Source: Azospirillum sp.
GTDB lineage: Bacteria > Pseudomonadota > Alphaproteobacteria > Azospirillales > Azospirillaceae
Length of the DNA: 64,000 nt
Assembly (NCBI GenBank): GCA_027486405.1
Contig: JAIXPD010000073.1
Span: 33,580 to 97,579 of the forward strand
Direction of reading: 5' to 3'
Within the stretch, counting starts at the first letter, position 1, and each line of letters opens with the position of its first letter. Below the pieces are notes generated by a model, which saw only the letters and a program-made list of their open reading frames with translations, had not been told where the DNA came from and did no database searches. The translations under genes and the position numbers were made by a program. Shown piece after piece: positions 1-64,000 of the stretch.

Positions 1-78
1 CCCGACTGGTCCCAACTCGCCCGCCTGGCCGACGCGGTGCACGCGGCCTTCGCAGCGTTGGAACGGCATCTGTCATGA
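1..78 (+). CDS. 3' tail of hybrid histidine kinase (mirror of 31727-31804), cut by window edge
   Basis: Reverse complement of the last 78 nt of the 31727-34723 gene; TGA at 76-78. Confidence 0.85.
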   Translation, partial: PDWSQLARLADAVHAAFAALERHLS

Positions 79-1457
79 CCGCACCCGATCTCAAGCAGCG
101 CCGCCCCAACCGCCGCGACGCGCTGGCCTTGCTGGGGGCCGCCACCGCCCTGCCCGCCACCGCGATGGCGCAGGACGCCCCCACACCCGCCCCGCCGCTG
201 CCCCGCCTGGGCGAGGAGCTGACTCCCTTCGGCGCGATCAAGGCGGGCAACCGCACCCGCGTCATCCCGCCCTGGACCGGCGGCCTCATCAAGCCGCCGC
301 GTGGCTACACCCCCGGCCGCCACAGCCCCGATCCCTTCATCGAGGATGGCCGTTGGATCACTGTCGGCCCGGCGGATGTGGAGCGGTACAAAATCCGGCT
401 GTCCGCCGGGCTGCAAGCCTTGCTGGCAAAGTACCCGACCACCTTCGAAATCCCGGTCTTTCCCTGCCGCCGCAGCGCCGCCGCCCCGCAGCGGGTCTAT
501 GACGCCAGCCTGGAGAACGCGACCCGCGCCAATCTGGGGGAAAACGGGCTGGTCCTGTCCGGCGTGCGGGTGGGGGTTCCCTTTCCCATCCCGGCCAACG
601 GCGTTCAGGCGATGTGGAACCACCTGCTGCGCTGGCGCGGCACGGCGATCAGCCACACCAGCCAAACCGTGCTGCCCGGTGGCGACGGCAAATTCGCCGA
701 CCGGCTCCATCAGGAGGATTTCTCCTTCCCCTACGCCGCCGGAGAGGCGGGCACACCGCTGCTCTACCGCCGCACCACCCTGAAGCCCGACGATCAGGCG
801 GGGACCACGCTGCTGACGCAAGCGACCCTCAACCCGATCCAGGCGGGCTTTCGCGCCTGGCTGCGCACCGGGGAACGGGGCCGTGTCGTCCCGGCACCGG
901 ATTTCCTGTACGACACCAACGACCCGGCGACCGATGGCATCGCCACCGCCGACATGTTCGACATGTTCAGCGGCCCGCTCGACCGCTTCGACTTCACGCT
1001 GATTTCCCGGCGGGAGATGTATGTTCCCTACAACGCCTACCGCCTGAACACCCCCAGCCTCGCCCCCCACGAGTTCCTGTGGTACGGCCACCCCAACCCG
1101 CAGTTCCTGCGTTATGAGATGCACCGGGTGTGGATCGTGGACGCCCGGCTGAAGCCGAACTTCAACCACAAACTGCCCGACCGCACCTATTACCTGGACG
1201 AGGATTCCTGGCAGATCGTGATGGCCGAGCATTACAACGGCAAGGGCGAGTTGCAGCGCTACGCCGAAGCCCACAACGTCGCCCACTGGCAGGTTCCGGC
1301 CTTCGTTCCAGCCATCGAGTTTGTCTATGACCTGACCGGCGACCGTTACGCCGCGCGGGGCATCGACAATCTGCAACGCCCGCCGGTCTTCGACAAACCA
1401 CTGAAACCCGAGGCCTTCACCCCGGACTCCCTGATCCGTCGCGGCCGCCGCGACTGA
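75..1457 (+). CDS. DUF1329-family exported protein (mirror copy)
   Basis: Identical to 30348-31730. Confidence 0.75.
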   Translation: MTAPDLKQRRPNRRDALALLGAATALPATAMAQDAPTPAPPLPRLGEELTPFGAIKAGNRTRVIPPWTGGLIKPPRGYTPGRHSPDPFIEDGRWITVGPADVERYKIRLSAGLQALLAKYPTTFEIPVFPCRRSAAAPQRVYDASLENATRANLGENGLVLSGVRVGVPFPIPANGVQAMWNHLLRWRGTAISHTSQTVLPGGDGKFADRLHQEDFSFPYAAGEAGTPLLYRRTTLKPDDQAGTTLLTQATLNPIQAGFRAWLRTGERGRVVPAPDFLYDTNDPATDGIATADMFDMFSGPLDRFDFTLISRREMYVPYNAYRLNTPSLAPHEFLWYGHPNPQFLRYEMHRVWIVDARLKPNFNHKLPDRTYYLDEDSWQIVMAEHYNGKGELQRYAEAHNVAHWQVPAFVPAIEFVYDLTGDRYAARGIDNLQRPPVFDKPLKPEAFTPDSLIRRGRRD

Positions 1458-1510
1458 AGCCGCCGTGACCAAGCGGCACTGGCCTGAACGCCGCCGTTCA
1501 GGCCGCACTC

Positions 1511-2335
1511 TCAGGCCGCCGTCTGCTCAAGCTTGCGCGCGCGGCGGTCCACCAGCCACCAAGCCCCGCGCGAGGCAACCGCGCTCAGGCGGGAATGCGG
1601 CTTCAACCCACAGGCCTTGAACACCATGGAGACCGCCCGGTCGATGTGCTTGGGCTGGTAACGGCCATAGGCGCGCCGCATGTAGGCGGCGTTGCAGCGG
1701 GCATGGTCATAGGCCGCGTCCGGGGCCTCGTTGGCGGCGAAATAGGCGTAGGCGAGTTCGTCGTCTTCGGATTCGCCGATGCGCGACAAGGCCACCTTCA
1801 GGCGCTGGAAGGTGCTCAACTCCTCCAAATCGCGGTATTTCTTGGAGTAGTCGTAGAAAATCTTGTAGTGGCGCAGCTCATCCGCCGCGATCCGGCGGCA
1901 AATCTCCCGCAACAGCGGTTCTTCGGTCGAATCGCCGATGGCCGTGTAGTAGGAGCTGGTTCCGGTCTCGACGATGCAGCGGGCGATCATCTCGCCGGTG
2001 CGCGAACCACGCACCGAGGCGTCCAGATCGATCGGCACGCGGTAGCCCGCGCGGAAGCGCGCCACCGCCCCATCAAAATCAAAGGACGGGTCGGCCAGCG
2101 TCGCCCAACGGCCCAGCGCCGCGCCATGCTGGACCTCCTCGTCGGCCCAACCGCGCGCGACGGCCTGGAAGTCAGGGTCGTCGCTGAAAACGTTGCAGAG
2201 ATAAGCGGTGTAGTCGTGGGCGTTGTACTCCACCAGGGCCGCCGCCTTGATGAGCGGAACCAGATCGGAGTCCACCTTGCTGGGATCAAACCCATCCCAG
2301 GGGAGATCCTCCAACCGCCAATGCCCGCGCGCCAT
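1511..2335 (-). CDS. Ferritin-like di-iron protein (mirror copy)
   Basis: Identical to 29470-30294. Confidence 0.75.
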   Translation of the reverse strand: MARGHWRLEDLPWDGFDPSKVDSDLVPLIKAAALVEYNAHDYTAYLCNVFSDDPDFQAVARGWADEEVQHGAALGRWATLADPSFDFDGAVARFRAGYRVPIDLDASVRGSRTGEMIARCIVETGTSSYYTAIGDSTEEPLLREICRRIAADELRHYKIFYDYSKKYRDLEELSTFQRLKVALSRIGESEDDELAYAYFAANEAPDAAYDHARCNAAYMRRAYGRYQPKHIDRAVSMVFKACGLKPHSRLSAVASRGAWWLVDRRARKLEQTAA

Positions 2336-2515
2336 GATCCGTTTCTCCTTCACCACCCGATTGGGGATGGCCTGATCGAACATTTGGGACCGGAACCACG
2401 CACGGCCTGATCCATCCGACCGTTGAATGTAATCACACTTTTTGGCGTTGCAACAGAAACGGGCGGCTCGGATGACCGAACCGCCCGTTCTTTTTCACAC
2501 GATCGCGACCGAGGG

Positions 2516-2935
2516 TCAGTGGGCGGCACCCGGCGTCGCCAGCGCGTCCAGCTTGGCCTGCGCGACGGCCAGCTTCGCTTCGACGGCGGCCTTGTCGGCG
2601 TCCGACGCGGCGTCGCTCAGATCCTCCGACAGGTCCTTGATCGCCTTTTCCACCGCCGCGCGGTCGATGGCCGACAGCGCTTGCGCCTCTTCGGCCAGAA
2701 CGGTGCAGCGGGTCCCGGTCACTTCGGCGAAGCCGCCCGCGACAAAGACGCGATCAACAACCCGGTCGCCCTCATACACCTCGATGACGCCCGGACGGAC
2801 CGTCGCGATCATCGGCGCATGGCCCGCCAGCACGCCGAAATCGCCTTCCGCCCCCGGCACCACGACCATGTCCACCGGAAGCGACTTCAGCAGCTTTTCC
2901 GGCGAGACCAGCTCGAATTCGACTTTGTCGGCCAT
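2516..2935 (-). CDS. atpC: F1 ATP synthase epsilon (mirror copy)
   Basis: Identical to 28870-29289. Confidence 0.93.
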   Translation of the reverse strand: MADKVEFELVSPEKLLKSLPVDMVVVPGAEGDFGVLAGHAPMIATVRPGVIEVYEGDRVVDRVFVAGGFAEVTGTRCTVLAEEAQALSAIDRAAVEKAIKDLSEDLSDAASDADKAAVEAKLAVAQAKLDALATPGAAH

Positions 2936-3046
2936 GGGTTCCCTGGTGCCTCTTTGTAAGCGCCCACCCCGTCCGAACGGGACAGGGTGGGCGAACCGTT
3001 TTCCAACCAGACCACGATCCGCCCCGGAACCGGGGCGGGATCAGGA

Positions 3047-4540
<1,494 letters not shown>

Positions 4541-4557
4541 CTACGCGGGATGCCGCC

Positions 4558-5442
4558 TTAGAGAGCCTCGGCACCGGAGATGATTTCGATCAGCTCCTTG
4601 GTGATGTAGGCTTGGCGCGTCCGGTTGTAGGTGATCGTCAGCTTGTTGATCATGTCGCCCGCGTTGCGCGTCGCGTTGTCCATCGCGGTCATCCGCGCGC
4701 CCTGTTCGGACGCGGCGCTTTCCAGAAGCGCACGGTAGACCTGGATCGACAGGTTGCGCGGCAGCAGTTCGGCAAGGATCTGCTCTTCGTCCGGCTCGAA
4801 CTCGTACACCGCCTTCACCTCGTCCGCCGGGGCGGCGTCCGTTTCCGGAACGGCGAAGGGGATGAGTTGCTGCACGGTGACGATCTGCGAGATCGCCGAC
4901 TTGAACTTGTTGAAGATGATCGTGCAGACGTCGAACTCGCCCGCGTCGAACATCGTCAGGACCTTCTGCGACACCATGTCGGCGTCGGCGAAGGACAGGC
5001 GGCGGCGACCCACATCCTCATACCCATGCACCATCAGCGCCCCGAATTCGCGGCGCAGCTGGTCGCGGGCCTTGCGGCCAACGGTGAGGAGCTTGACGGT
5101 CTTGCCTTCGCCCTGCAGGCGGGTGATCTGGCGCTTGGCCTCGCGGACGATGGAGCCGTTGAAGGCACCGCACAGACCACGATCCGAGCTGACGATGACG
5201 ACCAAGTGAACCGAATCGGAACCCGTTCCGGTCATCAGCTTCGGCCCGTTGCCGCTGCCCTGCACGTTGGCCGCCAGCGACGCGAGCATACGGCCCATGC
5301 GCTCGGCATAGGGGCCGCTGGCTTGCGCCTGTTCCTGCGCACGGCGCAGCTTGGAGGCCGCGACCATCTTCATGGCCGAGGTGATCTTCCGCGTCGATTG
5401 GACGCTCGAGATCCGGTTCTTTAGGTCCTTGAGGTTAGGCAT
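4558..5442 (-). CDS. atpG: F1 ATP synthase gamma (mirror copy)
   Basis: Identical to 26363-27247. Confidence 0.96.
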
Positions 5443-5527
5443 GCCGGCCCTTCATTCCGCTCGAGGTCGTTCCGTGTCCGTCAGGGATGACGGCTGAGGG
5501 GGCGGTTGCCCGCCCCCACACGGTCGG

Positions 5528-7056
<1,529 letters not shown>

Positions 7057-7057
<1 letters not shown>

Positions 7058-7626
7058 CAGACTGATCCCCCTGAGGCCTTCATGGCGAGTTGCAATTTGT
7101 TCAGCTTCGTGCGCACCGAGGTATCGACCATGCGCGAGCCGAACTTAACGATCATGCCGCCGATCAATTCGGGATCGACGGAGGTGTTGACCAAGACATT
7201 GGCCCCGATGGACGCCTTGAGCGCGTCGATCACGGCCTGACGCTGCGCGTCGCTCAACGGCTGGGCCGAGGTGACGGAGGCCGTCACTTCGCCACGGCGC
7301 TTCGCCAGCATGGCCAGGAAACCGTCGATCATGCCGCCGATCGCGAACAAACGCCGGTTCGTCGCGGCCAGCCCGACAAAGCGCTTGGTCAGATCGGACA
7401 CGCCCGCGCTGTCCAGCACGGCGGCCATCGCCCGCGCCTGATCGGCGCGGCTGATGACCGGGCTGCGGACGAGGCGACGCAGGTCAGCGCTCTCGGCCAG
7501 GATCTGCTTCAGCGTGGCCAGATCGCTCGCGACCGTGTCCAACGCCTGATTTTCGTCCGCAAGCTCGAACAGCGCGGTGGAGTAGCGCGCAGCGAGTTCG
7601 GAAACGCCTGTTCCTTCGGATGCCAC
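7057..7626 (-). CDS. atpH: F1 ATP synthase delta (mirror copy)
   Basis: Identical to 24179-24748. Confidence 0.93.
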
Positions 7627-8058
7627 CTGATCCCTCGAATTGAGTTCGGTAGACGGTGAATTCAGCGGCCTTAAAGGGCGTCAACCCGAGGCACAAACAC
7701 CCCAGCCGCGAAAGCGAGCGGTCCAATATCACAGCTTCCGCCACCACGCAACGGGGTCTGGACAATTTGGCTGCGGCGTTTTGAGCAACTGCGGAATCGC
7801 CGCTGCGGCTGGGGGAAATCGGCGGTCACTGGTCATACCGGACGCCGCGTCCGGCGCGGCCGGATCGGGCTTTTCCGACCGATTCCGGTGACTTGCCCGG
7901 CGCGCGCCGACCAGCGCGGCCCAGAGCGGACCGCCGCCGCCCCAACGGTCCTGCTGCGTCGCAACATGCCCCGCTCACGCGCCACGCGGCTTGCGGCGAT
8001 CCCGCACCCGCGAAACCGGGCCTCCCGGCCACGCTTTTGACAGCGAGTCGCACCGCCG

Positions 8059-8562
8059 TCAGCGGTACACCCCGACCGCCAGCGTGTGATCCTGGCCGTT
8101 CAGCACCAGACGCCGGGCGTGCAGCGTTTTGCGGGTGATCTGGCCCGACAGCGGGTCCAGCCATTGATAGGTGACGTCCGCCCGCCCCTGCTGCGCCACC
8201 CTGTCCAGCACCTCGCGGATGAAGGGCTTGCCGGTCACGTCGCGCAGGTCGGACAGGTTCGATCCGTTCAGGGACGGGGTCCAGCCATGGGCCAGCATCA
8301 CCCCGTTGCGGTCCAGCACCATCGGGTACAGATCCCGGTCGATGAAGGGGCCGGTCCGGCTGGCGAAGGCCCCGACCGCCGCCGCCACGCCGTCCTGCCG
8401 CAGAAAGGCTTCGGCCCGGTCCATCATCGCCAGCGCTTCCGCGTCGGTCCCACGGGTGCGCGCGGGCGCGCCCGCCGCCAGCGCGATGATGAGCAGCAGC
8501 AGCAGCACGGGCAGAACCGTCAGCAGCGTGTGGCGATGGAATTGGCGAGACAGCCAGTGCAT
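8059..8562 (-). CDS. Stand-alone Cache-domain protein (mirror copy)
   Basis: Identical to 23243-23746. Confidence 0.7.
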   Translation of the reverse strand: MHWLSRQFHRHTLLTVLPVLLLLLIIALAAGAPARTRGTDAEALAMMDRAEAFLRQDGVAAAVGAFASRTGPFIDRDLYPMVLDRNGVMLAHGWTPSLNGSNLSDLRDVTGKPFIREVLDRVAQQGRADVTYQWLDPLSGQITRKTLHARRLVLNGQDHTLAVGVYR

Positions 8563-8728
8563 CAGACGATCCGGAGATGAGCGCGCGCCCACGCGGGGCA
8601 GGCCTCGTGTGGCAAGCTTGTGTGGTAGTACCATGCTGGATCGGCGCGCAACGGATCAATCGTCACAGGTGCCATGCTGGCGCGAACCGGACAATTCGCC
8701 GCAGCCCTGTCGACCAATTGTTTCGCAT

Positions 8729-10969
8729 TTACAGAAAACTGTAGGGATCGACGTCGATCTGCACCCGGATGGCGGGCGGAATCTCCACCCGCTCCAACCA
8801 GGCGGCGATCAGCGGCTGCACCTGGGTCGCGCGCGGGGCCTTCAGCAGCAGGCGGCGGCGGTGCCGTCCGCGCAGCAACGCCAGCGGGGCCGGGGCCGGA
8901 CCCAGCACATGCACGGTGTCGTCGCGCGGGGCCGCCCGCCCCAGCGCCAGCGCCACCCGGTCCACCAGCGTCGGATCCTCGCCCGACACGATCAGCGCGG
9001 CCAGACGGCCAAAGGGCGGCATCCCGGCGTCCTGCCGCATCTCCGCCTCCAACTGATAGAAGCCGTCGCGGTCCCCAGCGGCCAGCGCCTGCATCACCGG
9101 GTGTTCGGGCATGAAGGTTTGCAGCATGACCGTGCCGGGCCGCTCGCCCCGTCCCGCTCGCCCCGCCACCTGATGCAGCAATTGATAGGTGCGTTCCGCC
9201 GCCCGCAGGTCGCCGCCGTTCAGCCCCAGATCGGCGTCCACCACCCCAACCAGGGTCAGCATGGGAAAATGGTGGCCCTTGGCCATCACCTGGGTGCCGA
9301 TGATGAGGTCCAGCTCATGGTCGCTGATCTTGCGCACCATCTCCTGAATGGCGCGCGGGCCGAACAGGGTGTCGGACGCCATGATGGCGGCGCGGGCGTC
9401 GGGGAACAGCTCGGCCACCTCCTCGGCGATGCGCTCCACGCCGGGGCCGCAGGCGGCCATGGTCCCTTCCTCCCCGCATTCCGGGCAGGCCGGGGGCAAG
9501 GGCTGTTGCAGGCCGCAATGGTGGCATTGGAGCTTGCGGGCCAGTCGGTGTTCGACCAGCCACGCCGTGCAGTTCGGGCATTGCATCCGGTGGCCGCAGG
9601 CCCGGCACAGGGTGAGCGGGGCGTAGCCGCGCCGGTTCAGGAACAGCATCGCCTGTTCCCCCGCCGCCAGCGTGTCGGCCAGAGCCTGGCGCAGGCTGGG
9701 GGCGAGCCAATGGCGGGCGGGCGGGCGGTCGCGCCGCAGATCGACCAACGCCACCTCCGGCAACTGCGCCCCGCCGTGGCGGGAGGGCAGCGCGATCCGG
9801 GTGTAGCGCCCGCTGTCGGCGTTCACCTTGGTTTCCAGCGACGGGGTGGCCGACACCAGCACGATGGGCAGCCCGCCCAGATGGGCGCGGGCAACCGCCA
9901 TGTCGCGGGCGTGGTAGATCGCCCCCTCCTCCTGCTTGTAGGCGGAATCATGCTCCTCATCGACGATGATGACGCCCAGATCGGGGTAAGGCAGGAACAG
10001 GGCGGACCGCGCGCCGACGACGACCGGGACCTCGCCCTTGGCCACCGCCCGCCAGGTGTCGCGGCGCTGCGACCCGGTCAATTCCGAATGCCATTCGGCC
10101 GGGGTCGCGCCGAAACGCCGGGCGAAACGGTCGAGCCACTGCGCCGACAGGGCGATTTCCGGCAGCAGGATCAAGGCCTGCTTGCCCTGCTCCAGCGCGG
10201 CGGCGATGGCCTCGTAATAAACCTCCGTCTTGCCCGATCCGGTCACGCCGTCCAGCAGCACGGTGGTGTAACCGCCCGCCCGCACCCGCTGGCGCAGATC
10301 GTCCGCCGCCGTCGCCTGATGGTCGGACAGGGTCGGGCCGGGCCGGGTCCAGTCGGGCCGCCCGCCGGGCGGCAACGGCGGCAACAGCAGCGGCTCCAGC
10401 AACCCGGCCTCGGCCAGCCCGCGCACCACGGTCACGCCGCAGCCCGCCTCCTCCGCCAGTTCGCCGGGCGTGCGCGGCGGGCCATCCTCCAGCAGCGCCA
10501 GCACGCGGCGTCGGGCGTCGGTCATCTTGAAGCCGGGCGGGGCCGGCGCGTCGGGCCGCCGCCGATAGGCCAGCGTTTCGCGCGGCGGTTCCAGCGCGGC
10601 GGGGACGCTCATCGCCATGCGCAGGACGAAGCCGGGCAAGGTCATGGTGTAGGCCGCCACCCATTCGACGAAGCGCCGGGCCACCACGGTCATCGGCGGC
10701 ACATCGAACCGGCGGACCACGGGCTTGAGCCGCCGCGCCTCCACCACCCCCGCGCCCGGCCCCCAGACCACGCCGATCACCCGGCGCGGCCCCAACGGCA
10801 CCTCGACAAAATCGCCGGGGTTGAGCGTCATCCCATCGGGCACGCCATAGTCGTAGGCCTCGCGCAATGGCAGCGGCAGCAGCACGGCGACGCGCGCCTC
10901 CCCCCCCAGAAGATCGCCTTGCGGATCCCCGGAATCGGACGGGCGGGAACTGGCGGAAGCCTCACGCAT
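8729..10969 (-). CDS. priA: Primosomal protein N' (mirror copy)
   Basis: Identical to 20836-23076. Confidence 0.95.
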
Positions 10970-11072
10970 GGGCTAAAGTGAGGCAACGTCCCAAGCGCGG
11001 CTCGGGATGGGCCATCGGCGCGCCGCCGGTGAGGCCGACCCGGTCATTTTCTGAAAGCATGGATCCTTCGTC

Positions 11073-11729
11073 ATGAAGTTCTTCGTTGACACCGCCGACA
11101 TCGCCGAAATCCGTGATCTGGCCGATTCCGGTCTGCTCGACGGTGTGACCACCAACCCCTCCCTGATCGCCAAGAGCGGCCGCCAGTTCCTCGATCTGGT
11201 CGCCGAAATCTGCGACGTGGTCAATGGCCCGGTCAGCGCCGAGGTGGCCTCGACCGATTTCGAGACCATGTTGCAGGAAGCGCAGAAGATCGCCAAGATC
11301 TCCCACCGCGTCGCGGTGAAGGTGCCGCTCACCCCCGCCGGCCTGAAGGTCTGCAAGATCATGTCGTCGCAGGGGACGATGGTCAACGTCACGCTGTGCT
11401 TCTCCCCGGCGCAAGCGATCCTGGCCGCCAAGGCCGGTGCCAGCTTCGTGTCGCCCTTCGTCGGCCGCCTGGACGACATCGGGCAGGATGGCATGGGCCT
11501 GATCACCGAGATCTGCGAGATCTACAAGAACTACGAGCATTTCAAGACCGAGGTGCTGGTCGCCTCCATCCGCAACCCGATCCACATCGTCAAGGCCGCC
11601 CGCCTGGGCGCGCATGTGGTCACGGCCCCGGCGTCGGTGCTCAAGCAGCTCTTCAACCACCCGCTGACCGACAAGGGCCTGGCCCAATTCGTCGCCGATT
11701 GGCAGAAGACCGGTCAATCCATCCTCTGA
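11073..11729 (+). CDS. tal: Transaldolase/FSA family (mirror copy)
   Basis: Identical to 20076-20732. Confidence 0.88.
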
Positions 11730-11750
11730 TCCGGTGACAGGACGACGCCC

Positions 11751-12464
11751 ATGGGCCGGGAAACGGGACACCCCCAACGACCGACGCACGCCGTCTCTTG
11801 CGACGACGTCCGCGCCTATCTGCGGGGGCACCCGGATTTCCTGGTCCAGAACGCCGATCTGGTTCCCCACCTGACCCCGCCCTCGATCGATCGCGGGCGG
11901 GGCGTGGTGGATTTGCAGATGTTCATGGTGGACCGCCTGCGCGGCGACCTGCGGCGGTTGAAGGACCAGAACCGCGAGTTGCTCGGGTCCAGCCGGGCCA
12001 ACCTGAACAGCCAGAACCGCATCCACGCCGCCGTGCTCTATCTGCTCGACGCCCAGAGCTTCGAAGAGTTGATCCACACCATCACCAACGATCTGGCGGT
12101 GCTGCTGGATCTGGACGTCGCCTGTCTGGTGGTGGAATCCAACGGCAGCGACATTCCCCACGTCCAGACCTCCGGCGTGCGGGTGGTGGTGGCGGGGACG
12201 GTGGCCGATCTGCTGGGGCACGCCGACGTCGCCCTGAACACCGACATCACCGGCGATCCGCTGCTCTACGGCCACGCCGCCGCGATGGTGCGGTCCGAAG
12301 CGCTGGTCCGCATCCAGGTGTCGAGCGAAACGCCCGACGGGCTGCTCGCCTTTGGCAGCCGCGATCCCAACACCTTTCAACAGGGGCAAGGCACCGATCT
12401 GGTCGGTTTCCTGGCCCGCGTGATCGAACGCGTCATCCGGGGCTGGCTGGAACTGCCCGCATGA
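11751..12464 (+). CDS. DUF484-family protein (mirror copy)
   Basis: Identical to 19341-20054. Confidence 0.8.
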   Translation: MGRETGHPQRPTHAVSCDDVRAYLRGHPDFLVQNADLVPHLTPPSIDRGRGVVDLQMFMVDRLRGDLRRLKDQNRELLGSSRANLNSQNRIHAAVLYLLDAQSFEELIHTITNDLAVLLDLDVACLVVESNGSDIPHVQTSGVRVVVAGTVADLLGHADVALNTDITGDPLLYGHAAAMVRSEALVRIQVSSETPDGLLAFGSRDPNTFQQGQGTDLVGFLARVIERVIRGWLELPA

Positions 12465-13411
12465 CTCAACCGGTTCTCGGTTTTTCCGCCCAGCCCGACG
12501 TTCAGGACGCGCTGGACCATTGGCGGCGTTGGATGACGAGCGAGCGGACGCTCTCCCCCCACACCCGCGCGGCCTACAGCGCCGATGTGGCGGAGTTCCT
12601 GGTCTTCCTCACCGGCTATCGCGGCGGGCAACCGCCCAATCTGAACGATCTGTCGGAATTGAAGGCGGCGGATTTCCGCGCCTGGATGTCGCGCCTGTCG
12701 ATGGATGGCCTGATCGGGGCGAGCCGGGCGCGCAAGCTGGCGGCGCTGCGCAACCTGTTCCGCTGGTTCGACCGCAGCGGGCGGCTGCACAACCCGGCCA
12801 TCGCCAGCCTTGCCACGCCAAAGGTCAAGCGCCCCCTGCCCCGCCCGCTGACGGAGATCGACACCGACCGCCTGCTGGAGGAAAGCGAACAGGAGCGCGA
12901 AGACGTCTGGGTCGGCAAGCGCGACCGCGCGCTCTACACCCTGCTCTATGGCTGCGGCCTGCGCATTTCCGAGGCGCTGGGGCTGGCGCGCAAGGAGGCA
13001 CCGCTGTCCGACACCCTGCGCGTCACCGGCAAGGGCCGCAAGGAGCGGATGATCCCAGTGCTGCCCGCCGTCAGCGACGCGGTGCGCGCCTATCTCGACG
13101 CCTGCCCCTTCACCCTGCCGCCGGATGGGCCGCTGTTCGTCGGCGCGCGCGGCGGCCGGTTGCAGGCCAGCGTCGCCCAATTGCAGATGCGCAAGCTGCG
13201 CGCCCTGATCGGCCTGCCCGACAGCGCCACCCCGCACGCCCTGCGCCACAGCTTCGCCACCCATCTGCTGGCCGACGGCGGCGATCTGCGCGCGATTCAG
13301 GATTTGCTCGGCCACGCCTCGCTGTCCACCACGGCGCGCTACACCGATCTGGAAAACGAACAGTTGATGAGCGTCTACCGGTCCGCCCACCCACGGGCGC
13401 GCAAGGGCTGA
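12461..13411 (+). CDS. xerC: Tyrosine recombinase XerC (mirror copy)
   Basis: Identical to 18394-19344. Confidence 0.88.
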   Translation: MTQPVLGFSAQPDVQDALDHWRRWMTSERTLSPHTRAAYSADVAEFLVFLTGYRGGQPPNLNDLSELKAADFRAWMSRLSMDGLIGASRARKLAALRNLFRWFDRSGRLHNPAIASLATPKVKRPLPRPLTEIDTDRLLEESEQEREDVWVGKRDRALYTLLYGCGLRISEALGLARKEAPLSDTLRVTGKGRKERMIPVLPAVSDAVRAYLDACPFTLPPDGPLFVGARGGRLQASVAQLQMRKLRALIGLPDSATPHALRHSFATHLLADGGDLRAIQDLLGHASLSTTARYTDLENEQLMSVYRSAHPRARKG

Positions 13412-13591
13412 CCACGCCATTCCCTATAGGTTATGGCGTTTTCCGCAAGGCTGATCCCCACCCAGCGCACGCGCCGTTGACGCGCCATTCACCAACGCGA
13501 CCATCGCCATTCACCCGGACAGCGGACTGTTCCCATCGCCAACAATAACGAGCGGCGCAGCAACCGCGCCGCAGGGCATGGAGATCACCAC

Positions 13592-14662
13592 GTGTCGATG
13601 ACCACATTCGCCAGCGCGCTCGCCGTCTGCACCGCCTTGCTGACCAGCGCCGCCGCCTTTGCCCAAGACAAGCTGCCCAACGTCACCATCCTCGCCACCG
13701 GCGGGACCATCGCCGGGACGGGTGCGACCAGCACGACCACCGTCGGCTACACCGCCGCCAAGGTCGGCGTGGAACGCCTGATCGAAGCGGTGCCGGAGCT
13801 GAAGAAGGTCGCCAACGTCAAGGGCGAGCAGGTCTTCCAGATCGCCAGCGAAAACATGACCAACGAGCATTGGCTGACGCTGGCCAAGCGCGTGAACACG
13901 CTGCTGGCCCAGCCGGACGTCGATGGCATCGTCATCACCCACGGCACCGACACCATCGAAGAGACCGCCTATTTCCTGAACCTGACGGTCAAGAGCACCA
14001 AGCCGGTGGTGATCGTCGGCGCGATGCGCCCGTCCACCGCCATCAGCGCCGACGGCCCGATCAACCTCTACAACGCCGTCACCCTGGCGGGCAGCAAGGA
14101 CGCTGTCGGCAAGGGCGTTCTGGTGTCGCTGAACGACCAGATCAACGCCGGTCGCGACGTGACCAAGGCCAACACCTCCACCGCCGACACCTTCCGCACG
14201 CCGGAACTCGGCTTCCTCGGCTACATGCAGGACAACAAGCCGCATTTCTACCGGCAGGTCATCCGCAAGCACACCGCCGAGACGGAGTTCGACATCAGCA
14301 AGCTCGACAGCCTGCCGCAGGTTGACATCGTCTATGGCTACGCCAACAACAACCGCATCGCGCTGGACGCCTTCGTGAAGGCCGGGGCCAAGGGCATCAT
14401 CCACGCCGGTGTCGGCGACGGCAGCCTGTCCAACGCGATGAAGCCGGGCTTGGTCGAGGCCCGCAAGGCCGGTGTCCTGATCGTCCGCTCGTCCCGCGTC
14501 GGCAACGGCATCGTCGCCCGCAACGGCGAAGCCAACGACGACGAGCTGGATTTCGTGGTCAGCGACACCCTGAACGCCCAAAAGGCCCGCATCCTGCTGA
14601 TGCTCGCCCTGACCAAGACCACCGACAGCAAGGCGATCCAGAAGCTGTTCTACACGTATTGA
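13592..14662 (+). CDS. ansB: Type II L-asparaginase (mirror copy)
   Basis: Identical to 17143-18213. Confidence 0.88.
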   Translation: MSMTTFASALAVCTALLTSAAAFAQDKLPNVTILATGGTIAGTGATSTTTVGYTAAKVGVERLIEAVPELKKVANVKGEQVFQIASENMTNEHWLTLAKRVNTLLAQPDVDGIVITHGTDTIEETAYFLNLTVKSTKPVVIVGAMRPSTAISADGPINLYNAVTLAGSKDAVGKGVLVSLNDQINAGRDVTKANTSTADTFRTPELGFLGYMQDNKPHFYRQVIRKHTAETEFDISKLDSLPQVDIVYGYANNNRIALDAFVKAGAKGIIHAGVGDGSLSNAMKPGLVEARKAGVLIVRSSRVGNGIVARNGEANDDELDFVVSDTLNAQKARILLMLALTKTTDSKAIQKLFYTY

Positions 14663-14803
14663 TTGGTTTGCCGACGGATCGGTTGATCCTCGGATAATGC
14701 CGGGCGAGCGCGGCGGGGAACCACCGGCTCGCCCGGTGTTGTTTTGGGTGTGCGAGGGTGGGGTTTGACACAGATGAACACAGATAGACACAGATGGATT
14801 TAG

Positions 14804-24178: not shown

Positions 24179-24747
24179 GTGGCATCCGAAGGAACAGGCG
24201 TTTCCGAACTCGCTGCGCGCTACTCCACCGCGCTGTTCGAGCTTGCGGACGAAAATCAGGCGTTGGACACGGTCGCGAGCGATCTGGCCACGCTGAAGCA
24301 GATCCTGGCCGAGAGCGCTGACCTGCGTCGCCTCGTCCGCAGCCCGGTCATCAGCCGCGCCGATCAGGCGCGGGCGATGGCCGCCGTGCTGGACAGCGCG
24401 GGCGTGTCCGATCTGACCAAGCGCTTTGTCGGGCTGGCCGCGACGAACCGGCGTTTGTTCGCGATCGGCGGCATGATCGACGGTTTCCTGGCCATGCTGG
24501 CGAAGCGCCGTGGCGAAGTGACGGCCTCCGTCACCTCGGCCCAGCCGTTGAGCGACGCGCAGCGTCAGGCCGTGATCGACGCGCTCAAGGCGTCCATCGG
24601 GGCCAATGTCTTGGTCAACACCTCCGTCGATCCCGAATTGATCGGCGGCATGATCGTTAAGTTCGGCTCGCGCATGGTCGATACCTCGGTGCGCACGAAG
24701 CTGAACAAATTGCAACTCGCCATGAAGGCCTCAGGGGGATCAGTCTG

Positions 24748-24748
<1 letters not shown>
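24179..24748 (+). CDS. atpH: F1 ATP synthase delta
   Basis: [22 protein letters not shown]; GTG start; first gene of the F1 operon. Confidence 0.95.
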
Positions 24749-26277
<1,529 letters not shown>

Positions 26278-26362
26278 CCGACCGTGTGGGGGCGGGCAAC
26301 CGCCCCCTCAGCCGTCATCCCTGACGGACACGGAACGACCTCGAGCGGAATGAAGGGCCGGC

Positions 26363-27247
26363 ATGCCTAACCTCAAGGACCTAAAGAACCGGATCTCGAG
26401 CGTCCAATCGACGCGGAAGATCACCTCGGCCATGAAGATGGTCGCGGCCTCCAAGCTGCGCCGTGCGCAGGAACAGGCGCAAGCCAGCGGCCCCTATGCC
26501 GAGCGCATGGGCCGTATGCTCGCGTCGCTGGCGGCCAACGTGCAGGGCAGCGGCAACGGGCCGAAGCTGATGACCGGAACGGGTTCCGATTCGGTTCACT
26601 TGGTCGTCATCGTCAGCTCGGATCGTGGTCTGTGCGGTGCCTTCAACGGCTCCATCGTCCGCGAGGCCAAGCGCCAGATCACCCGCCTGCAGGGCGAAGG
26701 CAAGACCGTCAAGCTCCTCACCGTTGGCCGCAAGGCCCGCGACCAGCTGCGCCGCGAATTCGGGGCGCTGATGGTGCATGGGTATGAGGATGTGGGTCGC
26801 CGCCGCCTGTCCTTCGCCGACGCCGACATGGTGTCGCAGAAGGTCCTGACGATGTTCGACGCGGGCGAGTTCGACGTCTGCACGATCATCTTCAACAAGT
26901 TCAAGTCGGCGATCTCGCAGATCGTCACCGTGCAGCAACTCATCCCCTTCGCCGTTCCGGAAACGGACGCCGCCCCGGCGGACGAGGTGAAGGCGGTGTA
27001 CGAGTTCGAGCCGGACGAAGAGCAGATCCTTGCCGAACTGCTGCCGCGCAACCTGTCGATCCAGGTCTACCGTGCGCTTCTGGAAAGCGCCGCGTCCGAA
27101 CAGGGCGCGCGGATGACCGCGATGGACAACGCGACGCGCAACGCGGGCGACATGATCAACAAGCTGACGATCACCTACAACCGGACGCGCCAAGCCTACA
27201 TCACCAAGGAGCTGATCGAAATCATCTCCGGTGCCGAGGCTCTCTAA
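26363..27247 (+). CDS. atpG: F1 ATP synthase gamma
   Basis: [29 protein letters not shown]. Confidence 0.98.
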
Positions 27248-27264
27248 GGCGGCATCCCGCGTAG

Positions 27265-28758
<1,494 letters not shown>

Positions 28759-28869
28759 TCCTGATCCCGCCCCGGTTCCGGGGCGGATCGTGGTCTGGTT
28801 GGAAAACGGTTCGCCCACCCTGTCCCGTTCGGACGGGGTGGGCGCTTACAAAGAGGCACCAGGGAACCC

Positions 28870-29289
28870 ATGGCCGACAAAGTCGAATTCGAGCTGGTCT
28901 CGCCGGAAAAGCTGCTGAAGTCGCTTCCGGTGGACATGGTCGTGGTGCCGGGGGCGGAAGGCGATTTCGGCGTGCTGGCGGGCCATGCGCCGATGATCGC
29001 GACGGTCCGTCCGGGCGTCATCGAGGTGTATGAGGGCGACCGGGTTGTTGATCGCGTCTTTGTCGCGGGCGGCTTCGCCGAAGTGACCGGGACCCGCTGC
29101 ACCGTTCTGGCCGAAGAGGCGCAAGCGCTGTCGGCCATCGACCGCGCGGCGGTGGAAAAGGCGATCAAGGACCTGTCGGAGGATCTGAGCGACGCCGCGT
29201 CGGACGCCGACAAGGCCGCCGTCGAAGCGAAGCTGGCCGTCGCGCAGGCCAAGCTGGACGCGCTGGCGACGCCGGGTGCCGCCCACTGA
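28870..29289 (+). CDS. atpC: F1 ATP synthase epsilon
   Basis: FELVSPE, GDFGVLAGHAP, FVAGGFAEV. Confidence 0.96.
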   Translation: MADKVEFELVSPEKLLKSLPVDMVVVPGAEGDFGVLAGHAPMIATVRPGVIEVYEGDRVVDRVFVAGGFAEVTGTRCTVLAEEAQALSAIDRAAVEKAIKDLSEDLSDAASDADKAAVEAKLAVAQAKLDALATPGAAH

Positions 29290-29469
29290 CCCTCGGTCGC
29301 GATCGTGTGAAAAAGAACGGGCGGTTCGGTCATCCGAGCCGCCCGTTTCTGTTGCAACGCCAAAAAGTGTGATTACATTCAACGGTCGGATGGATCAGGC
29401 CGTGCGTGGTTCCGGTCCCAAATGTTCGATCAGGCCATCCCCAATCGGGTGGTGAAGGAGAAACGGATC

Positions 29470-30294
29470 ATGGCGCGCGGGCATTGGCGGTTGGAGGATC
29501 TCCCCTGGGATGGGTTTGATCCCAGCAAGGTGGACTCCGATCTGGTTCCGCTCATCAAGGCGGCGGCCCTGGTGGAGTACAACGCCCACGACTACACCGC
29601 TTATCTCTGCAACGTTTTCAGCGACGACCCTGACTTCCAGGCCGTCGCGCGCGGTTGGGCCGACGAGGAGGTCCAGCATGGCGCGGCGCTGGGCCGTTGG
29701 GCGACGCTGGCCGACCCGTCCTTTGATTTTGATGGGGCGGTGGCGCGCTTCCGCGCGGGCTACCGCGTGCCGATCGATCTGGACGCCTCGGTGCGTGGTT
29801 CGCGCACCGGCGAGATGATCGCCCGCTGCATCGTCGAGACCGGAACCAGCTCCTACTACACGGCCATCGGCGATTCGACCGAAGAACCGCTGTTGCGGGA
29901 GATTTGCCGCCGGATCGCGGCGGATGAGCTGCGCCACTACAAGATTTTCTACGACTACTCCAAGAAATACCGCGATTTGGAGGAGTTGAGCACCTTCCAG
30001 CGCCTGAAGGTGGCCTTGTCGCGCATCGGCGAATCCGAAGACGACGAACTCGCCTACGCCTATTTCGCCGCCAACGAGGCCCCGGACGCGGCCTATGACC
30101 ATGCCCGCTGCAACGCCGCCTACATGCGGCGCGCCTATGGCCGTTACCAGCCCAAGCACATCGACCGGGCGGTCTCCATGGTGTTCAAGGCCTGTGGGTT
30201 GAAGCCGCATTCCCGCCTGAGCGCGGTTGCCTCGCGCGGGGCTTGGTGGCTGGTGGACCGCCGCGCGCGCAAGCTTGAGCAGACGGCGGCCTGA
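29470..30294 (+). CDS. Ferritin-like di-iron carboxylate protein (acyl-ACP desaturase-like fold)
   Basis: Paired ExxH motifs EEVQH and DELRH plus VE..A and VETG helices. Start could extend to 29422. Confidence 0.75.
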   Translation: MARGHWRLEDLPWDGFDPSKVDSDLVPLIKAAALVEYNAHDYTAYLCNVFSDDPDFQAVARGWADEEVQHGAALGRWATLADPSFDFDGAVARFRAGYRVPIDLDASVRGSRTGEMIARCIVETGTSSYYTAIGDSTEEPLLREICRRIAADELRHYKIFYDYSKKYRDLEELSTFQRLKVALSRIGESEDDELAYAYFAANEAPDAAYDHARCNAAYMRRAYGRYQPKHIDRAVSMVFKACGLKPHSRLSAVASRGAWWLVDRRARKLEQTAA

Positions 30295-30347
30295 GAGTGC
30301 GGCCTGAACGGCGGCGTTCAGGCCAGTGCCGCTTGGTCACGGCGGCT

Positions 30348-31730
30348 TCAGTCGCGGCGGCCGCGACGGATCAGGGAGTCCGGGGTGAAGGCCTCGGGTT
30401 TCAGTGGTTTGTCGAAGACCGGCGGGCGTTGCAGATTGTCGATGCCCCGCGCGGCGTAACGGTCGCCGGTCAGGTCATAGACAAACTCGATGGCTGGAAC
30501 GAAGGCCGGAACCTGCCAGTGGGCGACGTTGTGGGCTTCGGCGTAGCGCTGCAACTCGCCCTTGCCGTTGTAATGCTCGGCCATCACGATCTGCCAGGAA
30601 TCCTCGTCCAGGTAATAGGTGCGGTCGGGCAGTTTGTGGTTGAAGTTCGGCTTCAGCCGGGCGTCCACGATCCACACCCGGTGCATCTCATAACGCAGGA
30701 ACTGCGGGTTGGGGTGGCCGTACCACAGGAACTCGTGGGGGGCGAGGCTGGGGGTGTTCAGGCGGTAGGCGTTGTAGGGAACATACATCTCCCGCCGGGA
30801 AATCAGCGTGAAGTCGAAGCGGTCGAGCGGGCCGCTGAACATGTCGAACATGTCGGCGGTGGCGATGCCATCGGTCGCCGGGTCGTTGGTGTCGTACAGG
30901 AAATCCGGTGCCGGGACGACACGGCCCCGTTCCCCGGTGCGCAGCCAGGCGCGAAAGCCCGCCTGGATCGGGTTGAGGGTCGCTTGCGTCAGCAGCGTGG
31001 TCCCCGCCTGATCGTCGGGCTTCAGGGTGGTGCGGCGGTAGAGCAGCGGTGTGCCCGCCTCTCCGGCGGCGTAGGGGAAGGAGAAATCCTCCTGATGGAG
31101 CCGGTCGGCGAATTTGCCGTCGCCACCGGGCAGCACGGTTTGGCTGGTGTGGCTGATCGCCGTGCCGCGCCAGCGCAGCAGGTGGTTCCACATCGCCTGA
31201 ACGCCGTTGGCCGGGATGGGAAAGGGAACCCCCACCCGCACGCCGGACAGGACCAGCCCGTTTTCCCCCAGATTGGCGCGGGTCGCGTTCTCCAGGCTGG
31301 CGTCATAGACCCGCTGCGGGGCGGCGGCGCTGCGGCGGCAGGGAAAGACCGGGATTTCGAAGGTGGTCGGGTACTTTGCCAGCAAGGCTTGCAGCCCGGC
31401 GGACAGCCGGATTTTGTACCGCTCCACATCCGCCGGGCCGACAGTGATCCAACGGCCATCCTCGATGAAGGGATCGGGGCTGTGGCGGCCGGGGGTGTAG
31501 CCACGCGGCGGCTTGATGAGGCCGCCGGTCCAGGGCGGGATGACGCGGGTGCGGTTGCCCGCCTTGATCGCGCCGAAGGGAGTCAGCTCCTCGCCCAGGC
31601 GGGGCAGCGGCGGGGCGGGTGTGGGGGCGTCCTGCGCCATCGCGGTGGCGGGCAGGGCGGTGGCGGCCCCCAGCAAGGCCAGCGCGTCGCGGCGGTTGGG
31701 GCGGCGCTGCTTGAGATCGGGTGCGGTCAT
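30348..31730 (-). CDS. DUF1329-family exported protein, Tat-like signal
   Basis: NRRDAL twin-arginine-type leader; IPPWTGG, MYVPYN, HRVWIV, YYLDEDSWQ motifs recalled from DUF1329 proteins. Confidence 0.75.
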   Translation of the reverse strand: MTAPDLKQRRPNRRDALALLGAATALPATAMAQDAPTPAPPLPRLGEELTPFGAIKAGNRTRVIPPWTGGLIKPPRGYTPGRHSPDPFIEDGRWITVGPADVERYKIRLSAGLQALLAKYPTTFEIPVFPCRRSAAAPQRVYDASLENATRANLGENGLVLSGVRVGVPFPIPANGVQAMWNHLLRWRGTAISHTSQTVLPGGDGKFADRLHQEDFSFPYAAGEAGTPLLYRRTTLKPDDQAGTTLLTQATLNPIQAGFRAWLRTGERGRVVPAPDFLYDTNDPATDGIATADMFDMFSGPLDRFDFTLISRREMYVPYNAYRLNTPSLAPHEFLWYGHPNPQFLRYEMHRVWIVDARLKPNFNHKLPDRTYYLDEDSWQIVMAEHYNGKGELQRYAEAHNVAHWQVPAFVPAIEFVYDLTGDRYAARGIDNLQRPPVFDKPLKPEAFTPDSLIRRGRRD

Positions 31731-34723
31731 GACAGATGCCGTTCCAACGCTGCGAAGGCCGCGTGCACCGCGTCGGCCAGGCGGGCGAGTTGGGACCAGT
31801 CGGGTTCACCGGCGGCGGCCTGCTCCAGCGCCAACGCCGCGTTGGCCAGGGGCTTGGCCCCGGCGTTGCGGCTGGAGCCTTTCAGATTGTGGGCGGCGGC
31901 GCGCACCCCGGCCAGATGGCGGCCAAGCAGGGCGGAATCCAGACCGACCAGAATCTCCCGGCTGCTGCTGCGGAAATCGCCCAGCAGTTCGGTCACAAGA
32001 CCATCGTCGCCGCCGCACAGCGCGCGCAGGGCGGTCAAGTCGATGGGCGGGTCGCCCTCGGTTTCGCGAGAAACGGGTGTACTGGGAACGGTTTCGCTGG
32101 GAACGGCGGGCGGCGGTGCGGGCGTGGCCGTCACGGCGTCACCGGACGCAACCGGGGCCGACGGCATCCAGCGGGCAAGGGTGAGGGCCAGTTGCGACAG
32201 GTCGAGCGGCTTGCTCAACACGGCGTCCATCCCGGTGGCGTGGTAACTGGCGACCTCGCCGGGCGCGGCGTTGGCGGTGATGGCGATGATGGGCAGACGC
32301 GGCGCACCGACGGGGCCGTCGCCCGCCTGTTCGGCGGCGCGGATGCGGCGGGTCAACTCAAAGCCATCGACCTCCGGCATCTGCACATCGGTCAGCAACA
32401 GGGCGTAACGACGGTCGCCACGCCACGCGGCCAGCGCCTCCGCCCCGCCCGCCGTCATCTCGGCGGCGTAGCCCAGGGCGCGCAGCTGCATGCCCAGAAC
32501 CTTGCGGTTCACCGGGTTGTCTTCCGCCACCAGGATCAGGCGGCCTTCGGCGTGCGCCTGTTCGGGATCCAGGTCGGCCGGGGCGGTTTCGGTGGGCGGA
32601 AGGGGCGCGGTCACGCCGGGGGCGGGTGGTTCGCCCAACGGGCCGCGCCCGGCGGCGGCGGCCACGGCGCGCAGGAACGGCGCGCGGCGCACCGGGCGGC
32701 CCAACGGCACCGTGTTGCCGCTGGGGCGGTCGCCACCGGCCCCCTGCATCAGAAGAACGATGGGCGGGCAGGCCTCGCCGCTGCGCCGGCCCAACTCCTC
32801 CGGCGCGCAGGCGGCGGCGGGAACCCGCAGCGCCTCATCCACCGCGACGACGCTGGCCGGGCACCCGGCCTCCCGCGCGATCCGGGCCTGGGTTGCCAGT
32901 TGCTGGGCGTCTCCGGCGGGCAACACCCGCGCGCCCGCCAGTTCCAGATAGCGGGACAGGAATTCGCGTTCGGTGGCGTCGGGAACGCCCAACAGCACCG
33001 TCAGGCCCGACAGGTCCAAATCCTCCGGCCCATCCGGCGGGCTGGCGGCCGGGGCGGTCTCGCCCACCGCAAGCCGGGCCTCCGCCCGATCCAGCGTGAG
33101 GGTCAACCAGAAGGTGGACCCCTCGCCGGGGTTGCTCTCCACCCCGATTTCACCGTTCATCAAGGTGGCCAGACGGCGGCTGATCGACAGCCCAAGACCG
33201 GTGCCGCCGAAGCGCCGGGCGGTGGAGCTTTCGGCCTGCGTGAAGGGTTGGAACAGACGCCGCCGGGCGGCGTCGGCGATGCCGATGCCGGTGTCGATCA
33301 CCTCGATCCGCAGGGCGGCGCTGTCGGGGCTGAGGCCGTCCAACCCCACCCGCAGCACGATCCGCCCGCGTTCGGTGAACTTGATGGCGTTGCCGCCCAG
33401 ATTGAACAGGATTTGCCGCAGCCGCACCGGATCGCCCAACAGGGCGGGCGGAATCGCCGGGTCGATGTAGGTCAGCAGGGCCAGCCCCTTGGCGCGGGCC
33501 GAGGGGGCCAGCGTTTCCGCCACCCCTTCGACCAGGGCGGGGATGGAGACGGCGACCCGCTCGACGTCCATCTTCCCGGCTTCGATCTTCGAAAAATCCA
33601 GAATGTCGTCGATGATGCGCAACAGCGAGGTGGCCGATTCCCGCATGGTCGCCACGGTGTCGATCTGGTGGGTGTCCAGCTCCGTCCGTTCCAGCAGGCC
33701 CAACATGCCCAGCACCCCGTTCATCGGCGTGCGGATCTCGTGGCTCATGGTGGCGAGAAAGGCGGATTTCGCTTTGGTCGCCTGTTCGGCCTGCTCCTTG
33801 GCGTTTTCCATCTGGCGTTCGGCCAGCTTGCGGCGGGTGATGTCGTAGATCCAGGACAGGAACACCGGCTGCCCGTTGACCTGGGTCGGATCGACCGTCA
33901 TCAGCGCCCAGAAACTGGAGCCGTCGGCGCGCAGCAGCTTCACTTCGGCGTCGCGGATCTGGCGGCGGTAGAACAGCCACCGCTGTTCGTCCTGGCGATC
34001 GTCCATCGGCGCGAACAGCTCGCCGATGCTGCTGCCCAGCAGCCGGTCTTTGGAGACGCCGAGCAGCGTGGTCAGCCGGTGGTTGGTCAGAACGATGATG
34101 CCGCTCTCGTCATAGGCGCAGACCCCGATGGGGCTGGCCTCCAACACGGCGTTGATCTGCTCCTGGCTTTCGCGCAGCTCGCGGGTGCGTTCGGCCACGC
34201 GGGTTTCGATCGACTGGATCTGATCGAAGGCGCGCAAGGCGGCGATGACGGCGGTGAACAGGCTTTCCGCCGACAGGTCGGCCTTGGGCTTGTAATCGTT
34301 GATGTCGTAATCGACGATCACGTCCCGCTGCGGGGCCTGCCCCGGCTGGCCGGTGCGCAGGATGATGCGCACGTCGCGGTTGCCAAGCTCGTCCCGGATC
34401 CAGCGCACCAGCCGCAGGCCGGAATCGTCCTGTTCCATCACCACATCCAACAGGATCACGGCCACGTCGGGCCGGTGTTCCAGGATCATGCGCGCGGCGG
34501 CGGCGGTGTGGGCGCTGATGAGGTCCAACGGGCGTTTCTGGAACGTCACGTCGGCCAACAGCAGGTTGGTCATCAGATGGACGTCGGCCTCGTCATCGAC
34601 GACCAGCACGGTCCAGGGCGGTGGCCCCGCGTCCTGGGTGTCAACGGGGCCGGAATCCTCCTCGTCGGCGAAGAGGATGTCGTCGTCGTCGAACATGCGG
34701 TCGGCGAGAGCGCCCATGTTCAT
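31727..34723 (-). CDS. Hybrid sensor kinase (REC-PAS-HisKA-HATPase-pseudoREC-REC-Hpt)
   Basis: H-box MSHEIRTPMNG, N/G boxes, GGTGLGL, REC domains (VVDDE, VAEDN..DVQMP), Hpt AHNLKGSS. Confidence 0.93.
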   Translation of the reverse strand: MNMGALADRMFDDDDILFADEEDSGPVDTQDAGPPPWTVLVVDDEADVHLMTNLLLADVTFQKRPLDLISAHTAAAARMILEHRPDVAVILLDVVMEQDDSGLRLVRWIRDELGNRDVRIILRTGQPGQAPQRDVIVDYDINDYKPKADLSAESLFTAVIAALRAFDQIQSIETRVAERTRELRESQEQINAVLEASPIGVCAYDESGIIVLTNHRLTTLLGVSKDRLLGSSIGELFAPMDDRQDEQRWLFYRRQIRDAEVKLLRADGSSFWALMTVDPTQVNGQPVFLSWIYDITRRKLAERQMENAKEQAEQATKAKSAFLATMSHEIRTPMNGVLGMLGLLERTELDTHQIDTVATMRESATSLLRIIDDILDFSKIEAGKMDVERVAVSIPALVEGVAETLAPSARAKGLALLTYIDPAIPPALLGDPVRLRQILFNLGGNAIKFTERGRIVLRVGLDGLSPDSAALRIEVIDTGIGIADAARRRLFQPFTQAESSTARRFGGTGLGLSISRRLATLMNGEIGVESNPGEGSTFWLTLTLDRAEARLAVGETAPAASPPDGPEDLDLSGLTVLLGVPDATEREFLSRYLELAGARVLPAGDAQQLATQARIAREAGCPASVVAVDEALRVPAAACAPEELGRRSGEACPPIVLLMQGAGGDRPSGNTVPLGRPVRRAPFLRAVAAAAGRGPLGEPPAPGVTAPLPPTETAPADLDPEQAHAEGRLILVAEDNPVNRKVLGMQLRALGYAAEMTAGGAEALAAWRGDRRYALLLTDVQMPEVDGFELTRRIRAAEQAGDGPVGAPRLPIIAITANAAPGEVASYHATGMDAVLSKPLDLSQLALTLARWMPSAPVASGDAVTATPAPPPAVPSETVPSTPVSRETEGDPPIDLTALRALCGGDDGLVTELLGDFRSSSREILVGLDSALLGRHLAGVRAAAHNLKGSSRNAGAKPLANAALALEQAAAGEPDWSQLARLADAVHAAFAALERHLS

Positions 34724-37101
34724 GCTGCTGCGGTCTCCAGACTGATGGTGCTGACGGTCGCGGGTGGCTCCGTGGCCGTGCTGACGGTGTTGGTCGCCGG
34801 GATCGATTTCGGAATGCGAAGGGTGAACGTAGTTCCATCGCCGGGCGCGCTGTCAACCGAGATCCGTCCCCCCAGCGTCTGGGTGACGAGGTTGAAGACG
34901 ATGTGCAGGCCCAAGCCGCTGCCCCCCGATCCGCGTTTGGTGGTGAAGAAGGGTTCGAACACCTTGCTGCGGTGGTCCTCCGGGATGCCGACGCCGTCGT
35001 CGGCGAAGCGGATTTGCAGGTCGCCATCCTCCAGATCATCGACGTCGATGACCATGTGCCCCTTGGTTCCGTCGTCGGGAAAGGCGTGGGTCAGCGCGTT
35101 CATCACCAGATTGGTGACAACCTGGCTGAGCGCGCCGGGAAAGCTGTCGATGACGATGCCGGGCGAACAGGCGATGGCGACGCGGTGCGGCCCCTTGCGC
35201 AGGGTGGGGCCGAGCGAGGTGACGATCTCCTCCAGATAGGCCAGCAGGTCGAAGGCGCGGCGCTCCTCGCTGGTTTGATCGACGGCCACCCGCTTGAAGC
35301 TCTGGATCAGTTCGGCGGCGCGGGTCAGATTCTGCTGGATGAGGCGGGAGGAGTCCCCGGCGGTGGCGACATAGGCCGCCAGATCGGATTTCTTCATCGT
35401 CCCGGCTTCGAACGCGTCGTTCAGCGCCTGGGTGCGACCGGACAAATGGGTGGAGCAGCCAAAGGCGATGCCGATGGGGGTGTTGATCTCGTGCGCCACA
35501 CCGGCGACCAGCAGGGCGAGCGAAGCCATCTTTTCGGCCTGGACCAGGCTGGCCTGGGTCTCCTTCAGGTCGGCGTAGGCCGCCCCCAGCGCCTGCATGG
35601 CGTTGAAGATCTCTTCCGCCGAGCGGGCCTCCACCGTCACGTCGGTGAAGGTGCGGACAAAGCCGCCCTCCGGCAGCGGGTTGGTCCGCACCTCGATGAT
35701 GCGGCCGTCGGGGCGGCGGCGCTTGAAGGTGAGCGGCTGTTCCCACACGCTGCCGCCCATCCCGCCGCCGCCGCCATACCCGTCCGGGTCGCCGTCGCCG
35801 CCATAGGCAAGGTAGAGGTCGGGGTCGTCCCCCATCTCGTTGAACTCGCCCCGGCTGCGTTGCAGGCTGACGATGTCGGGGAACACCGGGCAGGCGGCGA
35901 GGAATTCCGGCGGGATGTTCAGGAATTCGGCGGCGCGGCGGTTGGACATCACCACGCGCAGGTCCCGGTCCACCTTGATGATGCCCTGGTCGGTGTTGTC
36001 GAGCGTGATTTGCAGGATGTTGCGTTCGTGCGCCAGATCCAGTTCGGCCTGCACCCGTTCGGTCACGTCGGACATGGTTCCGGTGATGCGCAGCGCGTTG
36101 CCGTGGGAATCGCGCAGGGCGGTGGCGCGGTCCTCGATCCAGGCCCATTGCCCGTCGCGGCGGCGCATGCGGTAGACGGCGGTGTAGGCCAGCGCCTTGT
36201 CGCGGCGGCGGCGGCGCGATTCGGCGACGATGTCCTCCGCCTCGTCCGGGTGGAGCAGCGACACCCAGGTCTTGGTCGTCATCGCCAACTCGGTCGGGCC
36301 ATAGCCCAACAGGGCGGGAAACTCCTTCGACCACCAATATTGCCCGGTGGTGGGGTCGTAATCCCAGACCGAGGAGCGGGTGGCGGTGATGGCCAGCGAC
36401 AGGCGTTGTTCGCTTTTGCGCAGCGCGGCCTCTTCCTCCCCCAACCGGGCGAGCATGCCGTTGTAGGCGTGGATGACCCGCCCCAACTCGTCCGCCGCCC
36501 GCCAATCGACCGGGCGGTGGCCGTGGCCCTGTTCGGACGCCAGGATGGAGGCGATCAGGCGGCGCAGCGGTTTGCCGATGGTCAGGCGCAGGGCGGCCAG
36601 CGCGGCGGCGATGGTCCCGGCCAGCATCATCAGCAACAGGAACACCGTGTTGACGATCTCCTGCCGCAACTGCTCCCGCACCGCGTCGTAGCTGAAATGC
36701 AGGGTGATCGTCCCGACCTGGAGATTCTGCACCTTGATGGCGCGGCGTTCGGTGTCGGGGTTGTTGGTCGGGCAATCCACCCCGGGCCAGACGAACAGCC
36801 CGTCGGCGATGTCGTCCGTCACCTCGACGCAGACCAGTTCGCGGTTGGCGGCGATGGCCTGGACCACGTTGCGGATGGCGTTGACGTCGAACGACCACAG
36901 GCTGGCCGACAGCGCGGCCGCGTTGACATCGGCGATGGTCGCCACCTTGTCGCGCAGGGCAACCCGCAAGTCCTGGTGCCGATTGTAGAAAAACACCGAT
37001 GAAAAGAGCGACACCGCCAGCACCAGGCTGGGAACCAGAATCAGCAGAAATTTCGCCGACACCGTCGGCACCCGCCGCCACGCCTGTGCGATTCTGTTCA
37101 T
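34720..37101 (-). CDS. Membrane sensor histidine kinase (HAMP-PAS-PAS-HisKA-HATPase)
   Basis: Two TM segments, PAS domains, GVAHEINTP, DDGVG, GSGLGL. Start set at MNRIAQ; ATGA overlap with the downstream kinase. Confidence 0.9.
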   Translation of the reverse strand: MNRIAQAWRRVPTVSAKFLLILVPSLVLAVSLFSSVFFYNRHQDLRVALRDKVATIADVNAAALSASLWSFDVNAIRNVVQAIAANRELVCVEVTDDIADGLFVWPGVDCPTNNPDTERRAIKVQNLQVGTITLHFSYDAVREQLRQEIVNTVFLLLMMLAGTIAAALAALRLTIGKPLRRLIASILASEQGHGHRPVDWRAADELGRVIHAYNGMLARLGEEEAALRKSEQRLSLAITATRSSVWDYDPTTGQYWWSKEFPALLGYGPTELAMTTKTWVSLLHPDEAEDIVAESRRRRRDKALAYTAVYRMRRRDGQWAWIEDRATALRDSHGNALRITGTMSDVTERVQAELDLAHERNILQITLDNTDQGIIKVDRDLRVVMSNRRAAEFLNIPPEFLAACPVFPDIVSLQRSRGEFNEMGDDPDLYLAYGGDGDPDGYGGGGGMGGSVWEQPLTFKRRRPDGRIIEVRTNPLPEGGFVRTFTDVTVEARSAEEIFNAMQALGAAYADLKETQASLVQAEKMASLALLVAGVAHEINTPIGIAFGCSTHLSGRTQALNDAFEAGTMKKSDLAAYVATAGDSSRLIQQNLTRAAELIQSFKRVAVDQTSEERRAFDLLAYLEEIVTSLGPTLRKGPHRVAIACSPGIVIDSFPGALSQVVTNLVMNALTHAFPDDGTKGHMVIDVDDLEDGDLQIRFADDGVGIPEDHRSKVFEPFFTTKRGSGGSGLGLHIVFNLVTQTLGGRISVDSAPGDGTTFTLRIPKSIPATNTVSTATEPPATVSTISLETAAA

Positions 37102-37379
37102 GCCATGGTGTTCCGGCCAGTGGGCTGACTGATTGACTGGGGCAAGCGCGCGCGACGAACGCGCCCCATGGGTTCTTCTACCCTTTTCCGCCGGTGCCCG
37201 TCCATGACCGATGCCAAAGGCGAAAAAGTGTGGGATTGTGTCGCGTTTTTTCGCCGCTGCGAGCATCCCGGTATGACGATGCTTGAGCCGACGCGCGGCG
37301 TTGCACTACTGTGCATAGGCGTTTCGCCTGAGAAACGCGCGCGACCGCATCGGCGCGCGGCCCGCCACTGGAAGAGGAC

Positions 37380-37688
37380 ATGATGGAGTTTCGATCGCGC
37401 GTGGAGCAGGACACGGTTGACGTCCAACTGTCTGGGCGCCTGGAGTTCACCGACCATGACCGTCTGCGGGACATCATCGACCTGCTGGAGGGGCCTGGTC
37501 TGCGCCGGATCGTGCTGGACCTTTCGGTGCTGGACTTCATCGACTCCGCTGGCCTGGGCATGCTTCTCATCCTCCAGGAGGAGGCGGAGCAGCGGAACAT
37601 CAAGCTGGTTGTCAGAGGTCCGCAGGGCGACGTAAAACGGTCCATCGATCTGGCCAAGATCAACGAAATCGTCACCATCGAGCCGTGA
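37380..37688 (+). CDS. STAS-domain anti-sigma-factor antagonist
   Basis: LDLSVLDFIDSAGLGML motif with the phospho-acceptor Ser. Confidence 0.92.
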   Translation: MMEFRSRVEQDTVDVQLSGRLEFTDHDRLRDIIDLLEGPGLRRIVLDLSVLDFIDSAGLGMLLILQEEAEQRNIKLVVRGPQGDVKRSIDLAKINEIVTIEP

Positions 37689-38476
37689 TGGATGTGACCA
37701 TGGATACGATCCCTTCTCCGTTGCGTCCCTTCTGCGTCGTGCGGGATCGTATTCCGGCCGACATGACGGCGCGGGTCACGGCGCGGTTCGACGTGCACGG
37801 CTTCGATCCGGTCCCGTCGGACGGGGCCGCCCCCTGGGCCGACGCGCTGCTGGTGGAGCGGGCCGACCGCGATTGCCTGCGCGAAGCCTTTCACCGAAAC
37901 CCGTTTCTGATGGTTGAGCTGGGGGAAGGGGGCGACGAACCCGCCGCCCTGATGGAAGACTGGTCGGGCGCGCCGGCGGTGGAGCCGGGCTTTTACCTGT
38001 CCCTGACCACCGGCACCGCCTATGGCCTGCAATGCGCGGTGCTGGTGTGCGACGAGCTGACGCGGCGCGGGGCCTTGCCCGCCGACCACCGGGCGAATGT
38101 GGAAATGTGCCTGCACGAGGCCATCGCCAACGCCATCGTCCATGGCAATCTCGGGATTTCCAGCGCGGCCAAGAACCAGCCCGACGGCTATCGGGTGTTC
38201 GGGCAATTGCTGCGCGACCGGTTGGGCGATCCGGCCATCAAGCGCCGCCGCATCGATATCTTCTGCCGTTGGAACGCGGCGACCATCGCGTTGGCCGTGG
38301 TGGACCAGGGCAGCGGTTTCGACAGCGCCCCCAACGGCGGCGGGCCGACCGGTGCTGCCGTTGCCAAGGATGGCAAGGCGCGGTCCGGGCGCGGCTTCGT
38401 GTTCATGCGCGCCCTGGCCAGCCGGGTGGCGGTGACGGACGGCGGACGCTGCACCGTTTTGCATTTCGATCTCTGA
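37685..38476 (+). CDS. RsbW-like anti-sigma/Ser kinase (HATPase_c) with N-terminal extension
   Basis: LHEAIANAIVHGN, VDQGSGFD, SGRG..FM. Confidence 0.85.
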   Translation: MMDVTMDTIPSPLRPFCVVRDRIPADMTARVTARFDVHGFDPVPSDGAAPWADALLVERADRDCLREAFHRNPFLMVELGEGGDEPAALMEDWSGAPAVEPGFYLSLTTGTAYGLQCAVLVCDELTRRGALPADHRANVEMCLHEAIANAIVHGNLGISSAAKNQPDGYRVFGQLLRDRLGDPAIKRRRIDIFCRWNAATIALAVVDQGSGFDSAPNGGGPTGAAVAKDGKARSGRGFVFMRALASRVAVTDGGRCTVLHFDL

Positions 38477-38488
38477 CGGACCATCGGC

Positions 38489-39649
38489 ATGGCGATTTCG
38501 CTTTCCGACAGTCGTGTCCTGATTGTTGATGACAACGAGTTCAACCGCAAATCCCTGGCGCTGGTGATCCGGCGGGCCGGGATCACCCAGATCGCCTTCG
38601 CCGAAAACGGGGTGGAGGGGTTGAAGGCGGTGGACAGCTTCCGCCCCGATCTGGTGCTGCTGGACGTCGACATGCCGGTGATGAACGGGCTGGAGATGTG
38701 CGAGGCGCTGCGCCGCAACGCCACGCACGAACAGTTGCCCGTTCTGTTCCAGACCGCCTTCGACAGCGACCAGGAGCAGGTTCGCTGTTTCGAGGCGGGC
38801 GGCAGCGATTTCATCTCCAAGCCGATCAAGCCGGGCGAATGCGTGGCGCGGGTCCGCCACCAATTGGAAAAGCGCAAGCTGTTCAACGATCTGGCCGCCT
38901 ACCGCGCGCGGGTGGAGCGTGAGTTGTCGCACGCGCGGGCGATGCAGCATTCGCTGTTGCCGGAAAAGCGCCGCTTGCAGGCGGTGGCGGAACGCTATGG
39001 CCTGACGTTGGACGCCCATTTCGAAACCTCGTCGGAACTGGGCGGGGATTTCTGGGGCGTTTACCCGCTCGACAACCGCCGGGTCGGCTTCCTCATCATC
39101 GATTTCGCCGGGCATGGCATCACGGCGGCGATCAACACCTTTCGTCTGCACACGCTGATCGACCGCTTTCCCATGCAGGACGCGGCACCCTCGCAATGGT
39201 TGATGCAGTTGAACGGCGCGCTGAAGGATGTGTTGCCGACCGGGCAGTTCGCCACCGCCTTTTTCGGCATCCTCGATCTGACCACCGACACGCTGACCTA
39301 CGCGGCGGCGGGGTCGCCCAACCCGGTGTTGGGGGTGGGGGGGGACATCCGCCTGTTGGATTCGGCCGGGTTGGTGCTGGGGGCGTCGCGCCACGCCCGC
39401 TACACCGATCAAACGCACCGCCTGCCTCGCGGCGGCTTCCTGTTCCTCTACAGCGACGCGCTGATCGAATGCGGGGGGGCGGACGGGCAAAGGCCGCTTG
39501 GGCAGGACGCCGTTCCCGATTTCGTCCGCGCGGCGTTGGAAGACAACCGGGCGCACCCGCTGGACCCGATGATGGAGCGTTTTTACGCCCGCACCCGTCT
39601 GCCCCTGCGCGACGATCTGACGGCGGTGTGGATCGCGCGCCGGGCATGA
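38489..39649 (+). CDS. Response regulator with PP2C/SpoIIE phosphatase output (RsbU-like)
   Basis: N-terminal REC (IVDDN, LLDVDMP, SKP); GGDF, IDFAGHG, YSDAL, RDDLT. Confidence 0.92.
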   Translation: MAISLSDSRVLIVDDNEFNRKSLALVIRRAGITQIAFAENGVEGLKAVDSFRPDLVLLDVDMPVMNGLEMCEALRRNATHEQLPVLFQTAFDSDQEQVRCFEAGGSDFISKPIKPGECVARVRHQLEKRKLFNDLAAYRARVERELSHARAMQHSLLPEKRRLQAVAERYGLTLDAHFETSSELGGDFWGVYPLDNRRVGFLIIDFAGHGITAAINTFRLHTLIDRFPMQDAAPSQWLMQLNGALKDVLPTGQFATAFFGILDLTTDTLTYAAAGSPNPVLGVGGDIRLLDSAGLVLGASRHARYTDQTHRLPRGGFLFLYSDALIECGGADGQRPLGQDAVPDFVRAALEDNRAHPLDPMMERFYARTRLPLRDDLTAVWIARRA

Positions 39650-39720
39650 CCGGGGTCGCTTGAAACCCGGGGTCGCTTGAAACAAAGGACCGGCTGAAAC
39701 AAAGGACCGGGTTAAACAAA
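39650..39720 (+). repeat. 17-bp-period nested direct repeats
   Basis: CCGGGGTCGCTTGAAAC x2 (39650-39683); TGAAACAAAGGACCGG at 39678-93 and 39695-710. Confidence 0.85.
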
Positions 39721-39721
39721 A

Positions 39722-39749
39722 CACCGCGCCGGGATGGCCCGACGCGGTG
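39722..39749 (-). terminator. Probable intrinsic terminator for the DedA gene
   Basis: CACCGCG..CGGG-ATGG-CCCG..CGCGGTG hairpin followed on the minus strand by TTTTGTTT. Confidence 0.55.
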
Positions 39750-39809
39750 CTTCCTGCGGTCTGATGGTCCGCCGGTGGCGGGTCGTTGGTGTTCAGGACG
39801 CGGCGGTGT

Positions 39810-40382
39810 TCAGGACGCGGCGAAGCGCCGCACGACCCAACGGATGCTCTTGAAGGCGATCCAGAGGCCACCGATGGCCGCCACGCTGAGGATGAGGATC
39901 TTCGGCCCGTTCTCGCCGATGGTGGCCGCCGCCTCGCCAAACATGTAACCGGCCCCGGCGAAGCTGCACGCCCAGATGCCGGCGGCCAGGAAGTTCCAGA
40001 ACAGGAACTTGCTCCACGGCATGTTCGAGGTGCCGATGGCGACCGAGGCGATGTTGCGCACACCGTAGAGGAAACGGAAGCTGAGGATGAAGGCGACGCC
40101 GTATTTCTCCAGCCAGCGCAGCGCCCGGTTGGCGTGGATTTCGGCGGAGGGGAAGCGCGCCAGCGCCTTGGCCCCCCAGCGGCGACCCAACCAGAACCAG
40201 AGTTGATCGCCCATGAAGCTGCCGATCCAGACCGTGCCGATCAGCCAATACAGGTTGATGATGCCGAGCTGCGCGCCCATCCCGCCGAAGATGACAAATG
40301 TTTCACCTTCAAAAAAAGCCCAGAAGAACGCCAGCGGGTAGAAGGCGTTGCCCCATTCCTGCAACCAGTTGATCCAGTCCAA
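39810..40382 (-). CDS. DedA-family membrane protein
   Basis: AFFEGE, GSFMGDQLWFWLGRRWG, ILSFRFLYGVR. Confidence 0.88.
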   Translation of the reverse strand: MDWINWLQEWGNAFYPLAFFWAFFEGETFVIFGGMGAQLGIINLYWLIGTVWIGSFMGDQLWFWLGRRWGAKALARFPSAEIHANRALRWLEKYGVAFILSFRFLYGVRNIASVAIGTSNMPWSKFLFWNFLAAGIWACSFAGAGYMFGEAAATIGENGPKILILSVAAIGGLWIAFKSIRWVVRRFAAS

Positions 40383-40542
40383 AGCCCCCTCCGGGAGACG
40401 ACGCGCGACGCTTTGCTGCCGGTTTGCTCCTGATGGGTCGCGTTATTGTGCGGCGCAGCATAAACAAAACGGCTGATTGCGCATCATGGCATAGGCCGGA
40501 CGGCTTGTCCCCTAAACTTTCTGTCAGACTTTGAACGCCCGT

Positions 40543-41004
40543 TCAGACATCGTCGCCCGACAGCTCCGCCACCACTTGCCGCGCGGCGCGCAGCAGGGCC
40601 GGGTTGGGGCTGGCGTCGGCGTCGGAGTCGTTCGGGGCGGGGTCGTCCGGGTCGGTGTCGGGCATGGCGCGGCGCTTCAACTCCCGCGCCGCTTCGATCA
40701 ACAGGTGGCTGAGCTTGTGATCGGGCAGGGCGTGGATCAGCGCCCGTGCCTCCGCGTTGGACAGGGCAGCCGGATCGAAGGGCGGCGGCGGCCCTGGCGG
40801 GACCAGATTGAACGAGCCGGTGACGGCGGGGATGTGTGTGGCCATGGGCACGACCAGCGGCGTGGCGCTGGCGGCGGGCCGCGCCTCCCGCAGTTGATCG
40901 ACGGCAATCGGCGCGGCGATGCTGCCCGAGCGGGGGCGGCGCGGGATCTTGCGCGCGCGTTCGGTTATGGGCAGATCGGTGAAGAGCAGGGGCTGGGCGG
41001 TCAT
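40543..41004 (-). CDS. Hypothetical protein (153 aa)
   Basis: Clean ORF with GC-rich codon usage between dedA and the PIN gene; no recognisable motif. Confidence 0.6.
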   Translation of the reverse strand: MTAQPLLFTDLPITERARKIPRRPRSGSIAAPIAVDQLREARPAASATPLVVPMATHIPAVTGSFNLVPPGPPPPFDPAALSNAEARALIHALPDHKLSHLLIEAARELKRRAMPDTDPDDPAPNDSDADASPNPALLRAARQVVAELSGDDV

Positions 41005-41102
41005 CCGTTCACTCGCGGTTTGCGAAGTGTTCTCTTTTTATTCCTCCAATGCCGCCGCCTGTCGAGCGAAATCGACCGGTGGGTGGTGAGAATCCCCGAG
41101 GA

Positions 41103-41612
41103 TCAGTCCAACCGTTCCAGCAACCGTTCGGGACGCAGGATCACCGTGCGCCCGACCCGCCCGACCGACAGCAATTGCTGATCCACCGTGACCAGCCAAT
41201 CGGCGTCGCCCGCCAGGGCCACGGCCAGGAACATGTCGTCGTTGGGATCGCGGCACAGCCGCACGTCGGGCGGATCCGTCACCAACAGGGTTTCGGCTTC
41301 GATGGCCTCGCAGAACCGGACCCGCGCCGCCTTTCTCTGGTAACGCTCGAAATCCGGCCGCAACAGGGTTGCGCGCAGTTCGGCCAGCGTCTGCGCGCTT
41401 CCCAACAACCCATGGTCTTTCCGCACCCGCTCCACGCACCGGCGCAACGCGTCGTGCTGGCGTTGGTTGTGGCGGGGCGGCCTGCCGTCCATCAGGGCGC
41501 AGGACACCAGGATGTTGGTGTCCAACACCGCCCGAAGGGGCGGAAAATCGACCGAAGGCGTATGAATTCTGACCGATTCGTTAGGTTTCGTTAATTTTTC
41601 GTCACCAAACAT
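41103..41612 (-). CDS. PIN-domain (VapC-like) nuclease
   Basis: RAVLDTNILVS, LAEL, CRDPNDDMFLAVA, LVTVDQQLL. Start uncertain (41612 or 41690). Confidence 0.82.
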   Translation of the reverse strand: MFGDEKLTKPNESVRIHTPSVDFPPLRAVLDTNILVSCALMDGRPPRHNQRQHDALRRCVERVRKDHGLLGSAQTLAELRATLLRPDFERYQRKAARVRFCEAIEAETLLVTDPPDVRLCRDPNDDMFLAVALAGDADWLVTVDQQLLSVGRVGRTVILRPERLLERLD

Positions 41613-41705
41613 CCGAAACCCCGCCGCCCTTTCTTGTTCAAAACCAAAGTTTGCGCTAAGAACACCGAATTGTGTCAACCGATCATTCATGGCGGAACCC
41701 TGGGT

Positions 41706-42065
41706 ATGACCACGATCCTCATCGTCGACGACAGTCGGCTGGCGCGCAACATGGTCAGCAGCGTCATCACGTCGTTGCGCCCGGACTGGACCATCGTCCC
41801 CGCCGCCAGCGGTGAGGAGGCGTTGGAGGTGATCGGCGACACGGTTCCGGTGGCCGCCATCGTCGATTACAACATGCCGGGCATGGATGGGCTGACCCTG
41901 TGCGAACGGCTGAAGGAACGTTTCCTGGGCCTGCACATCGGCCTGTTGACCGCCAACGTCCAGGATTCCCTGAAGATGAAGGCGGAGGCGCTGGGCGTGC
42001 GCTTCATCGCCAAGCCGATCACATCGGACAAGATTCGCGAGTTCCTCGCCGCTGGCGGGCAGTGA
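41706..42065 (+). CDS. Single-domain response regulator (CheY-like)
   Basis: ILIVDDS, IVDYNMPGMDG, LTAN, IAKP. Confidence 0.9.
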   Translation: MTTILIVDDSRLARNMVSSVITSLRPDWTIVPAASGEEALEVIGDTVPVAAIVDYNMPGMDGLTLCERLKERFLGLHIGLLTANVQDSLKMKAEALGVRFIAKPITSDKIREFLAAGGQ

Positions 42066-42070
42066 CGCCG

Positions 42071-42682
42071 ATGACCGCCGATGACTCGTTTCATTTGACG
42101 GGCGACGAAGCGGATGCGATTGCCGAACTCTTCAACATCGGCATGGGGGAACCGGCGGCGGCGCTGAGTTCCATGCTGGGGGAAGAGGTGCGGCTGTCGG
42201 TGCCGTCCTTCGCCGTGTCCACCCGCGCCCGCATCACCCACGATCTGGCTCCCGGGATCAAGCCGCCGGTCTGCGCCGTGCGCGGCGAATTCGTCGGCCC
42301 CTTCACCGGCGAAGCCATGCTCATTTTCCCGGAAGAAGGCACGCTGGCCCTGGTCGGCCGTCTGGTCCCGGTCGATCCGTCCGCCGACGGCCCCGGCGAG
42401 ATGGAACAGGACGCGCTGACCGAGATCGGCAACATCATCCTGAACGGCTGTCTGGCCAGCCTGTCGAACCTGATCGGCGGGGAGATCGCCGGAACGGTTC
42501 CCGGCTATGGCTCCGGCAAGGCGGAGGAGGTCATCGGTTCCGCCGACGATCCGGTGCTGTTCGTGCGCATCGACATGGCGCTGGCGGCGGGGGATGCCCA
42601 CGGTCACGCGCTGTTCCTGCTCGACATCGCGTCGCTGGACGCGTTCCGCGCGGCGATCCGGCAAAGCATCGCCAACCTCTGA
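42071..42682 (+). CDS. CheC/CheX-family phosphatase
   Basis: DAIAELFNIGMG and DALTEIGNIILN (two ExxN motifs). Confidence 0.85.
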   Translation: MTADDSFHLTGDEADAIAELFNIGMGEPAAALSSMLGEEVRLSVPSFAVSTRARITHDLAPGIKPPVCAVRGEFVGPFTGEAMLIFPEEGTLALVGRLVPVDPSADGPGEMEQDALTEIGNIILNGCLASLSNLIGGEIAGTVPGYGSGKAEEVIGSADDPVLFVRIDMALAAGDAHGHALFLLDIASLDAFRAAIRQSIANL

Positions 42683-42879
42683 GCGCCACCACCAAAAAAA
42701 GACGGCCGGACGCCTGGGGCGTGCGTCCGACCGTCGATGGGTTGGGGAACCAGGGGCGTGCTCCCCACCCGGGGAACGTGTCACATCTCATGGAAGACAG
42801 GCGTTCGGTCAAACCCCGCCGCACCGCCCGCCCACCGGTGGGTGAGGCGGGCGGTGCCTGAAGCGCGTCAGACCGTGCG

Positions 42880-44007
42880 TCAGGCCGCGACCGTTTCCAG
42901 CGCCGGATAGTCGGTGTAGCCCTTGGCCCCGCCGCCGTAATAGGTCGTCCGGTCCGGCTCGTTCAGCGCGGCGTTGCTGGCAAAGCGCACCGGCAGGTCC
43001 GGATTGGCCAGGAAGGGTTCGCCAAAGCTGATGGCGTCGGCCTCACCCTTGGCGATGGCGGCGTCGGCGTCGGCCCGGCTGTAGCCGCCGTTCAGGATCA
43101 AGGCCCCCTTGTAGACCGCGCGCAGGGCGGCGGCGACGTGCGGCTGACCTTCCGCCGGAGCCATGTGGTGGCCGGGGCGGCCCTCGATCACGTGCAGATA
43201 GGCCAGGTTGAAGCTGTTCAGCGCCTTGGCGATGGCGGTGAAATGGCCCAGCGGGTCGCTGTCGGCCATATCGTTGAAGGCACCGGTCGGCGACAGGCGC
43301 AGGCCGACGCGGTCCGCCCCGATGGCGTGGGTCGTCGCCTCCAGAATCTCCATCAGGAAGCGGGCGCGGTTTTCCACGTTGCCGCCATATTGATCGGTGC
43401 GGTGGTTGGTGCGGTCGCGCAGGAACTGGTCGATCAGATAGCCGTTGGCCCCGTGGATCTCGACACCATCCAGACCGGCGTCGAACACCGCGCGCTTGGC
43501 GGCATCGGCGAAATGACGGACCAGGGCGGGAATTTCGGCGGTCTCCAGCGCGCGCGGCGTCGGGAAGGGTTCCATGCCCTGGCCGGTGTAAAGCTGGCCC
43601 TGCGCGGCGATGGCCGACGGGGCCAGCGGCAGCGCGCCGTTGGGCTGGAACAGCGGGTGGGAGATGCGGCCGGTGTGCCACAATTGGGTGACGATGCGGC
43701 CACCGGCGGCGTGCACCGCCTCGGCCACCGCGCGCCAGCCGATGGTCTGGGCGTCGGTGTGCAGGCCCGGCGTGTTGGGATAGCCCTGGGCGGTGTCGCT
43801 GACCTGCGTCGCCTCGGTCACGATCAAACCGGCGCTGGCGCGCTGGGCGTAATATTCGGCGTTCAGCGCGGTCGGCGCGTTGCCTTCCCCGGCCCGGCTG
43901 CGGGTGAGCGGGGCCATGATGATGCGGTTGGGCAGCTCGATGGCACCCAGACGCAGCGGGGTGAACAGGTCGGCGGTGGTGCCTTGGGTGTTGGTGTTCT
44001 GGGTCAT
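42880..44007 (-). CDS. nemA: Old yellow enzyme / N-ethylmaleimide reductase
   Basis: IIMAPLTRSRA, YYAQRASAG, EIHGANGYLIDQF, DQYGG..ENRARF, TYYGG..KGYTDYP. Confidence 0.9.
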   Translation of the reverse strand: MTQNTNTQGTTADLFTPLRLGAIELPNRIIMAPLTRSRAGEGNAPTALNAEYYAQRASAGLIVTEATQVSDTAQGYPNTPGLHTDAQTIGWRAVAEAVHAAGGRIVTQLWHTGRISHPLFQPNGALPLAPSAIAAQGQLYTGQGMEPFPTPRALETAEIPALVRHFADAAKRAVFDAGLDGVEIHGANGYLIDQFLRDRTNHRTDQYGGNVENRARFLMEILEATTHAIGADRVGLRLSPTGAFNDMADSDPLGHFTAIAKALNSFNLAYLHVIEGRPGHHMAPAEGQPHVAAALRAVYKGALILNGGYSRADADAAIAKGEADAISFGEPFLANPDLPVRFASNAALNEPDRTTYYGGGAKGYTDYPALETVAA

Positions 44008-44035
44008 GGCGGGAGTCTCGTCGGCGGAGAGTTGT

Positions 44036-44097
44036 ATGTATGTGGGTACATACTTGATCCATCCGCCTCCCCTTGTCAAGTATGCATCGACATACTT
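44036..44097. promoter_or_regulatory. Twin palindromic operators GTATG-N6-CATAC in the divergent nemA/tetR promoter
   Basis: ATGTATG-TGGGTA-CATACTT (44036-55) and AAGTATG-CATCGA-CATACTT (44078-97), 42 bp apart. The second lies within a possible TTGTCA..TATTAT promoter. Confidence 0.72.
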
Positions 44098-44146
44098 ATT
44101 ATCAACAGCACAGGGGGCGAGGGTCGCCCCAGAGGAGGATGAAACC

Positions 44147-44794
44147 GTGGAGCAGGAAACAGCGCCCGTGGATGGCTGCTGTGGTGGCGAGGGGGCGGCG
44201 CGCAAGCGCGACCGGGAGGCCACCAAGGGCGCGTTGCTCGACGCCGCCAAGATGGTGTTCGCCCAGCGCGGCTTTGACGCGGCGACAACGCGGGAGATCG
44301 CCGGGCGGGCCGGGGTCAACGAGCAGCTCATCCAGCGCTATTTCTCCGGGAAAAGCGGGCTGCTGCTGGCGGTGGTCGAACATTATTGGCGGCAGGAAAC
44401 CGGCGGCTGCGCCTTGCCCCCGCCCGCCGACAGCCTGGAAGCCGATCTGGCGCATTTCCTGACGGCGCAGTTGGCGCACAGTTGGGCCTGCCGCGACTTC
44501 ACCCGCGTGGTGTTGTCCCGTGCCCTGGTCGATCCGGCGATTGCCGAGGAGATGGGGCGCGCCCTGTCGGAAAGCCGGATTCCCTGCCTGCTCAAGCGGC
44601 TGGAAAGCTTCCGCGACCGGGGCCAGATCGCCGCCGACGCTGATCTGGCCAATGTGGCGGCGGGGATCGCGACGTTGAGTTTCGGCCTGGGTTTTTTGGA
44701 TCAGGTGGTGTTCGGGCGCGACAACGACCGGGTTCTGGGTGTGGTCGCCACCCTGGCCCACACCATCGCGCATGGTCTGGCGCCGCGCGGCTGA
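44147..44794 (+). CDS. TetR-family repressor
   Basis: LLDAAKMVFAQRGFDAATTREIA..AGV..YFSGK HTH; GTG start 8 nt after GAGGAGG. Confidence 0.92.
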   Translation: MEQETAPVDGCCGGEGAARKRDREATKGALLDAAKMVFAQRGFDAATTREIAGRAGVNEQLIQRYFSGKSGLLLAVVEHYWRQETGGCALPPPADSLEADLAHFLTAQLAHSWACRDFTRVVLSRALVDPAIAEEMGRALSESRIPCLLKRLESFRDRGQIAADADLANVAAGIATLSFGLGFLDQVVFGRDNDRVLGVVATLAHTIAHGLAPRG

Positions 44795-44825
44795 CGCGCA
44801 GCGGGCGCGGGAAGGCTGAAACGAA

Positions 44826-44850
44826 AACGGGGCGCTGCACGCGCCCCGTT
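44826..44850. terminator. Hairpin between convergent tetR and purB
   Basis: AACGGGGCGC-TGCAC-GCGCCCCGTT. Confidence 0.6.
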
Positions 44851-44881
44851 CCGCATCCCTTTGCAGCGTTTCAGAGACGGA

Positions 44882-46177
<1,296 letters not shown>

Positions 46178-46617
46178 CGGCACTCTCCGAAGGATGCGGT
46201 CCTGAAACGACGGCGGTGGGCGGTGAAGGAACGGGTCGGGTGCCCGCAAGGCACCCCGCAGCGGGAAAGCCGCCACGCGCGCGCGACCATAGCGGCGGCG
46301 GCGGCTGTTGCAAAGCCTTGCTAAGGTCGTGGCAGGGGCGCAAACATGCATACGCGGTCGGATCAAGTCTTGGTCAGGTCGCTGGTCCGGGAATGGGGCG
46401 GGCACCAAGGATCGGTGGGAAAACGTCAAGGTTGTGTTCGCGTGTCCGGCAGGCGATCGGTTGTTGGTGAGCCGGTTGGTGGTATTGTTGCGGAGAGAAA
46501 ATCTCTTGCGGGAAAAACGCTGGATCAGAGTCGCAGTGCGATCATTTCCGCGCGCTTGCGGTTGCAGTCTTGCGGGCATTCGGCAAGAATTGAGGCTTAG
46601 CATGGACTCGCTCGTCG

Positions 46618-49600
46618 TTGCGCGTGTCAGGAGGAGATTCGTTGTCTGACCCTGTTGCCGCGTTGGTGCGCGACCCGTCTCGCTCCTCCGACGAAGCCCG
46701 GCTTTACCGGATGCAGTTTCTCGCGTCGCTGTCGCTGGTGACGGTGCTGGTGCTTGGCCTGGGTTTCTATTTCGTCTGGCAGCATTGGGCGGATTTCGAA
46801 ACCGACTTGCACCAGTCGGAAACGCGCTATCTCCAGGAACAACGCCAGGCGTTGGAGCAGGAGGTGGAGAACGCGCGCTCCTATCTGGCCTACATGCGCT
46901 CGCGCACCGAACCGCTGCTGAAGGAGCAACTCCGCTCCCAGGTGGACGAGGCCTACGCCATCGCCCGCAGCGTCTATGAACGGCAAAAGGATGTGCTGCC
47001 CGAAGCGGCGGTGAAGGAATCGATCAAGGACACCCTGCGCCCGCTGCGCTTTTCCAACGGTCGGGGGTATTACTTCATCAACGATCCGGTCGGCACCACG
47101 GTGCTGATGCCCATGGAACCGTCGCGGGAAGGCTGGTCGCCCATCGGCTCCACCGACACGGCGGCGGCCAAGGTGATGCAGGAGCTGCTGCGCGCCGCGC
47201 ACGATCCGCATCTGCGCGGCTTTGCCCGCTACCGCTGGGGCATGCCCGAAAACCCGGCCAAGCCGGTGGACAAGATCGCCTATGTCCGCCGCTTCGAACC
47301 GTTTGACTGGATCATTGGGGCCAGCGATTCGATGGCGGCGGTGGAAGCCAAGCTGCAACAGGAATCGCTCGACCGCCTGCGGTCCTTCCGATTCGGTGAA
47401 AGCGGCTATGTCGGCGTCCTGCGCGAGGATGGCAAGGTTCTGCTGTCGCTGACCTCGCCGACGGCGGAGGGGCTGAACGCCGCCGATTTGCCGTGGCAGG
47501 TGGAACGCGATCTGGTCATGCAGTTCCTCGACATCGCCCGCAAGGGCGGTGGGGAGATCCGGTACGACTGGGTTCATCCCGTGACCGGGCGGCCAACCCC
47601 CAAGATGGCTTACGTCTCCGCCCCCGGCGTGTGGGGCTGGTCGTTGATCGCCGGATTCTACATCGACGACGTGGCGCGGGAGATGGAGGCGCGGCGGGCC
47701 GAAATCAGCCGGGGCGTGGACCAGCGCGTGTTGACCACGGTGGCCGTGCTGGGCGTGGCGCTGGCCGCGTCGGTCGGGGTGTCGTGGCTGGTCACGGGCT
47801 GGATTCGGCGGCTGGTCCACAAATACGAAAGCAGCATGCGGCGCAGCGACACCATGCTGCGCGAACGCGCGCGCCAGCTCTATCTGGCCAATTTCTTCGT
47901 CGATCACGTGTCGGAAATCGTCGTTCTGGCCGACGCCCAATTGCGCATCGCCTACATCAACCCCTTCGGCTGCGCCGCGCTGGGCAGCACGCTGGAGCAT
48001 CTGGTGATGGGGCAGGCGGATTTGCTGAAGCGATTCGCCGAAGGGCCGGACGACACCGCCGCCCATTACGAAACCGTCTACCGCACCCCGGACGGCCGCA
48101 CGCTGGAGCTGGAGGTCACGGCCAGCCGCATCGCCTATGAAGGCGACACCTATTACTCCGCCATCGCCCGCGACATCACCGAACGCAAACGGGCGGAGTG
48201 GGAATTGCGCCTGTCGGCCAAGGTGTTCGACAACGCCGCCGAGGGCATGTTCGTCACCAACGAACGCAACCGGATCGTCGCCGCCAACGACGCCTTCACC
48301 CGCATCACCGGCTACAGCCGGGACGAGGCGGTGGGGCAGGATCCGAAATTCCTCCGCTCCAACCGCCACGACCCGTCCTTTTTTCAGGACATGTGGGAGC
48401 AGTTGCAGACCAACGGCCATTGGGCCGGTGAAATCTGGAACACCCGCAAGAACGGCGAGGTGTTTCCGGAATGGTTGAGCGTGAAGGCGGTGGTCAACGA
48501 AACCGGGGCCGTCGTCAACTACATCGCCGCCTTCACCGACATCACCGAAACCCGCGCCCAAGAAGAGCGCATCCGCCATCTGGCGCAGTATGATTTCCTG
48601 ACCGACCTGCCCAACCGCTTCCTGCTGCGCGACCGCCTGGAACGCGCGATGCTAGCGGCGGAGCGCCACGGCAACAAGGTCGGGTTGCTGTTCGTCGACC
48701 TCGACCGCTTCAAGACCATCAACGACAGTCTGGGCCACGAGGTGGGCGACAAGCTGTTGCGCGAGGTCGCGGTGCGGCTTCAGGCCACGGTGCGGGCCAG
48801 CGACACGGTCAGCCGCCAGGGTGGCGACGAGTTCATCATCCTCATCAGCGACATGGACACCACCGACGCCGCCGGTGTCGTGGCCCGCAAGGTGCTGAAA
48901 GGGCTGTCCGAACCCTTCCTGATCGATGGGCACGAGTTGCAGGTGACGCCGTCCATCGGGGTGGCCATCTACCCGCAGGACGGGACCACCATCGACACGC
49001 TGCTGAAGAACGCCGACATGGCGATGTACGCCGCCAAGGATGGCGGCCGCGCCACCTATCATTTCTTCACGCCGGAGCTGAACCGCCGGGCGTCCGACCG
49101 GATGTGGACGGAAAACAACCTGCGCCGCGCGTTGGCCAACAATGAGTTGGAGCTGTTCTTCCAGCCGCAATTCGCCGTGGGCGGGCGTCGTCTGGTCGGG
49201 GCGGAGGCGCTGGTGCGCTGGCGTCAGCCCGACGGCACGCTCATCATGCCCGGCCAGTTCATCCCGGTGGCCGAGGACACCGGCCTGATCCTGCCCCTGG
49301 GCGATTGGGTGCTGGGGGAGGCCTGCCGCCGGGCGGCGGAGCTGTTGCAGCACCATGATCTGTTGATCGCCGTCAATCTGTCGGCGGTGCAGATGCGCCG
49401 CCCCGGTCTGGCCGACCGGGTGGCGGGCTGGCTGTCGGCCTACAACGTCCCGGCGGAGGCGCTGGAGCTGGAGGTGACGGAAAGCGTCCTGATGGACGAT
49501 TCCGAACTGGTCGCCGACACCTTCGCCCAACTGCGCGAAATGGGCGTGCAACTGGCCATCGACGATTTCGGCACCGGCTATTCCAGCCTCAGCTACCTCA

Positions 49601-49998
49601 AGCGGTTCCGGGTGGACAAGCTGAAGATCGATCGCAGCTTCGTCAACGAACTGAAGCCGGACGACCCTGACAGCGGGGCCATCGCCGAGGCGATCATCAG
49701 CATGGCCCGCTCGCTCAGCATGCAGACCCTGGCCGAAGGGGTGGAGACGGAGGAGCAATTCTCCTGCCTTGCCAACCTTGGCTGCGAGCAGATCCAAGGC
49801 TATCTCACTGGCCGCCCGATGCCGTACGACAAATTCGTGGCGTTCCTGAAGGCGCAAAACGGCGAAGACACCCCGCCGACGGACGGCCCGCACCGGGATG
49901 AGCCGCCAGCGCCGACCAAGCGGGAACGCGCGGTGGGTGTGGCTGGGGGGAGCAATGTCGCGGTCGCCGACGTCGCGGTGGCGGACGTGGCGGACTGA
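46618..49998 (+). CDS. Cache-PAS-GGDEF-EAL c-di-GMP enzyme
   Basis: Two periplasmic Cache-like repeats between TMs, PAS domains, intact GGDEF, AEAL, IDDFGTGYSSL. Confidence 0.93.
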   Translation: MRVSGGDSLSDPVAALVRDPSRSSDEARLYRMQFLASLSLVTVLVLGLGFYFVWQHWADFETDLHQSETRYLQEQRQALEQEVENARSYLAYMRSRTEPLLKEQLRSQVDEAYAIARSVYERQKDVLPEAAVKESIKDTLRPLRFSNGRGYYFINDPVGTTVLMPMEPSREGWSPIGSTDTAAAKVMQELLRAAHDPHLRGFARYRWGMPENPAKPVDKIAYVRRFEPFDWIIGASDSMAAVEAKLQQESLDRLRSFRFGESGYVGVLREDGKVLLSLTSPTAEGLNAADLPWQVERDLVMQFLDIARKGGGEIRYDWVHPVTGRPTPKMAYVSAPGVWGWSLIAGFYIDDVAREMEARRAEISRGVDQRVLTTVAVLGVALAASVGVSWLVTGWIRRLVHKYESSMRRSDTMLRERARQLYLANFFVDHVSEIVVLADAQLRIAYINPFGCAALGSTLEHLVMGQADLLKRFAEGPDDTAAHYETVYRTPDGRTLELEVTASRIAYEGDTYYSAIARDITERKRAEWELRLSAKVFDNAAEGMFVTNERNRIVAANDAFTRITGYSRDEAVGQDPKFLRSNRHDPSFFQDMWEQLQTNGHWAGEIWNTRKNGEVFPEWLSVKAVVNETGAVVNYIAAFTDITETRAQEERIRHLAQYDFLTDLPNRFLLRDRLERAMLAAERHGNKVGLLFVDLDRFKTINDSLGHEVGDKLLREVAVRLQATVRASDTVSRQGGDEFIILISDMDTTDAAGVVARKVLKGLSEPFLIDGHELQVTPSIGVAIYPQDGTTIDTLLKNADMAMYAAKDGGRATYHFFTPELNRRASDRMWTENNLRRALANNELELFFQPQFAVGGRRLVGAEALVRWRQPDGTLIMPGQFIPVAEDTGLILPLGDWVLGEACRRAAELLQHHDLLIAVNLSAVQMRRPGLADRVAGWLSAYNVPAEALELEVTESVLMDDSELVADTFAQLREMGVQLAIDDFGTGYSSLSYLKRFRVDKLKIDRSFVNELKPDDPDSGAIAEAIISMARSLSMQTLAEGVETEEQFSCLANLGCEQIQGYLTGRPMPYDKFVAFLKAQNGEDTPPTDGPHRDEPPAPTKRERAVGVAGGSNVAVADVAVADVAD

Positions 49999-50025
49999 GG
50001 CCGCGTCCGGCGACCGGCTTTCCTG

Positions 50026-50985
50026 TCAGCCGTCCAGCGCGTCGGCTGTCTCCGGGTGGGACAAGTCGGCGCGGATGATGGCGTCGCGCAACACCCCCCG
50101 CATCCACAGGCTGGCCGGGTCGCTGGTCGTGTCCCGCCGCCACACCATCGACACCCGGTAGCGCGGCAGCGCAATCGGGGCGGGGGACAGCGCCAGACCG
50201 GTGGAGGCGGCCAGGACGGCGGCGGCGTGCTGCGGCAGGGTGGCCAGCGCCGGAAGCCGCGACAGGAAGGCGGGCAGGGCGGAAAAATGGGTCAGCGCGG
50301 TGTGGATGCGGCGGGTCTTGCCCATGCCGCGCAACACCTGATCGACGATTCCCTCCCGCCCGGAAAAGGACACCAGCACATGCGGCCGGGCCAGGAAGGC
50401 GTCCAGCGGAATCGGCGGGGCGAGGCCGCACAGGGTGGGGTCGAACAGGCAGGCGTAGCCCGATTCGCCAATCTCCTCCTGCGCCAACCATGACCGGCCG
50501 GTCGGGCTGGCGACCACGGCAAGGTCGATCTCGCGCGCGTCCAGCATGGCGTCCAGCGTGTGGCGGTTGGTCTGGCGGAAGATCACCGACAAGTTGGGGG
50601 CCTCGGTCAACAGCCGCTCCGCGATCAACGGGCCGATGGCCAGCTCAAAATCATCGGACATGCCCAGGGTGAATTGCTGGACGCTGCTGGCCGGGTCGAA
50701 TCGCGTGGCCGAGGCAAAGGCCCCGTGGATCAGGCTGGCCCCGGTTTCCAGCCGTTCGGCCATCTCCTGCGCGCGTGGCGTCGGCTGCATCCCGCCGCGC
50801 GTGCGGATGAACAGGGGATCGCCGGTCGCCTCGCGCAGTCGGGTCAGGGCGGCGCTGACCGCCGATTGGCTGAGCGACAGGCGCAGGGCCGCGCGCGACA
50901 CGCTGCGCTCCTCCCAGATCGCCAGAAAGGCGACGGTCAGGTTGAAGTCGAAGCGGCTGATATCATGCAGATTGATGGTCCTCAT
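50026..50985 (-). CDS. LysR-family regulator
   Basis: DFNL..AF.AI.EERSVSRAA.RLSLSQSAVSAALTRLR HTH. Start uncertain. Confidence 0.92.
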   Translation of the reverse strand: MRTINLHDISRFDFNLTVAFLAIWEERSVSRAALRLSLSQSAVSAALTRLREATGDPLFIRTRGGMQPTPRAQEMAERLETGASLIHGAFASATRFDPASSVQQFTLGMSDDFELAIGPLIAERLLTEAPNLSVIFRQTNRHTLDAMLDAREIDLAVVASPTGRSWLAQEEIGESGYACLFDPTLCGLAPPIPLDAFLARPHVLVSFSGREGIVDQVLRGMGKTRRIHTALTHFSALPAFLSRLPALATLPQHAAAVLAASTGLALSPAPIALPRYRVSMVWRRDTTSDPASLWMRGVLRDAIIRADLSHPETADALDG

Positions 50986-51056
50986 CAGAAACATGAGTTT
51001 GATCGATGACCCGACCGGGCGCAACTCTGCTGTTCCCACCGTTGGAGATGTCCCTC

Positions 51057-52094
51057 ATGCCCACGCCGTTCCCGTGTCCCACCCCCGGCCTGCGCCGGGT
51101 GGCCGTTGTCCAAGCCGGATCGAGCCTGTTCGATCTGCCCCGCACGCTCGACCGGATGGAGGCGCTGTGCGACCGCGCCGCGCAGCAGGGGGCGGAACTG
51201 GTCGTCTTCCCCGAGGCCTATGTCGGCGGCTACCCCAAGGGGCTGGATTTCGGTGCCCGCGTCGGCACCCGCAGCGCCGCCGGGCGGCAGGATTACGCGC
51301 GCTATTGGCAATCGGCGATCACGGTTCCGGGGCCGGAATGCCGCCGCATCGGCTCCTTCGCCGCGCGGATGCGGGCGCATCTGGTGGTGGGCGTCATCGA
51401 GCGCGACGGGGCGACGCTCTATTGCACCGCCCTGTTCTTCGGCCCGGACGGCGCGTTGCTCGGCAAACACCGCAAGCTGATGCCGACGGCCAGCGAGCGG
51501 CTGATCTGGGGCCAGGGCGACGGGTCCACCCTGCCGGTGGTCGACAGCCCGGTTGGCCGAATCGGCGCGGCGATCTGTTGGGAAAATTACATGCCCCACC
51601 TGCGCTGCGCCCTTTACGCCAAGGGCGTGACCATCTGGTGCGCGCCGACGGTGGACGAGCGCGACATCTGGCAAGCCTCCATGCGGCACATCGCCTATGA
51701 AGGGCGGATGTTCGTGCTCAGCGCCTGCCAGTATCTGACCCGGGCCGACGCGCCGGAGGATTACGACTGCGTTCAAGGCCACGACCCCGCCACCGTGCTG
51801 ATCCGGGGCGGCAGCGTCATCATTGGGCCGTTGGGCGATGTGCTGGCCGGGCCGGTCTATGACCGTGAAGAGGTGCTGGTCGCCGACATCGACCCGATGG
51901 ACGTCATCCGGGGCAGATACGACCTGGATGTGGTCGGGCATTACGCCCGCCCGGACGTGTTCGCCCTGACGGTGGATGAAACCCCGCGCGCGCCGGTGCG
52001 TTTTGCGGGAGCGACGCCCCAGGGCGAGCCGACGGCGGCCCCGGCGGAGCGCGCCGCCGAGTCGCCGCCGGTCACAGCAGACGCTGCGCCTTGA
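51057..52094 (+). CDS. Nitrilase (branch 1 C-N hydrolase)
   Basis: Glu-Lys-Cys triad: FPEA, HRKLMPT, ICWENYMP. Confidence 0.9.
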   Translation: MPTPFPCPTPGLRRVAVVQAGSSLFDLPRTLDRMEALCDRAAQQGAELVVFPEAYVGGYPKGLDFGARVGTRSAAGRQDYARYWQSAITVPGPECRRIGSFAARMRAHLVVGVIERDGATLYCTALFFGPDGALLGKHRKLMPTASERLIWGQGDGSTLPVVDSPVGRIGAAICWENYMPHLRCALYAKGVTIWCAPTVDERDIWQASMRHIAYEGRMFVLSACQYLTRADAPEDYDCVQGHDPATVLIRGGSVIIGPLGDVLAGPVYDREEVLVADIDPMDVIRGRYDLDVVGHYARPDVFALTVDETPRAPVRFAGATPQGEPTAAPAERAAESPPVTADAAP

Positions 52095-52965
52095 AACTGG
52101 TGTGCTTGCCACCCTTGCCGATGATCAGGTGATCGTGCACCGCCAGCCCCACCGCGTGGGCGGCGCGCACGATCTCCTTGGTCATGTCGATGTCGGCGCG
52201 GCTGGGGGTGGGATCGCCCGAGGGGTGGTTGTGCACCAGGATAACGGCGCTGGCCGACAACTCCAACCCGCGCTTGACCACCTCACGCGGGTAAACCGGG
52301 GTGTGGTCCACCGTGCCGCGCTGCTGCACCTCGTCGGCGATCAGGATGTTTTTGCGGTCCAGGAACAGCAGGCGGAATTGTTCGGTCGGTTCATGCGCCA
52401 TGGCCGCCGCGCAGTAATCGAGCAAGGCCTGCCAGGAGGCCAGCACCGGGCGGTCGATCACCCGCTGCTGCATCGCCCGCAGCGCCGCCGCTCCGACGAT
52501 CCGCACGGTGGCGACGGCGACATCGCTGTTCATTGATGCGCGATCAACCTTGAAGCCGCGCAGCCGCTCCGCCGGGGCGTTGACCACCCCCCACAGATCG
52601 CCAAAGGCTTGGATCAAAGTCTTGGCCAGCGGTTTCACGTCGCATCGTGGGATGGCGTTGAACAGCACCATCTCCAACAGCTCGTAATCCTCCAGCGCGT
52701 CGGCTCCCCGGTTCAGGAAGCGGCCGCGCAGGCGTTCGCGGTGGCCGGAATGGTGGTCGGCATCGTCGGTGGGCATTGTGGACGCGCCGGGTGAGGACGC
52801 GACGGGGGGGCGCGCGACGGGTGTGGCGTGCGGGACGTCCGGGAACAGTTCGGCGTTGCTCAGGGTGGCGCTGCGCAACCCGGCGTCGTTCAAACCGCCG
52901 CTTGCGGCGGCGCGCGCCGTCTCCGTTTGCTCGCTTGTGCTCTTCTTGCGTTTGCCGCCCGCCAT
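52072..52965 (-). CDS. radC: RadC/JAB-domain protein
   Basis: GHRERLR, YELLE, EQFRLLFLD, VHNHPSGDPTPSRAD, HDHLII. Confidence 0.92.
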   Translation of the reverse strand: MAGGKRKKSTSEQTETARAAASGGLNDAGLRSATLSNAELFPDVPHATPVARPPVASSPGASTMPTDDADHHSGHRERLRGRFLNRGADALEDYELLEMVLFNAIPRCDVKPLAKTLIQAFGDLWGVVNAPAERLRGFKVDRASMNSDVAVATVRIVGAAALRAMQQRVIDRPVLASWQALLDYCAAAMAHEPTEQFRLLFLDRKNILIADEVQQRGTVDHTPVYPREVVKRGLELSASAVILVHNHPSGDPTPSRADIDMTKEIVRAAHAVGLAVHDHLIIGKGGKHTSFKAQRLL

Positions 52966-53089
52966 TCGTTCATCGCCATACAAGTGTAGGGCGATCACTA
53001 TAGGGCTTGCGCGCGTGCGCGCCCAGAGGACACGCACGCAGAAAGCGCAGTGATGTGGCGATCAGGCCCTGGCGATCAGGCCCTGGCGA

Positions 53090-53905
53090 TCAGGCGGTGG
53101 TCTCGGGGTAGGGCGGCTTGGTGTGCCCGGCCGGGGACAGGGTGAAGATCTCCGCCCCGTCGGCGGTGACGCCGATGGAATGTTCGAACTGGGCGGACAG
53201 GGATTTGTCCTTGGTCACGGCGGTCCACCCGTCGCTGAGGATCTTCACGTCGTGGCGACCGGCGTTCAGCATCGGTTCGATGGTGAAGATCATGCCCTCG
53301 CGCAGCACCAGCCCCTCGCCCGGCTTGCCGAAATGCAGGACGGACGGCGGCTCGTGGAACACGCGCCCCAGCCCATGGCCGCAGAAATCGCGGACGATGG
53401 AAAAGCGGTTTTCCTCCGCGTGGGTTTGGATGGCGTGGCCGATGTCGCCCAGCGTGGCACCGGGCTTGACGGCGGCGATGCCCAGCATCATCGCCTCATA
53501 GGTCACGTCGATCAGCTTGCGCGCCTTCACGCCGACGTCGCCGCACAGATACATCCGGCTCGAATCGCCGTACCAGCCATCGACGATGGGGGTGACGTCG
53601 ATGTTCAGCACGTCGCCGTTCACCAGCCGCTTGTCGCCGGGAATGCCGTGACAGACGACGTGGTTGACCGAAATGCAGTTGGCGCGCGGAAAGCCGCGAT
53701 AGCCGAGCGGGGCGGGGATCGCCCCATGGTCGCGGATGAACTGTTCCAGAATGCGGTCAAGCTCGCCGGTGGTGATGCCCGGCTGAACATAGGGGCCGAT
53801 GAAATCGAGCGTCAGAGCGGCCAGACGACCGGCCTTGCGCATGCCCTCGAACCCTTCCGGGCCATGCAGCCGCACGCGGTTGGATTCGACGTTGTTGTGT
53901 TCCAA
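53090..53905 (-). CDS. map: Methionine aminopeptidase type I
   Basis: CISVNHVVCHGIP, DVT..DGWYGDSSR, GHGLG..FHEPP, TIEPM, AQFEH. Start uncertain (TTG at 53905 assumed). Confidence 0.95.
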   Translation of the reverse strand: MEHNNVESNRVRLHGPEGFEGMRKAGRLAALTLDFIGPYVQPGITTGELDRILEQFIRDHGAIPAPLGYRGFPRANCISVNHVVCHGIPGDKRLVNGDVLNIDVTPIVDGWYGDSSRMYLCGDVGVKARKLIDVTYEAMMLGIAAVKPGATLGDIGHAIQTHAEENRFSIVRDFCGHGLGRVFHEPPSVLHFGKPGEGLVLREGMIFTIEPMLNAGRHDVKILSDGWTAVTKDKSLSAQFEHSIGVTADGAEIFTLSPAGHTKPPYPETTA

Positions 53906-53964
53906 GACGAAAAGCCCCCAAGAGACAAGACCACGCGGGTGACGACACACGCCGACCGGCGGCG

Positions 53965-54687
53965 CTACAGCCGAACCGTCAGCGGATCCTGCAATTCAAT
54001 CGCGTCTGTCGTGATTGCGCAAGACCAACACAGCGCCTCGACCCCCGAATCCAGCGCCCGGCGCAGCGCGGCGTCATAGGCGGGATCGAGATCGCGAGCG
54101 ATTGTGAAATGGGTGCAGTCGCCGCGCTGGACAAGGTAGAGCATCACCGCCCGGTGCCCGTGGGCCACCATCGCCGACAATTCGGCCAGATGCTTGGCCC
54201 CGCGCGCGGTGACGCAATCGGGAAATTCGGCGGCCCGCCCGTCGCCCCGGTCGGGGCGGCGCAGATGGACGTTCTTGATCTCGACGTAGCAGAGCGGCCG
54301 GTCGGGGGCCTCCAGCAGCAGGTCGATGCGGGAATTGACGCCGTATTTCACCTCGCGCCGCAGCCGGGCGTAACCGGCCAGCTCCGGGATGGTCCCGGCG
54401 GCGATGGCGGCGGCGGCCAGCGCGTTGGGGTGGCCGGTGTTGACGCCGACCAGCCCCTCGCCCCAGGCCGGGACCGGCTCCACCAGTTCCAGCGTGTGGG
54501 CCAGCTTGCGTTTGGGGTTGTCGGAGCGCGAGAGCCAGACCACCGCGCCGGGCGTGTCCAGCCCGATCATGCTGCCGGAATTGGGGACATGGACCGTCAC
54601 CACCTCCCCGCCCAGATCGACGTCGGCGAGGAAACGTTTGTAGCGGCGGATCAGTCGGCCTTGAAGAAGGGGGGTGGGAAAGCGCAT
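53965..54687 (-). CDS. sfsA: SfsA nuclease
   Basis: [45 protein letters not shown]. Confidence 0.95.
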
Positions 54688-54765
54688 CGTGTGCGCCCGA
54701 CGCTACCCGCCCGCTCATGCGGGCGCAAGCGTGATCCCCGTCCCACTTCCCCGGAGCGCGTTCGG

Positions 54766-55518
54766 ATGAACCCCACCGCCGCCGTCCTCGTCATCGGCAA
54801 CGAAATCCTGTCGGGCCGCACCAAGGACGCCAACCTGCCCCACATCGCCGAAACCCTGGCGGGGATCGGCGTGCGCCTGCGCGAGGCCCGAATCGTGGCG
54901 GATGTGGAGGAGGAGATCGTCGCGGCGGTCAACGCGCTGCGCGCGCGCTATGACTATGTGTTCACTACCGGCGGCATCGGGCCGACGCACGACGACATCA
55001 CCTCGGCCTGCGTCGCCAAGGCGTTCGGTGTGGCGCTGGAACGCAACCCGGAGGCCGTCGCCCGGCTGGAGCGCCATTACGCCCCCGGCCAGTTGAACGA
55101 GGCGCGTTTGCGCATGGCCAACATCCCGGCGGGCGGGGTGTTGATCGACAACCCGATCAGCCAGGCCCCCGGCTTCCAGCTTGGCAACGTTTTCGTCATG
55201 GCCGGTGTCCCCAACATCATGCGCGCGATGCTGGACGGGGTGATTCCGCGTCTGGTCGGCGGGCCGGAGCTGCACGCCCGCACCGTCGCCTGCGAACTGG
55301 GGGAGGGGGTGATCGCCGCCGACCTCAGCGCCCTGCAAGACCGCCATCCCAATCTGGAGATCGGCAGCTACCCCTATTTCCGCGCGGGCTATTTCGGCGT
55401 CAGTCTGGTGCTGCGCGGGACCGACGAGGCGGAGGTGGCGGGGGCCGCCGACGAGTTGGCCGGGATCATCCAACGGCTGGGCGGCACGCCCACCGTCACG
55501 GTTGGGTCGAAGGGCTAA
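54766..55518 (+). CDS. CinA-like molybdopterin-binding-domain protein
   Basis: VIGNEILSGRTKDAN, TGGIGPTHDDIT, MAGVP. Confidence 0.88.
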   Translation: MNPTAAVLVIGNEILSGRTKDANLPHIAETLAGIGVRLREARIVADVEEEIVAAVNALRARYDYVFTTGGIGPTHDDITSACVAKAFGVALERNPEAVARLERHYAPGQLNEARLRMANIPAGGVLIDNPISQAPGFQLGNVFVMAGVPNIMRAMLDGVIPRLVGGPELHARTVACELGEGVIAADLSALQDRHPNLEIGSYPYFRAGYFGVSLVLRGTDEAEVAGAADELAGIIQRLGGTPTVTVGSKG

Positions 55519-55638
55519 GGGGAATCCCTGTTCGCGTCCCGATTCGCGCCCCGATTCGCACCAAGGGCGGGTTGCCGGTTGCGGCGGCCCGCCTATGTCC
55601 CTGTTCAACACGGGCCGCTGTCTTGATCGAGCCGCACC

Positions 55639-55884
55639 ATGAAACCTTTTGAAAAAGCCGCCATCCTGTTTCTGCTGCGCCACCTCGTCGCCGGTTTGTC
55701 CGGGGCGGTGGTGCTGGGCAGCGGTTTGCTGTGGTTCGATGTGGCGCGTCTGGCCACTCTGATCGGCAACAGCGACTACGCGGTCGAAGCGGTGGTCATG
55801 CTCTACGCCAGCCTGATGCTGACCTTCGGCAGCGTGGCCATGGGCATCGGCATCATGGCGCTGAACGAGGACAACCGGCCCTGA
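55639..55884 (+). CDS. Small two-TM hypothetical membrane protein
   Basis: 81-aa ORF with two hydrophobic segments. Confidence 0.6.
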   Translation: MKPFEKAAILFLLRHLVAGLSGAVVLGSGLLWFDVARLATLIGNSDYAVEAVVMLYASLMLTFGSVAMGIGIMALNEDNRP

Positions 55885-56253
55885 CCGCTTTGGCCTGATC
55901 TCAAAATCCGAAGGGGCCGAAACGGTCATACACCCAGACCAGAACCACCACCGCCGCCAGCCAGAGCGCGGCGTTGCGCAGGAGAACGCCCCGGTTCATC
56001 CGCAACGCCCCCGGAACCACCAGAACCGCCACCATCAGCAGTGCGGTGAGCGACAGCCAGTCAATCGAGTCCACGCGTCATCCCCTGTTTCGGATCGGTG
56101 TTGGTGATGCGATGGATATGGGGATGACGGGCGCGTTGCGCAGGGGTCTTGACCCGATCCCCTGCAATTGTCTAAGTCATGGCGACGCGATGGCGTGTGG
56201 CGTGTTGGTCTGTTCAATCCCAGCGGGCAAATCGCAACCATCCGTCGCCTTGT

Positions 56254-56338
56254 GCGGGCGTGGCGAAATCGGTAGACGCTAGGGACTTAAAATCCCTCGC
56301 CGTTAGGCATGCGGGTTCGAGTCCCGCCGCCCGCACCA
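56254..56338 (+). tRNA. tRNA-Leu (anticodon TAA)
   Basis: Acceptor GCGGGCG/CGCCCGC-A-CCA, D arm TGGCGAAATCGGTAGACGC, anticodon arm AGGGA-CTTAAAA-TCCCT, long variable arm, GGTTCGAGTCC. Confidence 0.96.
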
Positions 56339-56366
56339 TCCTTATGATGTGGTTTGACGTGGCTGG

Positions 56367-56477
56367 TCAGCTCGCCGCGCTTTTGGCTGTGAACTGGTCG
56401 AACGCCTCCACCGCCTGGGCGGCGTACATCACCGACGGTCCGGCCCCCATGTAGATCGCCATCCCCATCGTCTCCAT
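56367..56477 (-). pseudogene. 3' fragment of a carboxymuconolactone decarboxylase/AhpD-like gene, cut at the prophage edge
   Basis: METMGMAIYMGAGPSVMYAAQAVEAFDQF resembles the CMD-family C-terminus; the upstream in-frame sequence is unrelated and AT-richer. Confidence 0.72.
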
Positions 56478-56510
56478 GTGAAGAGAACCATGGTCTGACG
56501 TAGTGGAAAC

Positions 56511-56550
56511 GGCGGGATTTGGTGGGATTATCGGGGATTTGTCGGGACGG
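56511..56550 (+). repeat. Four 10-bp-phased NNNGGGAYKD repeats near the prophage end
   Basis: GGCGGGATTT GGTGGGATTA TCGGGGATTT GTCGGGACGG. Confidence 0.7.
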
Positions 56551-56608
56551 ACGCCTTGCAAACGTTGAGTATTTGGCCGCTGTCTCGCCATCGACGTCAA
56601 ACCATGCG

Positions 56609-56893
56609 TCATCGGCCTACGTCGCCCTGATTCGCAGAATGGTTTGATGGCGATTGGCGGATCAGGCGCAGTTCGTAGACCACGTCCCGCAGCCCAGCGC
56701 ACAGGCTGCCGAGGCCAAACAGCACAACCCCACCTATAAAGATCATGCTCCCATCTGCGACGCCACCGGGTACAAGAATAATGGTGGCAATTCCAGAGAG
56801 AAAAAGAACGACGCCAATTATTCTTAAGAACCAAGATGAAATTGAAGGATGGCGCACAACTTCTTGATTTTCCTGTGTCATGTTGGTTCTCAT
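56609..56893 (-). CDS. Small two-TM prophage accessory protein
   Basis: 94 aa, two hydrophobic helices, AT-rich codons. Confidence 0.6.
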   Translation of the reverse strand: MRTNMTQENQEVVRHPSISSWFLRIIGVVLFLSGIATIILVPGGVADGSMIFIGGVVLFGLGSLCAGLRDVVYELRLIRQSPSNHSANQGDVGR

Positions 56894-56937
56894 TTTGGAA
56901 ATCTTTTTTGCAAATTGCGAAAATTGGCGAACAGGTT

Positions 56938-57237
56938 TTAGGAAATCCCTTTCGCTTCATGCGCCGGTGGCGCTGGTGGATAGGTTCGGTGGTAGTCATT
57001 CTGAGCCGCCACGCGATGGGCTTTCCACGCGCATACCGCTGTATGACATGACAAATCCTGTCGCCGCACACGATCCGCCGACAGGCTGCGCAAGATGGCG
57101 ATCAGCTCGTCGGCCTCAGGCGGTTTGATGGCCGGCGGGTAGTAATACATTGGCACACTCCGTGCTATCCATCCCTTGCCGCGCGGCAAGAGCTGGGGGA
57201 GGGGCCTCATTGAGAGACCCTTGATGTTGCTTCTCAA
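56938..57237 (-). CDS. Hypothetical prophage protein
   Basis: 99-aa ORF co-oriented with the repressor; no motif recognised. Confidence 0.4.
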   Translation of the reverse strand: MRSNIKGLSMRPLPQLLPRGKGWIARSVPMYYYPPAIKPPEADELIAILRSLSADRVRRQDLSCHTAVCAWKAHRVAAQNDYHRTYPPAPPAHEAKGIS

Positions 57238-57442
57238 ACGGGTGTGCCCACGCCCGCGACCGGGATTACCAGTCCCGGCCCCGCTCTTCTATCGGCATAC
57301 TGACGTATGCCGATAGGTTGTGCGGAGTGAGAATTCTGCCATTGATAAAAGTGGATTTGCAAGAGTGCTGCGCGGCATCGTAGCAATGTTGCGCAAACAC
57401 GCCACCTATGCCCGCATTGCGGCCACGCCGCTATAGACCAAG

Positions 57443-57994
57443 TCAGTCGATCAAGCTGACGATTTCCGACAAGATCGGATGAGCGGCGATATCGACCGGA
57501 TGACCGGCCTCACGCAGATGCATCGGCATGTCCGCGCCTGATTCGGCGAGCTGTTCCCGCCAGCGTGACAGGATCCGGTAAAATACCACGGTCATGCGGG
57601 CTTTTTGCTGCGGCATGGGCAGCAGATCCTTGGCTGCCAAATATCGTTCCAGCCCCTCAACAAGATTCGCCAACAGGGCCTCATCGAGAGAGCCGCGGCC
57701 ACCGGACGCGGTGGCGTTCCGCTCTTTCACCAGCATGGCACCCTGGCCAGTGACGAGCCAATCCAATGACACGCCCTTGGGAACGCATAGCCGCGCGACG
57801 GTGTCTAAAAACGGTCGGTTCAGCGCTTTCAGCTGCCGAGTGAGCTGCTCGGGTGTAATGCCCGCCGTCTTTGCCGCCATAGTTTTCGTGTCATAGAGGC
57901 GGACCACCATATCTATGCGGGTTGCCAGTTCATCGACCGAACCGGAAACGCGGGGTTCCAGTTTGCCCACTTGGCCCTGGTCCGGATTTTCCAT
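57443..57994 (-). CDS. Prophage repressor (XRE/CI-like HTH)
   Basis: AAKTAGITPEQLTR HTH and SLDWLVTGQG; divergent from ner. Confidence 0.8.
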   Translation of the reverse strand: MENPDQGQVGKLEPRVSGSVDELATRIDMVVRLYDTKTMAAKTAGITPEQLTRQLKALNRPFLDTVARLCVPKGVSLDWLVTGQGAMLVKERNATASGGRGSLDEALLANLVEGLERYLAAKDLLPMPQQKARMTVVFYRILSRWREQLAESGADMPMHLREAGHPVDIAAHPILSEIVSLID

Positions 57995-58133
57995 TGATTT
58001 TCCTTAGTATTTCCGTGGAGACCCACCGGACAAGGTTCGACCGAACCGGCAACCGTTTCCAGATCGAAAGTTTTCCTTGCAGCCAATATCTTTTCTGGGT
58101 AAGACAATATCCATGGAAATTGACGAGACAAGC

Positions 58134-58427
58134 ATGAGAACCAATCACCATTCTCATCCCATCCCCATTCCCAACGACGCGGCGCGTCGCGCGCAGTGGA
58201 TCATCGGTGAGTTGAAGTTGGCAGGCAGCAGCTTGGCAGCCATAGCCCTGGAACTGAATTGCTCACGGCAAGCCGGTGCGTTGGCTCTGCGCATGGGGTC
58301 GCAACGCTGGGAGGCCGCCATCGCTTCAAAGCTCGGGCGGTCACTGCATGAGCTGTTCCCGGATCGTTACGACAAAACGGGCCGTCGCCTGCGTCAGACA
58401 AGAGGGGTGACGCAGGTCGCCGCTTGA
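58134..58427 (+). CDS. ner: Ner/Nlp-family DNA-binding protein
   Basis: I.GELKLAGSSLAAIA..., WEAAIASKLG.SLHELFPDRY; position between repressor and transposase. Start uncertain (58077, 58113 or 58134). Confidence 0.82.
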   Translation: MRTNHHSHPIPIPNDAARRAQWIIGELKLAGSSLAAIALELNCSRQAGALALRMGSQRWEAAIASKLGRSLHELFPDRYDKTGRRLRQTRGVTQVAA

Positions 58428-58684
58428 GAGCGCCGACCGTAAAGCCGACCGACGGCGGCTGACGCCTCAGCCCAGCCAAGATGTGCGGCGGCAACATCGA
58501 CCAAAGCAACGGAGAAGGGGCCACCCACGGCCTGAACAGAGACCGACAAGCTGGCCAGAGCGATCACAAGATGCCGCTTCGCTGCGGCCTCGAAAACATT
58601 CGGTCCCAGCTTCATTCGATCCTCCTCAGTCTTGTTGGAACGCACGGTCTCAAAGCAACGCACACACGCACAACGGGAACAGAC

Positions 58685-59158
58685 ATGGCTAAATCTCCCT
58701 ATAAGCCTCGCCGTCCTGGCAGCCTGAAGGCGGCGGTCGCCGAATTGATCGAGCGCTGCGGCGGTGTTGTCCGTGCGTCAGAACTGGCGCGGGTCAGTCG
58801 GTCACAGCTTTTCCGATACTCAAACGACAGTGATGACGACGCGAACACCCATATGCCCGCCGACATCGTCGCGGCTCTGGAGCGGTCCTGCGGTTACGCT
58901 TACGTCACAGAATGGCTTGCGGTGGAAGCGGGCTGCACCCTGCTGCCAATCGAAATTGACCCGTCCGACGAAGCGATCCCACAGGATGTTGGGTTGGTCG
59001 CTCAACACACGTCTGGGCTGTTTCGTGAATTTGCGGTGGCTTTTGCGGACAGTCGCATTGATTCGATTGAAGCCGCAAAGATGTTGAATGCGGGCGATGC
59101 GATGGTGCGCGCCTACATGCACCTGCGTCCGGCGTTGACCGCGCGCATCCAGGGGTGA
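58685..59158 (+). CDS. Phage CII-like regulatory protein
   Basis: HTH (ASELARVSRSQLFRY), MPADIVAALE, FADSRID..EA C-terminus resemble the 186/P2 CII (CP76) family. Confidence 0.65.
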   Translation: MAKSPYKPRRPGSLKAAVAELIERCGGVVRASELARVSRSQLFRYSNDSDDDANTHMPADIVAALERSCGYAYVTEWLAVEAGCTLLPIEIDPSDEAIPQDVGLVAQHTSGLFREFAVAFADSRIDSIEAAKMLNAGDAMVRAYMHLRPALTARIQG

Positions 59159-59161
59159 CGC

Positions 59162-61327
59162 ATGGGCGATGACTGGAAATCACCAGCGGAATGGGCCGCC
59201 ATGGGATTGCCCGGCGTTCCTGGCAGCAGGCAGGGCTTCCAAAAAAAAGCCACGAGCAAGAAGTGGGGGCCAAGTCGCCCACGTGACGATCAAGGCGGCG
59301 GCAGAGAATACCACGTCTCCGCGCTGCCTGAGATCGCCCGTCTTGAACTGGGCCGCCGCGCGGCGTCCACGACGACGGTTCCGGCTCTCCCCACCTCGAC
59401 GGCGAGACCCACGGTTCCGGCCCTGCCAATCAGCACGGACGCGCAACTGCGCCAAGACTACAAGCTGGCGATTCTGGCGGCTTTCGACCGCTTCCACAGC
59501 GCCAGCGGCGACGCCTTGACGCCTGCCCGTCACAAATTCGTGGGCTTCTACAACGCCCGCCAGATTGACGTGCCGGATTGGTGCCGCGCGGCGTCGCCCA
59601 CCATCAGCATGTCGTCGTTGGAGCGTTGGGCGAAGGCTCGCGACACCGGAGACGCGTCCCGCTTGGCCGGACGCTACGGCAACCGGCTTGGAACGGGCGT
59701 TTTGGACAGTGCGGCAAAGGACATCCGGGGGTATTTGGTCGCGGTGTTGGTGGAAAATCCGCATCTGTCGATGCACCAAGTCCGCCGCCTGTTGGTCCAG
59801 CGTTTCGGCGACGATGTGGAGCTGTTTGACGGCACCAGCCGACCAATGCCCAGCGAGCGCCGTCTGATGGACGTTTGGGCCACTTGGAAAAAGCAAAACC
59901 GTCAACTGCATCTGGCGCTGACCAACCCGGATGATTGGAAGAACAAGCATCGCGCGGCGGTGGGATCGGCGTCCGAAGGGATCGAACGGCCCAACCAATT
60001 GTGGGAGATCGACGCCAGCCCGTCCGACTGTCTGCTGACCGACGGTCGCCATTCGATCTATGTCGTGGTGGACGTTTACACCCGCCGCATCATGGTTTTG
60101 GTCACGAAGGTGCCGCGAACCTCGGCAGTCCTGCTGCTGATCCGCCGCGCCGTCCTGGCCTGGGGCATGCCGGAAGCGATCAAAACGGACAACGGGTCCG
60201 ATTTCGTCAGCCGTGAAGCCGAACGCGCCTATTTCCTGCTTGGCGCGCGGCATCCGACCTGCACGCCCTACTGCCCGGAGCAAAAGCCGCATGTCGAACG
60301 GGCCATTGGCACGGTACAGCATGGGTTTATGCCGCTGCTGCCCGGCTACACCGGCCACAACGTCGCCGCCCGTCAGGCGATCCGGTCGCGGGAAACCTTC
60401 GCGACCCGCATGGGTGAAGCCGAAGCCGACGTTTTCAAGGCCCGCCTCACCGGCACAGAACTGCAAGCCTTGGCCGATGAGTGGGTGAGCAACGTCTACC
60501 AGCACAGTCCACATGAGGGCTTGGGCGACCGCACACCCTTCGCCCTGGCGGAAGCCTGCGCTGGTCGTGAAGCCCGGCTGGTTGATGAGCGCCAGCTTGA
60601 CCTGCTGTTGATGCCAGCCCCCGACGGCGGCACTCGCACGGTCGGAAAAAAGGGAATTCGGGTGGAGGGCGCGGAATTCTGGGCACCGGACCTGATCCCT
60701 TACATTGGCACCGGCGACCGTTTTGACGTGCGGTTGGATCCCGAAGACATGGGCCGCGTGTGGGTCTACCACGCCGACCCCTTCGCCTTCCTGTGCATTG
60801 CGGAAAACCCGGAACGCGCGGGCCTGTCGCGCGCCGCGTTGGCCGCCGAAGCTGTGGAACTGCAAAAGCGGTTCATCGCCGCAGGGAAGGCGCCGCTCCG
60901 TGGTGCAAAAACAAAGTTCCGCCCACAGGATTTGGCCGACGCCCTGATCGGCAAGCCGATGGCCAGCGTCACGGCCTTGCCCAGCGCCGCGCCGCCGCCG
61001 TCCACCGTCCAACCATCCGCCGGTCTGATCGCCGCGCAGGACGCCGCCCGCGCGGCCTTGCCCACGCCGCCTCGCCCGCGTGATGAACGCGAAGCGGCGC
61101 GCGCGGCGGACATTGCCCGGAGGATCGCCGCGCCGGTGGCGATGGCGGAAAAGCCCGAAGATCGCTGGTGGCGGCGCGCGCAGGACATCGAGGCGCGGAT
61201 CGCCGACGAGGCGGAAGTGAGCGCCGAGGATCTCGACTGGCTCCACACCATCGAAACCGCCGCTTGGTATCGCGCCCGCAAGAACGACGCCGCGCGGAAG
61301 GCCGGGTTTATCCGGGCGGTCGAATGA
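59162..61327 (+). CDS. Mu-type DDE transposase (MuA-like)
   Basis: N-terminal enhancer-binding-like GLPGVPGSRQG; DDE triad WEIDAS / KTDNGSDF / KPHVER; C-terminal VGKKGIRV..YDPEDMG-like region. Confidence 0.93.
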   Translation: MGDDWKSPAEWAAMGLPGVPGSRQGFQKKATSKKWGPSRPRDDQGGGREYHVSALPEIARLELGRRAASTTTVPALPTSTARPTVPALPISTDAQLRQDYKLAILAAFDRFHSASGDALTPARHKFVGFYNARQIDVPDWCRAASPTISMSSLERWAKARDTGDASRLAGRYGNRLGTGVLDSAAKDIRGYLVAVLVENPHLSMHQVRRLLVQRFGDDVELFDGTSRPMPSERRLMDVWATWKKQNRQLHLALTNPDDWKNKHRAAVGSASEGIERPNQLWEIDASPSDCLLTDGRHSIYVVVDVYTRRIMVLVTKVPRTSAVLLLIRRAVLAWGMPEAIKTDNGSDFVSREAERAYFLLGARHPTCTPYCPEQKPHVERAIGTVQHGFMPLLPGYTGHNVAARQAIRSRETFATRMGEAEADVFKARLTGTELQALADEWVSNVYQHSPHEGLGDRTPFALAEACAGREARLVDERQLDLLLMPAPDGGTRTVGKKGIRVEGAEFWAPDLIPYIGTGDRFDVRLDPEDMGRVWVYHADPFAFLCIAENPERAGLSRAALAAEAVELQKRFIAAGKAPLRGAKTKFRPQDLADALIGKPMASVTALPSAAPPPSTVQPSAGLIAAQDAARAALPTPPRPRDEREAARAADIARRIAAPVAMAEKPEDRWWRRAQDIEARIADEAEVSAEDLDWLHTIETAAWYRARKNDAARKAGFIRAVE

Positions 61328-61404
61328 CCGGCCTGCAAAATCGAACGGCCCGCGCGTGGGGCGCGCGAGCCGTCCAAACCAAAACGAACTGAGAAGACCA
61401 GACC

Positions 61405-62169
61405 ATGCCGAAAATCACCCGATCCCGCAAGTCCGCCTCGTTCGCCCCGCTGCGCAATCTGACGCTGTTGGAAGAACTGGTTTTGAAACTGAAGGGCCGC
61501 AGCCCGGACGTGCCCGGTCTTGGCGTCTTCCATGGCCGATCCGGCGATGGCAAGAGCCGCGCCGCCGCTTGGGTCGGCGCGTCGGACCACATGGCCTATT
61601 ATGTGGAGGCGAACGATTTTTGGACGCCGCGCGCCATGTTACGCGCCATCGTTGACGCGATGGGGCTGGCCTTGCCCGCACACGCCACCAACAACGAACT
61701 GGCGGGGAAAATCTCCGAAGAGCTGGAGACCAGCCGCCGCCCGCTGATTATCGACGAAGCCGACCATCTGGCGAAAAAGGACATGATCGACAAGGTGCGG
61801 GCGCTCCACGACATGGCCGCCCCCGGCACCGCGTCCATCGTGCTGATCGGCGAAGAGGGCTTGCCGCAGAAACTGCAACGCTACGAGCGGTTCCACCGCC
61901 GCATTCTCGACTTCGTGCAGGCCGAACCCTGCGACATGGATGACGCGCGCCAATTGGCCGCGCTCTACTGCCCCCGCGTGATGGTCGCTGATGACCTTCT
62001 GTCCCGCCTGTTGGAACAGACCTACAGCTCGACCGGACGTGTGGCCGTCAATCTGGTGGCCATCGCCGCCTTCGCGGCTGGCGAAGGGCTGAAAAGCATC
62101 GACTGCGCAGCGTATGAGGGGCAGCGGATCAACACCGGCGCGGCACCAGCCGTTCGGCGGTTCGCATGA
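61405..62169 (+). CDS. MuB-like AAA+ transposition ATPase
   Basis: Walker A GRSGDGKS, Walker B LIIDEAD, VLIGEE..QKL. Confidence 0.92.
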   Translation: MPKITRSRKSASFAPLRNLTLLEELVLKLKGRSPDVPGLGVFHGRSGDGKSRAAAWVGASDHMAYYVEANDFWTPRAMLRAIVDAMGLALPAHATNNELAGKISEELETSRRPLIIDEADHLAKKDMIDKVRALHDMAAPGTASIVLIGEEGLPQKLQRYERFHRRILDFVQAEPCDMDDARQLAALYCPRVMVADDLLSRLLEQTYSSTGRVAVNLVAIAAFAAGEGLKSIDCAAYEGQRINTGAAPAVRRFA

Positions 62170-62735
62170 CAGCGGTCAAACGCCCACGTTTTGACGCGCA
62201 ACGGCGTTTTTGGGCGGAAATTCGCCGCCTGCGCCTCTTTTCTATTGCCGATCTGGTGGCGGTTGGCGGTTCGACGGACAGCGCCAAGATGTTCGTCCGA
62301 CGCCTGCGCCAAAACGGGCTAGTCGAAATGCGCCCCGGCCCGATTTCGAAACCTGGCTGCTTTCCCCCTGCTTTGTATGAACTGGTCAAGGATCTTGGTC
62401 AGCGCTGCCCGCGCTTCACCAGCGCCGGTGCAATCGAGACGGCCCCCACTGCGCAGGAACGGTTGTGGGCCGCAATGAAGCCCTTACGGCAGGGGTTTTC
62501 GGTAACGGAACTGGCCACTCTTGCGCGCGTCAGCGTGGATAACGCCAAAACCTATACCTCTGCTCTGCGCGACACCGGCTATCTCGACCAGATCACCAGC
62601 GCGCCGCCTCACAGGTTCCGTCTCAAGAAGGCTATGAACACTGGGCCGGAACCGCCGCTCCGTGTGCCCGATGGCGTCTGGGACATCAACATCAACGCGC
62701 TGATGCCGCATGTGCCCAAAGAGGCGCAGGAATGA
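62166..62735 (+). CDS. Prophage early protein (two winged-helix-like repeats)
   Basis: ATGA-coupled to the ATPase; W..IRRLRLFS..DL and W..MK..R.GFS..EL..LA repeats. Confidence 0.7.
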   Translation: MTAVKRPRFDAQRRFWAEIRRLRLFSIADLVAVGGSTDSAKMFVRRLRQNGLVEMRPGPISKPGCFPPALYELVKDLGQRCPRFTSAGAIETAPTAQERLWAAMKPLRQGFSVTELATLARVSVDNAKTYTSALRDTGYLDQITSAPPHRFRLKKAMNTGPEPPLRVPDGVWDININALMPHVPKEAQE

Positions 62736-63082
62736 CCACGCACCTAACCAAAGCCAACAGCGCATGGCACGGCGCGCCGCCGTCCTTTGTGGTCGCGCTG
62801 GCCGAGTTGGCCGACCGATCCGGTTTGGCCGCTGCCGGAGCCGCCATCGGCTACGGCAAGACCGCCATCTCTCTGGTCATATCAGCCCGCTACGGCGCGG
62901 GGCTGGCCCGCATCGAACAGGCGGTGGCCGAGAAACTCGGCGTGGTCTCCACCTGTCCGGTCTTTGGCGAGATCGACGACGCGCGCTGCGCCAGAGAGCG
63001 GGAGACGGCGACCCGCAACCGATCCCTTCTCGGGGGCCTTCTTAGAAACGCTTGCCGAACTTGTCAGCGAGGAAAGTCATGA
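62732..63082 (+). CDS. Prophage early HTH protein with Cys-rich tail
   Basis: AAGAAIGYGKTAISLVIS..Y HTH; CPV.GEI...C and C..C; ATGA-coupled. Confidence 0.7.
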   Translation: MTTHLTKANSAWHGAPPSFVVALAELADRSGLAAAGAAIGYGKTAISLVISARYGAGLARIEQAVAEKLGVVSTCPVFGEIDDARCARERETATRNRSLLGGLLRNACRTCQRGKS

Positions 63083-63423
63083 GCCACATTCCACCAAATT
63101 CGGTTGCAAATGCGTTCGGAGCGCTTGCTGACCAGATTGCATCCATGGTTCTGAGCCAACAAGCCCCTGCACAGACTGCCGCTTTGGCTGATCGCATGGC
63201 TGAACTCGGAACCATGCTCCGGAAGCTAGACTTTCGGCGCGGCATCCGGCTTGGCCAACGTGTCGAAACCATTCGAGGCAGGGCGGCTTCTCGCCCTTTC
63301 CACCCCTTCACATCCGATGAATTGGCTGAACTGGTGGCTCTGCTGCGTGAGAATGCCGCTGCTGCCCGTGAGCAGGCGCGACTGTTGGGCGTGACCGGCA
63401 CCAAGGGCGGGGACGTGGCATGA
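63052..63423 (+). CDS. Hypothetical prophage protein
   Basis: In operon; likely start MSH at about 63079; ends in ATGA overlap. Confidence 0.55.
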   Translation: MPNLSARKVMSHIPPNSVANAFGALADQIASMVLSQQAPAQTAALADRMAELGTMLRKLDFRRGIRLGQRVETIRGRAASRPFHPFTSDELAELVALLRENAAAAREQARLLGVTGTKGGDVA

Positions 63424-63899
63424 GCGCCACCACTTACAACCGCTACAGCACGACGACCATGTTGCGCCTGCTGGAAGCCTACGCCGCCCCCGCCTACACC
63501 ACCGCCGTCCGTCCCCCGTCGGCTGTTGATCTGGCCCCGCAGGTCGGCGTGTCCGGCAACACCGCCATCGGCCTGCGCCGCGCCCTGTTGGACGTGGGTT
63601 GGCTGGTGGTGGCCGAGCCGCCGCGCGGCAACCATCCGGGCCGCGTCGTCCTGACCGCTGCCGGTCGTGTGGCCTTGGACCACCGCCCCACCACCATCGC
63701 GAAGACGGGCGGCGAGATCGCCACGCCGCGCAGGCGAAGCGCGACCTACACCCCGCCACCGAGGACGAAGCGCTCCTGCCTGTGCTGCCGTCGTCCGTTT
63801 GACAGCTCCGGTGCCGGACATCGCATCTGCGGTGGATGCAAGTCCACGGACGCCTATCAGTCCAGCGACGCCGGTTCCTATGCCGTGAGGCTGCGGTGA
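63420..63899 (+). CDS. Prophage protein with winged-helix-like N-terminus and C-terminal Zn ribbon
   Basis: CLCC...F.S.G.GHRICGGC motif. Confidence 0.65.
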   Translation: MSATTYNRYSTTTMLRLLEAYAAPAYTTAVRPPSAVDLAPQVGVSGNTAIGLRRALLDVGWLVVAEPPRGNHPGRVVLTAAGRVALDHRPTTIAKTGGEIATPRRRSATYTPPPRTKRSCLCCRRPFDSSGAGHRICGGCKSTDAYQSSDAGSYAVRLR

Positions 63900-64000
63900 G
63901 CGCCCGTATCGTCCCACCGCCGGGCGGGATCGTCGAGATCGACATCCCGTCCAACGGGCCGTCCGCCGGTCACACCGTGACGCGGCGGGTGGAGACGGTG
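63896..64000 (+). CDS. Partial ORF running off the window
   Basis: GTGA overlap with the previous stop; open to the window end. Confidence 0.35.
   Translation, partial: MSARIVPPPGGIVEIDIPSNGPSAGHTVTRRVETV

What the first reader, a model, noticed from the sequence alone, without database searches (positions are those of the whole stretch)
1..31804. 15.9-kb-arm perfect palindrome with no spacer
Seen: the first half of the window mirrors itself about 15902/15903. All ORFs are identical and there is no loop. Only the right arm is seen to run on into unique DNA, without a break (kinase 31727-34723). Established: long spacer-less palindromes extrude cruciforms, are cut by SbcCD and are generally not stably kept in bacterial chromosomes, while fold-back chimeras are a known long-read and assembly artefact. 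Inference: the most parsimonious reading is an artefact nucleated at a natural hairpin. A hairpin telomere or a real inverted duplication cannot be excluded from sequence alone.
Basis: partly seen in the sequence, partly recalled or inferred. Interest (0 to 1): 0.85.

Follow-up and report, generated by a model that had tools for sequence, protein, structure and literature searches.

The report
Whole-contig fold-back assembly artefact
The "palindrome" is almost certainly a short-read assembler walking a single-copy chromosome stretch twice after turning round at a natural 36-bp palindrome inside a multi-copy insertion sequence, so it is a quality-control problem and not biology.

Summary
The mirror symmetry is real in the sequence (0 mismatches), but it is larger than reported. 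Window base 1 is not the contig start. The whole 98,962-bp contig equals its own reverse complement, with arms of 49,481 bp. The "unique DNA" right of 31,804 is therefore mirrored too, outside the window.

The centre sits on a natural 18+18-bp palindrome, 57 nt inside the left end of an IS110-family element with about 9 copies. Five other contigs in the same assembly carry the non-mirrored IS left end, and three of them read through the palindrome.

One of these, C91, ends 55 nt into the arm. It carries lpd, which lies just upstream of xerC-DUF484-tal-priA in all 8 same-genus relatives. The true order is therefore lpd-IS-asparaginase-xerC…priA-atp.

At word sizes of 37 or less, the fold-back contains no word that the true sequence lacks. 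The assembly looks like a multi-k de Bruijn assembly with a final k of 119.

The branch at the outer end (C20/C41) is explained by a second Mu-like prophage on C40. No protelomerase is present, and SbcD is.

Verdict: artefact (about 0.92) and not a real feature.

The parts
1..15902 (.). Mirror copy: the artefactual second traversal of the arm. It is the reverse complement of 15903-31804 and continues for 33,579 more bases beyond window base 1, to the contig end.
   Evidence: 0 mismatches. Whole contig C9 equals its reverse complement. Window is C9:1384-65383 minus strand.
15885..15920 (.). Natural 18+18-bp perfect palindrome GCCGTTTGGGGTGGGTGG|CCACCCACCCCAAACGGC. This is the turning point of the fold-back.
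   Evidence: The same 36-mer occurs with a non-mirrored left side in C78, C79 and C91. It is self-complementary up to 36 nt and not at 38.
15903..17004 (+). IS110-family insertion sequence, about 9 copies collapsed into this one. Its genuine first 57 nt (CT-TGTCTTATAGAATCC...) are missing here and replaced by the mirror.
   Evidence: Eight other contigs end in its last 56-118 nt. Six contigs carry its left end after the flank ...CACGGCG-CT: five at a contig end, and C35 as an internal fragment.
16040..16993 (+). IS110-family transposase (DEDD_Tnp_IS110 + Transposase_20 domains).
   Evidence: Pfam E 7e-22 and 1e-20.
17143..18207 (-). Periplasmic-type L-asparaginase. It lies on a secondary replicon in relatives and here forms part of a roughly 2.9-kb insert with the IS.
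   Evidence: Pfam. Relatives' positions. Absent from the lpd-xerC gap in G003.
18394..23076 (.). Core chromosomal block: xerC (about 18394-19335, -), DUF484 (19341-20054, -), transaldolase (20076-20732, -), priA (20836-23076, +).
   Evidence: Pfam. XerC motifs in the translation and Phage_integrase domains on the Logan gene call. priA is single-copy in all 13 relatives.
24179..29289 (+). F1 ATP synthase operon atpH-A-G-D-C.
   Evidence: Pfam.
31727..34723 (-). Hybrid histidine kinase.
   Evidence: Pfam. Whole-contig symmetry.
56479..64000 (+). Early region of a Mu-like transposable prophage (repressor, MuA 59162-61327, MuB 61405-62169). It runs to the contig end at window-equivalent 65383. The last roughly 300 nt are shared with a second prophage on C40.
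Evidence: PHROGs. C40 merges into the arm, and the arm branches to C20/C41.

Best explanation
The palindrome is not in the organism's chromosome. Contig C9 is a 'palindromic unitig': one 49,481-bp single-copy chromosomal path written out twice, forward and reverse-complemented.

What is shown: the real chromosome reads lpd - short repeats - IS110 element (about 1,159 bp) - asparaginase - xerC - DUF484 - tal - priA - atpHAGDC ... Mu-like prophage. An 18+18-bp perfect palindrome lies 57 nt inside the IS left end.

In a de Bruijn graph with words of 37 nt or less, both strands share the nodes inside that palindrome. The walk 'reverse-complement of the IS body -> palindrome -> IS body' is then as valid as the true walk 'IS left end -> palindrome -> IS body'.

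What is inferred: the IS is present in about 9 copies, and its short left end runs straight into other dispersed repeats. The true branch was therefore pruned or left as dead ends (C78, C79, C91). The fold-back made at a small k was carried as a pseudo-read into larger k, up to a final k of about 119. SPAdes- and MEGAHIT-type assemblers print a path through such a self-mirror edge in full. Chimeric fold-back reads made at the palindrome during library preparation could have contributed instead, or as well. Either way the result is an artefact.
For: (1) C9 (98,962 bp) equals its reverse complement exactly, and it is the only one of 96 contigs to do so. Both 'ends' are therefore the same sequence, and arm identity carries no information.
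(2) The centre is the centre of a natural 36-bp palindrome. C78, C79 and C91 read ...AAGAATGG-GCCGTTTGGGGTGGGTGG|CCACCC..., whereas C9 reads the mirror ...ATCCCCCG-CCGTTTGG....
(3) That site lies in an IS110-family repeat. Eight other contigs end in its right end and five in its left end, all as dead ends with overlaps shorter than 119 nt.
(4) The first 55 nt of C91 are identical to the first 55 nt of the arm, and C91 carries lpd at 460-1857 pointing into the IS. In G003 the lpd orthologue lies 64 bp from the xerC-DUF484 orthologue. In all 8 same-genus relatives lpd is 2.6-6.2 kb upstream of priA on the same strand.
(5) priA is single-copy in all 13 relatives.
(6) At word sizes of 37 or less, the fold-back has no word absent from the true sequence. 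Fold-back-specific words appear only from 38 nt.
(7) The assembly bears the signature of a de Bruijn unitig assembly. The modal and maximal exact end overlap is 119 nt, contigs break at repeats, and the smallest contig is 2,641 bp.
(8) Independent k=31 Logan contigs from two runs break exactly at the palindrome border, 12 nt left of the centre. This is as expected if the true left branch is present.
(9) Single-copy natural palindromes of 42-44 bp (C81, C37) are traversed normally. The combination of palindrome and repeat is what matters.
(10) Whole-contig palindromes are a documented assembler error (PMC9455707; bioRxiv 10.1101/2023.06.06.543983). SPAdes and MEGAHIT output palindromic unitigs in full (PMC9528984).
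(11) The genome encodes SbcD and no protelomerase.
Against: It is therefore untested whether the arm has single-copy depth and whether any real molecules span the fold-back. A genuine spacer-less palindrome would be printed in the same form by the same assemblers, so the contig shape alone does not discriminate. The 83 fold-back-specific 120-mers had to come from somewhere, and their origin (earlier-k contigs or chimeric reads) is inferred. The assembler's identity is also inferred. The adjacency of C91 to this particular IS copy rests on synteny, and the IS plus asparagine insert is itself a local rearrangement relative to G003.
Confidence: 0.92

Rival explanations
1. Real inverted duplication (giant palindrome). 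Template switching or hairpin-primed synthesis at the IS's 36-bp palindrome duplicated 49.5 kb of chromosome head-to-head, in the whole population or in a sub-population.
For: Short inverted repeats are known to nucleate large palindromes (established knowledge from E. coli sbcCD mutants, yeast and Tetrahymena rDNA). The assembler would output a real palindrome in the same form (PMC9528984). The arm's outer end does have two continuations, C20 and C41.
Against: The C20/C41 branch is accounted for by a second related prophage on C40. The last 79 nt of C40 merge into the arm about 220 nt before its end, giving an ordinary 2-in/2-out repeat. A duplicated arm would give 3-in/2-out. C91 (lpd plus IS left end) would be left without its syntenic partner. 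priA and atp are single-copy in all relatives. SbcD is encoded, and long spacer-less palindromes are cleaved by SbcCD. The turning point lies in a collapsed multi-copy repeat, exactly where graph ambiguity is expected.
Confidence: 0.05
2. Hairpin telomere. The centre is the covalently closed end of a linear replicon, read through by the sequencer or assembler.
For: A read-through hairpin end gives a spacer-less perfect palindrome. The genus has multi-replicon genomes.
Against: There is no ResT/TelK-type protelomerase in the assembly, though the assembly is only 93.7% complete. The 'end' lies 57 nt inside an IS, and the other copies of that IS continue normally past the same palindrome. The arm is core chromosome (lpd-xerC-priA-atp) and is syntenic with the interior of relatives' main chromosomes. 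The other end of the arm runs into a prophage and further contigs.
Confidence: 0.01

Closest known systems
Palindromic contigs in short-read assemblies (81 such contigs in SPAdes M. bovis assemblies, PMC9455707; single-cell genome assemblies, bioRxiv 10.1101/2023.06.06.543983)
   Same: The entire contig is one sequence followed by its exact reverse complement. Genes are duplicated as mirror images, and the authors judged this to be assembly error.
   Different: Those papers do not describe the nucleating site. Here it is pinned to a natural 36-bp palindrome inside a multi-copy IS110 element, and the true neighbour contig is identified.
Palindromic maximal unitigs / self-mirror edges in doubled de Bruijn graphs (Rahman & Medvedev 2022, PMC9528984)
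   Same: It explains why SPAdes- and MEGAHIT-type assemblers print w + revcomp(w) when a path meets a lone inverted loop.
   Different: That paper treats true palindromes in the genome. Here the genome's palindrome is only 36 bp, and the 99-kb extension is false. It presumably arose at small k and was carried upward.
Fold-back chimeras in long-read data (missing SMRTbell adapter, nanopore template-complement read-through)
   Same: Both give a spacer-less inverted duplication with identical arms.
   Different: This assembly has the hallmarks of a short-read de Bruijn assembly: 119-nt exact overlaps and breaks at every IS and REP-like repeat. Long-read chimeras need no natural palindrome.
Hairpin telomeres of linear replicons (N15, Borrelia, Agrobacterium linear chromosome)
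   Same: The replicated junction is a perfect palindrome.
   Different: There is no protelomerase. The site is internal to an IS and to a conserved chromosomal gene order.

Membership tests
Whole-contig palindrome (assembler fold-back artefact) | The contig equals its own reverse complement from end to end. | tested here: met
   C9, 98,962 bp, 0 mismatches.
Whole-contig palindrome (assembler fold-back artefact) | The turning point is a natural palindrome short enough to be ambiguous at the assembler's small k values. | tested here: met
   The natural palindrome is 36 bp. There are no fold-back-specific words at 37 nt or less.
Whole-contig palindrome (assembler fold-back artefact) | The true, non-mirrored continuation exists in the same data. 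| tested here: met
   C78, C79 and C91 read through the palindrome into the IS left end and their flanks. C91 is the syntenic neighbour.
Whole-contig palindrome (assembler fold-back artefact) | Single-copy read depth on the arm, and no (or only chimeric) reads spanning the mirrored junction. | not testable with these tools
Hairpin-telomere linear replicon | A telomere resolvase (ResT/TelK/TelN) is encoded. | tested here: not met
   PF16684 has no match in the own genome. The assembly is 93.7% complete.
Hairpin-telomere linear replicon | The sequence ends at the turn, with no continuation beyond it. | tested here: not met
   Other IS copies continue 57 nt further and into flanks. lpd lies beyond by synteny.
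Real inverted duplication | Two distinct outer junctions attributable to the two arm copies. | tested here: not met
   Two continuations exist (C20, C41), but they are matched by two incoming paths (the arm and C40). This is an ordinary shared repeat between two Mu-like prophages.
Real inverted duplication | Doubled copy number of the arm. | not testable with these tools
Contig names and coverage values are not available.
IS110 family insertion sequence (the element at the centre) | A DEDD (RuvC-like) transposase N-domain plus a Transposase_20 C-domain, multiple copies, and no long terminal inverted repeats. | tested here: met
   Pfam PF01548 + PF02371. About 9 right ends, plus 5 left ends at contig termini and 1 internal left-end fragment. 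The ends are TGTCTTATAG... and ...CGGATACT, each next to CT.

The most novel reading that the evidence does not exclude
The 36-bp hairpin in the IS110 left end really did nucleate a head-to-head 49.5-kb chromosomal duplication (covering priA and the atp operon). This would be present in at least part of the sampled population, which would make an IS110 element's structured leader a natural hotspot for giant palindrome formation in a bacterium that encodes SbcD.
Probability: 0.04. Interest if true: 0.6.

Novelty: not a real feature. Interest (0 to 1): 0.04.

Why it matters
The value is mainly quality control. The deposited assembly carries 49,481 bp of phantom duplicate, about 0.9% of its length. 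That duplicate includes second copies of priA, atpHAGDC, xerC and a prophage front end. It inflates paralogue counts, contamination estimates and pangenome 'accessory' genes.

Half of C9 should be removed, and C91 should be placed to its left across the IS.

The result also matters for the neighbouring first-stage notes on this IS110 element and its bridge RNA. The element's genuine left end is absent from the window, so any reading of the sequence left of 15885 in the window is reading a mirror image. The genuine left end (CACGGCG-CT-TGTCTTATAG..., 57 nt left of the axis) is present on C22, C65, C78, C79 and C91.

More generally, a simple test (contig == reverse complement of contig) would flag this class of finding before any reader time is spent on it.

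Tried and rejected
(1) Read evidence: the look-up of sequencing runs and read laying (with run ids that the look-up of encoding contigs had shown) were both closed. No depth or junction reads were obtained.

(2) N15-like linear phage-plasmid idea, prompted by the roughly 49.5-kb arm. Rejected: the arm is core chromosome and there is no protelomerase.

(3) Asparaginase as a synteny anchor. This failed because in relatives the gene sits on a secondary replicon in a different context. I switched to priA/xerC and lpd, which worked.

(4) Exact-pattern scan of genome contigs for the palindrome plus IS start: no other genome. A DNA search of 60 genus members for the IS found only one 77% partial hit. 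No outside copy was available for comparison.

(5) Independent Logan contigs for the transposase, asparaginase and lpd. All are short and break at the palindrome or at the nearby CACAGATG-type repeats, so none bridges the IS.

(6) Rfam scan of the IS: no family matched.

(7) I considered the C20/C41 branch as the two outer junctions of a real duplication. I rejected this after finding C40 merging into the arm.

I used the genome search with a locus reference instead.

Full report
OBSERVATION. The window is perfectly self-complementary about 15902/15903: 15,902 base pairs checked, 0 mismatches, no spacer. The size and the boundary were misread, however. The window is C9:1384-65383 (minus strand) of a 96-contig, 5.49-Mb, 67% GC draft. 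Contig C9 is 98,962 bp, which is 2 x 49,481, and it equals its own reverse complement base for base. It is the only contig that does. Window base 1 is therefore not a contig end. The left arm runs on for another 33,579 bases outside the window. The 'unique DNA' right of 31,804, including the histidine kinase, is mirrored as well. Both ends of the contig are the same sequence.

WHAT THE ARM IS. Reading from the centre outwards, the arm contains the following:
- An IS110-family element at 15903-17004, with its transposase at 16040-16993.
- L-asparaginase, xerC, DUF484, transaldolase, priA and the F1 ATP-synthase operon atpHAGDC.
- Sensor kinases and a GGDEF-EAL protein.
- tRNA-Leu at 56254-56338.
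- From about 56.5 kb, the early region of a Mu-like transposable prophage (repressor, MuA, MuB).
This is ordinary core chromosome and not a plasmid or phage replicon. That removed my first idea of a roughly 49.5-kb N15-like hairpin-ended prophage.

THE CENTRE. The first 1,102 nt of the arm are a collapsed multi-copy repeat. Eight other contigs end in the last 56-118 nt of this IS. Five contigs (C22, C65, C78, C79, C91) end in its left end, and C35 holds an internal left-end fragment.

C78, C79 and C91 read straight through the symmetry axis. They show what the genome really contains there...CACGGCG-CT-TGTCTTATAGAATCCTCGGCTCATTCTGCAAGAATGG-GCCGTTTGGGGTGGGTGG|CCACCCACCCCAAACGGC-GGGGGATAGATCG... 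This is a natural 18+18-bp perfect palindrome lying 57 nt inside the IS left end. Beyond those 18 nt the natural copies do not mirror, and only C9 does.

THE TRUE LEFT NEIGHBOUR. The first 55 nt of C91 are identical to the first 55 nt of the arm. C91 carries lpd (460-1857), oriented so that it reads into the IS. In relative G003 the lpd orthologue ends 64 bp from the orthologue of window 18392-20865 (xerC-DUF484-tal), which is followed by priA. In all eight same-genus relatives examined, lpd lies 2.6-6.2 kb upstream of priA on the same strand and contig. The join C91(reverse)-IS-arm would give a spacing of about 5.3 kb, which is within that range. priA is single-copy in all 13 relatives searched. 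The real order is therefore lpd - IS110 - asparaginase - xerC - DUF484 - tal - priA - atp. The IS and asparaginase form a roughly 2.9-kb local insert. In relatives the asparaginase sits on a secondary replicon.

WHY AN ASSEMBLER WOULD DO THIS. The assembly looks like a multi-k de Bruijn unitig assembly. The commonest and longest exact overlap between contig ends is 119 nt, contigs break at every IS and REP-like repeat, and the smallest contig is 2,641 bp. Completeness is 93.7%, and the size is below the genus range of 6.2-9.7 Mb, which suggests a binned metagenome.

I computed that at any word length of 37 or less, the fold-back contains no word that is absent from the true sequence. Fold-back-specific words appear only from 38 nt, and there are 83 of them at 120 nt. 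At the small k values that multi-k assemblers start from, the walk revcomp(IS) -> palindrome -> IS is thus a legitimate path.

The competing true branch is a 39-nt stub that runs straight into dispersed repeats: a roughly 40-nt element, and an 88-nt element with more than 150 copies. My inference is that this branch was pruned, that the fold-back contig was passed as a pseudo-read to higher k, and that it survived to the end. The true flanks were left as dead ends with overlaps shorter than k, which is exactly what C78, C79 and C91 and the eight right-end contigs look like.

Rahman & Medvedev (PMC9528984) show that SPAdes and MEGAHIT print palindromic unitigs in full. Whole-contig palindromes have been reported and dismissed as assembly error in SPAdes M. 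bovis assemblies (81 contigs; PMC9455707) and in single-cell assemblies (bioRxiv 10.1101/2023.06.06.543983). Longer natural palindromes in single-copy DNA (44 bp in C81, 42 bp in C37) are traversed normally in this assembly, so it is the combination of palindrome and repeat that matters. Independent k=31 Logan contigs of two runs start exactly at the first word that leaves the palindrome, 12 nt left of the axis. That is the expected unitig break if the true left branch is present in the reads.

THE ONE OBSERVATION THAT COULD HAVE FAVOURED A REAL DUPLICATION. The arm's outer end overlaps by 119 nt with two different 20-kb contigs, C20 and C41, as the two outer junctions of a real inverted duplication would. 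However, a third contig, C40, carries a related Mu-like prophage. Its sequence becomes identical to the arm about 300 nt before the arm's end: the last 79 nt of C40 are an exact match, and it ends as a dead end. The node is therefore an ordinary two-in (arm, C40), two-out (C20, C41) repeat shared by two related prophages. A duplicated arm would make it three-in, two-out.

RIVALS. A hairpin telomere is excluded for practical purposes. There is no ResT/TelK-type resolvase. The 'end' is internal to an IS whose other copies continue past it. The locus is syntenic with the interior of relatives' chromosomes. A real giant palindrome cannot be formally excluded without reads, but it needs several extra events. 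It would leave C91 without its partner, and it would have to persist in a genome that encodes SbcD. I give it about 5%.

LIMITS. The two decisive measurements, depth on the arm and reads across positions -19 to +19, were therefore not made. The identity of the assembler and the step at which the false junction arose are inferences. No other public genome carries this IS for comparison.

VERDICT. The symmetry is real in the file but not in the cell. It is a known kind of assembly artefact, and here it is traced to its nucleating site and its true neighbour. Interest is very low, except as a quality-control flag and as a warning for the neighbouring IS110/bridge-RNA notes: the sequence left of about 15885 in the window is a mirror image and not the IS's real left end.

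Noticed in passing
window 15903-17004; true left end on G000 C79:6840-6896, C78:6451-6507, C91:56-112 (reverse): The IS110-family element has about 9 copies, and the full natural length is about 1,159 bp. Every left flank is a REP-like hairpin ...GAGCGCCGTG(N18-19)CACGGCG followed by CT, so the element appears to target one arm of a dispersed hairpin repeat. Four right flanks (C14, C53, C78, C90) share a further 63-nt element, while five others (C9, C33, C43, C80, C88) do not. The 36-bp palindrome lies between the left end and the putative bridge-RNA leader. There was no Rfam match.
   Followed up: partly
G000 C35:118-188: A solo fragment of the IS left end is embedded inside a 160-kb contig. 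It breaks off 7 nt past the palindrome centre (…GGTGGGTGGCCACCCA|GGGGAATCGC). This may be a deletion or rearrangement scar at the same hairpin.
   Followed up: no
genome-wide; e.g. G000 C79:6713-6800: A roughly 88-bp dispersed repeat has well over 150 copies at 80-94% identity, and a roughly 40-bp element has dozens of copies. Many contig ends fall in them. A further short motif, CATCTGTGTTCATC(T/G)GTGTC, flanks the IS/asparaginase insert in inverted orientation (window 17008-17040 and C91 about 395-440).
   Followed up: no
window 17143-18207: The L-asparaginase is 90-91% identical to orthologues that sit on secondary replicons in four relatives. Here it is inserted together with the IS between lpd and xerC on the main-chromosome synteny block. 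This looks like an IS-associated relocation.
   Followed up: partly
window 56479-64000 and on to the contig end; G000 C40:48210-49751, C20, C41: At least two related Mu-like transposable prophages are present. Their early regions are 91-96% identical, then there is a short identical stretch, then mosaic 20-kb continuations (C20 versus C41, similar again over their last 324 nt). Whether these are two prophages in one genome or strain variants in a mixed sample is open.
   Followed up: partly
G000 C5 (2,641 bp) and C6 (11,500 bp): Both contigs have exact 119-nt terminal inverted repeats (equal to k). Both ends of C5 link to the same neighbours (C17L, C88L). These are segments bracketed by inverted copies of a collapsed repeat. 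That makes them ordinary graph loops and not fold-backs.
   Followed up: no
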